DNA of 64,000 nucleotides. Origin: a virus. How positions within the stretch are numbered: position 1 is the stretch's first letter; every line of letters begins with the position of its first letter. The notes below the pieces were generated by a model, which worked only from the letters and a program-made list of their open reading frames with translations, did no database searches and was not told where the DNA came from. Shown here piece after piece: positions 1-64,000 of this stretch. The position numbers and the translations under genes were made by a program. The stretch is taken from the IMG/VR virus record IMGVR_UViG_3300021960_000046, positions 22,740 to 86,739 of that record; one strand, given 5' to 3'.

Positions 1-11
1 CACACATATTT

Positions 12-776
12 TCATTTTTTGTGGAATGGACATTTATATTCTCCGTCTTTTCTCATTTGCTTTTGTTTTTCTTTGTACCCACCATTTAGACCATTAAACT
101 TTGTAAAAATATTTAAAGCACTAGTCTTTCTTTCTTTTTCAAATTCAGGTGTTTCATCAATACATTCAAATTCAAATTCGTTTCTTTGAAAAGGTATGTA
201 CATACACAATGGTGTACCTCTTTTAATCTCTATTGTGCCTTCTTTTTTAACCATGACTTGTTGATTAATTTCGTAGTGAAAATCTGTGTCTATAATGCCA
301 GGTAATACTTCAAAGTCTTCATTGAATTCATAGAACATTGGCATTTGTAACATAGAAACTCCTGGTGGAGTTTTTACAAACCAAGGACATTCTGTTTTCC
401 AACAGAATTTATATGTATCTCTTTGATTGGCAGGTAAGTGGTCAATGAATTGATTGTCACCATGAAATCTCCAAGGCAACTTATCGTTTGGTGTTTCCCA
501 ATTATAAACAACTTCACCGTCATTCAAAGTTTTAATAGTTAATCTACTATCACACCACATTTTCATTACATAACCAATTCTATGAAAATCTGGAAAAGAA
601 GGACAATTCTTAACGGTTGGTAATTTTTCTTCTCCGTCCATGGTAAATCTAGGAGTTTTTGCAAACCATGACGGAATATATTTTGTTGCAACTTCTATAG
701 GTTGAATATCGGCCAAACCTGGAACGGATGACCAGAAAGTTATTTTAGGTTGTTTCTTTTTAAAAAAGTTTATCAT
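12..776 (-). CDS. conserved hypothetical phage protein (possible dUTPase-like beta fold)
   Basis: 254 aa ORF; TVKNCP..D and LPGIIDTD...IKRGTPL.MYIPF motifs seen in marine myovirus hypothetical proteins. Confidence 0.55.
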   Translation of the reverse strand: MINFFKKKQPKITFWSSVPGLADIQPIEVATKYIPSWFAKTPRFTMDGEEKLPTVKNCPSFPDFHRIGYVMKMWCDSRLTIKTLNDGEVVYNWETPNDKLPWRFHGDNQFIDHLPANQRDTYKFCWKTECPWFVKTPPGVSMLQMPMFYEFNEDFEVLPGIIDTDFHYEINQQVMVKKEGTIEIKRGTPLCMYIPFQRNEFEFECIDETPEFEKERKTSALNIFTKFNGLNGGYKEKQKQMRKDGEYKCPFHKK

Positions 777-783
777 TAATTAC

Positions 784-1890
784 TCATCTTATAATATCAA
801 TATTACTATCTTTAGTCCATATCTCTAAATCATTTCGAATACGACCTTCTTCTTTTAACTTGTTATATCTTTTTGTGGCTAGTTTTCTCCACCATGAAAC
901 AATGTTATCTACATTGTATTTATCATAGTTTTCAGCCTTCTTTATTTCATCTGTTTTACCATTTACTATATCAACAAAGTTTTCAATACCATAATTTGAA
1001 ACATAATATCTTTTTTGTTCTGTTAAGTTCTTTGCGTTTGCAATAGTCACATCAAAGTTTTTACGGTCATCACCATCTAGTGCTTTCTTTACTAGACCAA
1101 TAATACCTGTAGTCATTTTAAGTTTACGACTTGACGCACCTTCTTTTACAAGTTGTCCTTTGCCAATAATATCCTCAACATAGTCTACCATATCTAAGTA
1201 AGGTTTACCATGCAACATAGGAATAAAATCTGACATTGTATTGCCTTTGTATCTTAGAAACGGTTTCATACCGTCATACATTGAGGCACCTTTTGTATTA
1301 CCATAGAGTGATGTAGTTTCAAACATTACCAAGTTCATATCATATTTTTTGTTTAATCGTTCTCTAACAAAGTGTGAACAACATACCCCAGCAAGAAGTT
1401 TACCACCGAGGTAATTATAACCAAAGGGCTGGCAAGGAACAATAACAAAACCCATAATTGCTGTCTTATTGAAAGTTGTGAGGTTTGGTACACTTCCCAA
1501 TAAATCATTTCTTGGTTTACAATTAATAACTGGACTCCCAAAACGCATAAAGCCCACAAACTTATTAGTATTATTTTCTTTAACTGCAAGTTTCAATGCC
1601 TTTCCTGGAATACTGACCATATTACTATGACTTGAAATCATATTAATACAGGTGTCCCATGTGTAGTTATCTAATTCAACAACTTCTAAATCCATGTCCT
1701 CTGGTGACATAGTAAAGTCACTAAACATCTCGGAATCTAAACCCATACCAGGCAAAGATGTAGGCAGACTATCAATCTGTGCCATCTTTTGGTCACGCAT
1801 GTACTGGTCTATTCTTTCAAACTGACCAAAATAGTCGTTGAAGATAGCTGCGACATGTTGTGCTTGTTCTTTACTTAGGGTCTTCGCCAT
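784..1890 (-). CDS. DUF4338 (DruA-like), putative Mom-like GNAT-fold protein, copy 1
   Basis: VP.QP.GYN..GGKLLA and ETTSLYG...S.Y motifs; paralog of 17375..18679. Confidence 0.65.
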   Translation of the reverse strand: MAKTLSKEQAQHVAAIFNDYFGQFERIDQYMRDQKMAQIDSLPTSLPGMGLDSEMFSDFTMSPEDMDLEVVELDNYTWDTCINMISSHSNMVSIPGKALKLAVKENNTNKFVGFMRFGSPVINCKPRNDLLGSVPNLTTFNKTAIMGFVIVPCQPFGYNYLGGKLLAGVCCSHFVRERLNKKYDMNLVMFETTSLYGNTKGASMYDGMKPFLRYKGNTMSDFIPMLHGKPYLDMVDYVEDIIGKGQLVKEGASSRKLKMTTGIIGLVKKALDGDDRKNFDVTIANAKNLTEQKRYYVSNYGIENFVDIVNGKTDEIKKAENYDKYNVDNIVSWWRKLATKRYNKLKEEGRIRNDLEIWTKDSNIDIIR

Positions 1891-1963
1891 TCCACATCCA
1901 TAATAATAAAACTGGTATCAATAATATAACTATACTACAAAATATACTAAATGTCAAGCTCAT
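1871..1963 (-). CDS. putative 30-aa single-pass membrane microprotein (MSLTFSIFCSIVILLIPVLLLWMWNGEDPK)
   Basis: Translated by hand; ATG overlaps the gp43 stop (ATGA); long hydrophobic stretch; below the ORF track cut-off. Confidence 0.45.
   Translation of the reverse strand: MSLTFSIFCSIVILLIPVLLLWMWNGEDPK
1929..1957 (-). promoter_or_regulatory. sigma70-type early promoter for DUF4338 copy 1
   Basis: TTGACA-N17-TATAGT on minus strand. Confidence 0.7.
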
Positions 1964-4446
1964 CCGAAGAAAGCCTCCAGACTTGCCTGTGGTTCTGCTT
2001 TCCAACCAATTGCGTCTAAGATAAATCGCATAGGGTCTAAGAAAGTCTTATCAAACATAACATCATAGTCTATGTATTGTTGTAGATTAAACTCGGTTGG
2101 TAGTGTACTAATATAACTGATAACATCAAACTTAAACGGATTGGCTTCTTTGAGTTTTAGAAACTTAATCTTGTCGCCTTCTTGTATCATAGGATACTTG
2201 TTATGTAATTTGAAATTATCAATCTGATGATTATATATCAAAGCACCTTTCACATGAATTGGTGTACCTTTGATGAATATGTTACTACTACTGGTATACT
2301 TTTTAAGATTGTTACAACTTCTAGGAAAAGCAATTGCTTCTGCCGGTAGTTTGAAAAATTCTGTTCTAAAGTCTGCAATAAATTTATGTAGGTCTGTTTG
2401 TTCTTTACCCATAATAATTTTAATTGCTTCTTTAATCTTACCTCTACAAACTTGTGGTGTTGAAGACTTAACGGCTTCGATACCCATAAGTTTAAGTTTA
2501 GGTTCTGCAAGTCTAACACCTTCTTCATCAAGTACATTTAGCATGTATCTCTTCTTTGCAATCCAGATACCTTTGTTGGCAATTACTTCTCGTTTCATTA
2601 CCATGGCATTTTTAAATGCATTAGAATAATCTGCTAGTTCATCAAAACATTTTTCAATATATGGTTCAATCTTTTGTTCACAAACTTTATTTAAGAAGTC
2701 AACAATCTGGTCATTTGTTTTACCTTTGCATGTTACTTCAACTAATTTTTCTAATCGAACATAGATACTATCTGTATCAGACGCCACAATATAATCTTCG
2801 TTATCTGTATTCAATACTTTGTTTAAATAATCATTTACTTTTTTTTCAATGAAACGAATAATAAACTGACCAGCAGTTGTAATACCAGCAGCCTGTCTTA
2901 CATCATAATACCTGAAGTATTGATTACCAACTGCACCATAAGCTGAGTTCAATGCAATCTTTCTTGCCCATTGAATATTATGGCACCTTGCAATCTCTTT
3001 AACTAATTCTGGATTCTTAGTTCTTTGATATTGTTCTTTTGCCTTCAACATTCGTTTCTTATAAATCACTCGTTCTTTATACATGGTCTCCATCATTTCA
3101 GATAGAAACCCTTGGCTGTCTCTCATAAACAATGCACCGTTAGGTGTAATTGTTGCGTTCTTTTCTTTTAAGAAATCTAAATTAATTTCTCTATTCAACA
3201 TCTTCTCAACACCAACGGCTGAATGATGAGAACCAATCAGTTTTTCTGGTGAGATGTTGTATTGAATAAGAATATGTGGATAAAGAGAGTTGATATCAAA
3301 TGAAACCATCCACTTGTGTTGGCCTGGTATAGGGTCTTTTACATAAGCGCCTTCATACTTTTCATTCTTAATGTGGTCTTCTCTTGGTGGTATGCAAATA
3401 TTCTTCTTCATCAAATAGTTTGCAATCAAAGTATCCCACACTCGCACTTGTGAAAAGATATCATCATAGTTAACTTTGGATTCATATGCAACGGTCAATG
3501 CCAGTTCAATCAAACCTAGTTTGTCTTCTAGTTTGTCAACAATCTCCACATCTTGTATGTTGTAATCTACAAACCTTTGAAAGTCTTTCTCATAAAATTC
3601 TTTGAATGTGCCATAAGGGTTATCGTTCTTGTTTTCATCTAGTTCTATTTCACCAATGAAATCTAGTTTATAACTTTCTTGCCTTGTTGGAATAAACCAC
3701 TTATACAAGTCAAGGTAATCTAACATAACGGTACCAAACAAAGTATAAACTCTTTGTGGTCGACCTTGTACATGAATTACTGCATTGTCAATCAATCCCC
3801 AAGGTGACATCTTTTCAATGACCTTTTGACCTGCAACAAGTTTAATTCTTTCCATCAAATATGGTAAGTCAAAAAACTTGGTATTCCAGCCTGTGATAAT
3901 ATCAGGATGATTTTTCATCCAAAACTTCACAAACTCAAACATCAATTCTTTTTCACTCTTACATTTAATATAAGTTACATCTGTTCTATCTGTATGATAA
4001 TCGCCTACACCCCATGTAATGATGTGTTTGTTTGTTTGATTTTTTACCGTAATACATAACAACTCTTCAACTGGATTTTCTACATCTGGAAAACCATTTT
4101 CACAAGTAGTCTCAATGTCTAGTGTAAAAATTTTAATTAGTTTTTTATCCCATTCAATCTCTTGTGGGAATTCTTGGCCAATATACTGATAATGAAACCT
4201 CTCTAAACCATAGACAGGTGTATTCATCTCAGACCTCTCTTTACGATATCGTCTGGCATCCATAATATTATCAAATGTTATTGGTTGTAGATACTGACCT
4301 TGTAGGTTTTTGTAAGGAGATTTAGATGATGTTAGAGAATAGAAAGTTGGCATAAAGTCCAACTTCTCTTTGTATTCTTTACCGCCGTGTATACCACGGA
4401 CTAATAGTTTTCCTCTGTGTTCGATAACATTTTTATAAAAGTTCAT
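1960..4446 (-). CDS. gp43: family B DNA polymerase (T4 gp43-like)
   Basis: Exonuclease DIET motif; polymerase motifs SFDINSLYP, KIALNSAYG, ASDTDS. Confidence 0.98.
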   Translation of the reverse strand: MNFYKNVIEHRGKLLVRGIHGGKEYKEKLDFMPTFYSLTSSKSPYKNLQGQYLQPITFDNIMDARRYRKERSEMNTPVYGLERFHYQYIGQEFPQEIEWDKKLIKIFTLDIETTCENGFPDVENPVEELLCITVKNQTNKHIITWGVGDYHTDRTDVTYIKCKSEKELMFEFVKFWMKNHPDIITGWNTKFFDLPYLMERIKLVAGQKVIEKMSPWGLIDNAVIHVQGRPQRVYTLFGTVMLDYLDLYKWFIPTRQESYKLDFIGEIELDENKNDNPYGTFKEFYEKDFQRFVDYNIQDVEIVDKLEDKLGLIELALTVAYESKVNYDDIFSQVRVWDTLIANYLMKKNICIPPREDHIKNEKYEGAYVKDPIPGQHKWMVSFDINSLYPHILIQYNISPEKLIGSHHSAVGVEKMLNREINLDFLKEKNATITPNGALFMRDSQGFLSEMMETMYKERVIYKKRMLKAKEQYQRTKNPELVKEIARCHNIQWARKIALNSAYGAVGNQYFRYYDVRQAAGITTAGQFIIRFIEKKVNDYLNKVLNTDNEDYIVASDTDSIYVRLEKLVEVTCKGKTNDQIVDFLNKVCEQKIEPYIEKCFDELADYSNAFKNAMVMKREVIANKGIWIAKKRYMLNVLDEEGVRLAEPKLKLMGIEAVKSSTPQVCRGKIKEAIKIIMGKEQTDLHKFIADFRTEFFKLPAEAIAFPRSCNNLKKYTSSSNIFIKGTPIHVKGALIYNHQIDNFKLHNKYPMIQEGDKIKFLKLKEANPFKFDVISYISTLPTEFNLQQYIDYDVMFDKTFLDPMRFILDAIGWKAEPQASLEAFFG

Positions 4447-4771
4447 TGTTCCTCAAATATGCAATTAAGCCATCATGTTTAGGTTCTAGTTCGATTTGAC
4501 AGGACAACCTACTGAGTCCTGGTTTATAGTCTTTTTCGTATTCTAATAAGTCAATTTCAGGACTATTATAAGCCATTTCATCTAATTTGTCAAGCCACCT
4601 TTCATCAATATACACATGACAAGTACCACACGCACAACAACCACCACAGGTGGCTGGTATTTCTTCGATAGGAACAGGTGAATGAAACTTGGCAGCCTCC
4701 ATAAGAGTAGTACCTACAGGCACTTCAACTCTTATCTTGGAGCCGTCTCTGACAAAATATACCGTAACCAT
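4433..4771 (-). CDS. fdx: [2Fe-2S] ferredoxin, adrenodoxin/ISC type
   Basis: CGGCCACGTCHV and SRLSCQI motifs. Confidence 0.92.
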   Translation of the reverse strand: MVTVYFVRDGSKIRVEVPVGTTLMEAAKFHSPVPIEEIPATCGGCCACGTCHVYIDERWLDKLDEMAYNSPEIDLLEYEKDYKPGLSRLSCQIELEPKHDGLIAYLRNNELL

Positions 4772-4772
4772 T

Positions 4773-5099
4773 TTAAAGTTTTGGTAGTTTTGCTTCTGTT
4801 ATGAATTTACTTTCTTGAGCTGACGGTTGTAAAATACCTGAGGTATTTTCTTCGTAGTTCTTTTTGATATCTGATTTAGGATTAATCATTGTGATAACTT
4901 TATCAATCATCACTTTAACTTCGCCGTCATCTGTATAAGGTTGCCATGGTGACAACATCAACTGAATTGGTTGTCCTGGTGCCATCTGTCTTGGAATTAA
5001 GACAAACGATTTTTTTAATACAATGTGGTCAGCATATTCATCAATATCACCGATTACATCTTCGCCTGTTGTTAGACGAATAATTTTAACATTCTTCAT
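4773..5099 (-). CDS. conserved T4-like phage hypothetical protein (Sm-like fold likely)
   Basis: VKIIRLTTGEDVIG N-terminus; AAGGAG RBS favours the ATG at 5099. Confidence 0.65.
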   Translation of the reverse strand: MKNVKIIRLTTGEDVIGDIDEYADHIVLKKSFVLIPRQMAPGQPIQLMLSPWQPYTDDGEVKVMIDKVITMINPKSDIKKNYEENTSGILQPSAQESKFITEAKLPKL

Positions 5100-5118
5100 A
5101 TTCACTCCTTGTTATCAT

Positions 5119-5147
5119 AATATAACACAACTAATTCAATTAGTCAA
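5119..5147 (-). promoter_or_regulatory. sigma70-type promoter upstream of hypothetical-fdx-gp43
   Basis: TTGACT-N17-TATATT. Confidence 0.6.
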
Positions 5148-6528
5148 TGCTGTATTTGGTTGTTATTACATATTTTCTTTGAGGGTTAACCATTACATTT
5201 AATTTGTTCATAAATGCACGGTCAAATAGAATAAGACTTCTCTCATCTCTATCGTCCAAAGTAAATTCTACATCTTTATAGAGACCGCCTGCAAACTCCA
5301 CATCAAGTTTGATAACATATCTGGTCTCATCATAATCTCTTAAGCCGCCTACTGATATGTCTTCTTTACGAATAATGTTTGAGGTTATAGTCTTACCCAA
5401 AAGAGTCCATCTAATTTGTTTACCATCCACCTTATACTTATCAGCGTGTATAACTGGCATGCCTGAATTACCAGTATCAAACTTAGCAACGATTTCCCCA
5501 AAAGGTTTAATTGTGACCACTTCTTTATAGCCACACTCCGTTGGTGTTTTATACCGGTTATTTTTATCAGCAAAGTAGTTGATAACAATGTTAGATATAT
5601 TAAGTTTAGTCGCATCCTCAATTCCCTCAGTACCAGGTGATGAATTCACCTCTAACATAAACGGCGGTTCTTTCTCCCTATTTTTACTAGGTATGAAATC
5701 AACTGCCGACCAATGTCCGTTTACTGCCTTAGCAGCTCTTAGACTTTCTTCAATTTCTAATTCTGTAAGTTCTATCTTTTCTGGTACAGAACCTTGTGAT
5801 ACATTTGACCTGAAGTCGCCTTCAATAACTGGTCGTTTCATAGCTGCAATTACTTTGCCACCTAAAATATGTACCCTTACATCATAATCTGTTTTAATAT
5901 ATTGTTGTGCTAATAAATCTGTGTCTTCATCTTGTTTATGAATTAATTGTACAATACTATCTAAACCTTTTTCTGTATCAACAAATAATACACCAACACC
6001 TTTAGAACCTCTAAGTGTTTTTAGAATAATAGGAAACTTTAAACCAGCTTCTTCAACTAGTTCTACTGATTTTTCGGGGTCATTGATAAGAATAGTTTTA
6101 GGTTCTGTTAAACCATAATCTGCAAGTCTTAATGAAGTTCTATACTTGTCTGCACAAATATTAATACTTTGTCTGTTGTTTACACAACATACATTGGCTC
6201 TTTCTAAGATAGACACAAAGTCCATCCAACTATCTTTTCTGACAACACTACCACGAATGATTGCAACGGTATCACTATCAATTTCAAAACCTTTTTTATC
6301 ATCTTGGTTATGAAATCTACGAACACCGTCCTCGTAAGTAGTATAACCGCCAGTAAGTTTAAAAAGATAGTGTGGATATTTTAACTTATCACACTCTTCT
6401 CTAAGTCTATCAGCAGTATGAAATTCTTTTGCCTTTTCTGGTTCATCTGTAATGATGAGCAGACGCAAGAATTTTTCTTTATCTACTTTAGCTTCTGTTA
6501 AATAGTCTTTAAATTTTGGTACTTGCAT
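5140..6528 (-). CDS. rimK: RimK-like ATP-grasp ligase fused to a C-terminal retropepsin-like (RimB-type) protease
   Basis: ADKY, PIILK..GSKGVGV, DVRV, FRSNVSQG, LEVNSSPG motifs; C-terminal AKFDTGN protease motif. Confidence 0.85.
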   Translation of the reverse strand: MQVPKFKDYLTEAKVDKEKFLRLLIITDEPEKAKEFHTADRLREECDKLKYPHYLFKLTGGYTTYEDGVRRFHNQDDKKGFEIDSDTVAIIRGSVVRKDSWMDFVSILERANVCCVNNRQSINICADKYRTSLRLADYGLTEPKTILINDPEKSVELVEEAGLKFPIILKTLRGSKGVGVLFVDTEKGLDSIVQLIHKQDEDTDLLAQQYIKTDYDVRVHILGGKVIAAMKRPVIEGDFRSNVSQGSVPEKIELTELEIEESLRAAKAVNGHWSAVDFIPSKNREKEPPFMLEVNSSPGTEGIEDATKLNISNIVINYFADKNNRYKTPTECGYKEVVTIKPFGEIVAKFDTGNSGMPVIHADKYKVDGKQIRWTLLGKTITSNIIRKEDISVGGLRDYDETRYVIKLDVEFAGGLYKDVEFTLDDRDERSLILFDRAFMNKLNVMVNPQRKYVITTKYSID

Positions 6529-6963
6529 TTACTTGCCATCTGTTTCACTTTCGCCAGGTTTTTTACCTATATTATATTTAGCTGTCAAGTTCCAGTCATT
6601 TTTTTCTTTATAAGGTAAAACCTTTATCTGGCTTAGTGGTGCTTTGTTGTCAACACTATCCTTTTTAACGATATCAATTAAGTTCCAATCTTGTAATAGT
6701 AGCGCAATTGTATTTCTTCTTTGAATATCATTTTCAACCAAAGTAGATTTCTTACCATCTAAAGCAAATAACTCTTTAAAATGGGTAATATAATACTTAC
6801 CTTGTTTGTGTAAAATATGACAAGATTGATATAGGGTTTTGTCTTTACGACTTGCAACACCTATTCTCGTCAAGGTCTCTCTAACCTTTAGAAAATCATC
6901 TGGTTGTTTGATTGTTACCTCAAGCATATCTGCCTGAGACCATTTTATAATCTCTTCACTCAT
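6529..6963 (-). CDS. regA: translational repressor RegA
   Basis: DDFLKVRETLTRIGVAS...LYQSCHILHKQGKYYITHFKELF. Confidence 0.97.
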   Translation of the reverse strand: MSEEIIKWSQADMLEVTIKQPDDFLKVRETLTRIGVASRKDKTLYQSCHILHKQGKYYITHFKELFALDGKKSTLVENDIQRRNTIALLLQDWNLIDIVKKDSVDNKAPLSQIKVLPYKEKNDWNLTAKYNIGKKPGESETDGK

Positions 6964-7355
6964 TTTTTTCTCCCACCCTTTTCCAAGGACTTTTTAATTA
7001 GTTCCAATTGTTCATCATTTAGTATGGTTAGAGCTTCTTTTGCTTTTTCATTACTATAGCCATAATACTCTTTCACATACTCCATGTCTTTAATCTTCGA
7101 TTGTGATAACCATTTACCACCAAATCGCTTTTTCTTACGGATACTATTTATATAAAAGTCAAATTGTACTTTTTTGTCAAGGAAGTGGAAGCCATTCATC
7201 TCATTGGCTTGTGCTATACAATCGTAATGCATTGACAGGCAACGATTGATAATGTAAGGAGAATATTTTTTCTCCCACATAATATCATCACTATCTAATA
7301 GTTTTTCTTTAGATGTATTGATAGCGTTTAGATAATCTTTTAGTTCATAACTCAT
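6960..7355 (-). CDS. gp62: clamp loader small subunit (gp62)
   Basis: YSPYIINRCLS, VKEYYGYSNEKA motifs; synteny gp45-gp44-gp62-regA. Confidence 0.93.
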   Translation of the reverse strand: MSYELKDYLNAINTSKEKLLDSDDIMWEKKYSPYIINRCLSMHYDCIAQANEMNGFHFLDKKVQFDFYINSIRKKKRFGGKWLSQSKIKDMEYVKEYYGYSNEKAKEALTILNDEQLELIKKSLEKGGRKK

Positions 7356-7371
7356 AATATATTAACCTCAA

Positions 7372-7447
7372 TGGTGCCCTCTGACGGAATTGAACCGCCA
7401 ACCTACTGATTACAAATCAGTTGCTCTACCAATTGAGCTAAGAGGGC
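7372..7447 (-). tRNA. tRNA-Thr(UGU), canonical, CCA encoded
   Basis: GCCCTCT acceptor stem, D-loop with GG, anticodon arm ACTGA-TTTGTAA-TCAGT, T-loop TTCAATT, ACCA end. Confidence 0.95.
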
Positions 7448-7452
7448 AAATT

Positions 7453-7527
7453 TGGAGCGGGTGACAGGATTCGCACCTGCGACATTTTCGTTGGCAACGA
7501 AATGCTCTACTCCTGAGCTACACCCGC
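7453..7527 (-). tRNA. tRNA-Gly(GCC), atypical D and T loops
   Basis: GCGGGTG/CACCCGC-TCCA acceptor, anticodon arm TTTCG-TTGCCAA-CGAAA, T-loop TGCGAAT. Confidence 0.9.
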
Positions 7528-7533
7528 TTATAC

Positions 7534-8478
7534 TCATTTAAATTTACAACTCGCCATAATCTCAGTTAGACAAGCAATTAAGTTAATTTCCTGGTCGGCA
7601 ACAAAGGCAGCCTTGTATTGATAACCAGCGACAATTAATATCATCTGAGGTACAGACGAAGCCTCTAACGCATTGGTTAGAACATCATATACACCTCTGA
7701 ATAAAGAAGATGGTTCTTTGTCTAAGTTCTGAACAACCCATTTACGCATATCATTAAATCGTTTCTCTTTTAAAGAAGCGACCAACTCTTTGTTATTGGC
7801 TTCAGATAAACTAAACAAAATACCACTATCAATTTTACCCCTTACAGAATATCTTTGTAGTTCATTTATAGTTCTACGAAAGTCTGGATAGTATTTCTGA
7901 ATTAACTCAGCCAATACTTTAGGGTCATATTCAACCTCTTCTTTCTTTAGAATGTCCTGTAATCTAGTTAGAAGTTGTTTGGCAGTTTTTACTTTCTGGC
8001 CATTAACAATTCTAAAATCAATTACGGTACATCTACTATGTAGAGGTTCAATGATTTTGTTTTTGAAATTACAAGTAAAGATAAATCTACAATTCTTGTA
8101 AAATGTTTCGATAAAATTACGCAAAGCAGGTTGTACGGACTCGGCATTCATATAGTCTGCCTCATCAATAATAACTACTTTGTGGTTTGCCTCTGCCGTT
8201 AGAGAAACGGTTGAAGCAAAGTTCTTAATCTTGTGTCGTAGTGTATCAATTTGACGGCCTTCATCTGAACCGTTAATGATAATATAATCTACGCCTAGTT
8301 GTTCACATAAAGCACGAGCAACGGTAGTCTTACCAGTACCTTGTGTACCTGATAATAGTAAATTTGGTAACTCGCCTTGTTTTAGAAAACTTTTGAAAGT
8401 CTCTTTAGTATCTTCAGCTAAAATACAATCATCAATTGTCTTTGGCCGATACTTTTCTACCCATAAATGGTCTGACAT
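7534..8478 (-). CDS. gp44: clamp loader large subunit (gp44)
   Basis: WVEKYRP, Walker A GTQGTGKT, IIDEAD, PLHSRC. Confidence 0.97.
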   Translation of the reverse strand: MSDHLWVEKYRPKTIDDCILAEDTKETFKSFLKQGELPNLLLSGTQGTGKTTVARALCEQLGVDYIIINGSDEGRQIDTLRHKIKNFASTVSLTAEANHKVVIIDEADYMNAESVQPALRNFIETFYKNCRFIFTCNFKNKIIEPLHSRCTVIDFRIVNGQKVKTAKQLLTRLQDILKKEEVEYDPKVLAELIQKYYPDFRRTINELQRYSVRGKIDSGILFSLSEANNKELVASLKEKRFNDMRKWVVQNLDKEPSSLFRGVYDVLTNALEASSVPQMILIVAGYQYKAAFVADQEINLIACLTEIMASCKFK

Positions 8479-8500
8479 TTTTTCCTCACTTGTTTCATAA

Positions 8501-9058
8501 TTAATAATTCTTAAAGTATATATTGAAAGACAAACTTATTCTCTCGCTATCTGTTAAATTAGTATCTATACTATGTAGGAGATAACCAGGAAATAAAATT
8601 AATTTACCTACATTTGGTTTATGGCCAAATGGTCTTCCAGCATAATGTTTAAAGATTGATGAATTCGTTTGATACGCTGGTGTATAAAACTTTATATCGC
8701 CATCATCACCACTTGTTTGGTAATAATATACTCCAGATATATCAGCAGTACCATGGTCGTGTTTATGTCCATAATTACCAGGTTTGAATAATGAAAACCA
8801 AGATATGGTTTTATATTCAGGCATATGATAATTTATTTCGTTACAATAAACAGGTAAGTTTTCATCTAATACTTGTTGAAAGTGTTTGAATGTAAATGTA
8901 CTATCAAAGTCACCTCCTAAGTAATGAGATTTCCACTCATCATGGTATTTGAATTCAACCGTTTTCAACAACTCAGATAATTCGGTTTGCACATTGTTTA
9001 ATTGTGGACCTGTTATCTGATTATAATATATTGGTGTTGAAAAAGGTGTTTCAATCAT
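8501..9058 (-). CDS. 2OG-Fe(II) oxygenase (HxH, TIGR02466-like)
   Basis: HDH..ISGVYY, LILFP..L.H, RISLSFN. Confidence 0.85.
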   Translation of the reverse strand: MIETPFSTPIYYNQITGPQLNNVQTELSELLKTVEFKYHDEWKSHYLGGDFDSTFTFKHFQQVLDENLPVYCNEINYHMPEYKTISWFSLFKPGNYGHKHDHGTADISGVYYYQTSGDDGDIKFYTPAYQTNSSIFKHYAGRPFGHKPNVGKLILFPGYLLHSIDTNLTDSERISLSFNIYFKNY

Positions 9059-9356
9059 TCACTTGTTCATCTTCATCATAAGAAAAGGTAACTTCATATC
9101 CACCTTTTCTGTCTGTCCACCAATCATCTTCTCGTTCATAGTCACACTCACTTACAAACTCCCAAAACTTATCGTTTTCTTCGTCTGTAGGTTCTTCGCC
9201 AATAGGTTCTATTTTAGAACCAAACTGCTGTTCTTGGTGTGATAAGATTTCTTTAAATCTTTGTACTGAACCGAAATCTTGTATGATGAATTCATCATCT
9301 ACATCATACTTGAATTCAGAAGCTACTTGGTGCCACTCAGTTTTGCTGAATTGCAT
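9051..9356 (-). CDS. hypothetical acidic protein
   Basis: 101 aa ORF tightly packed between neighbours; ends in DDWWTDRKGGYEV. Confidence 0.6.
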   Translation of the reverse strand: MQFSKTEWHQVASEFKYDVDDEFIIQDFGSVQRFKEILSHQEQQFGSKIEPIGEEPTDEENDKFWEFVSECDYEREDDWWTDRKGGYEVTFSYDEDEQVND

Positions 9357-9358
9357 AA

Positions 9359-10024
9359 TTAAAACTCACTATCAGGTTCTACAGCAATCCAGTATTGCAC
9401 TTTGGTTGTTTTGTTAATGAAATGACTAATCTTTTGTGAAGAGATAGCAACATCATAATCACCATTAATTAACTTAAAGTTCTCTTTCTTAAAGAAAGCC
9501 TTAAAGGTTTTATCAGTTGTACCAATTTCTGATACATAGTCATTAGTAGAAGAATCCTTCTTATCAAACGCAACCAACTTAATAACCTTACCATCACCTT
9601 GAATTGAAATATCTGGTAGATTTAGTTGTGTAGCCACTTTCATAAGTTTATCGAATACACCCTTAACTAAAGTAAAGGTAACAAACTTATCTGGCATTGT
9701 GATTGATTTTGATGGCGTCATCAAAACGGATTTATCAGCGAATACATATTTAATCTTAGACTTACTATTATCATCTACAATGTGTAGAGATTGTCCACCA
9801 TTAAATTGTAATGTACTCTTATCAAACAATTCAATAGCTCGTAAGAAATCTGGCAATTTATATACACCAAATTCCTGTTCAAAGGTTTCATCAATTGTTG
9901 CTTCTGCTAATACATTCTTTTGATTTGAAATCGTAGAGATTGTATTACCAGGTTTGAACAAAATGTTCTCGTTAATATCAGCAAAGTTTTTTAATACTGA
10001 CATTGTGTTAGCACTCAAATTCAT
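9359..10024 (-). CDS. gp45: DNA polymerase sliding clamp (gp45)
   Basis: LKNFADIN..I, FGVY.L..FL, YWIAVEPDS. Confidence 0.95.
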   Translation of the reverse strand: MNLSANTMSVLKNFADINENILFKPGNTISTISNQKNVLAEATIDETFEQEFGVYKLPDFLRAIELFDKSTLQFNGGQSLHIVDDNSKSKIKYVFADKSVLMTPSKSITMPDKFVTFTLVKGVFDKLMKVATQLNLPDISIQGDGKVIKLVAFDKKDSSTNDYVSEIGTTDKTFKAFFKKENFKLINGDYDVAISSQKISHFINKTTKVQYWIAVEPDSEF

Positions 10025-10052
10025 AATATATTTTCTCCTTCATAATATTATT

Positions 10053-10126
10053 TGGAGCGGATGAGTGGTACTGCCCCACTTTCATTTGATTGGAAATCAA
10101 ATATAATACTTTTATACGACATCCGC
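10053..10126 (-). tRNA. tRNA-Gly(UCC), strongly atypical D and T loops
   Basis: GCGGATG/CATCCGC-TCCA acceptor, anticodon arm TTTGA-TTTCCAA-TCAAA; D-loop lacks GG; T-loop GGCAGTA. Confidence 0.82.
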
Positions 10127-10133
10127 ATTATTC

Positions 10134-10162
10134 AATATACACTAGATGGCCGTCTTTGTCAA
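10134..10162 (-). promoter_or_regulatory. sigma70-type promoter for tRNA-Gly(UCC)/gp45, embedded in an inverted repeat
   Basis: TTGACA-N17-TATATT; predicted start at or just before the tRNA 5' end. Confidence 0.7.
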
Positions 10163-10180
10163 GCCTAGGACGGCCATCTA
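10143..10180. terminator. 12-bp inverted repeat (terminator-like hairpin)
   Basis: TAGATGGCCGTC...GACGGCCATCTA directly after the 10191 ORF. Confidence 0.55.
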
Positions 10181-10190
10181 ATTTTACTTC

Positions 10191-10430
10191 TTAGTCTTTC
10201 TTAGTTACAAATGAATATAACTCAGCAGCCTGTTTCATCACCTCGGTTGGTGAATACATTTTAGGCAAATACTTTTCAGTATATTCAGTTATATCTTTGT
10301 TTGCTTCTTTTACTTTGTTTAGATTTTCATAAAAGATACCAACTTGTGTATCATATGCTTTATCTAACATTTCTTTAGCCATTGCTAAAGTATCGAAACG
10401 AATTTCGAATGGGTTTTTTCCACTTGACAT
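10191..10430 (-). CDS. conserved hypothetical phage protein
   Basis: KNPFEIRF..L.MAK motif; AAAGGAGA RBS supports the ATG at 10430 over 10499. Confidence 0.7.
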   Translation of the reverse strand: MSSGKNPFEIRFDTLAMAKEMLDKAYDTQVGIFYENLNKVKEANKDITEYTEKYLPKMYSPTEVMKQAAELYSFVTKKD

Positions 10431-10463
10431 AATTTTCTCCTTTGTGTCTGTGTTGTGTGTTAA

Positions 10464-10486
10464 GGTGGCGGAATATTCCCGCCACC
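10464..10486 (-). terminator. GC-rich hairpin downstream of hsp20
   Basis: GGTGGCGG-N7-CCGCCACC. Confidence 0.55.
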
Positions 10487-10503
10487 AATATATATCCAAT
10501 TAA

Positions 10504-10947
10504 CTATTTAACTTCAATAGTCTTTGGTTGTTTGTGTTCTGGAATAATTCTTTCCAAAGACACTTTTAAAAGGCCGTCTTTTAGTTCGGCACCTTTAACT
10601 TCAACATCATCAGCGATTGTAAAAGCTTTAGAGAAATATCTTTTAGCGATACCCTTATGGATAACACCATCTTCCTCGTTATCTTCTTTTTCTTCTTTGA
10701 TTGATTTGATAGTTAATACACCATCTTCCAAAGATACATCAATATCTTTTTTAGAATAACCTGCTAATGCAAGTTCAACATCATAGGTATTTTTACCTGT
10801 CTTTACAATGTTGTATGGTGGGAAATTAGGGACAGAAAGTCCTCTAAAGTCGTCTTCAAACATTCTTTCGAAATGGTCAAAGACATTATCAAAACCGATT
10901 GTTACCGGTCTTAATTGATTGAATATACTTAGTGCTTTGTTTGTCAT
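10504..10947 (-). CDS. hsp20: small heat shock protein Hsp20 (IbpA-like)
   Basis: FPPYNI, ELALAG, HKGIA.R.F...F, GLLKV.LER.IPE. Confidence 0.96.
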   Translation of the reverse strand: MTNKALSIFNQLRPVTIGFDNVFDHFERMFEDDFRGLSVPNFPPYNIVKTGKNTYDVELALAGYSKKDIDVSLEDGVLTIKSIKEEKEDNEEDGVIHKGIAKRYFSKAFTIADDVEVKGAELKDGLLKVSLERIIPEHKQPKTIEVK

Positions 10948-11011
10948 ACAAACCTCCTTTTATTAAGCAAAGTTTATTGTTATTAAATGAAAGCCCATTA
11001 TGGCACTTTCA
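10948..11011 (-). promoter_or_regulatory. ROSE-like RNA thermometer in the hsp20 5' UTR
   Basis: AAACUUUGCUU-AAUAA-AAGGAGGUUU hairpin sequesters the SD with a bulged G (UUGCU motif); second upstream hairpin UGAAAG/CUUUCA. Confidence 0.6.
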
Positions 11012-11015
11012 CATT

Positions 11016-11023
11016 TATTTATA
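11016..11023 (-). promoter_or_regulatory. T4-type late promoter upstream of hsp20
   Basis: TATAAATA. Confidence 0.7.
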
Positions 11024-11035
11024 TAGGTATTCATT

Positions 11036-11269
11036 TTAAAATGTCAACCCATAATGTATAATTAATCCTACACCAAGAATTACTATCTGTGGTGTAAAAT
11101 TGAGAAGAATACTCTTCTCTTGCCATTTGATACCCACATAGGTCCATAGAATAGCACCTAACATGTGTACTATGACATTATAAGGGTATGCTTCTGGTAT
11201 TGTGTGTAATGCTATCGCTATTAATATAGTCGAAGCAGCCACATACTTTATAATATTCACCATTTTCAT
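11036..11269 (-). CDS. small hypothetical membrane protein
   Basis: 77 aa with about three hydrophobic segments; GAGGA RBS. Confidence 0.65.
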   Translation of the reverse strand: MKMVNIIKYVAASTILIAIALHTIPEAYPYNVIVHMLGAILWTYVGIKWQEKSILLNFTPQIVILGVGLIIHYGLTF

Positions 11270-11280
11270 ATCCTCATATA

Positions 11281-11635
11281 AGTGGTAGTTTCGGTTTAGG
11301 GTCTTAAACTACCAAAGAGAGCCGCAGCTTTAGTTTGGAGATTATAGAGGTGAAACTAAGCGCAAATGCTAAAACCCCTCTGTATCTGGTAGTGGTAGGC
11401 CTCACCCACTTTTACCCTAGTATCTACTTAAAGACACATTTCCCGAGGTCACGCTAGCGACCTTTTACGGCTACGAAGGCCAATGGACCAGATAAGGTGG
11501 TAGTTTTGATAAAGCAGACTACCAACTGCTGACTATTCGGATTGAACCGAGGCGTCACCCCTTCCATCGCTGGAGGTCTTACGAATTGCCTCCACATACT
11601 ATTTATTACACTTCACGGCACAGCAGATGGAACGA
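11281..11635 (-). ncRNA. candidate large structured non-coding RNA (class unassigned)
   Basis: GC-enriched ~350 nt with no long ORF; many helices, a multibranch junction, a T-loop-like hairpin and potential pseudoknots; strand inferred from G-U pairs and context. Confidence 0.65.
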
Positions 11636-11643
11636 AATCTCTA

Positions 11644-11847
11644 TTATTTCATTCTTTCAAGTTTAGCTAATCGCTTTTTAGTATTTTTAATACCTTGCTT
11701 CTTAGCCTCTCTACGAATTTCTGAAGGTTTCATATAGTATTGTCTATCTCTAATTTCTTTGATAAGACCCTCTTTCTGAACCTTTCTTTTAAGAACACGC
11801 ATAGCCTGTTCTAAATTGCCATTTCTTACTTTTATTTCTATCGCCAA
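11644..11847 (-). CDS. rpsU: ribosomal protein bS21
   Basis: I.VRNGNLEQAMRVLKRK...G...E...RQYYMKPSE.RR; TTG start. Confidence 0.93.
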   Translation of the reverse strand: MAIEIKVRNGNLEQAMRVLKRKVQKEGLIKEIRDRQYYMKPSEIRREAKKQGIKNTKKRLAKLERMK

Positions 11848-11875
11848 ATTATACTTTAACCTTTCTTGTCCTTTT

Positions 11876-11912
11876 CAAAAAAGTGGTGGTAGGGACACTA
11901 CCCCCTACCACC
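11876..11912 (-). terminator. rho-independent terminator after the cobS-like gene
   Basis: GGTGGTAGGG/CCCTACCACC 10-bp stem followed by a T tract on the minus strand. Confidence 0.75.
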
Positions 11913-11954
11913 GTTTCGAAAGGACACTCTTCGCTTAATGCGAAGAATTGAGTA

Positions 11955-13151
11955 TTAGATAACCTCTTGGTCATCTGAGGACTCCTCCTCACTCATTTGG
12001 GAAGCAATATCAGATTGTCTTTGCTGTTCTGCTATCTGCTCAGCAGTAGCACCAGCGTCAACTTTCTGGTATAGTTCCATAAATGAATTCTTTGTATCAT
12101 CATCAAATCTGTTTGTACACACTTCAATAGCTTTCATTTTGTTATTGAAGATAGCAAACGCTTGAATGATATGTACTAACCTTCTGGTTGAAATAATCTC
12201 ATCAACACCACCATCAAAGTAGGTTTTTCTGATTACATCAGCCCAAGTTACCAACTTATTACAAAAGTCTTTGTCTTTTTTACCAGACTTTTCTAAAGTA
12301 TTGATAAGGATTTTCTCCTCAACCTTAGCAGTTGGATACTTTTGTTCAAAGGTAATTGGAAATCTTTCCAAGAACGCCTCGTTCAATACATTAGTACCGA
12401 TAAACTTACCATCATCACTACCTTGACCTTTTGTATTGGCAGTAGCAATGACATTGAAACCATCAGCAGGTTTCACAAACTTGTTAATCTTTTTAACAAA
12501 GACACCAGAGCCTTCTAAGATTGGTTGTAAACACATAATCTTATTAGACGCAAGGTCAATCTCATCAAGTAACAAGACAGCGCCTCTTTCCATGGCTTCG
12601 ATAACAGGACCATTTTGCCATACGGTCTGACCGTCTTTAAGTCTGTAACCACCTAAAAGGTCGTCTTCATCTGTCTCAATGGTAATGTTAACCCTAATAA
12701 GTTCTCTCTTATTCTCGGCACAAGCCTGAGTAACACCCATTGTCTTACCATTACCAGACAAACCAGTAATGAAGATTGGATAAAACATTCCAGATTTAAC
12801 AATCTGTTTAACATCTGGATAGTTACCAAATGAAACGAATACTGGATCCTTTTTAGGAACAATATCGCCTGTTAGTGAAGACACAACATAAGCCGCCTCA
12901 TAATTTTTTTGACTTTCTGGTGCCAAAATCTTTTCAGCAACCGGAGTAGTCTCACCAACTCCTTCACCATCAACTGGTAGTTTGAACATAGACTTACCAA
13001 TTTTGTAGTCTGAGTTCTTAATCAACCATTGAGGTGCATATTTACAGCCAAACTTTTTGTTGGCTTCTTTAAGTTGTTGAACCGTTAACTCGGCAGTACC
13101 GAATTTTTGAACGGCATAATCAACAAACTCTTTTTGTTTAGTATTTAACAT
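11955..13151 (-). CDS. cobS: CobS-like/MoxR-family AAA+ ATPase
   Basis: Walker A GLSGNGKT, Walker B LLLDEID, ATANTKG.G, VLNEAFLERF. Confidence 0.9.
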   Translation of the reverse strand: MLNTKQKEFVDYAVQKFGTAELTVQQLKEANKKFGCKYAPQWLIKNSDYKIGKSMFKLPVDGEGVGETTPVAEKILAPESQKNYEAAYVVSSLTGDIVPKKDPVFVSFGNYPDVKQIVKSGMFYPIFITGLSGNGKTMGVTQACAENKRELIRVNITIETDEDDLLGGYRLKDGQTVWQNGPVIEAMERGAVLLLDEIDLASNKIMCLQPILEGSGVFVKKINKFVKPADGFNVIATANTKGQGSDDGKFIGTNVLNEAFLERFPITFEQKYPTAKVEEKILINTLEKSGKKDKDFCNKLVTWADVIRKTYFDGGVDEIISTRRLVHIIQAFAIFNNKMKAIEVCTNRFDDDTKNSFMELYQKVDAGATAEQIAEQQRQSDIASQMSEEESSDDQEVI

Positions 13152-13198
13152 AGTGTATGTCCTTTCATATTTAAGTTAATTTCTCACTTTATGGGTCC

Positions 13199-13227
13199 AT
13201 CCTACAGGAGTTTCCTGAAAATGGCAA
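13199..13227 (-). promoter_or_regulatory. early promoter with A-tract UP element
   Basis: TTGCCA-N17-TAGGAT; CCTGTAGGATGGAC shared with the promoter at 15586. Confidence 0.65.
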
Positions 13228-13297
13228 CCATTATTTTCACTTTTTTTCAACTTTTTTTTCGTTGCCAGGTGTGACTTTCCAAGGTGCGACATCCTGT

Positions 13298-15556
13298 CTA
13301 TGCAACCTCCGCTATAAATTTGTTTAAAATCACTCTGGAAACCAATCTATTTTGCATTGCTTTACCAAACATTCTCTTAAACTCACCAACGGTTTCTTTT
13401 TTAATTTCAGTATCAGACATATCAAAGTTCTCAACTTTAAGTCTTTTACCATCTAGTAAAAAGTATTTGTTATAACCAGGTTTGTCAACAGCAATGGCCT
13501 TGTTTTTGGTCATTTCTTTTCTGGCTAATTCAGTTTTTCTACTTCTTTCCATATAGTCTTTGCCTTCCATATACTTCTCAATATCCCACCTTTTAACTCT
13601 TTTAAGGATAAAGAAACCAAGTATGTTACAATCATATTTGTTTTTAATCATGGTCAACAACTTGTCTGTTAAATCATAGTAACTATCTAATACAATCTTA
13701 TTTTTACCACTTTGCAACACGGCTGTTTTATCATAATCAACCACACTTGATTTGTACCATTCATCACTACCAATCTCTGCTGGGTTATACATTTGCTTTC
13801 TAAAGCTGTTTGCCCCACCATCTGTTAAGGTAATAAAGGTCATTTTCTCAATACCATATTTGTCTTTGAACATTGGTATCAATTCATTACAAAACACCAA
13901 CGCTTCGTTAAGTGGTGTATTACCTAAGTACAATGCATTAGGAACACCAAAACTATTGTATCTAGCCATTCTTAAATCACTATCAAAATCTTTTTGATAA
14001 CAATAATTAGCATTGTAATATTGTGCCATGTGGTACATATACATACCTGCTAATTCAAATTCTTTCTTAGTCATTCTGTGACTAAAGCAATTAACTAGAT
14101 TGAAGTTCTCAAACGACCAATCACCTTCTTTGTAGTTAAATGACTTTTCTTGTTTATCACTTCTCTCACTAGTAAAGAAATAAACTTCAAAAGGAATATT
14201 TACTTTTCTAACAAACTCTACAAGGTTAAGTAATTGCTCAACGGTATTCATTAGAGTATCACTCATAGAACCAGACCAATCAAGTAACATCATCATACCG
14301 TGGTTTTTACCATCAGGTATAATAGTCAATTTCTTAAAGATATCATCTGAGTATTTGTAACTAGGTAGTTTTAAAGGGTCAATAATACCTGTCTTATCTG
14401 TTTGTGCTCTCTTGTAAGCAGTAGCAGCTTTCTTCATCTCAAACTCTTTAACAAGATACATAACCGTTTTCTTGTTTTCTTTTTGAAACTTTTTAAATGT
14501 ATCTTTTAACCATGACATATATGGCACATCTTCATAATTGTATGCTCTATGTCTAATTCTTTCTTCTTGCATTAATTGAAGAAACTTTTTGTAAGTAAAG
14601 ATAGATTTAAGATTTGCTTTTGGTATAGAACCGTAAGTGAAACCTTTTGTCTTACTATCAAGTAGTTCTGATTTCTTTTCTTCGTAAGCTTGGTCAGTTA
14701 CAGCTTTTAAAAGTTTGTTAGATGGTGTGCCATCTGAACCTTTACCGTATTGACCAGGTTCACCAGTTTTTTCTTCTTTATTTTCTGTTTTTTCTTCTTG
14801 TGTACTAGATGAATTTTCATTAGCAGGTTTTTCATCATCTGCTTTTTCATCACCAAAGTTATTGAAATCATTTTTTTCATCTGATTGGTCGTTATCATCA
14901 GCACTATCAAACTCATCTTCAAAGTCATCTTCATTACCAAGTTCATAAGTTTTAACAATAGATAACTCATCAAAGTTAGGAAGTTTTTGCATTTCCTCAA
15001 CTTGTTCTTTCTGCCATGCTAACATCTCTTTAGCAAGTGAAAGTACATCATCAAAGGTAGTCACTTGGTCAACTTTAGCCAACCAGTTATTATCTTGGTC
15101 GTTAAATGAAAAAGGTAGTCTGTTAAGTGATTTACTTCTTAGATTAATCTTGTCGATAATCATTAAGTCTGTATTGATATCTTTACCATAAAGACCAAAG
15201 AAGTTCTTTTTTTCTAAGATATCAAAACCGTTTAGGTAGTTTTTAACTACACCAGGATATTTTGCTTGAATTAATTTGTCAATTCTTGTGTCTTCGATAA
15301 CATTGACATATGACCTTAGTTCTTGGTCAGTAATGCCTTCCCATTCTTCATAAGGTGTATATAATGCGTGTGAACATTCGTGTGCTATAAGCATGTCATA
15401 GACATCACCAGATTGTTCTTTGAAAATTGGTAGGGTTAGAATTCTGTTTTTGACATCAAAAGAAGCAGTCGCAACTTTGTCGTGTCTAACGGTAATATTT
15501 TCGTTTGCTAGAAGTTTAGCGAGATTACTCTTAACTTCTAAATTTATAGTGTTCAT
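13298..15556 (-). CDS. CobT-like protein: HExxH metallopeptidase domain, acidic linker, vWA domain
   Basis: AHECSH...NVIEDTRI; MIDAS LDWSGSM, GNTPL, LTDG; adjacent to the AAA ATPase; start may be 15556 or 15577. Confidence 0.85.
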   Translation of the reverse strand: MNTINLEVKSNLAKLLANENITVRHDKVATASFDVKNRILTLPIFKEQSGDVYDMLIAHECSHALYTPYEEWEGITDQELRSYVNVIEDTRIDKLIQAKYPGVVKNYLNGFDILEKKNFFGLYGKDINTDLMIIDKINLRSKSLNRLPFSFNDQDNNWLAKVDQVTTFDDVLSLAKEMLAWQKEQVEEMQKLPNFDELSIVKTYELGNEDDFEDEFDSADDNDQSDEKNDFNNFGDEKADDEKPANENSSSTQEEKTENKEEKTGEPGQYGKGSDGTPSNKLLKAVTDQAYEEKKSELLDSKTKGFTYGSIPKANLKSIFTYKKFLQLMQEERIRHRAYNYEDVPYMSWLKDTFKKFQKENKKTVMYLVKEFEMKKAATAYKRAQTDKTGIIDPLKLPSYKYSDDIFKKLTIIPDGKNHGMMMLLDWSGSMSDTLMNTVEQLLNLVEFVRKVNIPFEVYFFTSERSDKQEKSFNYKEGDWSFENFNLVNCFSHRMTKKEFELAGMYMYHMAQYYNANYCYQKDFDSDLRMARYNSFGVPNALYLGNTPLNEALVFCNELIPMFKDKYGIEKMTFITLTDGGANSFRKQMYNPAEIGSDEWYKSSVVDYDKTAVLQSGKNKIVLDSYYDLTDKLLTMIKNKYDCNILGFFILKRVKRWDIEKYMEGKDYMERSRKTELARKEMTKNKAIAVDKPGYNKYFLLDGKRLKVENFDMSDTEIKKETVGEFKRMFGKAMQNRLVSRVILNKFIAEVA

Positions 15557-15585
15557 ATTAGTGTCCTTTTTCATCATATGTGTCC

Positions 15586-15614
15586 ATCCTACAGGCCTTT
15601 TCCATATAAGTCAA
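15586..15614 (-). promoter_or_regulatory. early promoter with A-tract UP element
   Basis: TTGACT-N17-TAGGAT with long upstream A tracts. Confidence 0.7.
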
Positions 15615-15648
15615 GCGTTTTTGTGATTTTTTTTTAATTTTTTTTCAA

Positions 15649-15675
15649 CAAAAAACCCTTATAGGACAAGGGTTT
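15649..15675 (-). terminator. rho-independent terminator closing the DUF4338-GIY-YIG-MazG-NTase unit
   Basis: AAACCCTT-N7-AAGGGTTT running into a T tract. Confidence 0.55.
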
Positions 15676-15699
15676 ATGTAGCTGCGTCAAATCGCACAG

Positions 15700-16479
15700 C
15701 TAATTTATTGTATTTTTTCGCTCAATATCGTCTTCCGAGCAGTCCGTTCCATACTGGATTTCGATAATTTTAAGTGGTATATGTTCTTCATTACATAACT
15801 GGTGCCATTCACCTCTCTCTATATGTAAGTTATCAAACATTTTATACTCACCTAGTAGTTCTAAATCTGTGTTACTATTGATTGTATAGACGGTGGCCAC
15901 ACCTTTACTGATAAACCAATGTTCTGACCTATCTTTATGTTTTTGCATAGATAGTCTTTCGCCAGGCATTACAACTAATTCTTTTACTTTAACTACATTG
16001 AGTTCATTATGTATAACTCTATAATATCCCCACGGTCTTTCGGTCTGGTTTGTAGCCCATTTCTCTAAAATGCTTGATGAGGAGTTACGCTTCTCCGTAC
16101 CTCCTACACCAAAAGCAAAGGTAATCCAGTCATCTGATTGGAAATACTTCTCTTCAGGTATGTTCTCGGCAGTTCTATCACCACCATTGGCAAAGATAAT
16201 GTGTGCTTTAGGGTAAAATCTTTTGACTTTTAGAATACACTCAATGGCCGTACCGTCCCAATCATCAAACGGTATTACATTGTGTACAAACGATAGGTTT
16301 TCTACAACCTTTTCTCGTTCATAGAAAGGCATAAAGTATTTGCCTTTCTTTTCTTTTAACCAATTGTCTGAGTTAAGTCCTACAATCAAATGGTCGCCTA
16401 AGGCGGCGGCACATTTCAGGTACTCTATATGTCCTGAATGTAAAGGGTCAAAACCGCCAGTTGCAATGACTACTTTCAT
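15700..16479 (-). CDS. cytidylyltransferase-like (HxGH) domain fused to a mannose-6-phosphate isomerase type II cupin
   Basis: TGGFDPLHSGH, FANGGDR, NSSS; then RPWGYY, LSMQKH..RSEHW, IIEIQYG..CSEDDIER. Confidence 0.88.
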   Translation of the reverse strand: MKVVIATGGFDPLHSGHIEYLKCAAALGDHLIVGLNSDNWLKEKKGKYFMPFYEREKVVENLSFVHNVIPFDDWDGTAIECILKVKRFYPKAHIIFANGGDRTAENIPEEKYFQSDDWITFAFGVGGTEKRNSSSSILEKWATNQTERPWGYYRVIHNELNVVKVKELVVMPGERLSMQKHKDRSEHWFISKGVATVYTINSNTDLELLGEYKMFDNLHIERGEWHQLCNEEHIPLKIIEIQYGTDCSEDDIERKNTIN

Positions 16480-16799
16480 CTATTGTCACCATTGCCACCG
16501 ATAACACCTCGGTTCATTCGGTCTTGTAATTTAACTATATTGTTGTCAGCAATAGTTTGGAGGTCGCAGCCAATATCATCAGCCAATACAGCGATATACC
16601 ACAGGCAATCGCCAATTTCAGCGGATATCTCTTTACGATAATCTTTATTCTTCTCATATCCATCTCTTATTAATTTTTTAACTTTGTTCGCCACTTCGCC
16701 TGCTTCACCGGCAAGTCCTAACGCTGGATATAAAATCTGGTGTTTCTTGTCGTAGATAGCCGTTGTCTTGGCCATTTCTTGGTACTCATTGAAATTCAT
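16476..16799 (-). CDS. mazG: MazG-like nucleotide pyrophosphohydrolase
   Basis: LGLAGEAGEV...KK..RD...EIGD.LWY. Confidence 0.9.
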   Translation of the reverse strand: MNFNEYQEMAKTTAIYDKKHQILYPALGLAGEAGEVANKVKKLIRDGYEKNKDYRKEISAEIGDCLWYIAVLADDIGCDLQTIADNNIVKLQDRMNRGVIGGNGDNR

Positions 16800-16811
16800 T
16801 TCTATTTAGTC

Positions 16812-17375
16812 CTAATTTGTTTTATACACATAACCCTCAGAAAGACCTAATTCTTTCCATGTACGATTACTTTCTTGTATATTTAAATCCGGATACACGC
16901 CATTGATTTTGTGGTATTCATCAACAAACTCTTTCTCTACCGTGTGAAAATCAATAGGTATCTCCTTCTTGTATTTCTTACCATTGAATGTTGGTATCTC
17001 TACTTCAACAATCGGCAGTAGTAAAAAATAGACTTCTAACCTATTACCAGCAAGCAATTCTTGTTTCATATACTTACAGATTGCATAATTTCTCATACTC
17101 TCTGTCTTGCCAATATCGCCTCTGAAATAAGCCGAGATGGTCGCTTCGATACCGCCTTTGTCTTGCGAGCCACCAATCTTTACTATTTTACTATTGTTAG
17201 TTAAAATGTAAAGTCTTCCTCTTGGATTCTTTCTGTATTCTTTTAAACAAGTGGTGTTTAATGATAACTTATTGTCGTTAAGGAATATCTCACCTAGTTT
17301 GACCCATTGAGATAAATCTAAACCATCAATAGAAGTTACTTCTTTGTAACCTAGCATTTCAGCTATCTTGTTCAT
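16812..17375 (-). CDS. GIY-YIG endonuclease (Hpy188I / T4 EndoII-like)
   Basis: GRLYIL...KIVKIGGS variant of the GIY-YIG hairpin; S.RNY, LEVY, VEKEF..EY...NG.YP.LNIQ C-terminal pattern. Confidence 0.65.
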   Translation of the reverse strand: MNKIAEMLGYKEVTSIDGLDLSQWVKLGEIFLNDNKLSLNTTCLKEYRKNPRGRLYILTNNSKIVKIGGSQDKGGIEATISAYFRGDIGKTESMRNYAICKYMKQELLAGNRLEVYFLLLPIVEVEIPTFNGKKYKKEIPIDFHTVEKEFVDEYHKINGVYPDLNIQESNRTWKELGLSEGYVYKTN

Positions 17376-18679
17376 TATCTTCCTACTTGCGACAGATACT
17401 TAGATTTACATTCTTCCCAACTCATATAGATAATATCATCATAGAAATGGCTTTCGGTTGAAACTCTATCTTGTTTCTTTAAAGACGCCAATCTCTTCTT
17501 AGCGTATTTGTTTTTCCATATCTCTGTTAATGCTTCTACTGAATTGTCAAACTTTCTAACTAACTTGTCTTCTTTAATTTCTTCTCTTAAAAATTCGTTT
17601 GTGTTATTAAATAATTCACCAAAGTAAATACCTCTAGCGTGTTCTGATTTAATTAACTTTTTATCAATACCTAATTTGTTATAGGTAAATGTTAAACTTC
17701 TATTTCTATGGTCTCTTTTATGAGGTTGACCACTATCTTTCTTTGCAACATACCATTCAAAGAATTTATATGTGTGGTTTTTCATCAACCATTGTTGAAT
17801 AAGTTTCTGTGTTGGTTTTTCTGGTTCAAATGAAACTGAACCTGCTGTCCAACCCATTTTCTTCCAACCAAATAATCTATCGTATTGTGATAATGGTATT
17901 TCTTTTGTCTTACCATATAGTGATGTTGTTGTAACACCCACAAGTTTATCTTTGTATTGTGCTTCCCAAGTTTTCTCTACCGTATCTGATAAACATAATA
18001 GAGCAAGTAGTTTACCACCTACTAGATTATAACCTAATGGTTGAATAGGTACAATCGTACTACCAATACAAGTATGATTAATCATTCGTTGAGTTTTAGC
18101 TTCTCGTTCCCAACCAATGTGTTTATCTCTTGGTGTTAAATCTAAGAAGTCTGAGGACATACAAGTTACACCAAGAAATTTGCCTGTCTTCTTATCTCTA
18201 ATTAAAAAGTTTAGATTTCTACCAATGTTACTATTGTTTTTCATTGTAGAAAGGAAAGTTCTTAGACCATTCCAAACGGCAGGACCTTGTGCGTTAGTAG
18301 CCTTAGATAATGTTTCGTTAGTGTCTGTGTAAACTAACTCAGGTTCTAAATCAATATATTCTTCGGGGTCTTCTGGCAACCAGAAGTTATTTTTAATCTC
18401 TTGTAGTAATTGACCTTGTGCTGGGTCTTTTAATGTTTTGCCTGTATCATCAAAAAAACTATTAGTTTCAACCGTAGGATATTTGTGTTGTACTTCACAC
18501 CATTTCTGATACAAAGTATATTCTTTTACATCCATAGCAGAAACAAAGGTCAAGTCTTTAATAACTTGCGCCTTTAATTTTTCTGTATCTACATCTGGCA
18601 CTTTGTCTAATGGATTGTTATCTGACCAACTTTGCCATTGGTCGTCAATCGACATGCCTTTTTTCCACGAATAACTCAT
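17375..18679 (-). CDS. DUF4338 (DruA-like), putative Mom-like GNAT-fold protein, copy 2
   Basis: GRNL.FLIRD..TGKFLG, PRD..IGW, VPIQPLGYN..GGKLLA, TTTSLYG...SQY.RL..WK..G.T.G. Confidence 0.7.
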   Translation of the reverse strand: MSYSWKKGMSIDDQWQSWSDNNPLDKVPDVDTEKLKAQVIKDLTFVSAMDVKEYTLYQKWCEVQHKYPTVETNSFFDDTGKTLKDPAQGQLLQEIKNNFWLPEDPEEYIDLEPELVYTDTNETLSKATNAQGPAVWNGLRTFLSTMKNNSNIGRNLNFLIRDKKTGKFLGVTCMSSDFLDLTPRDKHIGWEREAKTQRMINHTCIGSTIVPIQPLGYNLVGGKLLALLCLSDTVEKTWEAQYKDKLVGVTTTSLYGKTKEIPLSQYDRLFGWKKMGWTAGSVSFEPEKPTQKLIQQWLMKNHTYKFFEWYVAKKDSGQPHKRDHRNRSLTFTYNKLGIDKKLIKSEHARGIYFGELFNNTNEFLREEIKEDKLVRKFDNSVEALTEIWKNKYAKKRLASLKKQDRVSTESHFYDDIIYMSWEECKSKYLSQVGR

Positions 18680-18686
18680 AATGTAT

Positions 18687-18715
18687 ATCCTAAACTAAAA
18701 TTCTTAAAATGTCAA
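18687..18715 (-). promoter_or_regulatory. sigma70-type early promoter giving a near-leaderless mRNA for DUF4338 copy 2
   Basis: TTGACA-N17-TAGGAT; 7 nt separate the -10 box from the ATG. Confidence 0.7.
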
Positions 18716-18718
18716 GTC

Positions 18719-19297
18719 TCAAACGAAATTGCAATTAATTATAATACGGTTCTTATGTTTTGTTGGTGATTGGCCTGTATGCATATTGAGGCCATTGAAT
18801 ATGAATAGTCTGTTTGCCTTAGGAGATACTCTTTTTATCTCTGTAAAATCTTCTGGTTTATATGTGTACATAGGGTCTTCTTCATATTTCTTATCATATA
18901 ATTCATCATAAACAATAGTATCACCATCACTATCATTTACATAATAGATTACTGACCAATGGTTTTTATTAGGCATATCAACATGTGGTTCGTGTGTCTT
19001 TTCTTTGTGGCTGTACATAGTCATATCAGCTCTTGCTCTTATGACTTCTTTTGCACCTATTGTGTCTATACAATCATAGAAGAATGGTGTAAAGAATTTA
19101 CCATATGGAGAATTGTTATCTAACATATGAAAAAAACCATAACTAGTTAGTTCATCTGTTTTTATCATCTCACTAGGCAAAGATATATTACTCTTATAGA
19201 ACCATGGAAACATATCACCTTCGAGTATTCTCTTTATCTCGTTATGATATGTTGGTTTTAAAAAGTTATCTATGACTTTAATATAATTCTTTTCCAT
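18719..19297 (-). CDS. 2OG-Fe(II) oxygenase (HxD)
   Basis: FPWF, HVD, YYVNDSDGDT, H...P....R..IN.N. Confidence 0.82.
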   Translation of the reverse strand: MEKNYIKVIDNFLKPTYHNEIKRILEGDMFPWFYKSNISLPSEMIKTDELTSYGFFHMLDNNSPYGKFFTPFFYDCIDTIGAKEVIRARADMTMYSHKEKTHEPHVDMPNKNHWSVIYYVNDSDGDTIVYDELYDKKYEEDPMYTYKPEDFTEIKRVSPKANRLFIFNGLNMHTGQSPTKHKNRIIINCNFV

Positions 19298-19455
19298 TGT
19301 TTAAATCTTTCAGTATTCTTGGTACCCACATATTGTTCACCTGTTTCCATATCAACTATTTTCCATTTCTCAGGTACTCTTGTAAAGATTTCTAAACTCA
19401 TAGGTCTGTTTAGTACATCTACCTCTTTACCATCTTTAAGCTTGCGTTTTGCCAT
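19270..19455 (-). CDS. small conserved hypothetical protein
   Basis: T..PEKWK.VD.ETG..Y.G motif; overlaps both neighbours. Confidence 0.6.
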   Translation of the reverse strand: MAKRKLKDGKEVDVLNRPMSLEIFTRVPEKWKIVDMETGEQYVGTKNTERFKQWKRIILKS

Positions 19456-19996
19456 ATTTCTTTGCCAGTTCTATCTGTTTCATGGCCTTCTTTCTAGCCA
19501 GGTCTAATTTTAACTTTGACATTCCCTCAGTAAACACTCTACCAATCGTATGGTCATATTCATGTTGGAATATTCTACTCATCATACCATCTAAATGGCC
19601 TTCTTTTAAATCACCATTTTCATCTTCGTATTTTACCACTACTTTTCTTGGTCTTTTAATTGATAAGAATAAGAATGGAAAAGTTAGACAACCTTCTTTA
19701 AACATTACCTGTTCCTCACTTGAAGAAATAATCATAGGATTAAAACAAGTTAATTCTAATCCTCTTTCTATCTGTGGGTGTCCACCTAAAACAAACATAT
19801 TGAAAGGCAATCCAACTTGATTGCATGTTAGACCAATGCCACCATATTTTTTCATAGTTGCAAACATAGCCTCTTTTAATTCGTGTCTATCTTTAAATCC
19901 ATGTTCTGATAACATATCATCTTTAAATGGTGCAATAGCACTCAAAACTCTGGGGTCTGTAGGCGGTATTAACTTTAGTTCTTTTACTTCACTCAT
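19436..19996 (-). CDS. def: peptide deformylase
   Basis: GIGL..NQVG, EGCLT, QHEYDH. Confidence 0.95.
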   Translation of the reverse strand: MSEVKELKLIPPTDPRVLSAIAPFKDDMLSEHGFKDRHELKEAMFATMKKYGGIGLTCNQVGLPFNMFVLGGHPQIERGLELTCFNPMIISSSEEQVMFKEGCLTFPFLFLSIKRPRKVVVKYEDENGDLKEGHLDGMMSRIFQHEYDHTIGRVFTEGMSKLKLDLARKKAMKQIELAKKYGKTQA

Positions 19997-20559
19997 GTAA
20001 TTATCCTTCTGTAATTGTAAGCAATGCTAATTCTTGGTTCATCTGAGTTGTGCATTGTTACTGCATGTTTTAAATGACTTCTAAAAATAATCAATTTACA
20101 ATCCTCTGATTTATAAGAAACTTGTGTTGGTCCGTCTGCATAAATCATATCAGTATGTGGATTATCAAATGACACCTTTGTATTCTCATCACCTGCCTTT
20201 AATATGAATATTGCTGATACCATATTCATTGCATGGTGGTGGTACTCTTGGTAGTCACCTCTCTTGTATATATTAAACCAAGATTGTTCTTTTGATAAAT
20301 CACCAAACAAAAATTGTAATTCATTTGTATAGTCTTTTACTCTTTCATCAACCCATTTATTAAGTTCTTTAAAGTCATTATCGGTGTTTAAATCATATTT
20401 GTTAATTGTATTATATACATCTGATTGCCAAAACTCACCACCCTTTTCAATCTTACTTTGTATTTCAAAACATTTGTCTTGTAATTTTTTTATATAACTT
20501 TTATCACCATCATAAAAAGTATATGCGATTGTCTGAGGAAACCACTTCTCTATAATCAT
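19993..20559 (-). CDS. 2OG-Fe(II) oxygenase (HxH)
   Basis: WFN.Y..GDYQEYHHH, IFRS.L.H.V, RISIAYN. Confidence 0.85.
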   Translation of the reverse strand: MIIEKWFPQTIAYTFYDGDKSYIKKLQDKCFEIQSKIEKGGEFWQSDVYNTINKYDLNTDNDFKELNKWVDERVKDYTNELQFLFGDLSKEQSWFNIYKRGDYQEYHHHAMNMVSAIFILKAGDENTKVSFDNPHTDMIYADGPTQVSYKSEDCKLIIFRSHLKHAVTMHNSDEPRISIAYNYRRIIT

Positions 20560-22271
20560 GCTGGTTGTAACCTCGTAAAGTTTTTATATTTCTCATACTT
20601 AATAATATTAGAAAATTTATCAAAAAGAATATCACCTTTATGTGATATAATAAAGATATTTTCTTTTTCTAATGCTTTAATAATTTTAAAGAAATCATCT
20701 GTGCCTTGGCCATCTAAACTACTATCAAAGATTTCATCTAGTATTAATAGATTAGTATTGGTACTATTTTTCATACGAGCAATGTCTCGCCATGTAAATA
20801 ACAAAGCAAGGTCAATTCTCATCTTTTCACCTTCACTAAAATTATTATAGTTAAAGGTATCTCTAAATCTACTTTTTACCGTTTCATTAAACTCTTCATC
20901 TAAATGGAAAGATACAAAGAAATCCATTTGTTGTAAATACTTGTTGATTAAAGTATTCATAATAGGTACATACTTACGAATAATCTGCGCCTTAGCACCT
21001 TTGTCATTTAAGATTTCTCTTAATACATCTACATATGATTTTTCTTCTTGTACATCTGTTAAATGACTTTCTGCCAGACCTAATTCAGCCGACATATCTT
21101 CTAATGATTTTTTAATACTTTCAATGTCAACACTTCTATTAGAAGATTGTCTTAACTCTTCATGTATCTGGTCACTATAGTTTTTTAAACTATCAAGTGA
21201 AGTATTAATCTTTGCAACCTCTACACTCATCTCATTTATCTTAGATGATATTTTTGAGAATTCGGTTACTCGTTCTTCCTGTTTAGTAATCTCTTTTACC
21301 AAGTCTAACATGCCTATTTCTAACTTGTCAATGATTTTTGTTTCTGAGTTACACTTGTCACCTTTAAAATGTTCGTCTATTGGTTGTGTACAAGTAGGAC
21401 AATTATCATTATCTAAAAAGAATTGTAATGTCTTCTTATGTGAATTAAGATTAGTCTCAATCTTTGTTTCAATCTTTTGTAGTTCTCTTAATTTGGTATT
21501 AGTCTTTTCTTGTCCTTCTAGCTTGGATTTTGTTACGGCAATCTCTTCATTCAATTCTTGTAATTTTGTTTCAAATTCTATGGTTTTTTTGTTATATTCT
21601 TCTAGCTTATTTTGTTTAGCCGTCTGGATGTCATTTCCTTGCGCTTGGATGGTAGTTAGATACTTGGACTCTGTTTCGTACTTGGTCTTTATTAACTCCG
21701 CCTTATGACGCACCTCCGTCAATGTTTTTGTGAGGTCACTCTGTTGTGAACGCAAAATTAGGTCCATTAGGCCAAAAACTCTGATATCAAGTATCTCTTC
21801 AACAACTTCTCTTCGATATCGTGGTTTCATCTTCATAAACGGTTCGTATGATGAAGAACCTAGTATGACCACCTGAATGAATGAACGATAGTTCAACTTC
21901 ATAATATTCTGTTCTAAGTATTTTTGATAGTCTATGTTATTTGCGTCTTGGTTTAGTTGTTCACCATTACAAATAATGTCAAAGATATTTGGTTTAATGC
22001 CTCGTTTGACGGTATAGTTCTTTGTGCCTACTTGAAAGTCTACCTCAACCAATGCGTCTTGATTGTTGATAGTGTTTACCATCTGTTCTTTCTTAATGAT
22101 ACGAAATGGTTTATTGAATAATACAAAACATAAGGCGTCTAATAGTGTGGACTTACCACTACCATTAGTACCAACAATCAATGTTGTAGGTGACTTATCT
22201 AAATCTATCTCAATAGGAATATTACCACTAGATAGAAAGTTTTGATATCTAATTTTTTTGAATATTATCAT
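20556..22271 (-). CDS. gp46: recombination endonuclease ATPase subunit (gp46, Rad50-like)
   Basis: GTNGSGKS, CPTC zinc hook, FSEGEKMR, LILDEIFD. Confidence 0.97.
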   Translation of the reverse strand: MIIFKKIRYQNFLSSGNIPIEIDLDKSPTTLIVGTNGSGKSTLLDALCFVLFNKPFRIIKKEQMVNTINNQDALVEVDFQVGTKNYTVKRGIKPNIFDIICNGEQLNQDANNIDYQKYLEQNIMKLNYRSFIQVVILGSSSYEPFMKMKPRYRREVVEEILDIRVFGLMDLILRSQQSDLTKTLTEVRHKAELIKTKYETESKYLTTIQAQGNDIQTAKQNKLEEYNKKTIEFETKLQELNEEIAVTKSKLEGQEKTNTKLRELQKIETKIETNLNSHKKTLQFFLDNDNCPTCTQPIDEHFKGDKCNSETKIIDKLEIGMLDLVKEITKQEERVTEFSKISSKINEMSVEVAKINTSLDSLKNYSDQIHEELRQSSNRSVDIESIKKSLEDMSAELGLAESHLTDVQEEKSYVDVLREILNDKGAKAQIIRKYVPIMNTLINKYLQQMDFFVSFHLDEEFNETVKSRFRDTFNYNNFSEGEKMRIDLALLFTWRDIARMKNSTNTNLLILDEIFDSSLDGQGTDDFFKIIKALEKENIFIISHKGDILFDKFSNIIKYEKYKNFTRLQPA

Positions 22272-22863
22272 TTATCATTCTCAAATTGCCTGATACGGTT
22301 ACTCTTTCTATATCAGATTTAAAAGGCATTACAAAATGTCTCAATTTTGCTGGAAATATAAACATATCTCCTGTTGCCGGAAAGTGTGCATGACTTGAAA
22401 CTACCCAATCGGAATCTTCACCATAAATAAAACTAATAGAACCAGGATCTGGACTATCTCCTTCATGTGCGTCTGCTTCTTTCTTCAATTCATCTGGCAC
22501 TTCTACAAATATAACAAAAGATAAGTCAGCACCATGTATATGTGCAGGATTAAAGTCACCACTTCTCATGTAATTAATCCATAGACCAACAGGTTCAAAT
22601 TGTTTAATCGACCTCTGTTTAAAATGTGCGTCAAACAAATTTGAATATGCGTCAAACTCTTGTTTAAAGTTATCATAAAACCATAAGGACGATTGTTCAT
22701 CAAAATAAAATTGTGACTTTAAATGACCTGCAAGTTTATGATTAAAACTTTGTTTGTTATTTCTAGCTATTGTACCATATTCTTTTAATTTGTCAAGTCT
22801 GGTTTGGTCTACTTTTGTTTGCATTAAAACAGGACCAAAGTAACTAGTTCTAACTGGTATCAT
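22249..22863 (-). CDS. 2OG-Fe(II) oxygenase (HxH)
   Basis: WINY...GDFNPAHIH, FIFPA.L.H.V.PF, R.TVSGN. Confidence 0.85.
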   Translation of the reverse strand: MIPVRTSYFGPVLMQTKVDQTRLDKLKEYGTIARNNKQSFNHKLAGHLKSQFYFDEQSSLWFYDNFKQEFDAYSNLFDAHFKQRSIKQFEPVGLWINYMRSGDFNPAHIHGADLSFVIFVEVPDELKKEADAHEGDSPDPGSISFIYGEDSDWVVSSHAHFPATGDMFIFPAKLRHFVMPFKSDIERVTVSGNLRMINDNIQKN

Positions 22864-23906
22864 TCACTTGCCTCTACATACAACTCTTTTGCAAATTGTT
22901 TTAGTTTTTGTTTATCTACATCTGTTTCTACTTGGTCAATATAATTATTTAAAAATGTTAATGTATCTTCACCTTGTTCTAAAATATCACCTCTGATACT
23001 AGCATTTAAATCTGTAGGGTCTTCAATGATTTGTAGTTCGTGTACATTGATTGCGTTATACATCTTCTCAACAAATCTATTGTACATATCATCATCTGTT
23101 TTTTGTGAGATGAATAGTTTGACATGTGTATTATCATATTCTGATAAATCAAATTGGTTATAATCTGTCTTCTTATCATCATAAACAATCTTTTTAAACA
23201 TTCTAAGTGGATTGGCCACTCGTTCTATTTCTCTTGTTTCTGTATCAAAGATATGAAAACCTTTAGGACATTTGTAGTCTGACCATGTCATTTCATATTG
23301 CGTACCTAGGTAGTGAATACGGCCGTCATCTGACTTTTTATGAAAGTGGCCAGATAATACTTTTTCAAACTTAATAAATTGTTCTTTCTCTAAACCATGT
23401 TCATTGATATGGCCTTTATGCATTTCGAAACCTTTAATCTCTAAATGCCCCATACAAATAGGCGATTGTGATTGGTCAATAGTATGAATACTATCATCTA
23501 AATTATCATCACAAATCCAAGGAAGAAATAAGATATCAAGTCCATCAAATGCGACTTCGGTTGCCTTAGTATAAATGGTGCAATTTTTGTTTAAGTTTAA
23601 ATTCTGTAATGCGTTTACTTCATTTGTATTCTTATAATATGTGTCGTGGTTGCCAATGATAACATGAGTGTCAATGTTTAGTTCTTCTAGCCTGTTCCAG
23701 AATACTTGTTTGAAATTGTGTGCTGTTTTGTGGTTGATAAACTTTCTTCTATCAACTACATCACCTAAGTGAATAAGTGTGGTGATATTGTTTTCTATTA
23801 GATATGGAAAAAACAAGTCATTATAAAACTTGTTCTGATATTCCATAAAAGCAGGACTATCGTTTCGCACCCCAAAATGGGTATCATTAAGTAAGGCTAT
23901 CTTCAA
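22860..23906 (-). CDS. gp47: recombination endonuclease nuclease subunit (gp47, Mre11-like)
   Basis: DTHFG, HLGD, GNHD, SGHFH. Confidence 0.96.
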   Translation of the reverse strand: MKIALLNDTHFGVRNDSPAFMEYQNKFYNDLFFPYLIENNITTLIHLGDVVDRRKFINHKTAHNFKQVFWNRLEELNIDTHVIIGNHDTYYKNTNEVNALQNLNLNKNCTIYTKATEVAFDGLDILFLPWICDDNLDDSIHTIDQSQSPICMGHLEIKGFEMHKGHINEHGLEKEQFIKFEKVLSGHFHKKSDDGRIHYLGTQYEMTWSDYKCPKGFHIFDTETREIERVANPLRMFKKIVYDDKKTDYNQFDLSEYDNTHVKLFISQKTDDDMYNRFVEKMYNAINVHELQIIEDPTDLNASIRGDILEQGEDTLTFLNNYIDQVETDVDKQKLKQFAKELYVEASE

Positions 23907-23917
23907 AGTTCACTCCG

Positions 23918-24415
23918 TTAATAATAATTTATATTGATGTTCATTCTACTGGCAGTATTTGTACATGTGGTACTTGAATGTGGCCTACTGCTATCGAATA
24001 GTAACAATCTATTCTTTACACTTTTTATTTTTGTACCGTCTTCTAATAAGGTATAACCATCATTTGAATTTATATAAAACAAAGCACCCTTATGTGGGAA
24101 GTCAAAATCAGTATGCATTCCGTGTTCAATAATTTCAGGTGTTGCTTGATATAAATTACATTTAATTCTAATAATTGCTTGTGCTTTAATTCTTCTTAGA
24201 ATAGGTTGTGTCAAACTGAAGTATTGACTACTTGGTTGATACGCCTGATACATCAAATGTGCCATATAAAAATGTGGTATATTTGACTTTACTTCTTTGA
24301 AAGGCAAAGCAACTTGTTCACCATAGAACCATGGAAAGTAACTACTTGTTAATTGACTTTCAATATGTTCAAAGTCTGCCTCTGTCAAGGCATTATCTAT
24401 TATTTCATATTGCAT
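23918..24415 (-). CDS. 2OG-Fe(II) oxygenase (HxD)
   Basis: FPWF, HTD, YINSNDGYT, H...TCT....R.NININY. Confidence 0.82.
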   Translation of the reverse strand: MQYEIIDNALTEADFEHIESQLTSSYFPWFYGEQVALPFKEVKSNIPHFYMAHLMYQAYQPSSQYFSLTQPILRRIKAQAIIRIKCNLYQATPEIIEHGMHTDFDFPHKGALFYINSNDGYTLLEDGTKIKSVKNRLLLFDSSRPHSSTTCTNTASRMNININYY

Positions 24416-24916
24416 TTATTTTTTTTTCTTTTTCTTTACGACAATATCTGCATTGTCTGTAGGTAAATTCTTTTGTAAGAATTCGGTGAATTGATTTTTA
24501 AATTCCCTATCTTCACCTGGTTGTAAGGTCATATCATCATAGTTGGCCTCAGCAATCATTCTCTGTTTAATAGTCATCTGTTTCTTTTCTTTTTGTATTC
24601 TACGAACAAATGCATAGTAAATGATTTGTGTAAAATAAGCAAAAGGATTTTGACTTGTTTCAGGATTGAAGTTATCTAAGTATTGTAGGCAGTTTTCTAT
24701 ACCATCAGAAATCATATCGTCTCTAAAAGTATAGTTGATGAAATTTGGTTTGTAAGAAAGGTGATTGGCAATCTTTAAGAAACACTCACCAATATAATCT
24801 GTGACTGGTGGTTTCTCTTTACCAACTGATTTCGCCTCTAGTACGGTCTTTCTGTATTCGGTCATAGCCGCCAGAAATTCCTTGTTATTTACATAATGTT
24901 CTTTTTTTGCACTCAT
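24416..24916 (-). CDS. gp55: late-transcription sigma factor (gp55)
   Basis: HYVNNKEF, KIA..LS.KPNF.NY, MISDGIENC, NPFAYFTQI.YYAF.RRI. Confidence 0.96.
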   Translation of the reverse strand: MSAKKEHYVNNKEFLAAMTEYRKTVLEAKSVGKEKPPVTDYIGECFLKIANHLSYKPNFINYTFRDDMISDGIENCLQYLDNFNPETSQNPFAYFTQIIYYAFVRRIQKEKKQMTIKQRMIAEANYDDMTLQPGEDREFKNQFTEFLQKNLPTDNADIVVKKKKKK

Positions 24917-24925
24917 AATATCCTC

Positions 24926-24954
24926 ACTATACATTATTATTCATTTATTGTCAA
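24926..24954 (-). promoter_or_regulatory. sigma70-type promoter for gp55
   Basis: TTGACA-N17-TATAGT. Confidence 0.7.
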
Positions 24955-24979
24955 TGCTAGGTTGTATATCGTCCTAGGC

Positions 24980-25007
24980 TTGACATGCTTGCCTTAATCT
25001 GTATAAT
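24980..25007 (+). promoter_or_regulatory. consensus sigma70 promoter on the antisense (+) strand
   Basis: TTGACA-N16-TATAAT, back-to-back with the gp55 promoter. Confidence 0.55.
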
Positions 25008-25040
25008 AGCGGTGTCCGCTTTGATTAAGACATAGCTCCA

Positions 25041-25478
25041 TTAGTGTAGAGTTGTCTTGTCATTAAACTCATCAAATATTTCATTCAACTCATTATTGTC
25101 CTCTTCGTCCAACTGCGAGCCCTTTTCGTCTACCTTATTTGGCAACGGCGAAACTGGCAACCTGTCGTATGCATGAGAAAGGTTTACATAACTCTTACTC
25201 ATCTCAACACTTGCATTTGTAATAGTCATAATCTTATCTTTAGGAATAGTAATTATTTTATCTGGTGTATAGGCTGTCCACTTTGTTAAAGCAATATAGT
25301 CTCTGAATCCAGCCTCAGTAAATTGTGGAATGTATTTTATTAATAAAGGTCTTTCTAATCTTAAAAGAGGACCATTATCTGGTAATTGTTTTTCGCCAGT
25401 TAATATTCTACAAATAACATCTTCACCATTAACTAACTTTATTATTTTTATTTCTTCGTTATTTTGGTGCATTTGCAT
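25041..25478 (-). CDS. conserved T4-like phage hypothetical protein (Sm-like fold likely)
   Basis: IKIIKLVNGEDVIC N-terminus; usual position between uvsW and gp55. Confidence 0.7.
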   Translation of the reverse strand: MQMHQNNEEIKIIKLVNGEDVICRILTGEKQLPDNGPLLRLERPLLIKYIPQFTEAGFRDYIALTKWTAYTPDKIITIPKDKIMTITNASVEMSKSYVNLSHAYDRLPVSPLPNKVDEKGSQLDEEDNNELNEIFDEFNDKTTLH

Positions 25479-26952
25479 TTAACTCCACATTATGGATTTC
25501 ATAATCAAAATCTTCTTCATTGTATATATTTATCCTTTCCCTAAAATGGGCTAGAGTGTAGTTCTCTTTCTCATTATAAGTTAAATCGTCCGATATGTCA
25601 TATAAGGTTGCATGACTATTGTTATCTTTTAACCTAAGTCCACGGCCAATAGATTGTAAATTTCTAATCCTGGACTTTGAAGGTGAAGCAAACACAATAT
25701 TATGAAGATTGCGAATATTAATACCAGTTGAGAATGTTCCATAAGAAGCAACAATAATTGCATTATCCGACTTCTCTGTGATTTCTCTGATTTTTTCTCT
25801 TTCATCTGCGTCAACGCCTCCGTAAACATAGAATACTTTTTTATCTTCTGCTTTGTCTCTTATACTTTCATATAAATCTTTGCCATGTTTTTCTACATAC
25901 TGAAATAATACTAATGAGTTGCCTTGTAAACCAGCGGCCAAGTTTCTAATAAACTTGTTTCTTTTATCTGATTGTACAATGTAATCCATTTCTTCTTGGT
26001 AGTTCATACCATGACAATGTTTTCTTTCATCTTTACCGTGTTTTAAAACTAAACATAATATTTTTAATGCGGCCAGTTTTCCTTTTAATTGTAGTTCTGT
26101 CGTAGATACTACCTTGTTAACCGTACCGAATAGTCCTTCTAAGACTAATTTATGAGTTTTAGTTCCGTCTAATGTACCTGTAAGACCAATTCTATGTGAA
26201 CAATTTTCTAACTTAGTTAATATTTTTGTTAGTGATACTGCTTTGAACAAGTGTGCCTCATCACCTACAATACAACCAAATTGTTTAAACCATTTTTTAG
26301 GTTGATTATATATTGATTGCCATGTAGATATAATAACAGACTTATTAGTATCTTTGTCGTGTCCTTGATATATCTTGTGTACATTTCTTTCAGACGACCA
26401 ACCATAGTCTTTAAAGTCTTTAAATAATTGTTCAACCAATGATGTAGTTGGTACAATAATTAAAATCTTATTGTTTTTATTTTCTTTTATTTTAAGTAAG
26501 AAGAACCTAATAAGAAGATAAACAATAAGAGATTTTCCACTAGCGGTGGGTGAAAGTAATAAACACCTATTTTTCTTAATACCATGTACAAATGCCTCTC
26601 TTTGATAATCTCTGACTTCAAAAGGTATCTTTAATGCTTTAATAAAACCATCAATTGCCTTTTCGTCAATCTTAGTGTCTTTAATCTTTGTGCCATCTAC
26701 CACATGAACATCATTCTTTTGACACCAATCTAATATATATGGATATAGACCAACATAAATCTGGCCTGTCGCATATGAATATAATCTAATTTTGCCGTCC
26801 CATACTCTACTACGGTATTGTGGCATAAATTTAAAACCAGGTACTTCAAATGTAAAGTATTCTCCTAGTTCTCTACGAATACTATCGTCTGCTTCTATTT
26901 TTAAATAGACATCATCTTTCTTGTCTATAATCAAATATCTTTGTGAATTCAT
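25459..26952 (-). CDS. uvsW: UvsW SF2 helicase
   Basis: SPTASGKS, GDEAH, GLTGT, QSIGRGLR. Confidence 0.96.
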   Translation of the reverse strand: MNSQRYLIIDKKDDVYLKIEADDSIRRELGEYFTFEVPGFKFMPQYRSRVWDGKIRLYSYATGQIYVGLYPYILDWCQKNDVHVVDGTKIKDTKIDEKAIDGFIKALKIPFEVRDYQREAFVHGIKKNRCLLLSPTASGKSLIVYLLIRFFLLKIKENKNNKILIIVPTTSLVEQLFKDFKDYGWSSERNVHKIYQGHDKDTNKSVIISTWQSIYNQPKKWFKQFGCIVGDEAHLFKAVSLTKILTKLENCSHRIGLTGTLDGTKTHKLVLEGLFGTVNKVVSTTELQLKGKLAALKILCLVLKHGKDERKHCHGMNYQEEMDYIVQSDKRNKFIRNLAAGLQGNSLVLFQYVEKHGKDLYESIRDKAEDKKVFYVYGGVDADEREKIREITEKSDNAIIVASYGTFSTGINIRNLHNIVFASPSKSRIRNLQSIGRGLRLKDNNSHATLYDISDDLTYNEKENYTLAHFRERINIYNEEDFDYEIHNVELNANAPK

Positions 26953-27566
26953 TAAAAGTTTCCAGAAGAATAATCGTCTGAGGATCCTAATTTTCCTCTG
27001 AACATAACATTGAACGAAATACTAACTCTATTAGTATCTGTTTCATTTACAGGAACATAATGTTTTAACCAAGACGGAAATAACATTAATCTATTTTGTG
27101 TTGCATTGTATTGCCATAGAGATGAATTGTCTGTGTTATAATTCTTAATTGTAGGTACAAGTACATCTACTGCTGGCCTAGGGTCTAAAAAAGTAATACC
27201 TGGATGTGCGTCAATACTACTAACATAAAAAACTCCACTTAACATATTGTTTGAATGACCATGTGTTCTGTGCATTTCACCTTTTTCATATACATTTGCC
27301 CACATGTCTGTAATTTCATAATCTTCATATACATACTGCATATTATCAAAATAATACTTTGTACTTTTTAATATAGTATCAGTTAATTCTGAATATAGTT
27401 TTTCATTGTGAAGATTGGCCTTTGATTGCCATTGTTTAAACTCTTCATTCTTTTTTTTGTTTTGTATATCTGATAGAATAGATAATCTTACATCATCAAC
27501 TAAGATGTTATCTTGTATTTGAATAAGTGTAGGAAATAATCTATCATAGAATATAGTTTGTATCAT
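26952..27566 (-). CDS. 2OG-Fe(II) oxygenase (HxH, TIGR02466-like)
   Basis: WAN, HGH.N..LSGVFY, DPRP, FPSWL.H.V, RVSISFN. Confidence 0.87.
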   Translation of the reverse strand: MIQTIFYDRLFPTLIQIQDNILVDDVRLSILSDIQNKKKNEEFKQWQSKANLHNEKLYSELTDTILKSTKYYFDNMQYVYEDYEITDMWANVYEKGEMHRTHGHSNNMLSGVFYVSSIDAHPGITFLDPRPAVDVLVPTIKNYNTDNSSLWQYNATQNRLMLFPSWLKHYVPVNETDTNRVSISFNVMFRGKLGSSDDYSSGNF

Positions 27567-27991
27567 ATCGCACCACTAGTAAACTTACGCCATTCAATTG
27601 CGTTTCTTATTTGCCAATCTCTGCTTGAGATTTGTCTTAAAGTTTTATCTAAGTAATCTACTATAGTTGACAGATAGTCAACCTTTTGTTTTGCTTTGAC
27701 ATATTCTACATCTGATTTAATGTATTGGTCAACATCTTGTTTCAATACTTTTAAATTAAATGGATTGTCAATGTATGTTTGTTGGTCTGATTTGCCTGTG
27801 TAATATTCCCACTTGTCTCTTTGTGTGGTAATTAATTCAGCTTCAGCTCTGCTTAATAACAACTTAAAGTTATTAAGATGTTTCATATATTTGTTGTGTA
27901 GTTGAGGAGTTTTCAGCGATTCCAAATCAAGTTCAGTATCGTTGAGTTTCATATCTTTCTCAACTAAATCTTGTAGTTCTTCTAAAGTCAT
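27563..27991 (-). CDS. uvsY: UvsY recombination mediator
   Basis: LD.ESL..PQLH.KY, WEYY.GK, R.WQI.NAIEW.KF..G. Confidence 0.93.
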   Translation of the reverse strand: MTLEELQDLVEKDMKLNDTELDLESLKTPQLHNKYMKHLNNFKLLLSRAEAELITTQRDKWEYYTGKSDQQTYIDNPFNLKVLKQDVDQYIKSDVEYVKAKQKVDYLSTIVDYLDKTLRQISSRDWQIRNAIEWRKFTSGAI

Positions 27992-28011
27992 AATATCTCC
28001 ATAATCTTACT

Positions 28012-28040
28012 ATAATAACACAAAAACTTTAAAATGTAAA
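28012..28040 (-). promoter_or_regulatory. sigma70-type promoter for uvsY
   Basis: TTTACA-N17-TATTAT. Confidence 0.5.
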
Positions 28041-28044
28041 GCTT

Positions 28045-28671
28045 TTAAGAGGTTACGGTAGTTGTTCTACTATCACCGGCACTTGCAAATTCATATTGTC
28101 TGTACTGAAATGAAACGGTAGCGGTTAAGTAATCCACATCTGTGGCTTGTTGTGTGTAGTTCAATCCACTCAATGATACTGGATAGATATCTGTAAATCG
28201 TACCTCAGTAACAGGATTGTTTTTACTTGTTAGTATTGTTAATGTTGCGTCTGAATATACTGCACCTTGTGATGTTGCACCATATTTAACTTTACCAGGA
28301 TCCGTTGACAAATTGGCACCACTTGAAGTAGGAAATCTATCTCCGCCAGCTCTTAACAAATCTCTGTATTGTTTATTATCTGTAGGAAAACCTAAGCCTG
28401 ATAACCAACCAAATATTTCTTGGTAGTTTTCTAAGTTTTCATCTACTAAGAATGACATCTCAATATTAGAAAAGTCTAGTTTATCTCCAGGTAAAGGAAT
28501 GTCAACTAGAGGTGTTTGAAAAGTTCTAGTTGGTAATGATACAGCTGGAATGTTTACAGCAGTACAGAAATATTCAACCTTAGGCAATTTAATAATATTA
28601 AACTTAAACTGCGTAGGTGAAGCATAGTCTGTTTTTGTAGGCTGTCTGCCATATGAATTAATAGTAGTCAT
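28045..28671 (-). CDS. gp3: tail completion / tube terminator protein (gp3)
   Basis: P.VEYFC..VNIP, FLVDE.LENY.EI..W, F.D..P.SLS, F.Y; position after gp23. Confidence 0.88.
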   Translation of the reverse strand: MTTINSYGRQPTKTDYASPTQFKFNIIKLPKVEYFCTAVNIPAVSLPTRTFQTPLVDIPLPGDKLDFSNIEMSFLVDENLENYQEIFGWLSGLGFPTDNKQYRDLLRAGGDRFPTSSGANLSTDPGKVKYGATSQGAVYSDATLTILTSKNNPVTEVRFTDIYPVSLSGLNYTQQATDVDYLTATVSFQYRQYEFASAGDSRTTTVTS

Positions 28672-28722
28672 TTTTTAACCTTTTATAATACAGGACTATT
28701 TATCCACTCCAGGAAAAAGGCC

Positions 28723-28753
28723 AAAAAAAAGGGGGCGTGAAAGCCCCCTTTTT
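28723..28753 (-). terminator. rho-independent terminator after gp23 (bidirectional)
   Basis: A8-GGGGGC-N6-GCCCCC-T5. Confidence 0.88.
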
Positions 28754-28774
28754 AATATAGTAACTAAACTGATA

Positions 28775-30115
28775 TTACATTAAGTTTGCAACTTGCACTC
28801 TTTGGTAGTATCTGTTTGAGTTAGCAGAACCAGCGTCATTTACTGCTGAAGCAGCACCTGAAATCGCACCAGTTTCCGCAAATGGGTTCGCTACTAGACC
28901 ATATCTAGTTTTGAAACCGATTTTCGGCTGGAAAGTGTCCTGACCAACTGCTCTAACCATTTGTAAAGGTACATATGGGCAGTAGAATAAACCTGCGTCA
29001 TATGGTGAAGTACCTTTGTAACCAATAACATAGTATTGTTTACTAGATGAGTTAGCAGAGTACGGATCAATGTACACTTTGTATCTGCCGTTAAGAACAC
29101 CAGCAAATGTATTGCCTGTGTCATCAACTGATAGATTGTTGTTTAATGCTGGAGTATAGTCTAAAACGCCTGCCATTTGTAATGCACTAGCAACATCAGC
29201 AGAACAGATAATAATATTACCTTTTCCTCTTCTTGTTCTTTGTGCAATTCTGTTAGCGTCTCTTTCTAATTGGAACATCAAACCTTTAAATCTTTCAACT
29301 GACCATCTTCCGTTGGAATCTGTGTCTAAGTCAAAGATACCTGGTGTTGTAACATTACCAGTTTGTGCGCCTTTTTCAGCATTGACATAAACCGTTCTTA
29401 CAACTTCTCTGTTGATTTCCGCAAGGATCTCAGCAGATAGAATGTTTGCAAGTTCAGTCTCAGCGTCTAAACCATGGATTGCTTTTAAGTCTTGTGCAAG
29501 TTCCATAGTGTATTCTGCTTTAAGAGCTCTTGATTTAGCAGTCACCGTTGATTTCTCAATTGAGAATGCCATTTCAGCGAATTGGTTTCCGCTGTCATCA
29601 CCTAGAGCTTCAGCAGCTGCTGTAGTCATTCCACCACCTTTTGTGTAAGTACCTGGTGAGCCGTCATTTAATACAGCTGGGTTAGTACCTGAGTGGTCTT
29701 CTGTAGTGAAGCCATCAACGCTTGAACCAGCAGCGTTTCGACCTGTATAGTCGGAATCTGCTTCGTCAAACATAGCTTCTTGTCCAGTTTGTGAAGTATA
29801 TCTACTTCTCATTGCAAAGATAAGGCCAGTTGGTCCAGTCATTGGCTGAACGCCAGCGATATCATATGCGATTAAGTTTGGCATAGCTCGTCTTACGAGT
29901 GAAATTAGGATTGGGTCCCAATTTGCTACACCACTACCTGTAGAGTTGGTAGGAGCTGCTTCAGACATAAACGCTCTGTCTTCTTTTAAAGCTGCTTCCT
30001 GGTTTTCCAAGATTACAGATGTAACGGCACGCCTATAAGGATCCGAGATTTTTGGTAAATCCGGATGCTCTAGGACTGGCTGCCATTTTTTTTCATGTGT
30101 TTCTGAAAGATACAT
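28775..30115 (-). CDS. gp23: major capsid protein (gp23)
   Basis: LVRR.MPNL, GVQPM.GPTGLIFAMR, SRALKAEYT.ELAQDL.A.HG.DA, FQP.IGFKTRYG. Confidence 0.99.
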   Translation of the reverse strand: MYLSETHEKKWQPVLEHPDLPKISDPYRRAVTSVILENQEAALKEDRAFMSEAAPTNSTGSGVANWDPILISLVRRAMPNLIAYDIAGVQPMTGPTGLIFAMRSRYTSQTGQEAMFDEADSDYTGRNAAGSSVDGFTTEDHSGTNPAVLNDGSPGTYTKGGGMTTAAAEALGDDSGNQFAEMAFSIEKSTVTAKSRALKAEYTMELAQDLKAIHGLDAETELANILSAEILAEINREVVRTVYVNAEKGAQTGNVTTPGIFDLDTDSNGRWSVERFKGLMFQLERDANRIAQRTRRGKGNIIICSADVASALQMAGVLDYTPALNNNLSVDDTGNTFAGVLNGRYKVYIDPYSANSSSKQYYVIGYKGTSPYDAGLFYCPYVPLQMVRAVGQDTFQPKIGFKTRYGLVANPFAETGAISGAASAVNDAGSANSNRYYQRVQVANLM

Positions 30116-30142
30116 GTATTTTCTCCCTATTGCTTTTTTCCG

Positions 30143-31327
30143 TTAAGATATTTTAATATCTTTTGTTTTACTTATAGCGGCGGTATAAGCAGCCATTGCA
30201 TTTGATAGGTCAACATTATCTGTTGAACCACCAGCCGCCACATCCTCTAAACTCTCATTTACATTTGATTTTTTGATTCCAAAGTATGATTCCTTAACGG
30301 TCTGTACCTTGTTTCTAAAATCATCAGCAGATGAGTATTCAATTTCTTCTGTCAGTTTGAAAAACTTTTCTTTAGATGTATCTGCTAAATCGTAAGCTGC
30401 TTCAGCTATGATTTGCGTTCTTACATACTCAGAGTTTTGTTTTGCAAGACTAACATTCTTCTCAACCTCTTCATTGAGTTTGTTTTCCAAAGTCTCAATC
30501 TTTTGTGCTTGGTCTTCTAGCACATCATATTTTTCATCTGGAACATCAATGTAGTGGTCTTCGAAAAGTTTTTTCAAGCCAGAAATAAAATCTTCAGCGA
30601 TTTCGCCTTTGATTCCTCTTTCTAATGCAACTTCGTTGTCTTTCATCCACTCTTCTACTACATAGTTCAAGTAGGAATCAACTTTTTCAACGAGTTCTGC
30701 TTTAGCTTTAGTTGTCTCTTCTTCGAATTTAGTTTGAAAGTCTGTTTCCATCTCTTCAGCGATTTCTTTTACTTTAGATTTAATCGCCGCTTCGAATACG
30801 GTTGCAGCTTTCTGTTTAAATTCTTCGGATAAGTCTGCTTCTCCAGCTACAAGAGCGTCAACATGTTCAGTTACATCTAAGTCTTCTTGTTTAGATTTGT
30901 AACCTTCTTCTTTGTCGCCGTCTTTTTTATCTGCTTTCTTGTCTAAGTATTTTTTTAGACCGTCTGGCATTTCGCCTTCGTTTACAACTTCATCCGATTT
31001 TTCTGTTTCTTCGACTTTAGCACTTTGACCTGGTGTTGCAACCTTAGTTACACCAGCATCCGTGTCAGGATTACCAGCAGTATCAGGTGTTCCACCTTTG
31101 TCAGCAGTAGCGCTAATTTCGTCAGAAACTTTTTTAGTTTTCTTTGTTGCGTCAGGATTGCTGTCTGTAGGTTTAACTACCGCTGGACCTAAATCTTCTG
31201 CCTCATTTGACAAATGAGTAGGCTCAGCCGCTACAGCATTCTTTTTGGGAGCGTCCGCTTGTGGATTACTAGCCTCTGCCACAGCTGCCGCTTCTAACGC
31301 CTCAATTTTTGTTTCTGTATCGGCCAT
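30143..31327 (-). CDS. gp22: prohead core scaffold protein (gp22)
   Basis: LSEEFK.KA..VFEAA, VD.YL.YVVEEW; acidic coiled coil; synteny. Confidence 0.92.
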   Translation of the reverse strand: MADTETKIEALEAAAVAEASNPQADAPKKNAVAAEPTHLSNEAEDLGPAVVKPTDSNPDATKKTKKVSDEISATADKGGTPDTAGNPDTDAGVTKVATPGQSAKVEETEKSDEVVNEGEMPDGLKKYLDKKADKKDGDKEEGYKSKQEDLDVTEHVDALVAGEADLSEEFKQKAATVFEAAIKSKVKEIAEEMETDFQTKFEEETTKAKAELVEKVDSYLNYVVEEWMKDNEVALERGIKGEIAEDFISGLKKLFEDHYIDVPDEKYDVLEDQAQKIETLENKLNEEVEKNVSLAKQNSEYVRTQIIAEAAYDLADTSKEKFFKLTEEIEYSSADDFRNKVQTVKESYFGIKKSNVNESLEDVAAGGSTDNVDLSNAMAAYTAAISKTKDIKIS

Positions 31328-31394
31328 TGAGAATTCTCCCCTTTATTAGTCGTTTCTTAAAAATAAAAAACTAGTTTTTTGTTTTTTCATAAGA

Positions 31395-31402
31395 TATTTA
31401 TA
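31395..31402 (-). promoter_or_regulatory. T4-type late promoter for gp22-gp23
   Basis: TATAAATA. Confidence 0.8.
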
Positions 31403-31404
31403 CT

Positions 31405-32049
31405 TTATAGATTTTTAAGAAAGTTTGCAAAGACTTTTGCCTTAGCTTCCGCTAATGCTCTGCTCTTAGCACTCTTAATCTCATTCTTCCAAGCTTCAAT
31501 ATCTTTCTCAATTAAAACGCCATTATTCCAAACCCACTCTTTATTTTCCATAATGCCTTCTACGAAAGCGTCTGGAGCTGAGGGGTCAGCAACAATGTCG
31601 GCGGCAGTAGCTAGATAAAAGTCATCTTTGACCACATTAGCTCCACCTGATTGCATAATAGAACCCATACCTCGACTAGATACTCCTAATTGAGCACCTT
31701 CATCAATAAGACTTTTTACAATCTTACCGTATGGTGTGTCCATTATCTTTGCTTCACCAATAAAATTATTACCATCTGGATAGAGCTTGCTAATCATATG
31801 ACTAACTCTCTCTAAGTTTACGGTTGGACCATCTGGATGACCTAACTCGCCAAAAGCTCTTTTCTTATTGATAAATTCTCTATTATAACGATTTACTTCT
31901 CGTTCTAAAATTTGTTTTGGATAAACTCGTCCATTTCTATTCTTCAATTCTGATTGAAGGAATATACCTCTAATTTTGTATTCTTTTTTACCGTTATTCT
32001 CTTCTATAAGATATTCGGCATTTGATACTTCTTCGGAAATAAGTTTCAT
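31405..32049 (-). CDS. gp21: prohead protease (gp21)
   Basis: NRNGRVYP, GELGHP, GVSSRGMGS, DIVADPSAPDA. Confidence 0.97.
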   Translation of the reverse strand: MKLISEEVSNAEYLIEENNGKKEYKIRGIFLQSELKNRNGRVYPKQILEREVNRYNREFINKKRAFGELGHPDGPTVNLERVSHMISKLYPDGNNFIGEAKIMDTPYGKIVKSLIDEGAQLGVSSRGMGSIMQSGGANVVKDDFYLATAADIVADPSAPDAFVEGIMENKEWVWNNGVLIEKDIEAWKNEIKSAKSRALAEAKAKVFANFLKNL

Positions 32050-32067
32050 AGTTCTCTCTCTGTCTAT

Positions 32068-32075
32068 TATTTATA
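32068..32075 (-). promoter_or_regulatory. T4-type late promoter for gp21
   Basis: TATAAATA. Confidence 0.75.
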
Positions 32076-32082
32076 AACTTTT

Positions 32083-32478
32083 TTACCTAAACTCTACAAT
32101 TATTGTGTAATTATCGCCATTAGCAAAGTTTCTGGTTGATAATAATACATCTCCAGTAGCTTCTAAAGCGTTATTATTTAACTCATTACCAGCGGCTCTA
32201 AAGTCCCAATACCCATTTCCACTTAAAATAATCGCTGTGGTATTAGCATTTGTGCCTGCCCATAGTAACTCAACAGCTGACTTAGGATTGGTACAATTGA
32301 TAGAGTACCATATCTTACTAATCTTTTTAGTATTGTCTTCACTCATAAATGTTGTTGCTGAAGCGTCAACTTTAGTGACTAAGGATTCTCCTGTTCCATC
32401 TGAATAGTTGGTCATCTTAACAACATACTTAACACCTGAAGTGTCTGCTATTGTTTGTGTTGTAATCTGGTCTGCCAT
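32083..32478 (-). CDS. hypothetical virion protein
   Basis: 131 aa ORF in the head module; beta-rich composition. Confidence 0.6.
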   Translation of the reverse strand: MADQITTQTIADTSGVKYVVKMTNYSDGTGESLVTKVDASATTFMSEDNTKKISKIWYSINCTNPKSAVELLWAGTNANTTAIILSGNGYWDFRAAGNELNNNALEATGDVLLSTRNFANGDNYTIIVEFR

Positions 32479-32481
32479 TTC

Positions 32482-33447
32482 TTATAAACCCCATTTCGTT
32501 GTCAAGTATGATTCCACATCTGACATTTCTGCACTTGATAGTGCTTTGTTAAACATTAAAAATTCTGCTACATCACCATTCATAAACTCAGCGCCATCAT
32601 CACAACCTATAAAGATTGTTCCGTTACTTGCACTAGTTGTAGCACCTACGGTACCTGTGAATGTTAAAGTTTCTGCTGTGCCATCAATTCTGTAAACTAA
32701 TCTAGTAGCATTATCAGCTTGAGTACCATCAAATTTTAAAGTGTGAATATGAAAATCTGCATCAGCAGCCGTACCTGTATCAGCACTTGCACCTGCCATT
32801 GATACATTATAATTTGTGTCTATAAAAATACCCATATCTTCTTGGTCAGTTGTTGTAAGTGTACGAGTTCCAGATGTACTAGTAAATTTTGAAACTGCTA
32901 TTATTGTCATACCTGATAAACTTTGAGCCCACGCAACAGGATTAATACTTAAACAATCATCTGTTCCATCAAATCTTACAACTGACTTAGAATTTAAAAC
33001 AGAAGTTCTAAATGTAGGTCTTGTTGTTGCACCACCAACAGAATTGGCGTTGTGAGCAAAATTAGATTTATCTGTCCATTGTGTAAATATACTGCCGTCT
33101 GTAACAGCAGGAACAAATTGACTATTATCTGCACCATCAAACCAAGATTGTAGAGTTGTAGCTGCGTCTGATACAACTGCTGTAATCGTATCTAATCCAC
33201 CGCCAGCTGCTAGTTGTACATCATAGTAACCTTTATAAAGTTCTCCACGCTCAACACTATCTGCTGTTGTTCTACATCTAATATAAACTTGTAGAGTATC
33301 ACCAGTTACGGGTCTAGTCCATGTTCTTATGCCACTAACAATAACTGAATTCGCACCATCAGCTGAATCCGGATATGTGTTGCTAATTGTAGCAGCGTCA
33401 TCATATTCCCAAATGCCGTTAGAACCAGGTACTGATACCCATGCCAT
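32482..33447 (-). CDS. virion protein with a LamG/concanavalin A-like domain
   Basis: WFD..D, W.DKS, VRFDG.DD.L, G.VAE...FN.ALS..E...VE.YL..KWG. Confidence 0.7.
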   Translation of the reverse strand: MAWVSVPGSNGIWEYDDAATISNTYPDSADGANSVIVSGIRTWTRPVTGDTLQVYIRCRTTADSVERGELYKGYYDVQLAAGGGLDTITAVVSDAATTLQSWFDGADNSQFVPAVTDGSIFTQWTDKSNFAHNANSVGGATTRPTFRTSVLNSKSVVRFDGTDDCLSINPVAWAQSLSGMTIIAVSKFTSTSGTRTLTTTDQEDMGIFIDTNYNVSMAGASADTGTAADADFHIHTLKFDGTQADNATRLVYRIDGTAETLTFTGTVGATTSASNGTIFIGCDDGAEFMNGDVAEFLMFNKALSSAEMSDVESYLTTKWGL

Positions 33448-33449
33448 GT

Positions 33450-33695
33450 TTATACTTCTCCTAATTGTGTTTCTACTTCTTTATCAATATAGTTGTAGAT
33501 AACACTTGTGTTTATATTATGAAACTCGGCAACTTTGTTAACTGCGTCTTCCACATTGTCAACTATATTACCGTCTTCGTTATTACACAATTTAAAAAAG
33601 TCGTTGACCGCCTCTTTATGTAAAGGCGGTAAACCATTATATGTCTTTGTATCTATTTCTGATTTAGAAAATAGATTACTTAGTTTCTGCTTCAT
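33450..33695 (-). CDS. small hypothetical protein (prohead core region)
   Basis: 81 aa ORF between the gp67-like gene and gp21. Confidence 0.55.
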   Translation of the reverse strand: MKQKLSNLFSKSEIDTKTYNGLPPLHKEAVNDFFKLCNNEDGNIVDNVEDAVNKVAEFHNINTSVIYNYIDKEVETQLGEV

Positions 33696-33969
33696 TTGGT
33701 GTAAACTCTATCTGTGAACCGTCTGTATGAATAATATCAGCGGTTGTTGGACTAGGGTCAGTCACATGTGGTTTAGGGTCAGAAAAAGCAGTAGCGCCAT
33801 CTTGTGCGTTATCTGGTGCTTGTGCAAAAATACTTCCTGCAACTTCTTGCCTTTTCACATCCAAAGCAGAACCAACTTTGTCTCTTAATGCGTCTTTAAA
33901 ATGTTCGCCAGCACCGACATTATCGCCAGTTGCTAATGCGTCTATAAAGTTTTTAGTAGCTTCACTCAT
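33676..33969 (-). CDS. prohead core protein (gp67-like)
   Basis: FIDA...GDN..A...F...L..KV..ALD..R.EVA; directly after the portal. Confidence 0.6.
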   Translation of the reverse strand: MSEATKNFIDALATGDNVGAGEHFKDALRDKVGSALDVKRQEVAGSIFAQAPDNAQDGATAFSDPKPHVTDPSPTTADIIHTDGSQIEFTPNEAETK

Positions 33970-33980
33970 GTTTTATCTCC

Positions 33981-35492
33981 TTAAAAGGTATCTTTCATAG
34001 CGCCTGTATCAGGTGCCGAAATAATACCATCTTCAACTTCTCGTTTAATTTGTTTGTTGATATCTTCCATTTCTCTATCGTTCTGTTTAAGAACCTGTCT
34101 TCGAATGAAATCAACTGAATAATACTTACCAACATAGTCTCTCATAGCGTCTGCAAGTCTTAATCTTTCTAACATCATTTCGCTTTCTTTTAACTCTGCA
34201 AAATGACCGTCTGCTAAGAAATCGTATTGTAGGGTATCTCTAATATCCATCCAATCTTTCTCAGCAATAACTTTCTTTAAAACTAACTGAGTTCTAAGTA
34301 TGTCATTAAACAACTCAGTAAATTTCTTTCTTAGTCTTTGAACAAATTTAGTAAACTTTAATTCATCTCTTGTAATTTCAGTAGAACGGCCAAGATTAAA
34401 ACCTTGTGAACCTTCTAATCTACTTACTGGTACATTTAATGAACGATATAGTTTTGCTCTAAAGTATTCAATGTCTGCAATCTCACCTAAATTTTGACCG
34501 CCAGGCAAAGTAGTAATATCAGTACCTCTTCCACCTTCTCTACTCGGTAACCAAAAATCTTCCAACATTGACATATAGTTTCTGTCATCTCTGATTTCTC
34601 CTGTGTTAGCGTCATATACAAGTTTGTTTCTGTATCTTGCCATCACATCTCTAAGGTATTGTTCAGCCTTAACTTTAGGTAAATTACCTACATCAATCTT
34701 AAAAATTCTTCTTTCAGGCGCTCTAGCAATTCTGTAAATTACCGTAGCGTCTTCAATCATTCTTAACTGATTGACCGGTTTAATTGCCTTGTGTAAGTAT
34801 GACAAGACTTGATTTTTATTTTGGTCAATTACACCAGACGGTACAAAAGCAATTGCGTCTGTAGCAATCTTAATACCACCAGATGTAGTGTTAGTTACAC
34901 CTTTTTCATTGAAAAGGAAGTATTCTTCGAATTCATCAACAACTGATAGGCCATATGGTAATGGACCATCAGGTCTTTTCTTTCTAACTTCTCTAATCTT
35001 TTTAATTTTACGAGGGTCAATATATCGTAACTCTGTGATACCTCGGACAGGACTATCCCTATCAATTACTTTATGAAAATATACTCTACCATCAACATAC
35101 CATCTTCTAAATATGTCGTGGCCTTTAGTATTAAAATTTAACAACCTTAATACTTCTTTAAATTCGTCTTCGATTTTTCTACCAATTTCTCTGCCGAAAG
35201 GTAACAACTCAGTATTAACTCTTACTGCGTCTTTCATTTCGTTTGCTACGATAGCCTCATTAATAATATCCTCGATTGCCATGTCGCACTCGGGGTGTAA
35301 TGAGATTTCTCTATATCTACGGATTAAATCTGCCTCAGTTTTGGCACTACCTTCCATATCAAGGTATTGACCAAAATAGCCACCGGCGGCGATGGTTTGT
35401 GTACCATCATCCGCCTGTGGTTGTGTGAAGCTTTGTTTTGGATCCGCCTCTTTTTTGAGACGAGTGATAGAAAATCCAAATAGTTCAGCCAT
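33981..35492 (-). CDS. gp20: portal protein (gp20)
   Basis: SYLHKAIKP.NQLRMIED, RAPERR.F.IDVGN.P, EDFWLP.REGG.GT. Confidence 0.98.
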   Translation of the reverse strand: MAELFGFSITRLKKEADPKQSFTQPQADDGTQTIAAGGYFGQYLDMEGSAKTEADLIRRYREISLHPECDMAIEDIINEAIVANEMKDAVRVNTELLPFGREIGRKIEDEFKEVLRLLNFNTKGHDIFRRWYVDGRVYFHKVIDRDSPVRGITELRYIDPRKIKKIREVRKKRPDGPLPYGLSVVDEFEEYFLFNEKGVTNTTSGGIKIATDAIAFVPSGVIDQNKNQVLSYLHKAIKPVNQLRMIEDATVIYRIARAPERRIFKIDVGNLPKVKAEQYLRDVMARYRNKLVYDANTGEIRDDRNYMSMLEDFWLPSREGGRGTDITTLPGGQNLGEIADIEYFRAKLYRSLNVPVSRLEGSQGFNLGRSTEITRDELKFTKFVQRLRKKFTELFNDILRTQLVLKKVIAEKDWMDIRDTLQYDFLADGHFAELKESEMMLERLRLADAMRDYVGKYYSVDFIRRQVLKQNDREMEDINKQIKREVEDGIISAPDTGAMKDTF

Positions 35493-35527
35493 AATAATAT
35501 TCCTCTTTAGGACTACTTATCCAACGA

Positions 35528-36055
35528 TTAAGTAGTCGTATTTGTTTCAAAGTATTGATAAGCAAATGTAACGGAAAATTCTTCAACCGCTGTTGCTTCA
35601 TCATATGTCAACTCAATAGGAGCAATTGTAGTAGGAAATACACCTCTTAAAGTGTAAGACTTAATAGTTGCACCGTTTCTATCTAACTGGTCAACAAATG
35701 CGTCAACTTGATAATCCGCTGGGTTAGTCAAGCCTTCGTTATCTGTCATATTATTGATACCATTTGACCATCTTTCAAACGCATTTCTTAGTTTGAAATT
35801 TGTATCATTGATAACCGTAATTGACCAATCGTCAATCGTTCTATCTCCTGCAATCTTAATACTTCTACCTCTGAAAGGCACATTAAAACTAGGTACGGTC
35901 ATACCTGGCAATGATGTTGCTCTGCATAAGAAAGCAAGGTCTTCTATTTCGCCACCAACTTGTGCGTAACCAGGAAAAGGCATTGTTACCTTAAACTGAT
36001 TGGCTCTTGCGCCGCCGCCAGCAAGTTTAGCTTTGAAGTCGTTAATGTTCGCCAT
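35528..36055 (-). CDS. gp19: tail tube protein (gp19)
   Basis: GGAR.NQF.V, F.GR..K.AGDRT..DW..TV.ND. Confidence 0.96.
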   Translation of the reverse strand: MANINDFKAKLAGGGARANQFKVTMPFPGYAQVGGEIEDLAFLCRATSLPGMTVPSFNVPFRGRSIKIAGDRTIDDWSITVINDTNFKLRNAFERWSNGINNMTDNEGLTNPADYQVDAFVDQLDRNGATIKSYTLRGVFPTTIAPIELTYDEATAVEEFSVTFAYQYFETNTTT

Positions 36056-36069
36056 TTTCTATTCTCCCC

Positions 36070-37986
36070 TTAACCTGCAACTTCGTCAAAAGAGACGCCA
36101 GTTCTAGTTGCTACGAATTGAAGTGTGATGAAGTTAATGCTTCTAGCAGGTTTAACGAAAATCTCTGCTACGAATTCATTTCTATCAACAACTTCGCCTG
36201 TGTTATTTGTTTCATCACATACTACTAAGAAGTCTGTGATACCTCTTCGACCTTGTACTTCTCGTAAGAAAGGCTCTACAATGTTTCTAAAGTTCGCTCT
36301 TGTAAATTCATCATTGAATTCAAACAATTGGAATTTAGAAGCAGTAGCAATTGCCTTCTCTAATACAATGAATAGTCTTCTTACATTGATACGGTCAAAC
36401 GCACTTGGAGCAGACAATCCAGTTTTGTCACCAAATAATACGGTGCCTTGTCCTGGGAAAGTAGCTACAGGATTAACTCTAGCTCTGTATAAGTCGTCTC
36501 TTTGTGTTTTTGTTGGGTTGTAAGCAAGTTTAACTGCACCTCTAACCACACCTCTATTCAGACCTGCTGGTGAATACCAAGCGTCTGCGATAAGGTCAGT
36601 TCTAGCTGCTAGACCTGCTACATCACCATTTAGTGGAATGTATCTGTATGTATCATTGTATCTGTCGTACATATATTTGTATCCGCTATCGAAAACAACA
36701 TATGAAGATGAACGGATGCCATTGTAGAATGAAACTACATTGCTAGTCGCTGTGTTGCCATCAACACCCACAACATCACTTCTTTCAGGTGAAGCAAAAA
36801 CGATTGCGTCTTTTCTTCTTTCTGCGATTGTGATTAAGTTGTCGATATGAGTTGCGTCACCTTTACCTGCAATGATTAATCCTACATCAACGGTATCTGT
36901 GTCTTCAAACTTTTCGTATGCTGTTCTAACTTGACCGATAGTAGCTGCACCACCGTTGTTACCGTTTTGTAAAGTAACTTCGATTGGGTCAGATACGGCA
37001 GTAAAAGTTGTACCAGAAGCTGCGTTACCCCAGTTAGCGCCACCTGAATTGTGGTCCATCCAATAGATGTAGTTTGATTTATTCATCACTACATTTGGAT
37101 AGTAGTTTGTTTCGCCTTGTGGTAATTTTGCGTCTGAAGCTTTTGACAATCCGTCATATACTTCTAACACATCGCCTTTAGTACCTGTGATAGTGCCATT
37201 AACATCTTCAACAACTATGTGAAGTTCGTCATTAGCGCCACCATTTTGATTTGAGTAAGTTGAAGTACCTGGAGCTTTCTTAACTAAATCGTAATATCTC
37301 CATCTTCTTCTAACATTTGATCCGTCAGATAAAGCGTCAACTAAACCTGAGGAATCACCTGCTGAGAAATAAGCTGGTTCATCTTTTCTTACGATTGTTA
37401 AGTCATTAGTAGATTTACTAATTACTCTGTACTCATAATTATCTCCAAAATTAACTATGTCGCCAACATTGATGTCTGTTCCAGATGTTACGGTAACAAC
37501 GGTATCTCCTGCCGCTGTTGCTGTGTCATTGACGGTAGTTACAGCAGTTTGTTCATACGCTGTCGCACTTGGACATGTATGTACTTTAATGCTGTTACCC
37601 CATGCGCCTGCTGTTCTAGCAGCCCATTGACCAACTGAAGCAGAACCGTTAGCATAGTTATCTTGGTAGTCTTGTAAATTTTTGATTACAAAAGCCGAGC
37701 CGGATTCGGTGGCTGTTGCAACCGCTGAGTTCTGTACACGAACAACTCTAAGAGCGTTAGAATATTGTAAAAAGCTAGCAGCGCTAAAAAAATCTTCGAA
37801 ATTATCAGCGTCTGGTTTGCCAAATACGGAAACTAACTCTTGCTCACTAGAAATAGTCACTACCTCATCTAACGGTCCTTTTCTGAACGAGCCAGCAAAA
37901 GCGCCTGTAGATGTTGAAACGGCAGGAATAATTCTTGTTAGGTCTTTTTCCTGTACGAGAACACCTGGTGATACTTGAAATGCCAT
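36070..37986 (-). CDS. gp18: tail sheath protein (gp18)
   Basis: SPGV...E.D, W.SPAG..RG, LFGDKT, FDRINVRRLF, KPARSINFI. Confidence 0.98.
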   Translation of the reverse strand: MAFQVSPGVLVQEKDLTRIIPAVSTSTGAFAGSFRKGPLDEVVTISSEQELVSVFGKPDADNFEDFFSAASFLQYSNALRVVRVQNSAVATATESGSAFVIKNLQDYQDNYANGSASVGQWAARTAGAWGNSIKVHTCPSATAYEQTAVTTVNDTATAAGDTVVTVTSGTDINVGDIVNFGDNYEYRVISKSTNDLTIVRKDEPAYFSAGDSSGLVDALSDGSNVRRRWRYYDLVKKAPGTSTYSNQNGGANDELHIVVEDVNGTITGTKGDVLEVYDGLSKASDAKLPQGETNYYPNVVMNKSNYIYWMDHNSGGANWGNAASGTTFTAVSDPIEVTLQNGNNGGAATIGQVRTAYEKFEDTDTVDVGLIIAGKGDATHIDNLITIAERRKDAIVFASPERSDVVGVDGNTATSNVVSFYNGIRSSSYVVFDSGYKYMYDRYNDTYRYIPLNGDVAGLAARTDLIADAWYSPAGLNRGVVRGAVKLAYNPTKTQRDDLYRARVNPVATFPGQGTVLFGDKTGLSAPSAFDRINVRRLFIVLEKAIATASKFQLFEFNDEFTRANFRNIVEPFLREVQGRRGITDFLVVCDETNNTGEVVDRNEFVAEIFVKPARSINFITLQFVATRTGVSFDEVAG

Positions 37987-38085
37987 TTAGGTTTCTCCTT
38001 TAATTTGCAAATTAACGAAAGTAGTTTTTTTACTTTCAAATTTCGTAAGTTTTCTTACGCCCATAGTTAAATCTACTTACAATGA

Positions 38086-38093
38086 TATTTATA
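38086..38093 (-). promoter_or_regulatory. T4-type late promoter for gp18
   Basis: TATAAATA. Confidence 0.8.
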
Positions 38094-38112
38094 ATAAACC
38101 GATATTACACAT

Positions 38113-39753
38113 TTAAAAACCCTTTCGGACAACGGGGTGCCATACGGTTCCATACTCATCAATTATCTCTTTTTCTTCTTCTGGTGTACCATCATCTATG
38201 AAACCAAAGGGTGCCATGTCTTGTTCTATAAGGTTTTGTTGTTCCTCGTATAACATTTGTCTTGCGTTTGTGTCTGTCATCTCTTTAAAAAATGGTTGAT
38301 TTGACAACCATCCAAAGATAACTAAACACATCATTAAATCGTCTGTATTACCCTCATCAGCCTGCCAACTCTGGCCTCTTCTAACAAAGGTACTCATCTC
38401 TTCAACGATATTAAAGTCATTAATTATAATTTTGTCACCTTCTACAAGTGACTTGATATTAGAACAACCAATCTTCTTAATCTGTTTGGTCATTTTAACA
38501 CCAAAACCTGAACCTCTACCAGAGAAACCAGCACCTAATATTTGGCCAGCTCTACCTCTTTGTGTAGTCATTAACAGATTATCATACTCTAATTCAAATT
38601 GTAATGCCTCTGCCACTTGTTGACCAAGGTCATTTGTTTCAACTAATACATGTGCGTGATTATACGCTTTACATACTCTATCAATAGTGTGTGGAAATAA
38701 TAATGGTTTAATATCATTATCTCTAAACTTCGCAACAATCTTATATGGCATTTGCGTAACATCTAATATTACAAACGCCGAATAGTCTTTAGTAACACCA
38801 CGAGCCACATCAACGCAACAAACATATGTTGAAGTTTTTTTAGGGTCTTCATATATATCTAAACCTGCATTTGAAACCTTTGGTGTTTGAAAGGTCATAG
38901 TTTTAATTTTAGCAGGACTAATAAGTGTATTAACAGAACCTAAAAACTCACACTCAAACTCTTGTTGAAACTGCTCAGGTGAGGTGTTTCTAATTGTTGC
39001 CTCTTTCCAGGCCTCATCTCTTCCTGGTACCTCAGACCAATGTACTTCAATTGGTATGTAATCGTTTCTTTTATTCTCTGCGTCTGTCCATAACTTATAA
39101 AACTGGTTCATACCGTATGGTGTAGATACAATAATCATCTTTGTTTTTTGTCCAGATGAAATTGTAGGATAAACTGAGCTAAAGAACATCTCTGCAATAT
39201 TGGCAGGTACGAAAGCAAACTCGTCTAAGAAAATAATATTAAATGAACCACCTCGAATTGCACTTGAAGAAGTTGCAGCTGCGACAATCTGTGATTTATT
39301 TTCTAATTCAATATTACCTTTGTTCCAGTTGATTACTCCTTGTTGCAACCACTTAGGAAGATTTTCGTATGCAAGTTGCAATCTTCCGAGAATGTCACGA
39401 GCTGTAGATGATTTATTTGCAAGTATAGCAATATTAGAATTAGGATTAAAAAGCGCATAGTGTAACAAGTAAGAAATAGTCGTTGTTGACTTTCCTGACT
39501 GCCTCGGTAGTTTACAAATAGTAAATCTGTTATCGTGTATGGTTCTTACAATGTGTTGCTGAAAAGGATACATCTTAAATGGTACAAGACCATGGTCAAG
39601 TGAAACCACTTTAATGTATTTTTCCATAAAGTAAACAGGATCCTCGGCGCACTTTTGATATTCTACAATCTGGTTTTTAGTAAACTCTTGTGGTGTGTTT
39701 ACTTTCTTTAGATTAGGATTGCCTAAGTATGCTGAATTATCTGTCGTACTCAT
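38113..39753 (-). CDS. gp17: terminase large subunit (gp17)
   Basis: RQSGKST, IFLDEFAF, STPYG.N.FY, DVARG...DYSA, DDL.M. Confidence 0.98.
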   Translation of the reverse strand: MSTTDNSAYLGNPNLKKVNTPQEFTKNQIVEYQKCAEDPVYFMEKYIKVVSLDHGLVPFKMYPFQQHIVRTIHDNRFTICKLPRQSGKSTTTISYLLHYALFNPNSNIAILANKSSTARDILGRLQLAYENLPKWLQQGVINWNKGNIELENKSQIVAAATSSSAIRGGSFNIIFLDEFAFVPANIAEMFFSSVYPTISSGQKTKMIIVSTPYGMNQFYKLWTDAENKRNDYIPIEVHWSEVPGRDEAWKEATIRNTSPEQFQQEFECEFLGSVNTLISPAKIKTMTFQTPKVSNAGLDIYEDPKKTSTYVCCVDVARGVTKDYSAFVILDVTQMPYKIVAKFRDNDIKPLLFPHTIDRVCKAYNHAHVLVETNDLGQQVAEALQFELEYDNLLMTTQRGRAGQILGAGFSGRGSGFGVKMTKQIKKIGCSNIKSLVEGDKIIINDFNIVEEMSTFVRRGQSWQADEGNTDDLMMCLVIFGWLSNQPFFKEMTDTNARQMLYEEQQNLIEQDMAPFGFIDDGTPEEEKEIIDEYGTVWHPVVRKGF

Positions 39754-40310
39754 TGTTTAAAATCTATATTAATAATTAATCTTTTCCATTTTTTAATAGG
39801 ATGTGAAGCTGCATGTAATAAGTTACCTCTAAAAAATAACCATCTGCCTTTTTTAGGCGAAACTCTTACTTTTACTTTTTCATCTTTGTCAAACAACCAG
39901 GTATCACCATCACTATCGTTAACATAATATAACCCTACATAATGGTCTTCTTCTTGGTCATAATGTGGTTTGTTGTGACTATCCAAGTTGCCGTTTGGTG
40001 CCGTAAACTTTAAGTTTGCCTTACATCTTATTACAGGACTTTGTATCTTTGTAGATTGTAATAATCTATCTAAAATCTTTTTACAATAGTTAGAATTACC
40101 AACACCATCTCTTACAAATACATGTGACATTTGAATATAATCATAGTATTCATGGTTATACTTAGTATAATGTTCACTTTCACCTACACTCAATTCGTTA
40201 TAAAACCAAGGAAATGTATTAGAAAATAAAATATTCTCTATTGTATTTTGAGTATCTACATCTACCAAATCATCAAACACTTGATACTCATTATTTACTA
40301 AATCAATCAT
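39750..40310 (-). CDS. 2OG-Fe(II) oxygenase (HxD)
   Basis: FPWF, PHYD, YYVNDSDGDT, HA..HP...R.IIN. Confidence 0.82.
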   Translation of the reverse strand: MIDLVNNEYQVFDDLVDVDTQNTIENILFSNTFPWFYNELSVGESEHYTKYNHEYYDYIQMSHVFVRDGVGNSNYCKKILDRLLQSTKIQSPVIRCKANLKFTAPNGNLDSHNKPHYDQEEDHYVGLYYVNDSDGDTWLFDKDEKVKVRVSPKKGRWLFFRGNLLHAASHPIKKWKRLIINIDFKQ

Positions 40311-40590
40311 TAACTACAACACCTTCAATATGTGTATAACCTAATTCTAAGGCCGCCTTTACTCTTTGACTGCCACGCCATACACTAAATTCTTTTTCTG
40401 TATATTTAGTACCGTTTGCCCCGTATCTAATTCTATTGGAAATATGATGTCTGATTACTTCTATTGGATTTTCTAATTCTTCACCCTCTAATAGTTCTAG
40501 TAGAGGTGTCATAGACTTAATATGTACTAAATCGTCTAGTTTAAGAATTATCTTCTTTGGATTCTGTTGCTTCGCCTTCAATAACTTCAT
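40303..40590 (-). CDS. small hypothetical protein, possible ParB/Srx-like domain
   Basis: V..GSQR..AA..LGY..I.G.V resembles the ParB G.HR..A...LG motif. Confidence 0.5.
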   Translation of the reverse strand: MKLLKAKQQNPKKIILKLDDLVHIKSMTPLLELLEGEELENPIEVIRHHISNRIRYGANGTKYTEKEFSVWRGSQRVKAALELGYTHIEGVVVND

Positions 40591-41011
40591 TATCTTTCCT
40601 ATTCAATAACTTTTGCAATTCTGCTGTAGAACCTACGAACAAAGCATTCTGTATTTTAGTATCAGATTTCTTTGTTACTTCTTTTAAATCTTTTAGTTTC
40701 TTTTGTAAGTCTTGTAGTTTATCTGTTACTTGTGCAACTTGGCCAATTAATTGTCCTGCAACTTCATAAGCTCTAGGGTGTTGGCCTTCTTTTGCAATTT
40801 CTAAAATACCTTCAATTGCTTGTTGACCTTTTTCAATTAGATTATAATAATTTTCTCTACTATAATCATAATCATTATCAATGTCACCTTTACTTTCATC
40901 TACTTTTCTAACAACGGCTTTTGGTTGTTCAAAGTCTGTAACAGATATCTCTTTTTCTTTTTTAGGTTCTAATCCTAAAATTTCATTTACACTATCTTCT
41001 AATTTGCTCAT
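40541..41011 (-). CDS. gp16: terminase small subunit (gp16)
   Basis: DY.YSR..YY.LI.KG, HPRAYEV, NALFVGST.ELQK. Confidence 0.93.
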   Translation of the reverse strand: MSKLEDSVNEILGLEPKKEKEISVTDFEQPKAVVRKVDESKGDIDNDYDYSRENYYNLIEKGQQAIEGILEIAKEGQHPRAYEVAGQLIGQVAQVTDKLQDLQKKLKDLKEVTKKSDTKIQNALFVGSTAELQKLLNRKDNEVIEGEATESKEDNS

Positions 41012-41013
41012 AA

Positions 41014-41805
41014 TTATTCATCTTGTCCCGTCGCTGGATTATATGACTTAGAGTCCGTAAAAAAGTCAATTGTTGTTGTAAAACCAAAATCATCATTTGC
41101 GTCAGCCGATAATGGGTCTGGCACTACGATAATTCGTTCTTGTCTTGCTGTATCTGGCAAATCAACAGCCAAATCTGCTTGTGTCTTTTTAATAATACCT
41201 TGTTCTTGCATTGGACCATACAAATATGTTTTCGCTGTAAATTGCATTGTGTAAATCACAGCTCTTCTATTATTGTATGAACCATCATATGTGTCTTCGT
41301 ATGTAACACCATTTAAAATAATAGGTACATCTGTTTTAATATCTAATTCAGGAACGGCATTAATAGTTACCGTAAAATCTGGTTGAAAGTATGGTAATAT
41401 TTGTTCAATAATTTGTAATCCATTTTCTGCATTAGCTGTAAAAGCATATAAACTAAACCCAATGTTATATGGTACAGGAGAGTAGTTGTAATTCATTGTC
41501 TTGCCGTCTTTTACTTTTACTCTCTTTTGTATCTTGTTTAGTTTTCTACTAGGGTCATAAGATAGACCAGTAATTTCAAAACCCATACGAGGTAATACGA
41601 TAGCAAATTGTCTATTGTTTAAGTCGGCTTGTTGGTCAAGTCTAGTAATAAATTTTTCTTTAGGTGCATATGCTAAAGGCACTCTCATTCTACCTGTGAC
41701 ACCACCTGTAGAGTTTTTAGTTTGTACTTGAATGTTGTTAAAGACTTGACCAAAAGCAATAGTCAATTTTCTTAAACTTTGGTTATAAAAATGAGTACCT
41801 AACAT
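41014..41805 (-). CDS. gp15: tail sheath stabiliser / completion protein (gp15)
   Basis: VPLAY.PK.KF, LPRM.FE, PVPY, QI.EQILPYFQP. Confidence 0.94.
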   Translation of the reverse strand: MLGTHFYNQSLRKLTIAFGQVFNNIQVQTKNSTGGVTGRMRVPLAYAPKEKFITRLDQQADLNNRQFAIVLPRMGFEITGLSYDPSRKLNKIQKRVKVKDGKTMNYNYSPVPYNIGFSLYAFTANAENGLQIIEQILPYFQPDFTVTINAVPELDIKTDVPIILNGVTYEDTYDGSYNNRRAVIYTMQFTAKTYLYGPMQEQGIIKKTQADLAVDLPDTARQERIIVVPDPLSADANDDFGFTTTIDFFTDSKSYNPATGQDE

Positions 41806-42620
41806 TATTCGTAATCAACCTCTCCGAATGGATTTCGTTCTGTGAAATCTAATATATCATCTGTTAATGAACCAGTTGTCATTCCAGCTTCTGTGTTTAA
41901 ATTTAAGTTGTCTGCATATGGAGATTGGTTCTGAATATTTTGTACAACATATTCCTCATTTAATAAGAAAGCAGGTTGACCTGTAGAGTAACCTCTTTCT
42001 AATTGAATAGAACCTTCACCGCCTAATGCAGCTTGACCAGCTTCAAGTGTGAATTTAAATAGTAACTGGTTAAGTGTGTATTCATCTTCGTGTTGGTCGA
42101 TTGTTTCGTTACCTGTATTGAGTTGTTCAGACGAATACTCCCAACGAGTAACTTTAAGTTTGTAAACTGGTAGATTGCCTAATTGAAAGAATGGTTCTTG
42201 GTCTTCAACGAATAGTATTTCAAAAAAAGAATTCATCAAAGGTACAAAGATAATGTCACCTTCGTTTGGTCTACCAGAGGCAATTAGATTTGCCTTATTG
42301 CCTACATGAAAATCCCAACTTCTTTTAGCAACAACTAGTGTAGTATCATCTCTGATTTCTAAACCAAACTTGTTGATAATTTCTTGTTCACCAGCAAAAC
42401 CCTCATTTGTTTCAAAGTACATTTCAATAGCATAACTATCATCAAAACGAGATGATACATCTTCGCCTAAGATTAAGTCGTGGTTTACTAATGTACGAGG
42501 AAGATAATGAACATCTTGTCCATAGATTTTAATACCTTCGATAATTAGGTCTTCGTGTAACCTTTTCTCGTTGGTGTTACCAATGCCTCTTCCTGATTGA
42601 AAATAGTGGTTAACTGGCAT
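41805..42620 (-). CDS. gp14: neck protein (gp14)
   Basis: E.I..YG.DV.YLPR, KFG..I.D, P.EGD.I..P, PF.QLG. Confidence 0.94.
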   Translation of the reverse strand: MPVNHYFQSGRGIGNTNEKRLHEDLIIEGIKIYGQDVHYLPRTLVNHDLILGEDVSSRFDDSYAIEMYFETNEGFAGEQEIINKFGLEIRDDTTLVVAKRSWDFHVGNKANLIASGRPNEGDIIFVPLMNSFFEILFVEDQEPFFQLGNLPVYKLKVTRWEYSSEQLNTGNETIDQHEDEYTLNQLLFKFTLEAGQAALGGEGSIQLERGYSTGQPAFLLNEEYVVQNIQNQSPYADNLNLNTEAGMTTGSLTDDILDFTERNPFGEVDYE

Positions 42621-42625
42621 GACAT

Positions 42626-43432
42626 TTATCCAATCATCATTGCCGGATTTAACTCAAATGTTGAACGAATTTCTCCCTCTAATTTTTCAATTTCAGCAAG
42701 TGATTGTGTGTAGATTTCAACACCATTAAGTGTCACACCACCAATCATTGCTACGCCTCCAAATTTAGATAAGTTGGAACCCCATTGTTTTTTAAATAAA
42801 GCAGTTACATATCTTTTTAGGTAAATGTCGTTATATACATCTGTATATACATCCGGGTCTAACTTTCTATATGCTTCAATTACTAGATATTCACCAACTT
42901 GTAAATCGTTCTTCCAATCCATGTCAATGTATAATCTATTATCGTGTTGATTAAATCGTAATGGTTTTTCACCTACTAAAATGTGGTCTAAGAAATCTAA
43001 ATGTCTTAAAACGATATCATAATTGATAACACTTGTTGATGAGAAATCATATAAATCATTTAATCTTAACTGATATCTAACATCAAATAAATTTAGGTTA
43101 CCTTTATCTGAAAACGGAAATATATTGATAACAGAAATAACACTTTCTGGAACGGTAATATAATTATTTTGTTCTAGCCATGTAGTTGAGACTGAATTCT
43201 TTGTAATTGTCTCACTAGTGTTACCTAAAATTCTTGCTTTATCGGCAGCTGTATATTGATATTTTAAATAAGTCCGTCTAATTGCGTCATAATGATACTG
43301 AGCAAAGTATTGTAGACCTTCATCAATTCTATCTTCCAGCTGGTCGTCATCAGCATTAATTTCGATAACAGGATGGCCTAACGCTCTTAAAGCGTATTGT
43401 TTTAATTGTTCTCTGCTTGATGGATTTGCCAT
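42626..43432 (-). CDS. gp13: neck protein (gp13)
   Basis: LR.LG.PVIEIN, K.Y.TAL.K.QWG.NL.KF, GGV.LNG. Confidence 0.94.
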   Translation of the reverse strand: MANPSSREQLKQYALRALGHPVIEINADDDQLEDRIDEGLQYFAQYHYDAIRRTYLKYQYTAADKARILGNTSETITKNSVSTTWLEQNNYITVPESVISVINIFPFSDKGNLNLFDVRYQLRLNDLYDFSSTSVINYDIVLRHLDFLDHILVGEKPLRFNQHDNRLYIDMDWKNDLQVGEYLVIEAYRKLDPDVYTDVYNDIYLKRYVTALFKKQWGSNLSKFGGVAMIGGVTLNGVEIYTQSLAEIEKLEGEIRSTFELNPAMMIG

Positions 43433-43461
43433 TCTAATATCCTTTTGTACCTTCTACGGTA

Positions 43462-43469
43462 TATTTATA
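43462..43469 (-). promoter_or_regulatory. T4-type late promoter for gp13
   Basis: TATAAATA. Confidence 0.8.
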
Positions 43470-43473
43470 AGAT

Positions 43474-44160
43474 TTATTTTATCTTCGGAAAGAGATTATC
43501 TGAGCAGAATAACTTTATATCATCTTCAGGCAAACCAAGTGATTCCATTACTCTAGGAGTGTGTGGATTTTGCTGTTGGTTCTCACAATAGTAGTTTTGT
43601 GCTTCAATTACATCATTTTCCTCACTATCGCCATTATATGAACCTATCATATTTAGATAAGCAGAAAGGTTACCTATTGCAATATCACATATATTCTTTA
43701 ACTCAACAATATCTTGTACATTGCCAGCCGCTATCATACCACCGCTGAATATTCTCTTAGCCCAATCAGGCAATTCTCGTTCTTTACTAGGTTTAAAATC
43801 TTTAACTTCGTTAATAAACCACTTTGTTAATGGATGTTCTTTCTGTAATAAAGGAGAAAAATCATGGAATGCACCAGTAACTTTATTCTTACCTGCAATT
43901 ACATCAAAACCATAAATTGGTCCACCATTTGTTTTGTTTGGAAATAAACATACATGCATCATCCAAAGTTTCTTACTATCTCTTACATCAACAACATCAA
44001 CATGAGCTCTTCGTACATTATTATTTTTCCATGTTCTATTGACCCAGCCATATTCTGGATTGTTAAATCTTTCCATACCTGGTTCATCATACTCTTCACA
44101 ATGACGGTCTAATAAATCGACCATCTTGTCTTTACAATTAATTAAAGTTTCCCAAATCAT
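43474..44160 (-). CDS. pcyX: ferredoxin-dependent bilin reductase (PcyX/PcyA-like)
   Basis: RRAH, MMH.C.FP, PIYG.D, AFHDFSP, R.LP.WA..IFS, Q..YC..Q..NPHT; next to heme oxygenase. Confidence 0.82.
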   Translation of the reverse strand: MIWETLINCKDKMVDLLDRHCEEYDEPGMERFNNPEYGWVNRTWKNNNVRRAHVDVVDVRDSKKLWMMHVCLFPNKTNGGPIYGFDVIAGKNKVTGAFHDFSPLLQKEHPLTKWFINEVKDFKPSKERELPDWAKRIFSGGMIAAGNVQDIVELKNICDIAIGNLSAYLNMIGSYNGDSEENDVIEAQNYYCENQQQNPHTPRVMESLGLPEDDIKLFCSDNLFPKIK

Positions 44161-44722
44161 GCATTTCCTTCATTTCTTTAAACAACATTGTTGCACTTTC
44201 AAAACAATATCTAGCTTCTGCTAAAACATTAATTTGATAAATGTTCATGTACATATTAACTCGTTCTTTTACAATTCGTTTATACTCTATAACTTCAGTA
44301 TTTGTAAATCTATAATATCTATTAGGACCTGGAGTTTTCTTTCTAATCATTTGACCGCCAGATAAATCTCCTAAATGTCTTACATAGATATGTGCATATA
44401 ATTTTTCTGCACTTTCTGAGATAGACTTAATATGTTCTATATATTTGTTTGTACTTTCGGTTAACGGTGGTTTACCATTTTCATGGTTCCATAAAGCATT
44501 GTAATCGTAATGTAATGCTTCACTTCTAGGTAGTGAATTTAAATCTTTAAATAGCGATAGTTGTTGTGCGTGTTTTTCTAATTCAGAATAACAAGCTAAC
44601 TGGTTGTACAAATAACAAGCATATAATTGTTTGTTAATATTACCAGACATTAATATTCTCACAAAGTCCTGGCGTTCAGCGTCTTTGTGGTGTTCCATTG
44701 TCAATTCTTTTATATCATACAT
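44138..44722 (-). CDS. hemO: heme oxygenase (HemO/Ho1-like)
   Basis: T...H..AE, AH.YVRHLGDLSGGQ. Confidence 0.92.
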   Translation of the reverse strand: MYDIKELTMEHHKDAERQDFVRILMSGNINKQLYACYLYNQLACYSELEKHAQQLSLFKDLNSLPRSEALHYDYNALWNHENGKPPLTESTNKYIEHIKSISESAEKLYAHIYVRHLGDLSGGQMIRKKTPGPNRYYRFTNTEVIEYKRIVKERVNMYMNIYQINVLAEARYCFESATMLFKEMKEMHDLGNFN

Positions 44723-45380
44723 ATATTTTATAGTCCATTGCTATAGAAATTCTATCATCATCACTTTGATTTTGTTCCACCTCATGTTTAATGTGAGCTG
44801 GAAAAATGATAAATCTTCCTGGTTTAGGTTTGTAAAAATATCCAAAACTATTTAGATTGTTAGAATTGCTTTGTTTTAAATACAAATCATTAAACTCCAT
44901 TCTAACATCTGGTGATTTTAATACTAAGTTACCAAGTTCTTTATTTTCATCACCTTTTATAAAGAATACTACTGAAAAATTTGATGTGACATGTGAATGT
45001 TCTGGTGCATAATCTCCAGGTTTGTTTACATTAATCCACGCAGCTGTTAAATCTACTTTTCTAGGTGTCTTTATGTTTAATACATCAGCAAAGCCATTTA
45101 CATGAGGTTGTATAAAGTCTGTAAATTTTTTTAATATAGTTTCTTTACTTAACTCTTCATTGAATTTAGACTTAGTATTATTAATAAATTCAACTTGGTG
45201 TCCTGAAACATTACCCTTATGACCTAAATGTTTATATGCCAATTTTTCAATAGCACTAATCATATCAACATCTTCACATTGTCCTATTGCTATTGGTGTT
45301 ACAAATGCTGGTACAATATCAATCATCAAACGAATACCATCCGGTTGCAATATATTTTTCATGTTTCTCTGATATAACAC
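44715..45380 (-). CDS. 2OG-Fe(II) oxygenase (HxH); true start may be internal (MIDIV)
   Basis: WINVN.PG....EHSH, IIFPA...H.V, DRISIA. Confidence 0.82.
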   Translation of the reverse strand: MLYQRNMKNILQPDGIRLMIDIVPAFVTPIAIGQCEDVDMISAIEKLAYKHLGHKGNVSGHQVEFINNTKSKFNEELSKETILKKFTDFIQPHVNGFADVLNIKTPRKVDLTAAWINVNKPGDYAPEHSHVTSNFSVVFFIKGDENKELGNLVLKSPDVRMEFNDLYLKQSNSNNLNSFGYFYKPKPGRFIIFPAHIKHEVEQNQSDDDRISIAMDYKIYV

Positions 45381-46035
45381 CTCTGTGTATGTGTGTCCAA
45401 TCAGTAGGCCAAAATACGGTTAATCCTTTTTCTGCCTGTAAAGTTACATTCTGATATTTCCAATGTGTGCCACCGTCTGGTACATCATTTAAATAAGTCA
45501 TAAAAACTAAAAATCTTTTAGCAGATTCCACACAATCTCTTTCAAAGTGATTAACTTTATAACCACCTCCTGGAGGATAGTATTGTAAATTAGTTGTCAT
45601 ACCTCTAAGTGACCAAGGTGTGGTCATATTAGTTTCTGGATACAAAGGGAAGAAGTTTTTTAAAGCAGCTTGTAGTTCTCTATGATAAGCAACAATCCTT
45701 TTATCTTGGTTATCAATTGTAAATCCACATTCAATACTATCTTTTCTTTCTTTGTTTACTTGTCGTTGACCAAAAGCACCTGGTTCTTTCTCAGGATTTT
45801 CTTTATACCATTCGATAAGTCCATCACAAATACTATTGTCATTCATATAAAAACCAGCAATAAACTTTTCTGGTTGTGAATTTATTTCATGTGGTCGTCT
45901 TTTATTCTCATCACTTAAAGTAACATGTGTAAATTTGTTATCATCACTTAAATGAGGAAATTTCCTACCATACATTTCTGTGCCATCATTTATAGTCATC
46001 TTTACCTTCAAAGAATTCATCTCGTAAAAACTCAT
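45319..46035 (-). CDS. 2OG-Fe(II) oxygenase, prolyl-4-hydroxylase-like; start uncertain
   Basis: QYY.PGGGY...HFE, FMTYLNDV..GGT, WP..WTH.HRG, KYI.TGW. Confidence 0.85.
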   Translation of the reverse strand: MSFYEMNSLKVKMTINDGTEMYGRKFPHLSDDNKFTHVTLSDENKRRPHEINSQPEKFIAGFYMNDNSICDGLIEWYKENPEKEPGAFGQRQVNKERKDSIECGFTIDNQDKRIVAYHRELQAALKNFFPLYPETNMTTPWSLRGMTTNLQYYPPGGGYKVNHFERDCVESAKRFLVFMTYLNDVPDGGTHWKYQNVTLQAEKGLTVFWPTDWTHIHRGVISEKHEKYIATGWYSFDD

Positions 46036-47581
46036 AAGTTGATTTGAGTTTAGAAGCTTGTTCTTCCCAATCCCTTCTTCTACTATCTAATCTAGTTGTT
46101 ACTTCGTCCCAAGAATTATGATAATGCCTTTTATCAGAATTACAATTTTCTTGTGCAATTCTATGAAAGTCATGTACAAACCATCTCATACCTGGAGCAA
46201 TACATTGTAATCCCTCTGATAGTTCCCAACGACCATCTCTTTTTCTTCTAAAGGAATCTTCAAAAGCATTTCCCTTTTTAACAGGCCATTTTTGAGACCA
46301 TTGTCTTCTTTGAACATCTTGCCAATATGGCGTATCTTCTCTATTTGATAATGAGTAATGCATAGCCACGAAAGCCGCAAAACCATCAAACATTTTACTA
46401 GTTAAGAAGTTATATTCTTCTCTATCATACTCTGTGTATTTGTCTCTTTCACCACCAATTTTAGCCACTAAATGTCTTAAAAATTCATGTACTGAATATA
46501 GTCCATTACTTTCTAGTGGTTCAATAAAACCAGCAGATAAACCAATAGCGACAACATTATTGACCCACATTCTTTCGTGTCGACCAACTCTCATTTTAAT
46601 TTTCTTAAATTCTAATTCTTCTACAGGTACACCACTATAGTTTTTATCTTTAATGAATTGTTTAAACTCTTCTAAAGCATTTTCATCACTAATATATTTG
46701 TCTGAATAAACATAACCTGTACCCCAACGAGTCCATAAAGGAATTTTCCATACCCAACCATTATTATGTGCAATACAATCGGTGTATAGATTAATTTCTT
46801 TTTCTTTATCTTTATAAGGCAGTCTTGTTGCCCAAGCTGAGTTGTTTGGCAATACATCAGCAAAGTCAATAAACTTTTCACCTAATGCTTTGCCTAGTAA
46901 TAATGATTTGAAACCTGTACAATCAATCCATAAGTCAGCTTCATACTTGTCTCCGTTTTCTAATACAACGGATTCTACATTATTGTTTTCATCTGTGATT
47001 ACATCTGTAACATCACCTAATACATGTTGTACACCTTCGGGAATACAAACCTCATCTTTTAAGAATAAACCAAACTTAGTTGCGTCAAAATGATACGCTT
47101 TATCTTTATTATAATTAAAATTAGGAAAGTTTTCTCCTAATGTGTTTTTATTAACCATAGCCATTTGAGAATAGTTTGTATCTGCAAAATCAGTTACAGG
47201 AGTATCAGGTAAAAAACATTTTTTATAATACCAATCATTTGTGCCATCTCTGTTACCAAATGTCACAGGTAATCCAAAAGGATAATGAAACCCACCATCA
47301 TTGACATCATAGAAATTTTCAAAACGAATACTTAGTTTAATTGTTCCGTCTGTGTGCTTTACAAATCTTTTAGGATCATTCAATCCAATTAATTCTAACC
47401 AATTAGAAATACCACCAATTGTACTTTCACCAACACCTACGGTTGATATATTAGGACTTTCAATTAGTGTAATCTTGGTGCCTGGTTTACAGGTTCTAAT
47501 CAGAGTAGCCGCTGTCATCCAGCCTGCACTTCCGCCACCTACGATTTTAATGTCATTGTATTTGTTGTATAGTTTACTCAT
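45986..47581 (-). CDS. flavin-dependent halogenase (tryptophan halogenase/PrnA family)
   Basis: GGGSAGW, VGEST, catalytic Lys in GTIKLSI.F, DCTGF, WxWxIP (GWVWKIPL), FIEPLES. Confidence 0.9.
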   Translation of the reverse strand: MSKLYNKYNDIKIVGGGSAGWMTAATLIRTCKPGTKITLIESPNISTVGVGESTIGGISNWLELIGLNDPKRFVKHTDGTIKLSIRFENFYDVNDGGFHYPFGLPVTFGNRDGTNDWYYKKCFLPDTPVTDFADTNYSQMAMVNKNTLGENFPNFNYNKDKAYHFDATKFGLFLKDEVCIPEGVQHVLGDVTDVITDENNNVESVVLENGDKYEADLWIDCTGFKSLLLGKALGEKFIDFADVLPNNSAWATRLPYKDKEKEINLYTDCIAHNNGWVWKIPLWTRWGTGYVYSDKYISDENALEEFKQFIKDKNYSGVPVEELEFKKIKMRVGRHERMWVNNVVAIGLSAGFIEPLESNGLYSVHEFLRHLVAKIGGERDKYTEYDREEYNFLTSKMFDGFAAFVAMHYSLSNREDTPYWQDVQRRQWSQKWPVKKGNAFEDSFRRKRDGRWELSEGLQCIAPGMRWFVHDFHRIAQENCNSDKRHYHNSWDEVTTRLDSRRRDWEEQASKLKSTYEFLRDEFFEGKDDYK

Positions 47582-48150
47582 TTTTTCCTCATATAGTTTA
47601 TATTCATAATTACTCTACGGTCTTTATCAGTTTGAGTAAAAGCCGAGTGTACTAAATTGCCATCAAATAGAATTAATCTATTTTCTTTTGTTTCGAATTC
47701 TTTATCGCCAATAATACTAGCACCATTGTCACTAGTAAAACATAGTATGCCTGTTATATATTCAAAATTATTATTGGTTGTTTCGTAAAAATCTGTATGT
47801 TTAGCTAGATATTTTACTTTGTTTTGATTTGTGTACAGATTTAACTTCCACTTCAAAGGTTCACCAATAGGAACATTATGTTCATGTAAGGCGTCTGTTA
47901 TAGGGAAAAAGTTTCTGTACATATCACTAGTAGGACCTTTAGGTGTAAGAAGAACATTATGTAACATAAATGTTCCTACATCTTTAGTATCTACTTTTGT
48001 GATTGTGGGGTCTTGTGGGTTATAATCAAAGTCGGACCAATGCCAAGGAAAATCAATCCCTAAGACAAAGTTTTGTAACCTGTTAAATGTGTGTTTTGGA
48101 AGGAAGTCATCAATACACTTCACAAATCCATTATCAAAATTATCAATCAT
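47578..48150 (-). CDS. 2OG-Fe(II) oxygenase (HxD)
   Basis: FPW, HTD, NR..LFDG...H, R..MNINY. Confidence 0.8.
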   Translation of the reverse strand: MIDNFDNGFVKCIDDFLPKHTFNRLQNFVLGIDFPWHWSDFDYNPQDPTITKVDTKDVGTFMLHNVLLTPKGPTSDMYRNFFPITDALHEHNVPIGEPLKWKLNLYTNQNKVKYLAKHTDFYETTNNNFEYITGILCFTSDNGASIIGDKEFETKENRLILFDGNLVHSAFTQTDKDRRVIMNINYMRKK

Positions 48151-48155
48151 AATAT

Positions 48156-48163
48156 TATTTATC
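48156..48163 (-). promoter_or_regulatory. variant late promoter upstream of the 2OG-halogenase-bilin cassette
   Basis: GATAAATA (1 mismatch); the same variant lies upstream of gp3 near 28697. Confidence 0.45.
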
Positions 48164-48189
48164 CATCTATAGGAAAGACGGTTATGATA

Positions 48190-48648
48190 TTAGATGTCTG
48201 TTTGGTCTTCCCACTCGTTAGTGCTAGGATTCCATCTATACCAAGTAGTCATTTCACCTGTTTTTTTCGCATACCATCTATTAGTAAGTTCACTCCATTT
48301 CATACCTGAATATGTATTACCATTGCTGGTTGTTTCATATTGATGAGGTGCAACCCAATCGCCAATAGTTTTATCAATTCTCCAACTTGTACAAGGATTG
48401 CCGTTCAAATCTTCATATAAATCTGGATGAAAACATTTTAATTCAGCATTCCAATTACTACCTTTATTGGCTTCTCCATTTACATTACTAAGATTAGCAA
48501 TATAAGTTCCTGCACCAAAAGTTTTAATACAATATTGTTCTACTTTTTCTTGTGTGATAGTACCGGTAGCATCCATACCATAGTTTCTGTTAATAGAAAA
48601 AGTATTTTCTACTTTGTCGTTACTATCTAATTTTGCAACTTCTATCAT
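48190..48648 (-). CDS. Trp-rich partner of Gly-rich fibre protein, copy 3
   Basis: VAKLD..NKV, PC.SW, W.AP, W.E....W; paralog of 50045 and 51892. Confidence 0.6.
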   Translation of the reverse strand: MIEVAKLDSNDKVENTFSINRNYGMDATGTITQEKVEQYCIKTFGAGTYIANLSNVNGEANKGSNWNAELKCFHPDLYEDLNGNPCTSWRIDKTIGDWVAPHQYETTSNGNTYSGMKWSELTNRWYAKKTGEMTTWYRWNPSTNEWEDQTDI

Positions 48649-50036
48649 TAAATTCTACCTTTATATCTGATTACTACTATACCGTCTGCGCCTTTACCGC
48701 CATAGTGAAGTTGTGAAGCGTTACCATCACATCCTCCGCCACCGCCGCCTGTGTGTTCTTCGGCCATTGCACCGCCACCTTGAGCACCGCCACCGTGTCC
48801 GCCACCAGCAGCTGAAGTATGATTGTGACCGGATGCGCCGCCACCACCTGCATACCAAATATCTCTGCCTGTAATATCATTTCTTTCACCTCTACCGCCG
48901 TGGCCACCTTCGTGGTGACCGTAATTGTCAGAACCTCTTTGATGAGCACCACCGCCACCACCGTGTGTATGACTTTCGTGGGTACCACCTCTGTTACCTG
49001 AACCTTGTCCGTTAGCATTTCCATGAGTATGACCATGAGCAGCACCTCCGCCTGAACCACCGTCTCGGCCTCTGGAGTTACTTGAACCTCCTCCGCCACC
49101 GCCACCTGATACCATGCCGTCAAATGTTGATGAACCGCCATCATGTCCGTGTGAGTTAGATGTTCTTTGTGAACCGCCTGTACCAACTACAACTGCGTAA
49201 TTTTGTGCTGTAATGGCATAATTTTTTGAGTTGTTTGCTCTGTATCCACCAGCACCACCGCCACCTGCGTGGTGTGTACCGCCTGAACCGCCACCGCCAA
49301 TGATTAGATATTCAATCTTATCACCTAATACGGAATCTGTACCTAGAGCATGTACTTTAAAAGTACCTGATGTTAAAAACTTGTGAACAACATCATCGCC
49401 GTCTATATAAATTTCTTCAGCGTCTGAGGTAGCAATTGGCCATCTTCGTGAGCCAACATTTTTAACTGCAACACCTCTATTTGTTTGACCGCCTAATTCT
49501 TGGTTATAATCTGATTGAAATTTAGTAACTCTCCAACCACCATCACCTGAAATACCGTCATCAAAAGTAAATTCTACAACTGCACCTTTTTGATGAATAA
49601 CCCAATCGTCTGGTTGTCCTTCAATTAATTGTCCACTTCTATTAATAGTTACAGGATTTTCAGAGAAAGTTCCTCTGTAATCCGAAATCTGAATTTGGTC
49701 ACCTCTTTGAGGAGCTGCTGGAAATGTAATCGTAACAACACCGTTTGTTGTATCTACAAAGTATGCGTTTTCACCTGTAGCAGAAAAGTTTGATGTTCTA
49801 ATGGTATTGTGCGCCATTTTTTCGGCTGCCGTACCTTTAGACATATATCTCCAATAAGTGGAGTTTTCTGCTTCACCTGTCGCTGGTGCTTGATTTGTGT
49901 GACCTAACACACAAATGAATGTACTCGTAATACCTGAATGTTGGTACTGAACGAAATCATCCACTTCATAAGCAACGGAGTTTTGCCATTGCCCCTGATA
50001 AGTTGGTTTTAATTTGCCTAAGTCTATTGCTGCCAT
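48648..50036 (-). CDS. Gly/His-rich tail fibre or adhesin, copy 3
   Basis: IDLGKL N-terminus, YFVDT...TITFP..P..GD domain, H.F...GTF.V, C-terminal polyglycine domain ending GIVVIRY. Confidence 0.75.
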   Translation of the reverse strand: MAAIDLGKLKPTYQGQWQNSVAYEVDDFVQYQHSGITSTFICVLGHTNQAPATGEAENSTYWRYMSKGTAAEKMAHNTIRTSNFSATGENAYFVDTTNGVVTITFPAAPQRGDQIQISDYRGTFSENPVTINRSGQLIEGQPDDWVIHQKGAVVEFTFDDGISGDGGWRVTKFQSDYNQELGGQTNRGVAVKNVGSRRWPIATSDAEEIYIDGDDVVHKFLTSGTFKVHALGTDSVLGDKIEYLIIGGGGSGGTHHAGGGGAGGYRANNSKNYAITAQNYAVVVGTGGSQRTSNSHGHDGGSSTFDGMVSGGGGGGGSSNSRGRDGGSGGGAAHGHTHGNANGQGSGNRGGTHESHTHGGGGGAHQRGSDNYGHHEGGHGGRGERNDITGRDIWYAGGGGASGHNHTSAAGGGHGGGAQGGGAMAEEHTGGGGGGCDGNASQLHYGGKGADGIVVIRYKGRI

Positions 50037-50044
50037 TTTTTTCC

Positions 50045-50494
50045 CTATTCTGTTACTTCAATCCAAGTTTGTGTAGCAGTATCCCAATAACTTTGTTTAG
50101 AAGTCTCAACCATTTGTGATGGATAAGAATACCATTTTTGTTCTGCTTCGTCCCAATCAAATTTAGCTCTATTGGCTTCATCTTTGAAAGGACCTATCCA
50201 AAAACAATTCTCATTTAATGTCCATGAATTGCAAGGGTTGCCGTTTCTATCTACAGGTCTAGGACCATGAAAATGTCTATCTTCAGCATGCCATATATCA
50301 TCTACACTAGGATATGTACCTGCCATATCATCTGTGTATAGTATATATGTTCCTGCACCATTTACTGCTTCAGCAAATGCTTGTGCTTTTGTTTGTGATA
50401 CTACACCAGTAATATCTGCAATTTTTTTAGGATTAGCAGTTATAACCTGTGTTACTACATTGTTCTCATCAATTTTTGCTATGTAATTTGCCAT
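50045..50494 (-). CDS. Trp-rich partner of Gly-rich fibre protein, copy 2
   Basis: AKIDENN.V..V, PC.SWTL, WDE..QKW. Confidence 0.6.
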   Translation of the reverse strand: MANYIAKIDENNVVTQVITANPKKIADITGVVSQTKAQAFAEAVNGAGTYILYTDDMAGTYPSVDDIWHAEDRHFHGPRPVDRNGNPCNSWTLNENCFWIGPFKDEANRAKFDWDEAEQKWYSYPSQMVETSKQSYWDTATQTWIEVTE

Positions 50495-50496
50495 AT

Positions 50497-51867
50497 TTAT
50501 CTAACCCTATATCTGATTACTACTATACCATCACCGCCGCCGCCACCTCGTCTGTGACCACCAGAAGTACCATCTGTACCTCCGCCACCGCCTCCGGTAC
50601 CGTTAACTCCGTATCCACCGCCTGCTTGGCCTCCACCACCTTCACCGCCTGCTGGGCATGAAGTGTGATTGTGTCCGGCTGCGCCGCCACCACCTGAGTA
50701 GTGTTGTGGAATTCCTGTAATATCGTTTTCGTAGCCTCTGCCACCGTGACCTGCCATGTGGTTACCATAATGGTCTGCACCTGGTTCAGCAGCACCGCCT
50801 CCGCCACCACCATTGTGATGTCCGTTTGAACCGCCTCTATGACCTTGACCTTGTCCGTTTGCGTCACCGTGTCCGCCTGTGTGATTACCACCACCGCCAG
50901 AACCACCTGAACGACCACCGCCGTTTGGATGTCCGCCACCGCCTCCGCCACCTGCACTTGTTAAACCAAATGCCGTAGAAGCAGAACCAGTTTGTCCGTG
51001 TCCGTCACCGCCGTATTGTGAACCGCCGGCACCAACTACGATTGAATATGCTTGAGCAGTTACAGCTTGTGCGAAAGAGTTATTTGCTCTATATCCTCCT
51101 GCACCACCACCTGCGCCATGGTGTGTTCCACCTGAACCACCGCCACCTACAATTAGATACTCGACTACATCGCCTAATGCGGAATCTGAACCTGTTGAAT
51201 GTACGGTAAATGTGCCAGATGTTAAAAACTTATGTACCATATCTCGGCCATCTAAGTAAACTTCTTCGGCATCCGAAGTAGCAACTATATATCTTTTAGA
51301 ACCTAATCCTTGATGTCCTTTTGTTTTTAAACCTGAATTTTCTTCGTTACTATAAGTAACAAATTTCCAACCTTGACCACCTGTACCATTGTATGCTAAT
51401 TCTATAACGGTACCTTTTGCATTTAAAACAAAATCATCAGGTTCGCCTTCAATCAATGAACCGTTACCTGCTAATGTACAAAAATTAGTGTTGAAAGTTT
51501 TTGCGTAATCTATAATTTTTAAATATGTGCCATCACTAGGTGCTGATGGTAATGTAACCGTAATTGCACCACTTGAAGTATCTACAAAGTAAGCACTTGA
51601 ACCTGAAGCTGTAAAATCTGCTGTTGAAACTGATTGATAAGCAATAGCAATCTGGTCAGTACCTTTTGCCATAAATTTCCAGTAAGTAGAATTTTCTGTT
51701 CCACCAGTTGCTGGAATTTGGCCTGTACTATTTGTAACAGCAATAAATGTACTTAAAGTACCACCATCTGAATATTGTACGATATCGTCTTTCTCGTAAG
51801 CAGTGCCAGACGACCAAGTACCTTTGGGCGTTAATGCTAATTTTCCTAAATCAATTTGTATTGCCAT
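50497..51867 (-). CDS. Gly/His-rich tail fibre or adhesin, copy 2
   Basis: Same architecture as 48648..50036. Confidence 0.75.
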   Translation of the reverse strand: MAIQIDLGKLALTPKGTWSSGTAYEKDDIVQYSDGGTLSTFIAVTNSTGQIPATGGTENSTYWKFMAKGTDQIAIAYQSVSTADFTASGSSAYFVDTSSGAITVTLPSAPSDGTYLKIIDYAKTFNTNFCTLAGNGSLIEGEPDDFVLNAKGTVIELAYNGTGGQGWKFVTYSNEENSGLKTKGHQGLGSKRYIVATSDAEEVYLDGRDMVHKFLTSGTFTVHSTGSDSALGDVVEYLIVGGGGSGGTHHGAGGGAGGYRANNSFAQAVTAQAYSIVVGAGGSQYGGDGHGQTGSASTAFGLTSAGGGGGGGHPNGGGRSGGSGGGGNHTGGHGDANGQGQGHRGGSNGHHNGGGGGGAAEPGADHYGNHMAGHGGRGYENDITGIPQHYSGGGGAAGHNHTSCPAGGEGGGGQAGGGYGVNGTGGGGGGTDGTSGGHRRGGGGGDGIVVIRYRVR

Positions 51868-51891
51868 ATTTTTTTTAACCTATCCTATTTA

Positions 51892-52356
51892 TTATAGCTC
51901 CGTGCTATTAGTATCTACCCATGATTGTGTACTATTGTTCCAAGTCCACCAAGTGTTATATTCCACACCTGCTCTTTGAGCATACCAAGTAGCATTACTT
52001 TCTCTCCAATTAAATTTTTTCATAGTGATTGTGCCATTTGCACCATATTGGTGTGGTGCTTGCCATTCGAATTCTGTATTAGAATATGTCCATGAAGCAC
52101 ATTCAACACCTTCAATATCTTTAGGTCTGATATCTCTAAAAGAGTTTGAGGCTGCATGATATTCCTGGCCAATTTCAGGTGAAGTGTTTGTATGCATATC
52201 ACATTTGTATGTATAACCTTCGCCCCATAATTTTGTACAAACAGCATTAATGCTATGATGTGTACATGAACCTGTAGATTTGTCAATACACTTTTCAACT
52301 TTAAGAATATGAACATCTACTACTTTATTATTACTATCTATTTTAGCTACTTTCAT
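51892..52356 (-). CDS. Trp-rich partner of Gly-rich fibre protein, copy 1
   Basis: VAKIDSNNKV, C.SW, W.APHQY, W.E....WY. Confidence 0.6.
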   Translation of the reverse strand: MKVAKIDSNNKVVDVHILKVEKCIDKSTGSCTHHSINAVCTKLWGEGYTYKCDMHTNTSPEIGQEYHAASNSFRDIRPKDIEGVECASWTYSNTEFEWQAPHQYGANGTITMKKFNWRESNATWYAQRAGVEYNTWWTWNNSTQSWVDTNSTEL

Positions 52357-52357
52357 A

Positions 52358-53728
52358 TTACTTAACCTTATACCTAATTACTACTAGTCCTGAACCGCCA
52401 GCGCCACCATAGTTTGCTTGACCTGTAGAACCATCTGTTCCACCGCCACCACTTCCACTAAATGGTTCTGCACTACCGCCATTTCCTGAACCGCCGCCAC
52501 CTAAGCCGCCGCCACCAGGACCTCCGTGTTGATGTGTTCCTGCACCACCGCCTCCACAATACCAACGATTTTCGCCTGTAATGTCTGAAGCTGTACCGGA
52601 TCCACCGTTACCACCCATGTGATGTCCGTATTGGTCACCACCTCTAGTGTATGAACCGCCACCACCGCCATGAGTATGACTTTCGTGGTTACCACCTCTG
52701 TTACCTGAACCTTGTCCGTTTGCGTTACCATGTGTGTGATTGTGTCCCGAACCACCACCTGAAGCACCATCTCGGCCTCTTCCAGCATTCGAACCACCAC
52801 CGCCACCGCCACCTGATGTTAAACCAAATGCACTTGAAGAACCTCCGTCATTACCTGTAGTGTTAGAGTATCTTCTATCACCACCAGCACCTACGGTAAT
52901 TGTATATGCTTGTGGCGTAACTGCTTGGTTATAAGCTGCGTTATCTCTGAAACCACCAGCACCACCGCCACCAGCATGGTGTGAACCACCTGAAGCGCCA
53001 CCGCCAACAATTAAATATCTTACATTTGAACCGAAAACGGAATCTGAACCTACTGAATGAACGGTAAATGTTCCTGAACTTAAAAACTTGTGTACCATGT
53101 AATCGCCATCTAAGTAGACCTCTTCTGCGTCTGAGGTTGCGTTAATCCATCTTTTTGAACCAACACCTGGCGATACTGCTTTATCTTTATTATTAATTTC
53201 GTCTGAGTTAAATGAAGTAATCTTCCAACCATTTGAACCTGAAACTGAACTATCATATGTGAAGTACACATGTGTACCTCTACTATTTAAAACCCAATCA
53301 TCCGGTTCACCTTCAATAGTGTTACCGTTTGCAGCTAATGTTACTTGATTAATATGGAATGTTCTTGCTCTATCAATAAATGCAATTTGGTCACCGTTAC
53401 TTGGTGAGGCAGGCATTGTAATTGTAATTGCGCCTGCTGTTGTATCGACAAAATAACCAGTTGAACCTGAAGCTGTAAAACTTGATGTTTCTGGAGCACC
53501 CCATGTCATTGATACTGCGTCTGTACCTTTTGCCATTAATGCCCAATAAGTTGCATTTGGATTACCAGCAGTTGAAGGCACCTGATTTGTACTATTTGCT
53601 ATAGCAATGTATGTACTTGTAACACCTGTATCAGTATATGTAACCATATCGTCAACTTCATAAGCTGTACCGCCTACATAAGCGCCTCGATATTTTACTT
53701 TTAATTTTCCTAAATCTATTGTTGCCAT
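52358..53728 (-). CDS. Gly/His-rich tail fibre or adhesin, copy 1
   Basis: Same architecture as 48648..50036. Confidence 0.75.
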   Translation of the reverse strand: MATIDLGKLKVKYRGAYVGGTAYEVDDMVTYTDTGVTSTYIAIANSTNQVPSTAGNPNATYWALMAKGTDAVSMTWGAPETSSFTASGSTGYFVDTTAGAITITMPASPSNGDQIAFIDRARTFHINQVTLAANGNTIEGEPDDWVLNSRGTHVYFTYDSSVSGSNGWKITSFNSDEINNKDKAVSPGVGSKRWINATSDAEEVYLDGDYMVHKFLSSGTFTVHSVGSDSVFGSNVRYLIVGGGASGGSHHAGGGGAGGFRDNAAYNQAVTPQAYTITVGAGGDRRYSNTTGNDGGSSSAFGLTSGGGGGGGSNAGRGRDGASGGGSGHNHTHGNANGQGSGNRGGNHESHTHGGGGGSYTRGGDQYGHHMGGNGGSGTASDITGENRWYCGGGGAGTHQHGGPGGGGLGGGGSGNGGSAEPFSGSGGGGTDGSTGQANYGGAGGSGLVVIRYKVK

Positions 53729-53743
53729 TTACTCTGCCTAGTC

Positions 53744-53977
53744 CTAGTTATCAATTGTTGCTATTAAGTGACCGTTTGTCGGATCAATTGAAAATACAAA
53801 TCCTGAAGCTGCGAATATTACATCATCAAAGCTTGCCATTTGAGCAGCTGTGATATTTGACGCACCCCCATTAGTTGTAATTACTTGTAAAGTATCATTA
53901 ATGCCGTCACCGTCCGAATCCGTTTTAATGAACCCGTAAACCTCGGCCTTACCTGTAAAATCTCGTAATTCAGACAT
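53744..53977 (-). CDS. small hypothetical virion protein
   Basis: 77 aa; GGAG RBS; behind a late promoter. Confidence 0.6.
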   Translation of the reverse strand: MSELRDFTGKAEVYGFIKTDSDGDGINDTLQVITTNGGASNITAAQMASFDDVIFAASGFVFSIDPTNGHLIATIDN

Positions 53978-53999
53978 TTAAAATACTCCCTTATTTGTA

Positions 54000-54007
54000 T
54001 ATTTATA
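54000..54007 (-). promoter_or_regulatory. T4-type late promoter
   Basis: TATAAATA. Confidence 0.75.
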
Positions 54008-54014
54008 ATTCTTA

Positions 54015-57000
54015 TTATACATTCTCTACTAATTTCCATCCATAAGTTGTACCTGTGTAAACTAAACCGACAGCGGCGTTGTCTGTAGATAAAACAAATG
54101 TTTGATTTAAACCCATAACTTTTGCACCGTTACCTTGTACATCACAATTGTTTGTTGCGAAGTTATCTGTTAAGTCCATAATTCTTAATTCATCTCCAAC
54201 TTGAGGTGAAGCAGGCAGTCTAACAATTGCCTTGCCACCAGATGTATCAACAAAACTACGAGAACCAACATCTAAAGTTATAACCGTAGAACCGTCACCT
54301 GTGAGTGTAGCCCAAGGTAAGAAACCACTTAAACCTGTCCATTGTCCTGAGTTGTTGTAACCTTCCCAAGTATTCTTATCAGTATTAAATCTGATACCAC
54401 CTGCAAACAAGTTAATACCTGCATTTGATGGTCTTTGAGCAGTTGTACCAATCGGTACCGTAAAGTGTCCTGGTCCCATACCATTTCTTTGAGTGTATCC
54501 AACAATTGCTCGTTCTGTAGGAACTGAGGTATCGGAATCACCGGCCATGGTTGGGTCAGTTGAAAATTCATTAATAGTTGCGCCAAGTGAAGCACCAATA
54601 GAACCTAGTTGTAATTCTGTCAAACCAGAAAGGTCAAATGCGTCTGCGTTCAATGTCGCAATACCAGTTGACTGCTGGATTCTGAATAAATTACCAACTC
54701 TAAAGTCACCGTTTTGGTCAGTTGAAGAGAAGTAAACTCTACCACCATTTAATTCTACCGTTTCATCATCTTGGTCAGCAGGTTGTGTTACACCTACTGC
54801 GTTTGGATAATTTGTATCAGCAAAAGAACCAGTACCAATATCTAAGAAGTCGTGGCCTGTTAATCTGATATTTGAAAATCTATTTGTTTGACTTATTGTA
54901 GTACCAGGCGCTTTTGCGTCTGAAGCTGTAATAGCAGGATTAACTTTAATAATCGCTGTCTCATTTACTAAGTTTTCTTCGGATACTTGTGTAATTCTGT
55001 AATAGTTTGTATCGCCATCTACAGCACCTGTAAATGCGTTAGAAGCTAAGACAACTACATTAGCAGAACTTAATGTTCCGTCTGTAGATGAAATTGGAAT
55101 TACGAAACCTTGAATACCTGAAGAACCAACCGTTGAAGGAGTTGGTTCACCAAACAATGTTGATAATTGGAAAGTATAAGTTGAACTATCAGCTTTTGTA
55201 CCAGTTACGGTTTCACCTTTTTGGAAATCACCTGTAAGGTTTTCAATGTAAATGTACTTAGCGGATGTTTGTAAATAGAAAATTGTACCTGTTGCACCAG
55301 AAGTATTACCAACTAGTGTTTGACCTAATACTAAGTTATTTTCATCATTTGAACCACCTACGAAAGTTTTGGAATCAAACTCAAGCATTTTACCTCTTGT
55401 TTGATATTGTACAGGAACTTCTTCGTAGTAATTACCATCTGCAACAGCACCTTGTTCTCCGTATGCCATTGAAGAGTTAAGTGAACGAACAAAACCACCA
55501 CCTGTTGCATAAACAGCCTTATCACAATAGTATGTGAAGACTGATACAATCTCTGCACGGCCGTTGTTCAATGCATGAACACCTATACCATCTGAGTTAA
55601 TTTGTGTAAAGTCGTTTGCCAACATTGATTTGTTGGAATTTGGATATGAATATCTATGTAATGCACCATCAATCTCGATACCAGTTGCGTTGGCATTGAT
55701 TGAAGTCATGTTTTGACAATAAGGTGAAGCAGTTGTAATATTACCAGTTGGGTCTAATGAAGTAACTGCCGCTTTTCTTGTACCACCAGTATTTGCTGGT
55801 ATACCTGTCAACCCTTGTGAAGACATTTCTAATAAGTTTGTGTTGTTATTTAACAACCACATTTTAGCTGCATTATTTAATTCTAATGAAGCAACGGTAG
55901 CAGTAATTGTTGCGTTACCGCCAAGTTGTGAACTATCTAAAGTAATTGTTTCGTTTAGTTGATAACCATGACCGCCATGGTAAACAACAACCGTAGGAGC
56001 TGAAGAACCATCTGCTATTACCGAAAGAATACAACCCTTACCATTAAGACTTGATGTAGTATGTTTAAAGTGATAAGAACCTGGAGTACCACCTGTACCG
56101 CCTGTAATATTGTTAAGTGTAGCAATCTGTGTTGAACTGCCTGAAGCAGGTCTAACTTGTGTACTTCTTAAAGATGTACCTTTAACGGTAACACCTGCTG
56201 GAATAACTAATGGTAATTGTTCTCTATAAACACCGTTTGCGATATGAATTGCGTCACCAACTGATACTGAGATTACATCAAAAGTTAAATCAGTTGCGCC
56301 ACCTAATTGTGTACCTGTAATTGTGATTACATCACTAATTGAGTGACCTGAACCGCCATCTGTAATTTCAATAAATGGTGTAGATGAACCATCAATTGTA
56401 ACACGAGCAGTAATATTTGTACCTGAACCAGAAGATGTACCTGTTACATCATTGTAAACACTAGGAACTCCGCCTGTACCACCTGATACATTGTTAAAGT
56501 CTGCAACATCACCAGAAGTCGCTACTGATAATGCTTTGTGAATTGTTCTGAATGGAAATTGTTTTGAACCGTCATATGTATCTTTACCGTTGTTTGCAAC
56601 ATAGATAACATTTCTGTCCTCTGAACCACCCCATAAAATATCTGTACCATTTGAAGTTAAAACTGAACCTCTAGGACCTACACCTAATCTTTCATTGGCT
56701 GTAGAACCTCTAACCATAATATCGCCTCGTCTAGTAAGCACATTGTTACTATCACCTTGCGACATCAAATTCCATTTTGTATTATCTGTTCCTGGTTCAA
56801 CATTCAATACATCATATTCAATACAAATGTATGATGATGTTGAAAATTCTACTACATGACCTTTTTGATATGTTGAAGAAACACTATAGTTGCCTTCCCA
56901 TTTCATACCTTCGTTGATTACTTCCCATTTAGCTGGGTGACTTGAAGGTGTTTGACCTGCTGAAGTATCTACAATACAAACATATGACCAACCACCAAAC

Positions 57001-57560
57001 TGCATTGTATCTCCAGTTTTGTATAGTGTAGCCGCATTGTAATCGCCTGTAGCATTAAAGCCTGTTGTCAATACTTGCCAATATGCACCTGCAACTGGAG
57101 TTTGACCTGAATGGTTTTGTAAAGCTGTGTAAGAATAACCACCATAAGTAACAATATCACCGTCTTGGTAATATGTTGATGGATCCCATGAATTTTCGAA
57201 TTGTAAACCTTCGTTGTAAACTGCAAATTTAGTTAAATCTAAAATGCCTGTATTGTCCGAAGTGTGTTGTGTTGTAACTCTGTATTGTTGAGCACCAAAT
57301 TTTACAACATCATTTAATTTGTAAAAAGTATTAGCTGTATGTTCAGCTGCTATAAATCTTAATCCTTCAGTATGTAAATTCCATTTACCTGAAGTTATGT
57401 CTGAGTAGAAAGCTGGGTCATCTACACCTGATGTATGGTTCGTAACACAAACATATGTATTCGCACCGTATTTTACAATATCATCTACGACATAAGAAGT
57501 AGTGGCTGACCAGTTACCTCTCCATTTGAATTTTAATCTACCTAGTATAAAATCTGCCAT
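54015..57560 (-). CDS. large tail fibre / virion structural protein with N-terminal repeats, a beta-helix-like region and a C-terminal gp9/gp10-like domain
   Basis: About 5 W....Y...D.V.(Y/F)G...Y.C repeats; YVA.NG.D...GS...PF.TI..A; MLANDFTQIN..G.G; C-terminal FVDTSGG...V.LPASP..GD. Confidence 0.75.
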   Translation of the reverse strand: MADFILGRLKFKWRGNWSATTSYVVDDIVKYGANTYVCVTNHTSGVDDPAFYSDITSGKWNLHTEGLRFIAAEHTANTFYKLNDVVKFGAQQYRVTTQHTSDNTGILDLTKFAVYNEGLQFENSWDPSTYYQDGDIVTYGGYSYTALQNHSGQTPVAGAYWQVLTTGFNATGDYNAATLYKTGDTMQFGGWSYVCIVDTSAGQTPSSHPAKWEVINEGMKWEGNYSVSSTYQKGHVVEFSTSSYICIEYDVLNVEPGTDNTKWNLMSQGDSNNVLTRRGDIMVRGSTANERLGVGPRGSVLTSNGTDILWGGSEDRNVIYVANNGKDTYDGSKQFPFRTIHKALSVATSGDVADFNNVSGGTGGVPSVYNDVTGTSSGSGTNITARVTIDGSSTPFIEITDGGSGHSISDVITITGTQLGGATDLTFDVISVSVGDAIHIANGVYREQLPLVIPAGVTVKGTSLRSTQVRPASGSSTQIATLNNITGGTGGTPGSYHFKHTTSSLNGKGCILSVIADGSSAPTVVVYHGGHGYQLNETITLDSSQLGGNATITATVASLELNNAAKMWLLNNNTNLLEMSSQGLTGIPANTGGTRKAAVTSLDPTGNITTASPYCQNMTSINANATGIEIDGALHRYSYPNSNKSMLANDFTQINSDGIGVHALNNGRAEIVSVFTYYCDKAVYATGGGFVRSLNSSMAYGEQGAVADGNYYEEVPVQYQTRGKMLEFDSKTFVGGSNDENNLVLGQTLVGNTSGATGTIFYLQTSAKYIYIENLTGDFQKGETVTGTKADSSTYTFQLSTLFGEPTPSTVGSSGIQGFVIPISSTDGTLSSANVVVLASNAFTGAVDGDTNYYRITQVSEENLVNETAIIKVNPAITASDAKAPGTTISQTNRFSNIRLTGHDFLDIGTGSFADTNYPNAVGVTQPADQDDETVELNGGRVYFSSTDQNGDFRVGNLFRIQQSTGIATLNADAFDLSGLTELQLGSIGASLGATINEFSTDPTMAGDSDTSVPTERAIVGYTQRNGMGPGHFTVPIGTTAQRPSNAGINLFAGGIRFNTDKNTWEGYNNSGQWTGLSGFLPWATLTGDGSTVITLDVGSRSFVDTSGGKAIVRLPASPQVGDELRIMDLTDNFATNNCDVQGNGAKVMGLNQTFVLSTDNAAVGLVYTGTTYGWKLVENV

Positions 57561-57561
57561 A

Positions 57562-57975
57562 TTACGCTTTCCAATTCCTTACGGCGCCATCCTTATTGTC
57601 ATAGGGATAATCTGCCAAATATCTTGCTACCAACCATCCGTCTTCATTAATAAAATAACTTACTTTGTTATCATCAAATCTGTGTTGTTCAAATGCTCTT
57701 GCTCTTTTATCAAACTGCCAACTTTCAGTTGGTACTTCAGCATTGGTTCTAACACTTTCATTAACGGGTTGGCCGTTGTTTAATTTGTTTTCTTCCAGAT
57801 GTTCTAATCCGCCATAAGCAAATGCTGAACCATCTGATACTTTCACAGCTTCGTCACTAGCCAAATACACTCTTGTATATCTAAGTAAACCATCATCTTC
57901 CCTCGTCAAAGCATGTAAAGCCTTGTGGGTATGGAATGTGGTATGTGTATTGTCTCCGAACGATAAGTATGCCAT
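57562..57975 (-). CDS. hypothetical virion protein
   Basis: 137 aa; HAL.R..DG.L.YT and YFIN.DG.LVAR motifs. Confidence 0.6.
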   Translation of the reverse strand: MAYLSFGDNTHTTFHTHKALHALTREDDGLLRYTRVYLASDEAVKVSDGSAFAYGGLEHLEENKLNNGQPVNESVRTNAEVPTESWQFDKRARAFEQHRFDDNKVSYFINEDGWLVARYLADYPYDNKDGAVRNWKA

Positions 57976-57989
57976 GTTTATTCCTTATT

Positions 57990-58005
57990 TATTTATATAT
58001 TTATA
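57990..58005 (-). promoter_or_regulatory. tandem T4-type late promoters
   Basis: TATAAATA twice, directly adjacent. Confidence 0.7.
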
Positions 58006-58012
58006 CCAGATT

Positions 58013-58360
58013 TTAAGTAACTTCCAAAATACTTGCAAAAGCTTCTATTTGAGGAATCGTACTATCCTGGTTCTCTCTTACTATAAGTCTTAATCTATCA
58101 CCAGCCGCCATATTGATTGGTTTATCAATTGTTAGTGTATTTTCTTGTGGTACATTAATATTCTTAGTAATATGCTTAAATGTAGTACCACCGTCAATTG
58201 TACACTTCACATCCACATTAGCATTGATAGTTTCACTATGATTAGTGATAAACAATGCATGAATAACTGCTTGAGCGCCAGCCGGACATGTGTATATATC
58301 ACTAGAAGTATGGTCTAATGATGTTAATGTCAAACCTGCATTTTTAAATGTACTTGCCAT
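58013..58360 (-). CDS. hypothetical virion structural protein
   Basis: MA..FKNA, YT.P, S.LE motifs typical of small tail-associated proteins. Confidence 0.6.
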   Translation of the reverse strand: MASTFKNAGLTLTSLDHTSSDIYTCPAGAQAVIHALFITNHSETINANVDVKCTIDGGTTFKHITKNINVPQENTLTIDKPINMAAGDRLRLIVRENQDSTIPQIEAFASILEVT

Positions 58361-58362
58361 AT

Positions 58363-58743
58363 TTAACTACCAAAAACTATAGCATATGCCAAAGCGTCAC
58401 CAACGGTAGCAAGTGTACCTGATTGATTAGGTAACTTAACTTGTCTATCAGCCGTAGGTTCTTCTACAGATAAAAATGTTTCGAAAGCATTTTCTAAGAA
58501 GCCTTCGAATACTAAAGATGAACCGTTTAATGTGATATTGTTAGTAGTTACTGCGTTTGTGTTTGTGACATCTTGTAAACCAATCGCACCAGCACCACCC
58601 ATTTCTTTAACATTGCCTAAACTATCTTTGGTAAAAAATTTACCATCAGCAATGTTCATCGCCAATTCACCTACTTGCAAAGAAGCACCTGAAGGTATTG
58701 ATAATGTTGTTTCTGACCTTTTTGGTTTAATGACAACAGCCAT
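58363..58743 (-). CDS. short tail-fibre-like protein
   Basis: KRS.....P....L..GELA.N.ADGK.F.K fibre N-terminal motif. Confidence 0.6.
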   Translation of the reverse strand: MAVVIKPKRSETTLSIPSGASLQVGELAMNIADGKFFTKDSLGNVKEMGGAGAIGLQDVTNTNAVTTNNITLNGSSLVFEGFLENAFETFLSVEEPTADRQVKLPNQSGTLATVGDALAYAIVFGS

Positions 58744-58745
58744 TG

Positions 58746-58946
58746 TTATTTCCTACTCTTTTTAATTTGTGAGATGAGTTTTGCTTTAGTTAATCTTCTA
58801 TCTAATTCAATACCCAATTTTCTGCCCAATTTTTCTAATTCTACTTTTGTTTTCTTTTCTAAATCTTTTAAATTGATTTTTATTTGTTCTTGCTTTTTAA
58901 AACCTGGCATTCCAGAAATTAAAAAGTCTTTAATTTTTTTCCACAT
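58746..58946 (-). CDS. small basic protein, possible Rho-N/HeH-like domain
   Basis: L.KKTK.ELE..GR..GIELD.R.TK..LI..I. Confidence 0.55.
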   Translation of the reverse strand: MWKKIKDFLISGMPGFKKQEQIKINLKDLEKKTKVELEKLGRKLGIELDRRLTKAKLISQIKKSRK

Positions 58947-60670
58947 TAATATGTTCCTCCGTCAATTTGTGTAACAGCAACTTCACCTGTTGTAACTGAG
59001 AAGTTGTCGCTAGTAAATGAAGCAACACCAATATTTGATGTTGAAGCTAATTCACCGACAATCTGTATTGTTCTACCAGAAGCAATAGTATTAATACCTT
59101 CTCCTGCTAAGAACTCTAATGTACCACCTAATGGTACACTTCCTTGTGTAGAACTTTCATCTGTGAAATATAATGGGTCAGCAAGTTTGTTTGAAGAAAT
59201 AGAACCAGCTAACATTGCGTCTGTAATACCTAATGCTTTAACTCGTAAAGCGTCAGCAAAAACTTCGATTGAAGAATTATCAACTTCAACATTTAAAGTA
59301 TTACCTGTTTTACTTAATGCGTCTCCGGCTGTAACTTGACCTAGACCTGAGAATTGTACAAAGTCAAATGGGTCTGTACCAATTGTACCAACACCCTCTG
59401 CAAGTACCCAACCTGAATTGTTATATGTTGTACCGTGTGTAATGAATACAAAGTCACCACCTGCGGCCTCAGTAGGAGTATCAAAGTCTAAAGCTCTTGT
59501 TAATAATGATGTTGATGTAAGTACATAGATACCATTATGAGCTTTATTAGTTTCGCCGTTAACTATAATTCTATCACCTACTACAATATCTGTATCACCG
59601 TCTAAATCACCACCTGCAATATCAAGTGCTGTAGAAAGTGTTAAGGTTGCACCAACACCAGCAGTACCATTGTTGTATGTAACGGTATCGCCTGTGATTG
59701 TTGCTAATGGTGTAGTAAGAATAGCATGACATTGTTCGTGTACATGTAAACCTTCTGCAACTGCGTCAACATATCTTTTGTTAACAAGTGAGTTGTCGTT
59801 TAGACCTGCTCTATTTTCGTAACCACTAGGAACATTAACAACACCTGTACCGTGTGGTGCTAATTCAATATCTTTGTTGCTAGCAGTAGTTACAATTGAT
59901 TGCCCATTTACGGTAATGTCATCAACAACTAAAGAGGTTAATCCTGCAATATCTGTTGTTGTAGCACCAAGTTGAATTGTAGTTGAACCTAAAACAATTT
60001 CACCGTTTGTAGATAACTTAGCATTTGTTACTGCGTCATCTTTAATTTGTGCTGTATCAACACCTGAGTTTGTGATGTTGATTGTAATTTCGTTGTTTGT
60101 AACTTCGGTATCTAATCCAGTACCGCCTGTAAATGTTAATGTCTCAGCAGTATTGTAAACATCTGTTCCGACATCACCATCTAAATTAATAAACTGATTA
60201 ACGGTACCAAATGATAGTACACCAGAACCATCAGTTTTTAAGAACTGACCTGCTGTGCCGTCACCATTGGGTAGTGTGAATGTTGTTGATGTTGTTACAT
60301 CATTAGGTGCCTTTAAGGCAATGAATGAAGTACCATTATTAGTAGCTTCGTTAAATCTTAAAATACCAGCAGTAGATGATTGGTTACCAATGTTTAACTC
60401 ATCAATAGCAGAGTTATTATCTGTTATGATTGCTGAACTAGGAGTTAATTCGCCGTGTACATGGTCTAAAAGAGCGGTAAAATACTTACCACCAATTATA
60501 TCAATACTGGTTGCGTCACCGTTAAGGTCAACGGGACCAGTACCAATAAACATTCTATCGCCATTATTTACCTGCGTACCTGTTCCGTATGCGTAGGCTA
60601 ATTCACCTTGTTTGAGTGTACTAGGTGTACTAGTGGACGAACTTCGTTTTATCTGTACTATTGTTGACAT
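58946..60670 (-). CDS. tail fibre-like structural protein
   Basis: IKRS....P..L..GELAY N-terminus; LP..DG..GQ.L.TDGSG.LS; NGIY, RA.DFD; ends IDGGTY. Confidence 0.72.
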   Translation of the reverse strand: MSTIVQIKRSSSTSTPSTLKQGELAYAYGTGTQVNNGDRMFIGTGPVDLNGDATSIDIIGGKYFTALLDHVHGELTPSSAIITDNNSAIDELNIGNQSSTAGILRFNEATNNGTSFIALKAPNDVTTSTTFTLPNGDGTAGQFLKTDGSGVLSFGTVNQFINLDGDVGTDVYNTAETLTFTGGTGLDTEVTNNEITINITNSGVDTAQIKDDAVTNAKLSTNGEIVLGSTTIQLGATTTDIAGLTSLVVDDITVNGQSIVTTASNKDIELAPHGTGVVNVPSGYENRAGLNDNSLVNKRYVDAVAEGLHVHEQCHAILTTPLATITGDTVTYNNGTAGVGATLTLSTALDIAGGDLDGDTDIVVGDRIIVNGETNKAHNGIYVLTSTSLLTRALDFDTPTEAAGGDFVFITHGTTYNNSGWVLAEGVGTIGTDPFDFVQFSGLGQVTAGDALSKTGNTLNVEVDNSSIEVFADALRVKALGITDAMLAGSISSNKLADPLYFTDESSTQGSVPLGGTLEFLAGEGINTIASGRTIQIVGELASTSNIGVASFTSDNFSVTTGEVAVTQIDGGTY

Positions 60671-60673
60671 GCG

Positions 60674-60946
60674 TTAATAATTCCCACAATTAAATGTTAG
60701 TGTACCTGTTGTTGTTATAATTTCGTTTCTTGTAACAAATTTACCGTCACTTGCCCGATACTGCAACATAGCACCATCTTCGACATTAGCGGCGTCAACA
60801 TCACCGAGTAGTTTTAATTGTAAAGTGGAATTCTGAGCCGCTTGTCCGGACGGTAGCGTAACCGAAACTTTCTGTGGACCTGAGCTGGTATTAACATTAA
60901 TATCAGCGGTTATATTATTCTTGGTTCCAATTGTGGCGTCTACCAT
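60674..60946 (-). CDS. hypothetical virion protein
   Basis: L..L.DV......DG..L.Y fibre-type repeat. Confidence 0.55.
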   Translation of the reverse strand: MVDATIGTKNNITADINVNTSSGPQKVSVTLPSGQAAQNSTLQLKLLGDVDAANVEDGAMLQYRASDGKFVTRNEIITTTGTLTFNCGNY

Positions 60947-60970
60947 AATTCTCTCTCTTCTACTCTTCTA

Positions 60971-60978
60971 TATTTATA
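60971..60978 (-). promoter_or_regulatory. T4-type late promoter
   Basis: TATAAATA. Confidence 0.75.
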
Positions 60979-60991
60979 AAGGATAGATTTG

Positions 60992-61330
60992 TTAAATGGA
61001 GACTTGTGGTCTTACTTGAATAAGACCTTCAATAACTCTAGTAACCTCACCAGCGGCGCTTGTGATTTCTAAATCATAGACATATCTAGTTGCATCCAAG
61101 GCGGCAGTTTGAGCTGCTGTCATGGATAATGTAACAATACCAGTTGTAGGGTCTGTAGCAATTGTACTGGTTATTGTGCTTCTTGTTTTTGTGCTAGCAT
61201 ACCCTTTGGCCATTTTGGCCTCTGCTGTATATCCAGACAAATTAAAAAGATTTCCGTTTGCGTCTTTTACCGTAACATCTGAGTTAAATGTTGCGCCTTG
61301 GTCTATAGTTAGGTTAGCTATTGCTGCCAT
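60992..61330 (-). CDS. virion structural protein (BppU-N-like)
   Basis: NL.IDQGA.F, G...LS.T..QT..L, RYVYD.EI, RV.EG...V.P. Confidence 0.65.
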   Translation of the reverse strand: MAAIANLTIDQGATFNSDVTVKDANGNLFNLSGYTAEAKMAKGYASTKTRSTITSTIATDPTTGIVTLSMTAAQTAALDATRYVYDLEITSAAGEVTRVIEGLIQVRPQVSI

Positions 61331-61331
61331 T

Positions 61332-61526
61332 TTATTTCTTTGTCTCTACTTTTAACAATTCTGATATTTTACCGTTGTAATAAGTAGTCAGTACATCAAT
61401 TTTCTCAATTTCTAATTCCAATCGAGTTTTGTTTACTTGAATTTCTTGTCGAACGGTAATGTAGTTTTGCAATTCAGGACTAAACTTAGTCTCATCATAT
61501 TCAACTCCATCAATTTTTATAGTCAT
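61332..61526 (-). CDS. small coiled-coil hypothetical protein
   Basis: I.IDG.EYD N-terminus; AAGGAG RBS. Confidence 0.6.
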   Translation of the reverse strand: MTIKIDGVEYDETKFSPELQNYITVRQEIQVNKTRLELEIEKIDVLTTYYNGKISELLKVETKK

Positions 61527-61544
61527 AATTATCTCCTTTAGTTA

Positions 61545-61552
61545 TATTTATA
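61545..61552 (-). promoter_or_regulatory. T4-type late promoter
   Basis: TATAAATA. Confidence 0.7.
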
Positions 61553-61943
61553 ACATAAATTCAGCCTTGTACCACTTTTTTATGTCTGGTACCATGCCTT
61601 TATCTTCATCTATAGGCAACACCTTATCTAAAATTGCGTTATATTCTTCTTTAGAGGCACCATATGGCCTAAAATAAGGGTCATTACCATAAAGTAAATC
61701 TTTGTCATTTAGTAAATCATAAAAATCTTCTTTAAAGTCATGTGTCAACCACCATGCATAACAAATAGCAACTGCATAACTCTTAGCTGGGTATATCCAC
61801 CCCATGTCTTTTTCATTAAAGTATCTAATAGCGTTATCTATAATATCTTCACTTTTAAACACTTCGACCATAGATAAATCATCTTCATGTTTAGGATTCA
61901 ATCTATGATATAATTCTTGTTTTATTTTCCAGTCTTTCATCAT
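61548..61943 (-). CDS. hypothetical protein associated with the radical SAM cluster
   Basis: 131 aa; YPAKSYAVAI.YA and L.D.DLLY.NDPYF.PY motifs. Confidence 0.6.
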   Translation of the reverse strand: MMKDWKIKQELYHRLNPKHEDDLSMVEVFKSEDIIDNAIRYFNEKDMGWIYPAKSYAVAICYAWWLTHDFKEDFYDLLNDKDLLYGNDPYFRPYGASKEEYNAILDKVLPIDEDKGMVPDIKKWYKAEFML

Positions 61944-62847
61944 ACCAATCTAATAATCCTTTGTAACCGTTACAACCGTTGGTTAAGTCTTTTACATACC
62001 TATAATGTTCTGTCAAACATGTGCCGTAGTATGCACATTGACGACAAATATCTGAGACATTTTTTATAGGCTCCTGTTCTGCCCATTGTAGATAGTTTTC
62101 AAAAGTTTCTAACTCTTTAAAGTATTCATTATCATTTATATCAAATTCTAATACTGCAAATTTACCACTAGGTGTAATATATATGTGGTCATCAGAAAAG
62201 GCATTATACTCACCTCTTAAACTCATAATAATTTTGCCTTCATTAACAAAATCAAATTTCTTTCTGATAGGGCTATCTATCCACTTTTTAACAAATTCTT
62301 CAAAATCTTTATGTGTTACATTATGTTGATTTGCTTGATTAGTTGAATATGGTTTTATCTCAACACTTTCAACACTAGAACAAGCATTTAACATAATAAT
62401 CATTTCTTCAACATCTTTTTCAATTACTTGTTGACTTGCAAGTATTAATACGGCAATAGGCACCTCACTTCTTAACATATTCTGATAAACTTTATCAGAT
62501 TTCTCCCTTGCCTCAAAGTCATAACTTACTGATAAGTAAAAGTCATTTTCAAAAAAACCTTCATGCAACATTGAGAAGTTAGTAATAATATTTATTTTCC
62601 CACCATAATATTTTCTTATCACATCTCTCATGCCATAAAAGTAATCTTTCTTTAAGGCGCCTATTTCTCCCCCGTATAAGTCTATCCAATCAATTTCTCT
62701 TTTCTTGGATATTTCGTCAAGTCTTTTATCTAACTCGACTAAACTAATTCTTTTTTGGTCTCTTAATTGTTCTGGTGTTAAGTAACAAAAGTCACAACTA
62801 AAATTGCAAAAGTAACTAGGATTAATTGATATGGTTATAGGTTTCAT
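61903..62847 (-). CDS. radical SAM enzyme with C-terminal Cys cluster (SPASM/twitch-like)
   Basis: CNFSCDFC, YGGE, C-terminal C..C.....C...H...C. Confidence 0.85.
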   Translation of the reverse strand: MKPITISINPSYFCNFSCDFCYLTPEQLRDQKRISLVELDKRLDEISKKREIDWIDLYGGEIGALKKDYFYGMRDVIRKYYGGKINIITNFSMLHEGFFENDFYLSVSYDFEAREKSDKVYQNMLRSEVPIAVLILASQQVIEKDVEEMIIMLNACSSVESVEIKPYSTNQANQHNVTHKDFEEFVKKWIDSPIRKKFDFVNEGKIIMSLRGEYNAFSDDHIYITPSGKFAVLEFDINDNEYFKELETFENYLQWAEQEPIKNVSDICRQCAYYGTCLTEHYRYVKDLTNGCNGYKGLLDWYDERLENKTRIIS

Positions 62848-63401
62848 TTGTATATTGTCAAATCAACTGGCATTGCTAATCTTATTTTACCTTTAAATGT
62901 TTCTACATTGTGATATAGAAAACTAGGAAACATTAAAACATCACCTGTTTGTGGAGAAAATCTTAACGGTTCAAACATTTTATTAAATTCAGGTAAATAT
63001 CCTCGGTTTGCATTTGTACGAGGGTCGTGTAATACAATATCACCACCGTGATTGTTTTCACATAACAAATAAAACACAGCACTTATATGACTACCAGAAT
63101 GATTGTGTTTAGGCATAGCATAATTTGCACCATATCCTGTCAACCAACCTCTTAAATCATAATCTCTTTCATATAACTCTAAGTATGGACTACAATAAGC
63201 TCTAAAGATAGGTAACACATTTTCATCTCTAAAAGTCCTTAAAAATGGGTCATCTAAAATATTATCACCACTTACATTAGCAGATTTCTTATTTGCGTCA
63301 CCATACTTTGTTAATAAATGTTGAACAACTCCAGTATTCTCTTCAATAGATGATTTTAAAATTGGTGTTGCAAATGAAAAATTTAAACCTTTAATAATCA
63401 T
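62844..63401 (-). CDS. 2OG-Fe(II) oxygenase (HxH)
   Basis: HNH.G..ISAVFY, DPR.NANRG, FPSFLYH.V. Confidence 0.82.
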   Translation of the reverse strand: MIIKGLNFSFATPILKSSIEENTGVVQHLLTKYGDANKKSANVSGDNILDDPFLRTFRDENVLPIFRAYCSPYLELYERDYDLRGWLTGYGANYAMPKHNHSGSHISAVFYLLCENNHGGDIVLHDPRTNANRGYLPEFNKMFEPLRFSPQTGDVLMFPSFLYHNVETFKGKIRLAMPVDLTIYK

Positions 63402-64000
63402 ATACTTTCGTCCACATAAGGTGTTACTTCTTTATTTAGTCCATTGATTTTTAGTATATCTGGTGCTATACTTTTCATCTTACGACAATGTTGTTCTACT
63501 AAACCATGTTCTTTATAATCTTTAATTGTCTTTCTACAACCATTACATATTTGAAACATAGGACAAGTTAAACAAGATTGTTTCATCATTGACAAATTCA
63601 TATCACTTGATAATGGTTGAAAGAACTCACCTTGCATTTCTTTTTCAAAATTAATAGGTTTATCTTTATCATCACCAAATGCACCACAAGAATAGTAATC
63701 GCCACCTGGATTAAAGGCACGAATACCTGCGTCACAGGTTCTATGTAAAGGACAAAGAGTTTGTTCTCTTCTTAATCTCTTCGCCATTTGTTTTGTGTTA
63801 AACTCCCAAGGTGCTAAACCTTGATTGTATATCTCAACATATGTTTTGTATATGTCACCTTTTAAAAATGGTCTCTCTTGTTCACCACTTGCCATTGCAT
63901 AATTTAATTTACATTCTACACCTGTTTTGTCTTTAGATAAATTTTCAAATGTATTATCTGGTTCAAAACCTGCTGACATTTCATAAGCCAATTCTACATT
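63398..64000 (-). CDS. C-terminal part of a radical SAM/SPASM protein (5' end beyond the window)
   Basis: CP....C, G..YSC, C..C.....CNGC...C SPASM pattern; frame open to the window edge. Confidence 0.75.
   Translation of the reverse strand, partial: NVELAYEMSAGFEPDNTFENLSKDKTGVECKLNYAMASGEQERPFLKGDIYKTYVEIYNQGLAPWEFNTKQMAKRLRREQTLCPLHRTCDAGIRAFNPGGDYYSCGAFGDDKDKPINFEKEMQGEFFQPLSSDMNLSMMKQSCLTCPMFQICNGCRKTIKDYKEHGLVEQHCRKMKSIAPDILKINGLNKEVTPYVDESI

Follow-up and report, generated by a model that had tools for sequence, protein, structure and literature searches.

Plausible DNA-modifying role of DUF4338/DruA-family GNAT paralogs, one joined to a restriction-like nuclease, in a T4-like pelagimyophage

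Mom of phage Mu (PF25680; PDB 8bv8) is a phage-encoded protein with a GNAT core and a probable anti-restriction role on DNA adenine. PMC13219725 describes Gly-tRNA(Gly) as the donor from which Mom transfers glycine to adenine N6 in dsDNA, and indicates that Mom does not require a dedicated tRNA. DruA is a defence-island protein of type I Druantia, with DruB-E as partners. Although its name denotes a defence-system component, no function for DruA is established in the literature found, and no paper was found that joins 'DruA' with 'GNAT'. Only two links were found, one being a published passage that terms DUF4338 a GNAT domain and the other a GenBank label. Among GIY-YIG nucleases, the closest described are Hpy188I and T4 endonuclease II (EndoII, denA); the counterpart partner of EndoII is the hydroxymethyl-cytosine pathway. 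Staphylococcus has non-proteogenic tRNA-Gly species that are donors for FmhB, FemA and FemB. According to PMC7826273, these have a U55-to-G change, giving TGC in the T-loop, and G49-U65 and C50-G64 are listed as high-affinity pairs of proteogenic tRNA-Gly.

The stretch of DNA analysed here (the window, 64,000 nt) corresponds to the replication module of a pelagimyophage of the T4 type, with Mosig and HTVC008M as kin. It encodes two DUF4338 proteins, a nuclease and two unusual tRNA-Gly genes (Table 1). A sequence-only reading had joined these into one system of Mom-like glycyl transferases, fed by two translation-excluded phage tRNA-Gly, with the nuclease as restriction arm; the use of Gly-tRNA(Gly) by Mom, which it mentioned, is indeed published (PMC13219725). 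We find it plausible that the enzymes modify DNA alongside a restriction-like partner, but find no support for a dedicated supply of Gly-tRNA.

Table 1. Features of the window discussed in the text, with their positions and the evidence for each.
Feature	Position	Strand	Evidence
DUF4338/DruA-family GNAT paralog, copy 1, 368 aa, immediately following the DNA polymerase gene	784..1890	-	PF14236, phrog_19197
Sigma-70-like site TTGACA-N17-TATAGT, upstream of copy 1	1929..1957	-	Consensus match only
Family-B DNA polymerase (gp43), context gene	1960..4446	-	PF00136 5.9e-27, PF03104 3.7e-23
Canonical tRNA-Thr(UGU)	7372..7447	-	ARAGORN; Rfam RF00005 75.7 bits
tRNA-Gly(GCC), between gp44 and gp62	7453..7527	-	ARAGORN; Rfam 66.5 bits
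tRNA-Gly(UCC), atypical, in gp45 leader	10053..10126	-	Rfam 43.7 bits; missed by ARAGORN
Promoter-like TTGACA-N17-TATATT, just upstream of tRNA-Gly(UCC) and gp45, inside GC-rich inverted repeat	10134..10162	-	Arrangement recurs in relatives
GIY-YIG nuclease, Hpy188I/T4 EndoII branch, 187 aa	16812..17375	-	Predicted fold, Foldseek, phrog_1111
DUF4338/DruA-family GNAT paralog, copy 2, 434 aa; stop overlaps nuclease start (TAATG)	17375..18679	-	PF14236, phrog_19197
Promoter-like TTGACA-N17-TAGGAT, upstream of copy 2	18687..18715	-	Consensus match only

Two DUF4338/DruA paralogs with a GNAT fold

The two enzyme ORFs had been described as diverged paralogs. BLASTP aligned copy 1 with copy 2 at 37% identity over 136 aa (E 2e-19), and the motifs said to be common to them, VPxQPxGYNxxGGKLLA and TTSLYG..S.Y, lie within the aligned block. 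Both proteins belong to PF14236 (DruA, formerly DUF4338), whose curated cut-off is 27 bits. Copy 2 scored E 6.4e-20 and 71.9 bits (72.2 in the genome search), and copy 1 was barely over the cut-off at 27.3 bits (27.2 in the genome search). Both also matched phrog_19197, copy 1 at 3.6e-146, and copy 1 retains 4/4 invariant columns of alignment A1. Orthologs of copy 1 at 84% identity are present in L010, L020 and L024. A cyanophage homolog of DUF4338 carries the GenBank label 'methylcarbamoylase mom'.

Comparison of folds placed the DUF4338 paralogs in the GNAT superfamily. Mom, to which they had been linked from motifs, was the top structural match, but within the tie margin; its lead over ordinary acetyl-CoA GNATs was only 0.9 Z. 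Foldseek returned nothing for DUF4338 at E<=1e-3 and ranked Mom eighth. No sequence homology to Mom was detected, as neither paralog matched PF25680 at E<=1 and hhalign gave a probability of 0.9%. A profile search against PDB sequences gave no matches. The paralogs are double Mom in size, with helical parts at both the N and the C terminus. They have early promoter-like sites and a position among replisome genes; Mom, by contrast, belongs to the late genes. Type I Druantia DruA shares both PF14236 and the PADLOC DruA family with the phage paralogs. In contrast to Druantia, however, the phage proteins are without DruB-E partners and have replication genes as neighbours. A Pfam scan of 24 neighbouring ORFs identified T4-type replication and auxiliary genes and no DruE-like helicase.

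Each paralog had been assigned its own TTGACA-N17 early promoter, and putative sites of this kind were found upstream of both. The arrangement of a third site with tRNA-Gly(UCC) and gp45 recurs in relatives. The window contains 13 TTGACA-N17 sites compared to 5.85 +/- 2.04 expected; 13 were reached in 1/100 shuffles, suggesting a modest enrichment.

Adenine-methylase slots and the coupled nuclease

In marine T4-like phages, DUF4338 is found in place of relatives' N6-adenine DNA methyltransferases at three separate slots. The first is the gp44/gp62 slot of cyanophages, where S-SM2, S-SSM7, S-CAM9 and S-SCSM2R have DUF4338 and all three DUF4338-free phages checked (S-RIM8, S-PM2, S-RIM2) have a D12 Dam; the Dam homolog is missing in 4/5 DUF4338-bearing cyanophages. 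The second lies between gp43 and uvsX and holds copy 1 in the window, next to the polymerase gene as had been noticed, and DUF4338 also in HTVC008M, with MT-A70 instead in Mosig and in a DUF4338-free lineage. The third is just upstream of the nuclease, whose start is overlapped by copy 2 in the window and by an MT-A70 gene in the DUF4338-free lineage. Searches of the 86.7-kb record for the MT-A70, D12, N6_N4 methylase and Mom (PF25680) families gave zero matches. As the DUF4338 enzymes are located exactly at relatives' adenine-methylase positions, and one is joined to a nuclease, they probably mark phage DNA chemically. The Dam (D12) and MT-A70 proteins share these slots and the place upstream of the nuclease with DUF4338, but are unrelated to it in fold and chemistry (SAM-dependent methylation versus GNAT acyl transfer). 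The earlier proposal of DNA modification by DUF4338 is thus backed by the replacement at three slots, and its tRNA-Gly supply part is not.

Accessory genes generally have hot spots in the gaps that separate genes of the replisome, so the replacement could reflect insertion preference and not shared function. DUF4338 would then acylate a non-DNA target, for example a protein of the host or the phage, a polyamine or a nucleotide, from slots that merely accept accessory genes. Many such genes, mutually unrelated, are present in the same module (2OG oxygenases, MazG, Hsp20, S21 and an ATP-grasp enzyme), and in the DUF4338-free lineage a small GNAT-like gene (Acetyltransf_1, E 0.002) adjoins MT-A70. 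However, at each of three different slots DUF4338 takes the place of an adenine DNA methylase, 4/5 DUF4338-bearing cyanophage genomes lack the Dam, and one nuclease family is coupled to either MT-A70 or DUF4338. In our judgement, a non-DNA target is rather unlikely.

The ORF behind copy 2, which overlaps it by one base as previously reported, had been called a GIY-YIG nuclease. Unlike Hpy188I and EndoII, it had no GIY-YIG match in Pfam at E<1. Its predicted fold (pLDDT 87.8) nevertheless gave highly significant Foldseek matches to Hpy188I (3oqg_A; E 2.2e-7, probability 1.00) and T4 EndoII (2wsh; E 4.5e-6 to 1.2e-5, TM 0.64-0.70), in agreement with that call. The protein also matched phrog_1111 'endonuclease' at 2.4e-7, and its Tyr56, Lys66 and Arg95 are conserved across a 9-sequence alignment. 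Its candidate partner is a GNAT, whereas that of Hpy188I is a methylase.

The nuclease family is sporadic, with only 7 proteins including itself at E<=1e-3 in a 5.8-billion-protein search, compared to 4306 at the same threshold for copy 2, and is found in at least 10 distinct neighbourhoods. The closest homolog in the viral collection (L099, 61% identity) is flanked by gp59 and a lysozyme gene and has no adjacent modification gene. Beside copy 2, the nuclease is absent in 5/5 relatives having copy 2. This shows that the three parts of the proposed system do not travel as one, and the tRNA genes are likewise unlinked to the enzyme genes. These observations would fit a selfish, mobile, free-standing endonuclease that landed behind copy 2 by chance, with no functional tie. 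Against this, the nuclease lacks NUMOD and the other DNA-binding modules found in Seg-type homing endonucleases, and in predicted fold it matches EndoII and the restriction enzyme Hpy188I. Adenine methylases of three families (MT-A70, D12 and N6_N4) adjoin it in 4/10 other contexts, and in two contexts that are unrelated its start is overlapped by the modification gene upstream. We place a chance landing on the unlikely side. True Seg-like genes with NUMOD3, distinct from the nuclease, are present near nuclease homologs in L124 and L125.

Atypical tRNA-Gly genes

GlyRS identity elements are G1-C72, C2-G71, G3-C70, U73, C35 and C36. Both tRNA-Gly genes have all of these, and both exceed the Rfam RF00005 gathering score of 29 and encode CCA. 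The D-loop and T-loop are AGGAGTA (A18) and TGCGAAT (G55) in tRNA-Gly(GCC), and AAAAGTA and GGCAGTA in tRNA-Gly(UCC). The intact identity and the odd elbow described in the sequence-only reading are both present, the elbow being A18/G55 in both genes. With loss of U55 (TGC in the GCC type, GGC in the UCC type), an altered D-loop and GlyRS identity kept, the genes resemble the staphylococcal non-proteogenic tRNA-Gly. In contrast, the damaged EF-Tu features that had been claimed were not confirmed. The T-stem of tRNA-Gly(GCC) (G49-U65, C50-G64, A51-U63) retains the pairs given as high-affinity in PMC7826273. The T-stem of tRNA-Gly(UCC) is A49-U65, G50-C64, U51-A63, and the staphylococcal weak EF-Tu set A49-U65, U50-A64, A51-U63 is not in the phage tRNA-Gly. 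Also unlike the staphylococcal case, there is no known Fem-type partner here, and the tRNA-Gly are distributed independently of the candidate transferase.

A18 and G55 occur together in 4/4 distinct variant sequences, and G18 and U55 in 3/3 distinct canonical relatives; this joint change suggests that the elbow contact is maintained. Among 13 distinct homologs of tRNA-Gly(UCC), the cloverleaf is 95.2% paired with compensatory change in 11/21 pairs, and it is supported by the covariation, which was reached by 0/500 shuffles. GlyRS identity positions are invariant in these homologs, and anticodon position 34 is U or A. A clear relative of the UCC gene is the canonical tRNA-Gly(UCC) found in cyanophage S-SSM7. 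In HTVC008M the sole Rfam tRNA match is of the atypical tRNA-Gly type, with anticodon ACC, which is unusual in bacterial decoding. The HTVC008M entry in Table 1 of a published survey gives 0 tRNAs (PMC7029224), and the Mosig annotation shows a hypothetical CDS at this site. The atypical tRNA-Gly lineage has been overlooked.

The full model of the sequence-only reading gains from Mom's use of Gly-tRNA(Gly), from the staphylococcal-like TGC in place of TTC, from GlyRS identity that stays invariant while position 34 varies, and from the ACC tRNA of HTVC008M. A DUF4338-free sister lineage also fits, having tRNA-Arg and tRNA-Leu but no tRNA-Gly in up to 109.6 kb of sequence. However, co-occurrence across genomes showed independent distributions. 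One carrier of the atypical type is the T4-like contig G019 (141,393 nt, 85% complete), which has no DUF4338 in a profile search (best E 0.21) and no Mom family match; six further DUF4338-free fragments carry the type too. It is in 0/5 DUF4338-bearing cyanophages, three of which have a canonical tRNA-Gly(UCC) and two no tRNA-Gly. In addition, the distance between tRNA-Gly and enzyme genes is 7-10 kb, Mom works without a tRNA of its own, and tRNA-Gly(GCC) retains its high-affinity pairs. We consider the full model improbable.

The tRNA-Gly genes may instead act independently of DUF4338, in translation (Gly decoding for an AT-rich host) or in counter-defence, with an elbow that evades a host tRNA-targeting nuclease or toxin. 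This is somewhat probable. The type is widespread, as viral contigs contain at least 125 matches to its pattern, and occurs in phages of differing G+C with and without DUF4338; its kinship to the S-SSM7 gene and the co-change of A18 and G55 point the same way. On the other hand, G55 removes a universal pseudouridine site, the UCC type lacks A58, and the ACC anticodon is atypical for decoding.

A candidate modification-restriction unit

Our preferred reading, which we put forward tentatively as falling a little short of probable, is that DUF4338 is a GNAT transferase that protects phage DNA, that the nuclease coupled to copy 2 cuts unmarked DNA, and that the tRNA-Gly genes stand apart. Once the phage DNA has been replicated, the paralogs would transfer an acyl or aminoacyl group onto it, probably at adenine, and so provide the protection that Dam or MT-A70 gives in related phages. 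Copy 2, with its putative translational coupling to the Hpy188I/EndoII-type nuclease, would form a phage-borne modification-restriction unit in which mark-free DNA, of the host or of a competing phage, is cut. The atypical tRNA-Gly genes would belong to a tRNA-Gly lineage spread more widely among phages, with no dedicated place in the unit.

A bolder version is very doubtful, namely that DruA-type GNATs of abundant ocean T4-like phages aminoacylate adenines of new DNA with Gly-tRNA, including the phage's own non-canonical tRNA-Gly, and that the Mom-like hypermodification licenses the EndoII-like nuclease to degrade DNA without the mark. If true, it would reveal DruA chemistry in Druantia defence and in transposons. 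The stand-in for adenine methylases at three slots, once with a restriction-type nuclease, provides a concrete hypothesis for DruA function, and this hypothesis covers the cultured phages HTVC008M and Mosig, which infect the most abundant marine bacteria.

Fold and family of the two DUF4338 enzymes

The first 24,000 nt of the window hold a T4-like phage's replication module, and every gene there lies on the minus strand. The parent virus record is 86,739 nt long with a completeness rating of 47%, and the closest named genome is Pelagibacter phage Mosig, with 79% nucleotide identity across the polymerase. The sequence-only reading described two DUF4338 paralogs here, copy 1 and copy 2, each with its own early promoter. 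The two proteins align over 136 aa at 37% identity (E 2e-19), confirming that they are paralogs, and a TTGACA-N17 promoter-like site is present in the gap upstream of each. The whole window holds 13 sites of this kind (expected number, 5.85 +/- 2.04), a count reached in 1 of 100 shuffles. The TAATG overlap of copy 2 with the next ORF, the nuclease, was likewise found. Both copies are members of Pfam PF14236 (DruA, formerly DUF4338) and match the PADLOC DruA models and phrog_19197. The DUF4338 family is diverse (942 representatives at E<=1e-3) and copy 2 is abundant in marine data, with 4306 proteins at E<=1e-3 of 7576 candidates.

Coordinates of features in the window and in other viral contigs
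Feature	Sequence	Positions	Strand	Remark
Replication genes	window	1-24,000	-	gp43 polymerase, RegA, gp62, gp44, gp45, gp46/47
Marine auxiliary genes	window			interspersed; 2OG oxygenases, RimK-type ATP-grasp, Hsp20, ribosomal protein S21, CobS/CobT-like, MazG, peptide deformylase
254-aa ORF	window	12-776	-	downstream of copy 1; weak DUF6065 match, E 1.7e-4, below cut-off
DUF4338 copy 1	window	784-1890	-	
RimK/glutathione-synthetase-like ATP-grasp enzyme	window	5140-6528	-	inside replication module
tRNA-Gly(UCC)	window	10056-10126		found by Rfam
Inverted repeat, GC-rich	window	10127-10200	-	ahead of tRNA-Gly(UCC); GATGGCCGTC ... GACGGCCATC, promoter-like -35 element within
Ribosomal protein S21 gene	window	11644-11847	-	inside replication module
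Nuclease	window	16812-17375	-	
DUF4338 copy 2	window	17375-18679	-	
Mosig_000011	L001 (Mosig)	7774-7869		GenBank 'hypothetical protein' CDS upstream of gp45
178-aa GNAT-like gene	L102	2960-3496		between gp43 and MT-A70
178-aa GNAT-like gene	L053	17257-17793		between gp43 and MT-A70
gp43 of contig G019	L266	4151-7387		tblastn match in two parts, separated by about 840 nt

The DUF4338 proteins had been proposed to be Mom-like transferases with a GNAT fold. A structure model of copy 2, built with a 76-sequence alignment, was confident (pLDDT 93.9, pTM 0.91). Foldseek returned nothing at E<=1e-3 for this model; its leading rows were all GNATs, with Mom (8bv8_A) at rank 8 (E 0.076). The structure ranking placed Mom first, but only nominally, since the following rows (9.2 and 8.8) fall inside the tie margin of the tool. 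Fem-type and L/F-transferase structures were not among the high ranks, FemA being at rank 46. Sequence comparison found no link between Mom and the DUF4338 proteins, and searches of solved-structure sequences with copy 2 or its profile yielded nothing useful. Because the leading structural rows are GNATs, the predicted GNAT fold holds, whereas the likeness to Mom, tied in structure and without a link in sequence, is only a lead.

Atypical tRNA-Gly genes

ARAGORN detected tRNA-Thr(UGU) and tRNA-Gly(GCC) in the window, and Rfam detected a third tRNA with the anticodon loop UUUCCAA of Gly(UCC); no further tRNAs were found in the 86,739-nt record. Homologs of the UCC gene precede gp45 in many relatives, in some of them in tandem with the GCC gene. 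Among 13 distinct UCC-type sequences the cloverleaf is 95.2% paired and compensatory changes occur at 11 of 21 pairs, covariation that was reached in none of 500 shuffles. G1-G4 and the bases they pair with are invariant, as are C35, C36, U73 and the terminal CCA, and position 34 is U or A. The UCC-type T-loops, GGCAGTA or AGCGTTA, are without T54, U55 and A58 and retain G55 and C56. In the GCC gene A18 occurs together with G55 (4/4 distinct variant sequences), and its relatives of the canonical kind have G18 and U55 (3/3 distinct). The TTC-to-TGC T-loop change described for staphylococcal non-proteogenic tRNA-Gly in PMC7826273 is common to those tRNAs and the phage GCC gene.

The sole Rfam tRNA of HTVC008M is of the atypical Gly type, with anticodon ACC; Table 1 of a published survey records this phage with 0 tRNAs (PMC7029224). 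In Mosig, the Mosig_000011 CDS overlies an atypical tRNA-Gly(ACC) and is probably a mis-annotation. As Mosig was the only match when the phage collection was searched by blastn with the UCC tRNA, a link to the tRNA-Gly of T4 itself was not found, and the relation to known tRNA-Gly is based on that of S-SSM7 instead. The inverted repeat ahead of tRNA-Gly(UCC) may be a terminator that serves the upstream gene and overlaps with an early promoter; the repeat and promoter-like site are kept upstream of gp45 in L002-L006 and L040.

The sequence-only reading had these tRNAs supplying the DUF4338 enzymes. Pointing toward such a link, up to 109.6 kb of sequence from the sister lineage without DUF4338 contains no tRNA-Gly. 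Against it, the atypical tRNA-Gly was found in none of five DUF4338-bearing cyanophages. A T-arm pattern scan gave at least 125 sites; among 13 larger contigs with a match, the covariance model supported a true tRNA in 12 and DUF4338 was present in five. The pattern match L156, without an R1 match, was rejected as a tRNA. The clearest example of the tRNA without DUF4338 is the T4-like contig G019 (141,393 nt, 85% complete), which bears an atypical tRNA-Gly(UCC): a profile search did not find DUF4338 there (best E 0.21; window control 4.6e-159), nor was Mom found. The atypical tRNA-Gly genes are thus distributed independently of DUF4338, the outcome set in advance as counting against the tRNA part of the proposal, and those of the window are a separate, interesting oddity.

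Two further observations concern these contigs. A 42-kb fragment rated 11% complete (G025; L208, L209), whose source is probably a very large phage, has atypical GCC and UCC genes about 1.1 kb apart and no DUF4338. The gp43 of G019, which matches in two parts, may contain an intein, an intron or an inserted gene.

Genomic slots of the DUF4338 genes and the nuclease

In the slot between gp43 and uvsX, DUF4338 copy 1 follows gp43 in the window and in HTVC008M, a phage with two DUF4338 genes and no methylase match. The gene in this position in Mosig starts as MT-A70, and an assignment of two DUF4338 genes to Mosig was rejected, one being present. In the sister lineage that lacks DUF4338, whose gp45 is about 57% identical, gp43 is followed by a small GNAT-like gene (Acetyltransf_1 match, E 0.002) and then by MT-A70. 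Kinship of this GNAT-like gene with the DUF4338 profile was rejected (hhalign probability 3%). The MT-A70 gene of this lineage overlaps with the start of a nuclease gene whose product is 46% identical to that of the window; the position upstream of the nuclease is thus held by MT-A70 in the sister lineage versus copy 2 in the window. No match to MT-A70, D12, N6_N4 methylases or Mom was found in the record to which the window belongs. In cyanophages, a DUF4338 gene lies immediately upstream of gp62 in S-SM2, S-SSM7, S-CAM9 and S-SCSM2R, and near gp46/47 rather than gp62 in S-B68. The slot between gp44 and gp62 holds a D12-class N6-adenine DNA methyltransferase in all three of the DUF4338-free cyanophages examined (S-RIM8, S-PM2, S-RIM2). 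A homolog of the S-RIM8 enzyme is absent from four of the five DUF4338-bearing cyanophages, and the sole match in the fifth is 25% identical and located elsewhere.

The nuclease model (pLDDT 87.8) matched Hpy188I (E 2.2e-7) and T4 EndoII (E 4.5e-6 to 1.2e-5), which places the nuclease among the GIY-YIG enzymes, in the branch originally named; a solved-structure sequence search yielded nothing useful. It is rare, with seven proteins at E<=1e-3 including its own sequence, and it was beside copy 2 in none of five relatives (L001, L002, L013, L033, L040). A scan with the nuclease alignment gave 27 loci. ORFs were listed for 19, the other eight being set aside as their match statistics duplicated a listed type, and 41 neighbours from 11 loci were compared with Pfam and 14 with PHROGs. 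An adenine methylase adjoins the nuclease in 4 of 10 distinct contexts: MT-A70 in L053 (by Pfam; same ORF layout in L102, L104, L105, L109 and L110), N6_N4-type genes on both sides in L101, and a downstream D12 methylase at a distance of 78 nt in L123 and 3 nt in L125. The closest homolog (L099, 61% identity) is flanked by gp59 and a lysozyme gene, and among the neighbours in the remaining contexts are glycosyltransferases, a carbamoyltransferase, an AAA ATPase and small genes of unknown function. The nuclease shifts between genomic sites, and an early reading took it as only a homing endonuclease; this was softened because of the methylase neighbours. It lies beside DNA-modifying genes far more frequently than expected from their rarity. 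Together, the DUF4338 enzymes are probably modifiers of DNA, as predicted, and copy 2 and the nuclease plausibly form a putative restriction-like pair in the window phage.

Follow-up and report, generated by a model that had tools for sequence, protein, structure and literature searches.

A covarying A18/G55 elbow in a glycine tRNA of a Mosig-like marine phage and its possible functions

The glycine tRNA gene and its setting

The contact between G18 and pseudouridine 55 is taught as a near-universal one in tRNA. A gene of tRNA-Gly(GCC) located on the minus strand of a viral DNA, at positions 7453–7527, has A18 and G55 instead, and this raises the question of whether such a gene is a product of decay, a working decoder with an elbow of another type or a carrier of glycine for some purpose other than translation. 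The last opinion was expressed in an earlier note on this DNA, in which the tRNA was likened to the staphylococcal non-proteinogenic (NP) tRNA-Gly and was considered as charged but diverted from ribosomes.

The window, that is the whole stretch of DNA analysed (64,000 nucleotides), belongs to an IMG/VR record of 86.7 kb, which is rated 47% complete and has a G+C content of about 34%; all 72 open reading frames (ORFs) retained in the window are on the minus strand. Using ARAGORN, tRNA-Gly(GCC), consisting of 75 nt with encoded CCA, was found there along with tRNA-Thr(UGU) (7372–7447, minus strand), separated from it by 5 nt. Both genes were also recognized by the Rfam model RF00005, having a gathering score of 29, with 66.5 bits (E 1.4e-14) for tRNA-Gly(GCC) and 75.7 bits for tRNA-Thr, and the minimum-free-energy fold of each is a cloverleaf. 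The gene at 7453–7527 is a genuine tRNA. Directly upstream of the pair lies the gene of a gp44-type clamp-loader subunit (7534–8478, minus strand), which also served as the anchor for collecting related loci. Its product has 82.2% amino acid identity to that of the Pelagibacter phage Mosig EXVC030M and about 63% to the cyanophage and HTVC008M homologues, and on the basis of these identities the phage can be regarded as a Mosig-like marine phage of T4 type. Mosig has no tRNA after gp44 and no tRNA-Gly, its tRNAs being canonical tRNAs of Pro, Arg and Leu only. A blastn search with tRNA-Gly(GCC) against a collection of cultured phages gave no close relative, and the best matches examined, from DSS3_MAL1 and Atu_ph07, are canonical tRNA-Gly with GG and TTC.

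Direct reading of the minus strand gave the acceptor pairs G1-C72, C2-G71 and G3-C70, followed by U73 and the encoded CCA, a 7-nt anticodon loop UUGCCAA with U33 and A37, and a T arm GCAGG / UGCGAAU / CCUGU, in which the T-stem pairs G49-U65, C50-G64 and A51-U63 precede the sequence G53-U54-G55-C56. The identity set of GlyRS includes G1-C72, C2-G71, G3-C70, U73, C35 and C36, and every one of these determinants is present. In the D-loop AGGAGUA, both the Rfam alignment and our own alignment place A at position 18 and G at position 19, the GG of the loop falling at positions 15–16. The pair G19-C56 is intact, and the 18-55 contact alone is altered (A-G). The adjoining tRNA-Thr, which was used as an internal control, has a canonical elbow of GG and UUC (D-loop AAUUGGUA, T-loop UUCAAUU).

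Most of what the earlier note had read in these genes, namely GUGC in place of GTTC in a tRNA-Gly(GCC), the T arm with G55 and A51-U63, the intact GlyRS determinants with CCA and the fully canonical tRNA-Thr, was thus confirmed. The statement that the D-loop lacks the usual GG was correct with respect to AGGAGUA and A18, but G19 is still there, and it is not the case that both guanines have been lost.

Another odd glycine tRNA of the window, tRNA-Gly(UCC), is encoded at 10053–10126 on the minus strand and ends with U73-CCA. It has 43.7 bits by Rfam and a cloverleaf fold with a z of -3.19, and genes of this type recur in eight related gp44 loci and in 11 loci collected around DruA-family genes. 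Its D-loop is AAAAGUA with A18-G19, and its T-loop is GGCAGUA with G54, G55, C56 and G58. ARAGORN missed this gene, a circumstance that bears on tRNA gene finders. The GGCAG T-loop resembles the GGAAG type, which is known from rRNA according to a preprint (bioRxiv 10.1101/2022.12.26.521914), and may fold in a similar way.

Covariation of positions 18 and 55

Eighty related loci were collected via the clamp loader, and tRNA-Gly was sought in them by a structure-aware pattern. Sixteen tRNA-Gly genes were found in 15 of these loci; 15 of the genes have A18 together with G55, and one is canonical. Because the combination recurs in nearly all the tRNA-Gly of these loci, it is not a matter of chance. 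The 15 genes differ in their anticodons (GCC, UCC and ACC) as well as in their T-loops, represented by UGCGAAU, UGCGAUU, GGCAGUA, AGCGUUA and UGCGUUA.

A covariation table was compiled for 573 unique tRNAs detected by ARAGORN in all the collected loci, in which the non-glycine tRNAs had never been a criterion of selection. Among these non-glycine tRNAs, A18/G55 was found in 45, A18/U55 in 5, G18/G55 in 1 and G18/U55 in 390 (Fisher p of about 1e-54), i.e., A18 and G55 covary almost perfectly. Unique phage tRNAs of isotypes other than glycine account for 21 cases of A18/G55. In a cruder tally, 19 tRNAs appeared to combine GG with G55, and all of them have this GG at positions 15–16, like the tRNA-Gly(GCC) studied.

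Viral contigs were additionally scanned with patterns built on the tRNA-Gly frame, where 5' GCG at the right distance served as the sign of a real tRNA. The A18/G55 pattern gave at least 119 stretches, and 94 of 130 among the matches listed were tRNA-like. The complete scan for A18/U55 yielded 105 matches, with 5' GCG in 7 and a real tRNA in 1; in the scan for G18/G55, among the matches listed (115), 5' GCG was present in 8, and tRNA in 0. The A18/G55 elbow is a covarying pair and not a sign of decay. A full-text literature search gave no description of A18/G55 covariation in phage or bacterial tRNAs, and a term search revealed no mention of G55 or A18 in two reviews (PMC7912444, PMC4810234).

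The structural sense of this replacement can be discussed with the help of the above-mentioned preprint (bioRxiv 10.1101/2022.12.26.521914). Residue 18 of a tRNA is inserted between residues 57 and 58, with a single hydrogen bond to 55. The usual T-loop of non-tRNA molecules is described there as UGNRA, with an adenosine that intercalates between positions 4 and 5 and bonds the sugar edge of G at position 2. The sequence U54-G55-C56-G57-A58 of tRNA-Gly(GCC) fits this generic motif of riboswitches and other RNAs, and A18, located at the site expected for the intercalating base, covaries with the G at position 2. The difference is that, in the same source, the UGNRA motif is described outside tRNA, whereas tRNA T-loops have U at position 2.

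The G18-pseudouridine 55 contact would then be replaced by a covarying A18-G55 contact, in which A18 would intercalate in the UGCGA T-loop with a hydrogen bond to the sugar edge of G55, and the pair G19-C56, forming the flat outer face of the elbow, would be retained. Since the T-loop corresponds to generic UGNRA with an intercalated adenosine, the A18/G55 elbow should fold in this manner and the L-shape should be kept.

A G at position 55 leaves no uridine for conversion to pseudouridine, just as A18 rules out a modified G18; as a consequence of the swap, tRNA-Gly(GCC) has neither pseudouridine 55 nor a modified G18. TruB acts on U55 and TrmH on G18, and the A18/G55 swap bears on the range of substrates of both enzymes and also on tRNA engineering. 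The matched replacement of the two residues represents a recurrent natural solution, found in phage tRNAs as well as in single-copy cellular tRNAs.

Probable decoding of glycine codons

A scan of prokaryote genomes for this elbow gave at least 120 stretches, and most of the matches listed belonged to tRNA-Gly(GCC) in Patescibacteria or to tRNA-Gly(UCC) in Streptomyces. One complete Saccharibacteria chromosome of 843,892 bp contains 45 tRNAs, both by Rfam and by ARAGORN, including three tRNA-Gly. Two of them, with the anticodons UCC and CCC, are canonical, whereas the only GCC one has the A18/G55 elbow, its D-loop AGGAGUA and T-loop UGCGAAU being identical to the phage loops. As the sole tRNA-Gly(GCC) of a complete genome, it must read GGU and GGC, and the elbow is therefore compatible with decoding; the presence of this elbow in such a tRNA also means that a noncanonical 18-55 contact does not decide the function. 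The cellular tRNA is like that of the phage in its length class, acceptor set and anticodon loop UUGCCAA as well. It is unlike the phage tRNA in having G51-C63 instead of A51-U63, and, in contrast to this cellular elongator, the phage gene is an accessory one that exists alongside the tRNAs of the host, and DruA-family proteins are encoded in the same phage genome.

In a sample of 201 Patescibacteria genomes, tRNA-Gly(GCC) with G55 was found in 10, and in none of these 10 did the pattern reveal a U55 version, the single match being not a tRNA. The assumption that A18/G55 is the standard form of tRNA-Gly(GCC) in Patescibacteria was rejected on these counts, which make the elbow a minority solution there. 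In two phage contigs rich in tRNA genes (111.6 and 137.1 kb), the A18/G55 combination is present in 9 and 12 tRNAs, respectively, which belong to near-complete decoding sets, and the isotypes concerned are Met, His, Thr, Gly, Ile, Arg, Lys, Leu, Cys, Tyr, Gln and Asp. So many isotypes in near-complete sets mean that the elbow is neither specific to glycine nor incompatible with decoding.

The codon usage of the phage corresponds to this anticodon. In the 72 ORFs, GGT occurs 962 times, GGC 300, GGA 223 and GGG 23 times, and the GCC anticodon serves 1262 of the 1508 glycine codons (84%). Three ORFs of the minus strand (48648–50036, 50497–51867 and 52358–53728) consist of 22–26% glycine, encoded mostly by GGU and GGC according to the codon count, and this region at 48.6–53.7 kb likely creates a demand for GGY decoding.

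In our opinion, tRNA-Gly(GCC) is a working decoder with an alternative A18-G55 elbow, and a probability of about 0.55 may be given to this interpretation. The host GlyRS would glycylate this tRNA, which would decode GGU and GGC on the ribosome and add to the host supply for the 84% of GGY codons. What is directly observed is the sequence itself, the covarying positions, a single cellular decoder with identical loops and the agreement with codon usage, and from these data we infer folding, charging, EF-Tu binding and decoding. In the earlier note, decoding of the Gly-rich fibre genes was mentioned as an alternative; decoding is now the favoured function.

Some observations speak against the role of a decoder. 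Among the tRNAs of this lineage of phages, almost only those for glycine have the odd elbow, the neighbouring tRNA-Thr being canonical. The pair A51-U63 is a weak one belonging to the staphylococcal NP set. The genome also encodes two DruA-family proteins with a GNAT fold, and odd tRNA-Gly are located near such genes in related phages. Furthermore, extra GGY decoding is not essential to such phages, because Mosig lacks any tRNA-Gly.

Possible glycine donation, possible escape and the staphylococcal comparison

The DruA-family proteins lead to another possible function. One of them, a DruA/DUF4338-family protein of 434 aa, is encoded at 17375–18679 on the minus strand (PF14236, 71.9 bits) and has a GNAT-fold core at approximately residues 106–378. 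Its diverged paralogue of 368 aa (784–1890, minus strand) adjoins the DNA polymerase gene and gives 27.3 bits with PF14236 against a cut-off of 27. The ORF at 16812–17375, next to the first of these genes, matched no Pfam family at E <= 0.01. The Mom protein of phage Mu, with the catalytic residues R111 and S124, uses Gly-tRNA-Gly as the source of the glycine that it places on N6 of dA in double-stranded DNA (PMC13219725). By analogy, the odd tRNA-Gly of the window, at 7453–7527 and 10053–10126, might be dedicated or dual-use glycyl carriers that are charged by the host GlyRS and serve mainly the two DruA/DUF4338 proteins, which in this case would aminoacylate DNA or another target of the phage. 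The rebuilt elbows, UGCGA with A18 and GGCAG with A18, would mark a glycyl pool apart from the translational one or would fit the enzyme. Such a function, including a dual role, seems to us less likely than decoding, although it is the main competing one, and it is more probable for the companion with the anticodon UCC or ACC than for tRNA-Gly(GCC).

The structure of the 434-aa protein was modelled from 61 diverse homologues with a pLDDT of 93.9, and alignment of the model by VIA-align put Mom (PDB 8bv8_B) at the top, with Z 9.6 and an rmsd of 4.2 over 173 aligned residues. SpeG and other acetyltransferases, however, come within one Z unit of this match (GNATs at Z 9.1), which makes it a tie. 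The Foldseek comparison of the model with PDB gave weak GNAT matches, none of them at E <= 0.001; hhalign of the DruA profile against Mu Mom gave a probability of 1.2%, which is not significant; nothing meaningful was obtained by comparing the protein or its profile with PDB sequences, and the Pfam family Mom (PF25680) was absent at E <= 0.01 from the 47%-complete record. A whole-word search of a preprint on YprA and Druantia (10.1101/2025.09.15.676423) found no passage with DruA, GNAT or Mom. The protein is predicted to have a GNAT fold, the model resembling Mom about as closely as other GNATs, and it may be considered as a candidate user of Gly-tRNA.

The genomic distribution of these genes argues for their connection with glycine tRNAs, as does the precedent of Mom. 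PF14236 was found in 28 of 93 viral records with odd tRNA-Gly (13/50 and 15/43) and in 0 of 48 unrelated viral records, drawn from the chance matches of another scan, although counts of this kind are confounded by the common descent of marine T4-like phages. There are 15 loci in which an odd tRNA-Gly, for the most part 69 nt long and with a shortened D arm, follows a DruA-family ORF of the same strand 10–140 nt downstream, and nine more in which the distance is 375–1152 nt; the odd tRNA-Gly near DruA belong to 4 of the 11 clusters formed by DruA at 70% identity. A survey anchored on DruA covered 80 loci. Downstream sequence of 7.3 kb or more was available for 16 close relatives, and in 13 of the 16 an odd tRNA-Gly was found on the same strand 5.7–7.9 kb downstream. 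DruA-family genes of related phages have glycine tRNA genes as companions. Among the 80 loci, ARAGORN found no isotype besides the odd tRNA-Gly. The anticodon of the 13 tRNAs is ACC in seven and UCC in six, as if position 34 were weakly constrained.

Other data are unfavourable to glycine donation, above all by tRNA-Gly(GCC). The nearest DruA gene is 5.5 kb away from this tRNA, across the DNA polymerase and other core replication genes, and the GCC type is present in only 2 of the 16 close relatives. Mosig keeps the DruA gene (82% identity) without any tRNA-Gly; conversely, DruA is missing from some records that carry odd tRNA-Gly, among them those of the two tRNA-rich phages and of a provirus with a completeness rating of 100%. 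Unlike the pairing of DruA with particular tRNA-Gly proposed here, Mom needs no dedicated tRNA, because all three tRNA-Gly isoacceptors of Escherichia coli support it (PMC13219725).

In this phage lineage, the swap is found mainly in glycine tRNAs whose genes accompany those of DruA-family GNAT proteins, and this gives a testable lead to enzymes that, like Mom, might depend on aminoacyl-tRNA for modification and would form a second such family; the phages concerned infect some of the most abundant bacteria of the ocean. If the tRNAs are really glycyl carriers, a tRNA-dependent modification pathway with private tRNAs would be at work in a large and abundant group of marine T4-like phages.

It is also conceivable, albeit unlikely, that the A18/G55 swap hides a phage tRNA that still decodes from agents recognizing the canonical elbow with G18 and the T-pseudouridine-C sequence. 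T-loop nucleases exist, and the agent might be a tRNA nuclease of the host or of a rival, a T-loop toxin or the phage's own attack on host tRNAs. An escape of this kind would explain why the elbow differs and can be combined with decoding or with glycine donation. It agrees with the loss of pseudouridine 55 and modified G18 and with the occurrence of the swap in phage tRNAs of many isotypes, both in 21 unique non-glycine tRNAs and in the two phages with 9 and 12 A18/G55 tRNAs per genome. On the other hand, the window contains no identified candidate for a nuclease or toxin, single-copy cellular tRNAs, for which escape is unnecessary, have this swap too, and in this phage it is limited to glycine tRNAs and does not extend to tRNA-Thr.

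The comparison with staphylococci, from which the earlier note proceeded, concerns tRNAs that bring glycine to Fem-type transferases for peptidoglycan bridges, off the ribosome. According to PMC7826273, the staphylococcal NP tRNA-Gly have TGC or TGT in the T-loop, the UCC anticodon and the T-stem pairs A49-U65, U50-A64 and A51-U63, constituting a weak EF-Tu set, whereas the proteinogenic P1 and P2 of S. aureus have G49-U65, C50-G64 or U50-A64, and G51-C63; PMC4574755 gives U18U19 or C18U19 for the NP tRNAs. The phage tRNA-Gly(GCC) shares with NP1–NP3 the glycine identity set, G55, with the consequent lack of pseudouridine 55, and A51-U63. It differs from them at positions 18-19, where it has A18-G19 and the NP tRNAs lose both elbow pairs, as well as at 49-65 (G49-U65 instead of A49-U65), at 50-64 (C50-G64 instead of U50-A64) and in the anticodon (GCC instead of UCC). 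Two of the three pairs relevant to EF-Tu, 49-65 and 50-64, are equal to the proteinogenic pairs of S. aureus. Thus, of the four sequence features of the staphylococcal class, G55 is present, and the residues 18-19, the T-stem set and the anticodon are of another kind. No FemAB (PF02388), Acetyltransf_6 (PF13480) or Leu/Phe-transferase (PF03588) domain was found in the 86.7-kb record, 47% complete. The idea of a staphylococcal-type tRNA diverted from ribosomes is not supported for this gene; besides the sequence differences, the lack of Fem-type domains in this incomplete record and the presence of the same loops in the sole GCC decoder of Saccharibacteria speak against it, and a use off the ribosome would more likely involve another acceptor enzyme, of the DruA family. 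With only G55 and A51-U63 in common with the NP tRNAs, a cell-wall function of the staphylococcal type is extremely improbable for this tRNA, encoded by a phage whose nearest cultured relative infects Pelagibacter, a Gram-negative bacterium without glycine bridges.

A second unusual glycine tRNA in the window

A further tRNA-Gly, with the anticodon UCC, is located on the minus strand at 10053-10126, where it is detected by Rfam at 43.7 bits, although ARAGORN makes no call at this site. Its D-loop is AAAAGUA and its T-loop is GGCAGUA, in which G54 and G58 replace U54 and A58. This type of tRNA is kept across many relatives, and the substitutions in its T-stem are compensatory.

Elbow variants in phages and cellular genomes

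The A18/G55 elbow, which replaces the canonical G18/U55 pair, was found in many isotypes in two GC-rich phage contigs bearing about 40 tRNAs apiece, namely in 9 tRNAs of G002 (locus L561) and 12 of G003 (L562-L563). No DruA gene was found in the record of either phage.

In cellular genomes, the same elbow occurs in tRNA-Gly(UCC) of Streptomyces (L425, L426, L433 and about 40 further loci among the matches listed), where, judging from the sequences, a bulged U seems to be needed for T-arm pairing. It also occurs in tRNA-Gly(GCC) on contigs of 38-42% G+C labelled as Gammaproteobacteria or Pseudomonadales MAGs (L429, L460, L469, L471, L478), within a Gly-Phe-Val-Leu tRNA cluster resembling that of the Saccharibacteria genome. 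These labels may be wrong, or this tRNA-Gly(GCC) may be distributed beyond Patescibacteria.

Another variant retains GG in its D-loop and places C at 55, in T-loops such as UCCGAAU. It was observed in tRNA-Lys, tRNA-Phe and some further tRNAs, making up 21 unique cases among 573 unique ARAGORN tRNAs from the collected loci; examples are L551 and L556 in the Saccharibacteria chromosome G001 and L160 and L267 in phages. In the tRNA-Pro of L287 and L295 and the tRNA-Cys of L160, GA or AU replaces the D-loop GG and occurs together with the T-loop UUUGAGU or UGAAAGU, and this co-occurrence suggests a possible covariation of the second elbow pair, 19-56, as A19-U56 or U19-A56.

Neighbourhoods of DruA-family genes

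The larger DruA gene of the window lies in a minus-strand neighbourhood (16476-19996) in which Pfam searches identified MazG (16476-16799), a 2OG-Fe(II) oxygenase (18719-19297) and a peptide deformylase (19436-19996), while no Pfam family was found for the ORF at 16812-17375.

In relatives (L090 287-430, L144, L150, L159, L162 and others), DruA-family ORFs are followed 59-140 nt downstream, on the same strand, by 69-nt glycine-like tRNAs, frequently in tandem pairs, whose D arm is truncated and whose anticodon loops are atypical. Among close relatives within the DruA-anchored loci L571-L628, the syntenic odd tRNA-Gly carries ACC (n=7) or UCC (n=6) in the anticodon loop. According to PMC7566577, A34 within a four-codon box is unusual in bacteria-type decoding. 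The ACC/UCC switch is accompanied by compensating substitutions in the anticodon stem.

Follow-up and report, generated by a model that had tools for sequence, protein, structure and literature searches.

A glycine tRNA with a rewired elbow from a marine phage of SAR11 bacteria

Introduction

Few contacts in tRNA are as strongly conserved as G18/Psi55 and T54/A58, and U55 and the pair T54-A58 have been called near-universal (PMC7912444). The DNA analysed here, a stretch of 64,000 nucleotides called the window, comes from a marine phage infecting SAR11 bacteria and holds a candidate tRNA-Gly(UCC) gene whose elbow is built from other bases. This raises the question of whether the gene still encodes a tRNA and, if so, what the phage uses it for. 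We conclude, with a probability of roughly 0.9, that it encodes a functional glycine-accepting phage tRNA, that it belongs to a family of pelagimyophages (T4-like phages of SAR11) and that it descends from a T4-type tRNA-Gly(UCC). Its use is graded below; codon reading at the ribosome is considered most likely, at about even odds, and donation of glycine outside translation is weighed as a tentative alternative.

The gene and its fold

10126 to 10053, minus strand: tRNA-Gly(UCC), 71 nt (10126 to 10056) plus an encoded CCA (10055-10053), 74 nt in all.

The first-pass annotation had placed a tRNA-Gly(UCC) at this site, and the placement is borne out, with the gene on the minus strand. Against Rfam RF00005 it scores 43.7 bits (gathering score 29; E 5.3e-6 in the 64-kb window), and the alignment covers all 71 model positions (1-71/71). 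As had been stated, the acceptor (7/7), anticodon (5/5) and T stems (5/5) are perfectly paired in this alignment. The T stem consists of A49-U65, G50-C64, U51-A63, G52-C62 and G53-C61, and the claim that it contains A49-U65 and U51-A63 and closes a loop without TTC is confirmed, this loop being GGCAGTA (G54, G55, C56, G58). The D stem is formed by G10-U25, U11-A24 and A12-U23 with a U13/U22 mismatch. Its loop, formerly read as the 6-nt AAAAGT lacking GG, does lack GG, but the alignment gives it 7 nt, AAAAGTA (A18, G19). The anticodon UCC lies in the loop TTTCCAA, the variable loop has 4 nt, and the 3' end carries U73 before the encoded CCA. The single-sequence fold reaches -20.7 kcal/mol (z = -3.19), and none of 200 shuffles was as good. 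The canonical elbow set G18, G19, T54, Psi55, C56 and A58 is kept only at G19 and C56, positions 18, 54, 55 and 58 being A, G, G and G; pseudouridine 55 is absent because position 55 is a G. A match to tsr25 (21.1 bits, cut-off 63) was considered spurious, and the Staphylococcus origin at which it hinted was dropped, as a megablast search of phages with positions 9300-10900 found a match for the Hsp20 part alone, in the phage Mosig.

Conservation of the family

Relatives of the gene were found in at least 119 viral contigs with 62 distinct sequences, and the custom family model R1 assigns 91.9 bits to the copy in the window. Among the 62 relatives, 94.4% of the stem cells are paired and 11 of 21 pairs have both members changed. 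The relatives covary with a score of 0.532; shuffles give 0.167 (0/500 reach the observed value), and sliding the pairing partners gives at most 0.09. RNAalifold recovers the acceptor, anticodon and T stems from the relatives unaided, and in the D stem A12-U23 is replaced by U12-A23 in the related contig L002. Because of this covariation across relatives, the gene is regarded as a real, selected tRNA and not as a decaying copy; the earlier argument against decay thus holds, and the homologs show no random decay.

A pseudogene in decay, or a chance tRNA-like fold, would account for the rejection of the gene by ARAGORN and for the missing GG and TTC motifs. This explanation is highly improbable in view of the compensatory changes, which are seen in all four stems, of the 94-100% identity of the tRNA between phages whose adjacent gp45 genes are about 70% identical at the DNA level, and of the covariation of positions 18 and 55, in which mixed cases do not occur.

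The bases needed for charging are also conserved. The bacterial glycyl-tRNA synthetase (GlyRS) identity set, which we take to be G1-C72, C2-G71, G3-C70, U73, C35 and C36, is complete in the window and invariant in 62/62 relatives, in line with the first-pass statement that U73-CCA and the glycine identity bases are kept. The bases without change in 62/62 include G1, C2, G3, C35, C36, the 3' acceptor C-C-G-C and U73. Since all identity bases are kept, we infer that host GlyRS would charge this tRNA. The anticodon loop retains 7 nt throughout the family, with invariant U33 and with A37 and A38 in at least 90% of the sequences.

Two isolates carry the family tRNA, HTVC008M, where it is unannotated, and Mosig, where a CDS is called over the gene; both copies have the anticodon ACC. 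When the 74 nt were compared by blastn with 50,697 phage records, Mosig was the only true match, and the six other rows (E 0.6) were chance. RF00005 reports the relatives at 35.8-52.3 bits in 8/10 loci, the copies of Mosig (L001) and of contig L061 being unreported at E up to 1. A pattern scan of 185,579 species genomes revealed no cellular copy, the pattern fixing the D arm so that diverged copies could escape it; of the three stretches that it returned, two were chance and one was a phage contig binned into a metagenome-assembled genome (MAG). The match of OM43 phage Melnitz to R1 (24.6 bits) was rejected as a family member, having no tRNA fold (z = -1.41). As far as searched, the family is confined to pelagimyophages.

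7453 to 7527, minus strand: partner tRNA-Gly(GCC), with D loop AGGAGTA, T loop TGCGAAT and the A18/G55 swap.
7372 to 7447: canonical tRNA-Thr, adjoining the partner tRNA-Gly(GCC).

These two are the only tRNAs that ARAGORN reports in the window; it misses tRNA-Gly(UCC), as it does 148 of 151 family copies. HTVC008M, the type pelagimyophage, is listed with 0 tRNAs in PMC7029224. Together with the CDS annotated over the Mosig copy, these results agree with the expectation that automated finders would miss the gene. They overlook it because its elbow is built from unusual bases. Since the family is invisible to routine annotation, tRNA counts and tRNA-based host-linking in marine viromes are biased.

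The rewired elbow

In the family, G53-C61 is kept in 62/62 relatives, and G55, C56 and a purine at 57 in 64/64 family sequences. The coordination of positions 18 and 55 becomes clear when all phage glycine tRNAs seen are compared: G18 occurs with U55 in 10 distinct sequences and A18 with G55 in the 64 family sequences and 5 GCC partners, and the mixed combination is found in 0 of about 80 distinct glycine tRNAs. Positions 54/58 are more varied, with G/G in 36, A/T in 10, T/A in 9, T/T in 7 and C/A in 2 family sequences. With one G left in the D loop and C56 retained, a G19-C56 pair is still possible. It is proposed that the elbow of the cloverleaf would be held by G19-C56, while an A18/G55 contact would substitute for G18/Psi55 and G54/G58 for T54/A58; what is observed is the covariation, and the geometry is our reading of it. 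The earlier description of altered elbow bases was right in that respect, but the elbow is better called rewired, with A18/G55 swapped and G19-C56 retained, than lacking in contacts.

No earlier description of an A18/G55 swap between D loop and T loop was found in the literature covered, which leaves out most subscription journals, and judged by titles and abstracts the papers on HTVC008M do not describe its glycine tRNA gene. A natural and widespread family that replaces such conserved contacts in a coordinated way offers an alternative elbow for structure determination, and a means of testing which features are truly required by RNase P, the CCA-adding enzyme, TruB/TrmA, EF-Tu and the ribosome.

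The swap is present in two glycine tRNA lineages, including the partner tRNA-Gly(GCC), and in 0/24 distinct non-glycine tRNAs of these phages. This specificity for glycine would fit a trans-acting role that is neither decoding nor donation, in which the RNA would compete for, or serve as a decoy to, a host protein binding tRNA-Gly (a toxin, a nuclease or a starvation sensor), or would be a tRNA that escapes such a factor. Defences and toxins directed at tRNA are known, and some act on Gly-tRNA. The family tRNA is also the sole Rfam tRNA match in the 147 kb of HTVC008M. We consider this role unlikely: our analysis identified no candidate host factor, the strict GlyRS identity set and the CCA argue that charging matters, and the version in which the tRNA evades a factor overlaps with the explanation by decoding.

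Descent from T4-type phage tRNA-Gly

The first-pass annotation had likened the layout to tRNA-Gly(UCC) of T4, and alignment supports this. With T4 tRNA-Gly (T4t006) the window tRNA shares the length of 74 nt including CCA, 6/7 acceptor positions, the D stem with its U13/U22 mismatch, the 4-nt variable loop, the type of anticodon loop and U73. Its identity is 67.6% to T4 tRNA-Gly and 75.7% to the canonical tRNA-Gly(UCC) of the related contig L110. The differences are found at the elbow, where the D loop AATGGTA of T4 corresponds to AAAAGTA in the window (G18 to A) and the T loop TTCGATT to GGCAGTA (U54, U55 and A58 all altered), and in the T stem, where the 51-63 pair is G-C in T4 and U-A in the window. 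Unlike the tRNA cluster of T4, the window tRNA stands alone behind its own promoter. Judging from these alignments, the gene is descended from a T4-type phage tRNA-Gly. A host-derived tRNA was rejected, the identity to the cellular comparator being 52.7%, compared with 67.6-75.7% to T4-type phage tRNA-Gly. This comparator is alphaproteobacterial-type, from the family of the MAG that carried contig L190; tRNA-Gly(UCC) is canonical in 7/7 loci inspected in that family (150 of about 1500 candidates scored per genome), and the lack of a match in 12 of its 28 genomes carries no information.

Promoter and gene neighbourhood

10144 to 10179, minus strand: G+C-rich hairpin read from sequence, with 11-bp arms (10179-10169 and 10154-10144) and the -35 hexamer in its loop.
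10134 to 10162, minus strand: sigma-70-type promoter, TTGACA (10162-10157), 17 nt, TATATT (10139-10134), matching the consensus at 11/12 positions.
10022 to 10052, minus strand: 28-nt A+T-rich spacer; Shine-Dalgarno AAGGAG at 10040-10035, gp45 ATG at 10024-10022.
9359 to 10024, minus strand: gp45 sliding clamp, directly downstream of the tRNA (phrog_223 match, 2.7e-68).

The promoter had been described as almost abutting the 5' end of the tRNA, and this arrangement was found again: the -10 hexamer ends 7 nt before G1 (10126), for which reason transcription is predicted to start at or next to the mature 5' end. TTGACA-N17-TATATT is the best promoter-like match within 9000-11500. Sites of at least 9/12 are not enriched in that scan (13 found, 12.0 +/- 2.9 in shuffles), and in the whole window TTGACA-N16-18-TANNNT shows modest enrichment only (13 against 5.85 +/- 2.04 expected; 1/100 shuffles reaches 13). 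As the local scan is no better than shuffles, the promoter call rests on conservation in relatives, where 57 of 95 upstream contexts score at least 10/12 and 43 of those 57 have the same gap of 7-8 nt. The hairpin begins 12 nt past the stop codon (10191-10193) of the upstream ORF, and a similar hairpin surrounds TTGACA upstream of the tRNA in the related contigs L002, L010 and L014.

In the proposed course of events, host RNA polymerase would start at the sigma-70-type promoter, at or within 1-2 bases of G1 as judged from the spacing, so that little or no trimming by RNase P would be needed. The 'early' expression suggested before would follow from the promoter type only. On the minus strand no terminator-like site is reported between the tRNA and gp45, which makes co-transcription of the two likely; the transcript would continue into gp45, and a cut in the A+U-rich spacer, past the encoded CCA, would release the tRNA. 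Metatranscriptome contigs from RNA libraries cover the tRNA in 3/4 runs (X2 has no cover over it), but neither start, strand nor level can be read from contigs, and with DNA carry-over possible their presence is not proof of transcription. One of them, X1 (record 3), spans the tRNA, reaching from 6 nt before G1 into the gp45 of a relative. Two contigs have their ends 3 and 6 nt before G1, and X3 (record 21) and X4 (record 29) cross the promoter.

The position directly after a promoter and 28 nt before gp45 would also suit a cis-acting tRNA-like element that was never a tRNA, such as a processing site or a stabilising 5' structure of the gp45 replication mRNA. In 45/99 related contexts gp45 indeed starts 27-57 nt past the discriminator. 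In 19 others, however, it lies 496-687 nt away, in 35 none is found within 900 nt, and the gene that follows the element in HTVC008M is S21. Because the position varies among relatives, a gp45-specific leader was rejected. A processing signal moreover needs no invariant glycine identity bases, glycine-only anticodons or CCA, and a cis-acting element is distinctly unlikely overall.

A proposed use in decoding

The use of the tRNA that we regard as most likely, at about even odds and from codon use and anticodons, is codon reading at the ribosome. The Gly-tRNA would read GGA and GGG, alongside tRNA-Gly(GCC) for GGU and GGC, with an EF-Tu affinity below that of usual glycine tRNAs. Position 34 in the family is only U, A or G (UCC, ACC or GCC), so the anticodon is always that of glycine. 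Contigs with UCC (n=57) have a median GGA share of 0.233, those with ACC (n=33) one of 0.09; GGA reaches 0.29-0.34 in UCC-only classes, and GGT makes up 0.71-0.77 in ACC classes. Among contigs of the T-loop class to which the window belongs, anticodon and codon use are weakly linked (0.125 vs 0.106, p = 0.037, the contigs not being independent samples). A second glycine tRNA (GCC, ACC or UCC) is found nearby in 25/61 UCC contexts and in 0/36 ACC contexts. Against decoding, the glycine codons of the window phage are 15% GGA and 1% GGG, and in five related contexts (L067, L110, L167, L060/L177) a canonical tRNA-Gly(UCC) stands beside the rewired one. In the 86.7-kb record of the window phage (47% complete) no canonical tRNA-Gly(UCC) was found; the host's own tRNA-Gly(UCC) would then serve as the proteinogenic isoacceptor that a donor of the staphylococcal type has beside it.

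Further relatives concern the ACC anticodon. ACC tRNA-Gly is described as 'banished from nearly all organisms' (PMC6720975), whereas relatives including HTVC008M and Mosig carry a conserved ACC; the window copy is UCC, and the ACC forms inform the use of the family, not the sequence of the window gene. Partner tRNAs with a canonical elbow also have ACC (L111, L125/L159, L144), so A34 is used by ordinary-looking tRNAs of these phages. With an anticodon reported to be almost absent from life, these cultivable phages make the avoidance of A34 in tRNA-Gly testable.

A swapped elbow in glycine tRNAs alone, for which decoding by itself gives no reason, also counts against this use, and so do the loss of the near-universal U55 and T54-A58 and the G55 reported for the non-proteinogenic tRNA-Gly of Staphylococcus.

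A possible glycine donor outside translation

The first-pass annotation had proposed a specialised glycine carrier. The T stem, predicted to bind EF-Tu weakly, and G55 fit this proposal, but an anticodon that tracks codon use fits ordinary decoding. In its developed form, which we hold to be possible yet doubtful, the pelagimyophage glycine tRNAs would be private ones, charged by GlyRS, largely kept off EF-Tu and the ribosome by the EF-Tu-weak T stem and the A18/G55 elbow, and feeding a phage transferase. The swapped elbow would mark the phage's own glycine tRNAs, and its restriction to glycine tRNAs speaks for such a role, as does the coexistence of the rewired tRNA with a canonical tRNA-Gly(UCC) in the 5 contexts named above. 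The fact that the anticodon follows codon use speaks against it, as this would be needless for a pure donor.

EF-Tu energies were predicted with the Schrader-Uhlenbeck T-stem model, based on E. coli and Thermus data (PMC3239215, Table 2), with a baseline of -10.1 that we derived from the Staphylococcus example and with possible non-additivity of G50-U64 stems. The prediction is -9.6 for the window tRNA and -8.1 to -10.0 for the family, with a mean of -9.1 (over 61 of 64 distinct sequences, the table lacking a pair present in the other 3). T4 tRNA-Gly gives -11.0 from its T stem, and bacterial tRNA-Gly(UCC) has a mean of -10.8, so that the family is 1.7 weaker. Compared with their class means, the other tRNAs of the same phages are 0.26 (non-glycine, n=22) and 0.71 (partner glycine, n=11) weaker. 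No other tRNA group of these phages is predicted to fall so far below its class mean as the family does, which favours the donor role and counts against decoding. The 51-63 pair is U-A or A-U in 58/64 family sequences.

A parallel exists in the non-proteinogenic tRNA-Gly of Staphylococcus, which is reported to have G55, with TGC or TGT replacing the TTC of the T loop, and uridine at 19 (PMC7826273), and for which an EF-Tu energy of -9.5 is given (PMC3239215, Table 4), close to the -9.6 predicted for the tRNA in the window. The staphylococcal tRNA-Gly(UCC) and the window tRNA have in common the anticodon, the glycine identity, G55, A49-U65 and an A/U pair at 51-63. G55 and weak A/U pairs at 49-65 and 51-63 as in the only well-studied non-ribosomal tRNA-Gly support the donor role. 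There are also differences. The phage tRNA keeps G19, covarying sensibly with C56, unlike the staphylococcal tRNAs with uridine 19; the phage family also varies at 54 and 58, and its relatives differ in anticodon (ACC, GCC). The staphylococcal tRNA donates glycine to the pentaglycine bridge of the cell wall, whereas the window tRNA comes from a phage of a Gram-negative alphaproteobacterium. We treat the likeness as a resemblance, which would not imply kinship. It also weighs against a donor that FemAB (PF02388), Acetyltransf_6 (PF13480) and the Leu/Phe-transferase families have 0 matches in 3/3 phage records searched (the window's record, 47% complete, Mosig and HTVC008M).

17375 to 18679, minus strand: DruA-like ORF (PF14236, 6.4e-20).
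784 to 1890, minus strand: DruA-like ORF (PF14236, 2.5e-6).

The candidate transferases are these two DruA-family proteins, predicted to have a GNAT fold, which might carry out a Mom-like transfer to adenine in double-stranded DNA, so that replicating phage DNA, or another target, would be modified. In phage Mu, Mom moves glycine from Gly-tRNA-Gly to N6 of adenine in dsDNA, and it works with all three host isoacceptors, needing no special tRNA (PMC13219725). The likeness to the Mu system would consist in a phage GNAT-fold protein, as modelled, together with a glycine tRNA. The difference is that Mom accepts host tRNAs whatever their anticodon, Mu itself having no tRNA gene; that Mom needs no special one counts against the donor role. 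Mom has a helical insertion and the essential residues R111, S124 and R151. The Druantia literature examined gives no function for DruA.

The AlphaFold model of the DruA-like protein (pLDDT 93.3) contains a GNAT-fold core. In a structure search of 48,161 chains the whole protein matched Mu Mom best (8bv8_B, Z 9.4, rmsd 3.9, 168 aligned), as did the DruA-like domain alone (Z 10.7, rmsd 4.1, 171/202 aligned, the longest among matches with Z of at least 9.3). This match speaks for the donor role, Mom being a user of Gly-tRNA-Gly (PMC13219725). The domain has 111 chains at Z of at least 8, and among the 50 listed all are acyltransferase-type; the lead of Mom over ordinary acetyltransferases is below 1 Z unit, which is a tie, so that Mom is the best match only nominally. 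Sequence comparison by phmmer and by profile against PDB sequences gave no link to Mom (identity 6-7%), Foldseek returned nothing with the model at E <=0.001, and a search of the ESM Atlas gave DruA clusters only. The tie, the missing sequence link and the empty Foldseek result count against the Mom comparison.

The distribution of the DruA-like gene points in both directions. Among 50,697 phage records the protein occurs at E <=1e-8 in Mosig and HTVC008M only, both of which have the tRNA, and in the three records where both genes were located they are 4-8 kb apart; this co-occurrence supports the donor role. Within the locus DNA covered, however, the gene is present in only 14/28 related loci of at least 9 kb and in 0/5 loci belonging to the two classes found beside a canonical UCC tRNA, and cyanophage S-SM2 has a distant DruA-like ORF (30% identity) with a canonical tRNA-Gly(UCC). 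To our knowledge, no DNA modification is known in these phages, which also weighs against the donor reading.

If the donor reading were true, the tRNA would be the first non-ribosomal one encoded by a virus, and the staphylococcal solution would have arisen a second time, independently. A virus tRNA would be tied to tRNA-dependent GNAT modification, and the DruA family would gain a function. The setting would be phages whose SAR11 hosts, the most abundant bacteria of the ocean, depend on glycine or serine from outside.

A glycine tRNA gene overlooked by automated finders

The nearest isolate to the window's parent record (86,739 bp, 47% complete by CheckV) is Pelagibacter phage Mosig, a T4-like SAR11 myophage of the Kyanoviridae. 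The first-pass annotation claimed a tRNA-Gly(UCC) layout, and the Rfam alignment agrees in stems, loops, anticodon and discriminator, placing the gene on the minus strand:

10126-10056 (-), tRNA-Gly(UCC) body, 71 nt (Rfam tRNA model)
10055-10053 (-), encoded CCA, 3' of the tRNA-Gly(UCC) (sequence)

The alignment runs end to end with 43.7 bits (gathering score 29). It contains perfectly paired acceptor, anticodon and T stems (T-stem pairs including A49-U65, G50-C64 and U51-A63), a normal 7-nt anticodon loop with UCC, a 4-nt variable loop, the D loop AAAAGTA, the T loop GGCAGTA and discriminator U73. The single-sequence fold beats 200/200 shuffles (z = -3.19). ARAGORN does not report the gene and finds 3 of 151 copies of its relatives (the rewired family), as had been anticipated for automated finders. 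Rfam scores reach 35.8-52.3 bits in eight of ten representative loci; in the other two, including Mosig, no Rfam tRNA match is obtained at E up to 1. Two of the carriers, Mosig and HTVC008M, are cultured phages:

MT647606.1 7779-7852 (L001 3865-3938), (-), Mosig copy (sequence match)
NC_020484.1 91140-91210 (L184 1501-1571), (+), HTVC008M family member, unannotated, anticodon ACC (R1, the covariance model built on the family)

The Mosig copy lies under an annotated 96-nt "hypothetical protein" CDS, Mosig_000011. The HTVC008M copy (T loop AGCGTTA), located 17 nt before the ribosomal protein S21 gene, is the sole Rfam tRNA match in that 147-kb genome, for which Table 1 of a pelagimyophage survey gives 0 tRNAs by tRNAscan-SE (PMC7029224).

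Conservation of the family

When 58 viral loci were fetched with the sliding-clamp gene gp45 as anchor, the element was found in the available flank in 31 (R1 at least 77 bits) and was absent from the flank of the other 27, some of which have little upstream DNA. In HTVC008M the element is 2.2 kb away from gp45, so failing to find it in a flank of 1.5 kb carries little weight. A pattern built on the tRNA 5' half matched at least 119 more stretches of viral DNA, and pooling both sets of copies gave 62 distinct sequences. In their alignment 94.4% of paired cells are complementary, both sides change at 11 of 21 pairs, and the covariation score is 0.532 vs 0.167 +/- 0.009 for shuffles (0/500 reach it) and at most 0.09 for slid partners. 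RNAalifold recovers the acceptor, anticodon and T stems without structure input. Because the D arm was part of the fixed search pattern, it cannot vary in this alignment; R1, which imposes no such constraint, picks up copies with D-stem compensation (GTTT/AAAC in one locus, L002, and G10-C25 in many others). G1, C2, G3, C35, C36, the 3' acceptor bases and U73 are invariant. CCA is encoded in all sub-classes but one, being missing, by fixed offset, in 12 of 99 contexts, mainly of the T-loop TGCAATA class. The earlier argument against decay is thus upheld by the covariation, the pairing and the invariant glycine bases, and a relic is scarcely credible. In phages where the adjacent gp45 has only ~70% DNA identity to that of the window, identity to the window tRNA is 94-100%, which points to strong constraint, recent exchange, or both. 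Judged from its sequence, the gene is a functional phage glycine tRNA belonging to a large family with a coordinated replacement at elbow positions 18 and 55.

The rewired elbow and its origin

U55-G18, C56-G19 and U54-A58 are described as key conserved T-loop contacts (PMC7912444). Four features never change across the 64 distinct family members: G53-C61, G55, C56 and a purine at 57. Positions 54/58 are G/G in 36, A/T in 10, T/A in 9, T/T in 7 and C/A in 2, and the D loop is AAAAGTA throughout, save AGAAGTA once; the latter also occurs in the HTVC008M copy, outside the 64. The second glycine tRNAs of the same phages (partner tRNAs), unlike the rewired family, are found by ARAGORN, and the position numbering was settled by them. 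One GCC tRNA has close relatives of two kinds, some with D loop AGTGGTA and T loop TTCGAAT and others with AG(G/T/A)AGTA and TGCGAAT, so that G18 becomes A exactly when U55 becomes G, with G19 and C56 unchanged. The phage glycine tRNAs seen comprise 10 distinct G18/U55 sequences, 69 distinct A18/G55 and none mixed. In the same loci, 24 distinct tRNAs for other amino acids (Ala, Arg, Asn, Asp, Leu, Pro, Ser, Thr) all lack the swap, and the window's tRNA-Thr, 6 nt from an A18/G55 tRNA-Gly(GCC), has a canonical elbow. Searches of the literature on A18, G55, T-loop and D-loop found no description of such an elbow, and as far as that literature goes the family is previously undescribed. The family matters to the study of tRNA structure and to how viromes are annotated, and it may also bear on the chemistry of tRNA-dependent modification.

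T4 tRNA-Gly (NC_000866) is as long as the window tRNA and shares its D stem, down to the U13/U22 mismatch; the two acceptor stems are almost identical, and both variable loops are 4 nt. Some related marine contigs (L110, L067, L167, L060) have a tRNA-Gly(UCC) that is canonical throughout and carries the same D arm. The window tRNA is 75.7% identical to the one in L110; against T4 the figure is 67.6%, and against a cellular alphaproteobacterial tRNA-Gly(UCC) it is 52.7%. This T4-type layout and the higher identity to phage than to cellular tRNA-Gly indicate that the family is an offshoot of T4-type phage tRNA-Gly, in which D loop AATGGTA was changed to AAAAGTA and the T loop rebuilt. The family pattern was not found in cellular genomes of 185,579 species, except in a phage contig binned into a MAG. 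In the Methylophilales phage Melnitz (MZ577098.1 45990-46070; L187 1501-1581), a family-like D arm and a GGCAGTA loop directly follow a TTGACA hexamer, without acceptor pairing (R1 24.6 bits, fold z -1.41); this stretch may be a remnant or chance.

Promoter, transcript and neighbouring genes

The TTGACA-17-TATATT promoter claimed near the tRNA 5' end is present, scores 11/12 and ends 7 nt before G1. E. coli-type polymerase has a usual start spacing and a purine preference. Given these, the promoter spacing and the T preceding G1, G1 is a likely transcription start, and many family copies would then be made without a 5' leader. Of the distinct contexts that offer 60 nt or more of upstream sequence (95), 57 have a match of at least 10/12, and 43 of these leave a gap of 7-8 nt between the -10 hexamer and G1. 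The leaderless layout is not universal: the score is only 6/12 in 14 contexts, and two copies (L002, L010) have leaders of ~10 nt. A G+C-rich hairpin of 11 bp (10144-10179, minus strand), right after the preceding gene, holds the -35 hexamer in its loop, and this layout recurs, with different stem sequences, in L002, L010 and L014. The preceding 102-aa ORF (10191-10499, minus strand) has no PHROG or Pfam family, its best match being CdiI_4 (E 0.036, under that family's cut-off); its word depth in metatranscriptome contigs is high, a measure not usable to rank genes.

In the window, gp45 (phrog_223, 2.7e-68) starts 28 nt past CCA, preceded by AAGGAG. Across 99 family contexts, the distance from the discriminator to the gp45 start is 27-57 nt in 45 and 496-687 nt in 19; in 35, a search over 900 nt did not find gp45. 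That the element acts in cis is quite improbable. Metatranscriptome contigs from three of four runs cover the tRNA, one joining it to a relative's gp45, and such contigs show neither transcription nor transcript ends.

Codon reading or glycine donation

Codon reading, with a probability of about one half, is the favoured explanation of how this tRNA is used. The anticodon loop is canonical and conserved in the family, position 34 alone varying (U, A, G), and glycine codon use follows the anticodon, by class and per contig.

Glycine codon shares by family class
ACC classes: GGT 0.71-0.77, GGA 0.07-0.13
UCC classes, no GCC/ACC partner seen (T loops TGCAATA, TGCATTA): GGT 0.46-0.52, GGA 0.29-0.34
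Window's class: GGT 0.66, GGA 0.16

The per-contig GGA median is 0.233 for UCC (n=57) vs 0.09 for ACC (n=33; one-sided Mann-Whitney p 1.4e-7, contigs being related); when only the window's class is compared, little difference is left (0.125 vs 0.106, p = 0.037). A partner glycine tRNA lies 2-3 kb away in 25 of 61 UCC contexts vs 0 of 36 ACC contexts, absences that are soft given loci of unequal length. Almost all organisms lack tRNA-Gly(ACC), according to PMC6720975. ACC occurs in 36 rewired-family contexts (e.g., L001, L005, L061), and in all the phages with a tRNA-Gly(ACC), rewired or canonical, GGT makes up 64-77% of glycine codons. Partner tRNAs with a canonical elbow (GG and TTC present) also carry ACC in L111, L125, L159 and L144, 2.5-9.3 kb downstream of the element; therefore, A34 seems to be used for reading in GGT-rich phages.

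The alternative, possible but doubtful, is that the tRNA is a dedicated glycine donor to a Mom-like GNAT enzyme. A glycine-specific partner would explain more easily than decoding both the confinement of the elbow swap to glycine tRNAs and the canonical UCC tRNA beside the rewired one in five contexts. The T stem is also predicted to be weak for EF-Tu, by the Schrader-Uhlenbeck T-stem model (PMC3239215), in which stems with G50-U64 may be non-additive.

Predicted EF-Tu energies (T4, S-SM2 and cellular values computed here from T stems and the PMC3239215 table; -10.1 baseline back-calculated here from its Staphylococcus entry)
Window tRNA: -9.6
Rewired family (61/64 distinct sequences): -8.1 to -10.0, mean -9.1; 1.7 weaker than class mean
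Bacterial tRNA-Gly(UCC): class mean -10.8, sigma 0.68
T4 tRNA-Gly: -11.0
S-SM2 tRNA-Gly: -10.8
Cellular comparator tRNA-Gly(UCC): -11.0
Same phages' non-glycine tRNAs (n=22): 0.26 weaker than class mean
Partner glycine tRNAs (n=11): 0.71 weaker than class mean

The window encodes two candidate recipients:

17375-18679 (-), DruA-like ORF (PF14236, DUF4338), Pfam DruA match
784-1890 (-), DruA-like ORF (PF14236, DUF4338), Pfam DruA match

The AlphaFold model of the former (pLDDT 93.3, 43 diverse relatives supplied) has a GNAT-fold core, and Mu Mom ranks first of 48,161 chains for it (whole protein, Z 9.4, rmsd 3.9, 168 aligned; residues 100-380, Z 10.7, rmsd 4.1, 171/202 aligned). However, generic acetyltransferases and FemA fall within 1 Z of Mom, effectively ties, and neither Foldseek nor sequence profiles give a specific DruA-like/Mom link. 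The DruA-like alignment has the consensus motifs QPFGxNxxGGKLLA and TTSLYG..SQY. Staphylococcal cell-wall tRNA-Gly is the textbook case of a weak-T-stem, G55-type profile. In it TGC/TGT replaces TTC, pseudouridine is absent and the T stem is A49-U65/U50-A64/A51-U63, as described in PMC7826273; its predicted EF-Tu energy of -9.5 (PMC3239215 Table 4) compares with -9.6 for the window tRNA, which shares A49-U65. Mom is reported to move glycine from Gly-tRNA-Gly to adenine N6 in dsDNA, but to take all host isoacceptors (PMC13219725). Cyanophage S-SM2 has a 30%-identical DruA-like ORF yet a canonical tRNA-Gly. At E <=1e-8 the DruA-like protein was found only in Mosig and HTVC008M among 50,697 phage records, and no known aminoacyl-tRNA transferase family was found in the three phage records searched. 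Glycine donation would thus be coherent and have precedent, given the predicted weak T stem, the glycine-only swap, the GNAT-fold protein and Mom, with every link circumstantial. Another trans-acting role is unlikely.

Variant members and neighbouring RNAs

A 72-nt sub-class (L067 8193-8264, L110 3985-4056, L167 10165-10236) has T loop TGCGATT, a T stem with a G50/A64 mismatch or a bulged A, C rather than a purine at position 37, and a canonical tRNA-Gly(UCC) 2-3 kb off. Two otherwise intact tRNAs (L098 5116-5185, L130 6417-6486) have a 6-nt anticodon loop, one T short, which may reflect misassembly or natural variation. In L062, the tRNA at 3764-3834, a member of the TGCAATA sub-class without encoded CCA, is preceded at a distance of 50 nt by a manA RNA motif (3525-3714, plus strand; RF01745, 196.9 bits). 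Permuted (two-piece, alpha-type) tmRNAs (RF04321, 104-106 bits) are encoded by two phage contigs that also hold a family member, L067 (2909-3301) and L105 (9545-9981), in the latter with a glutamine riboswitch aptamer (RF01739, 58.5 bits) directly 3'.
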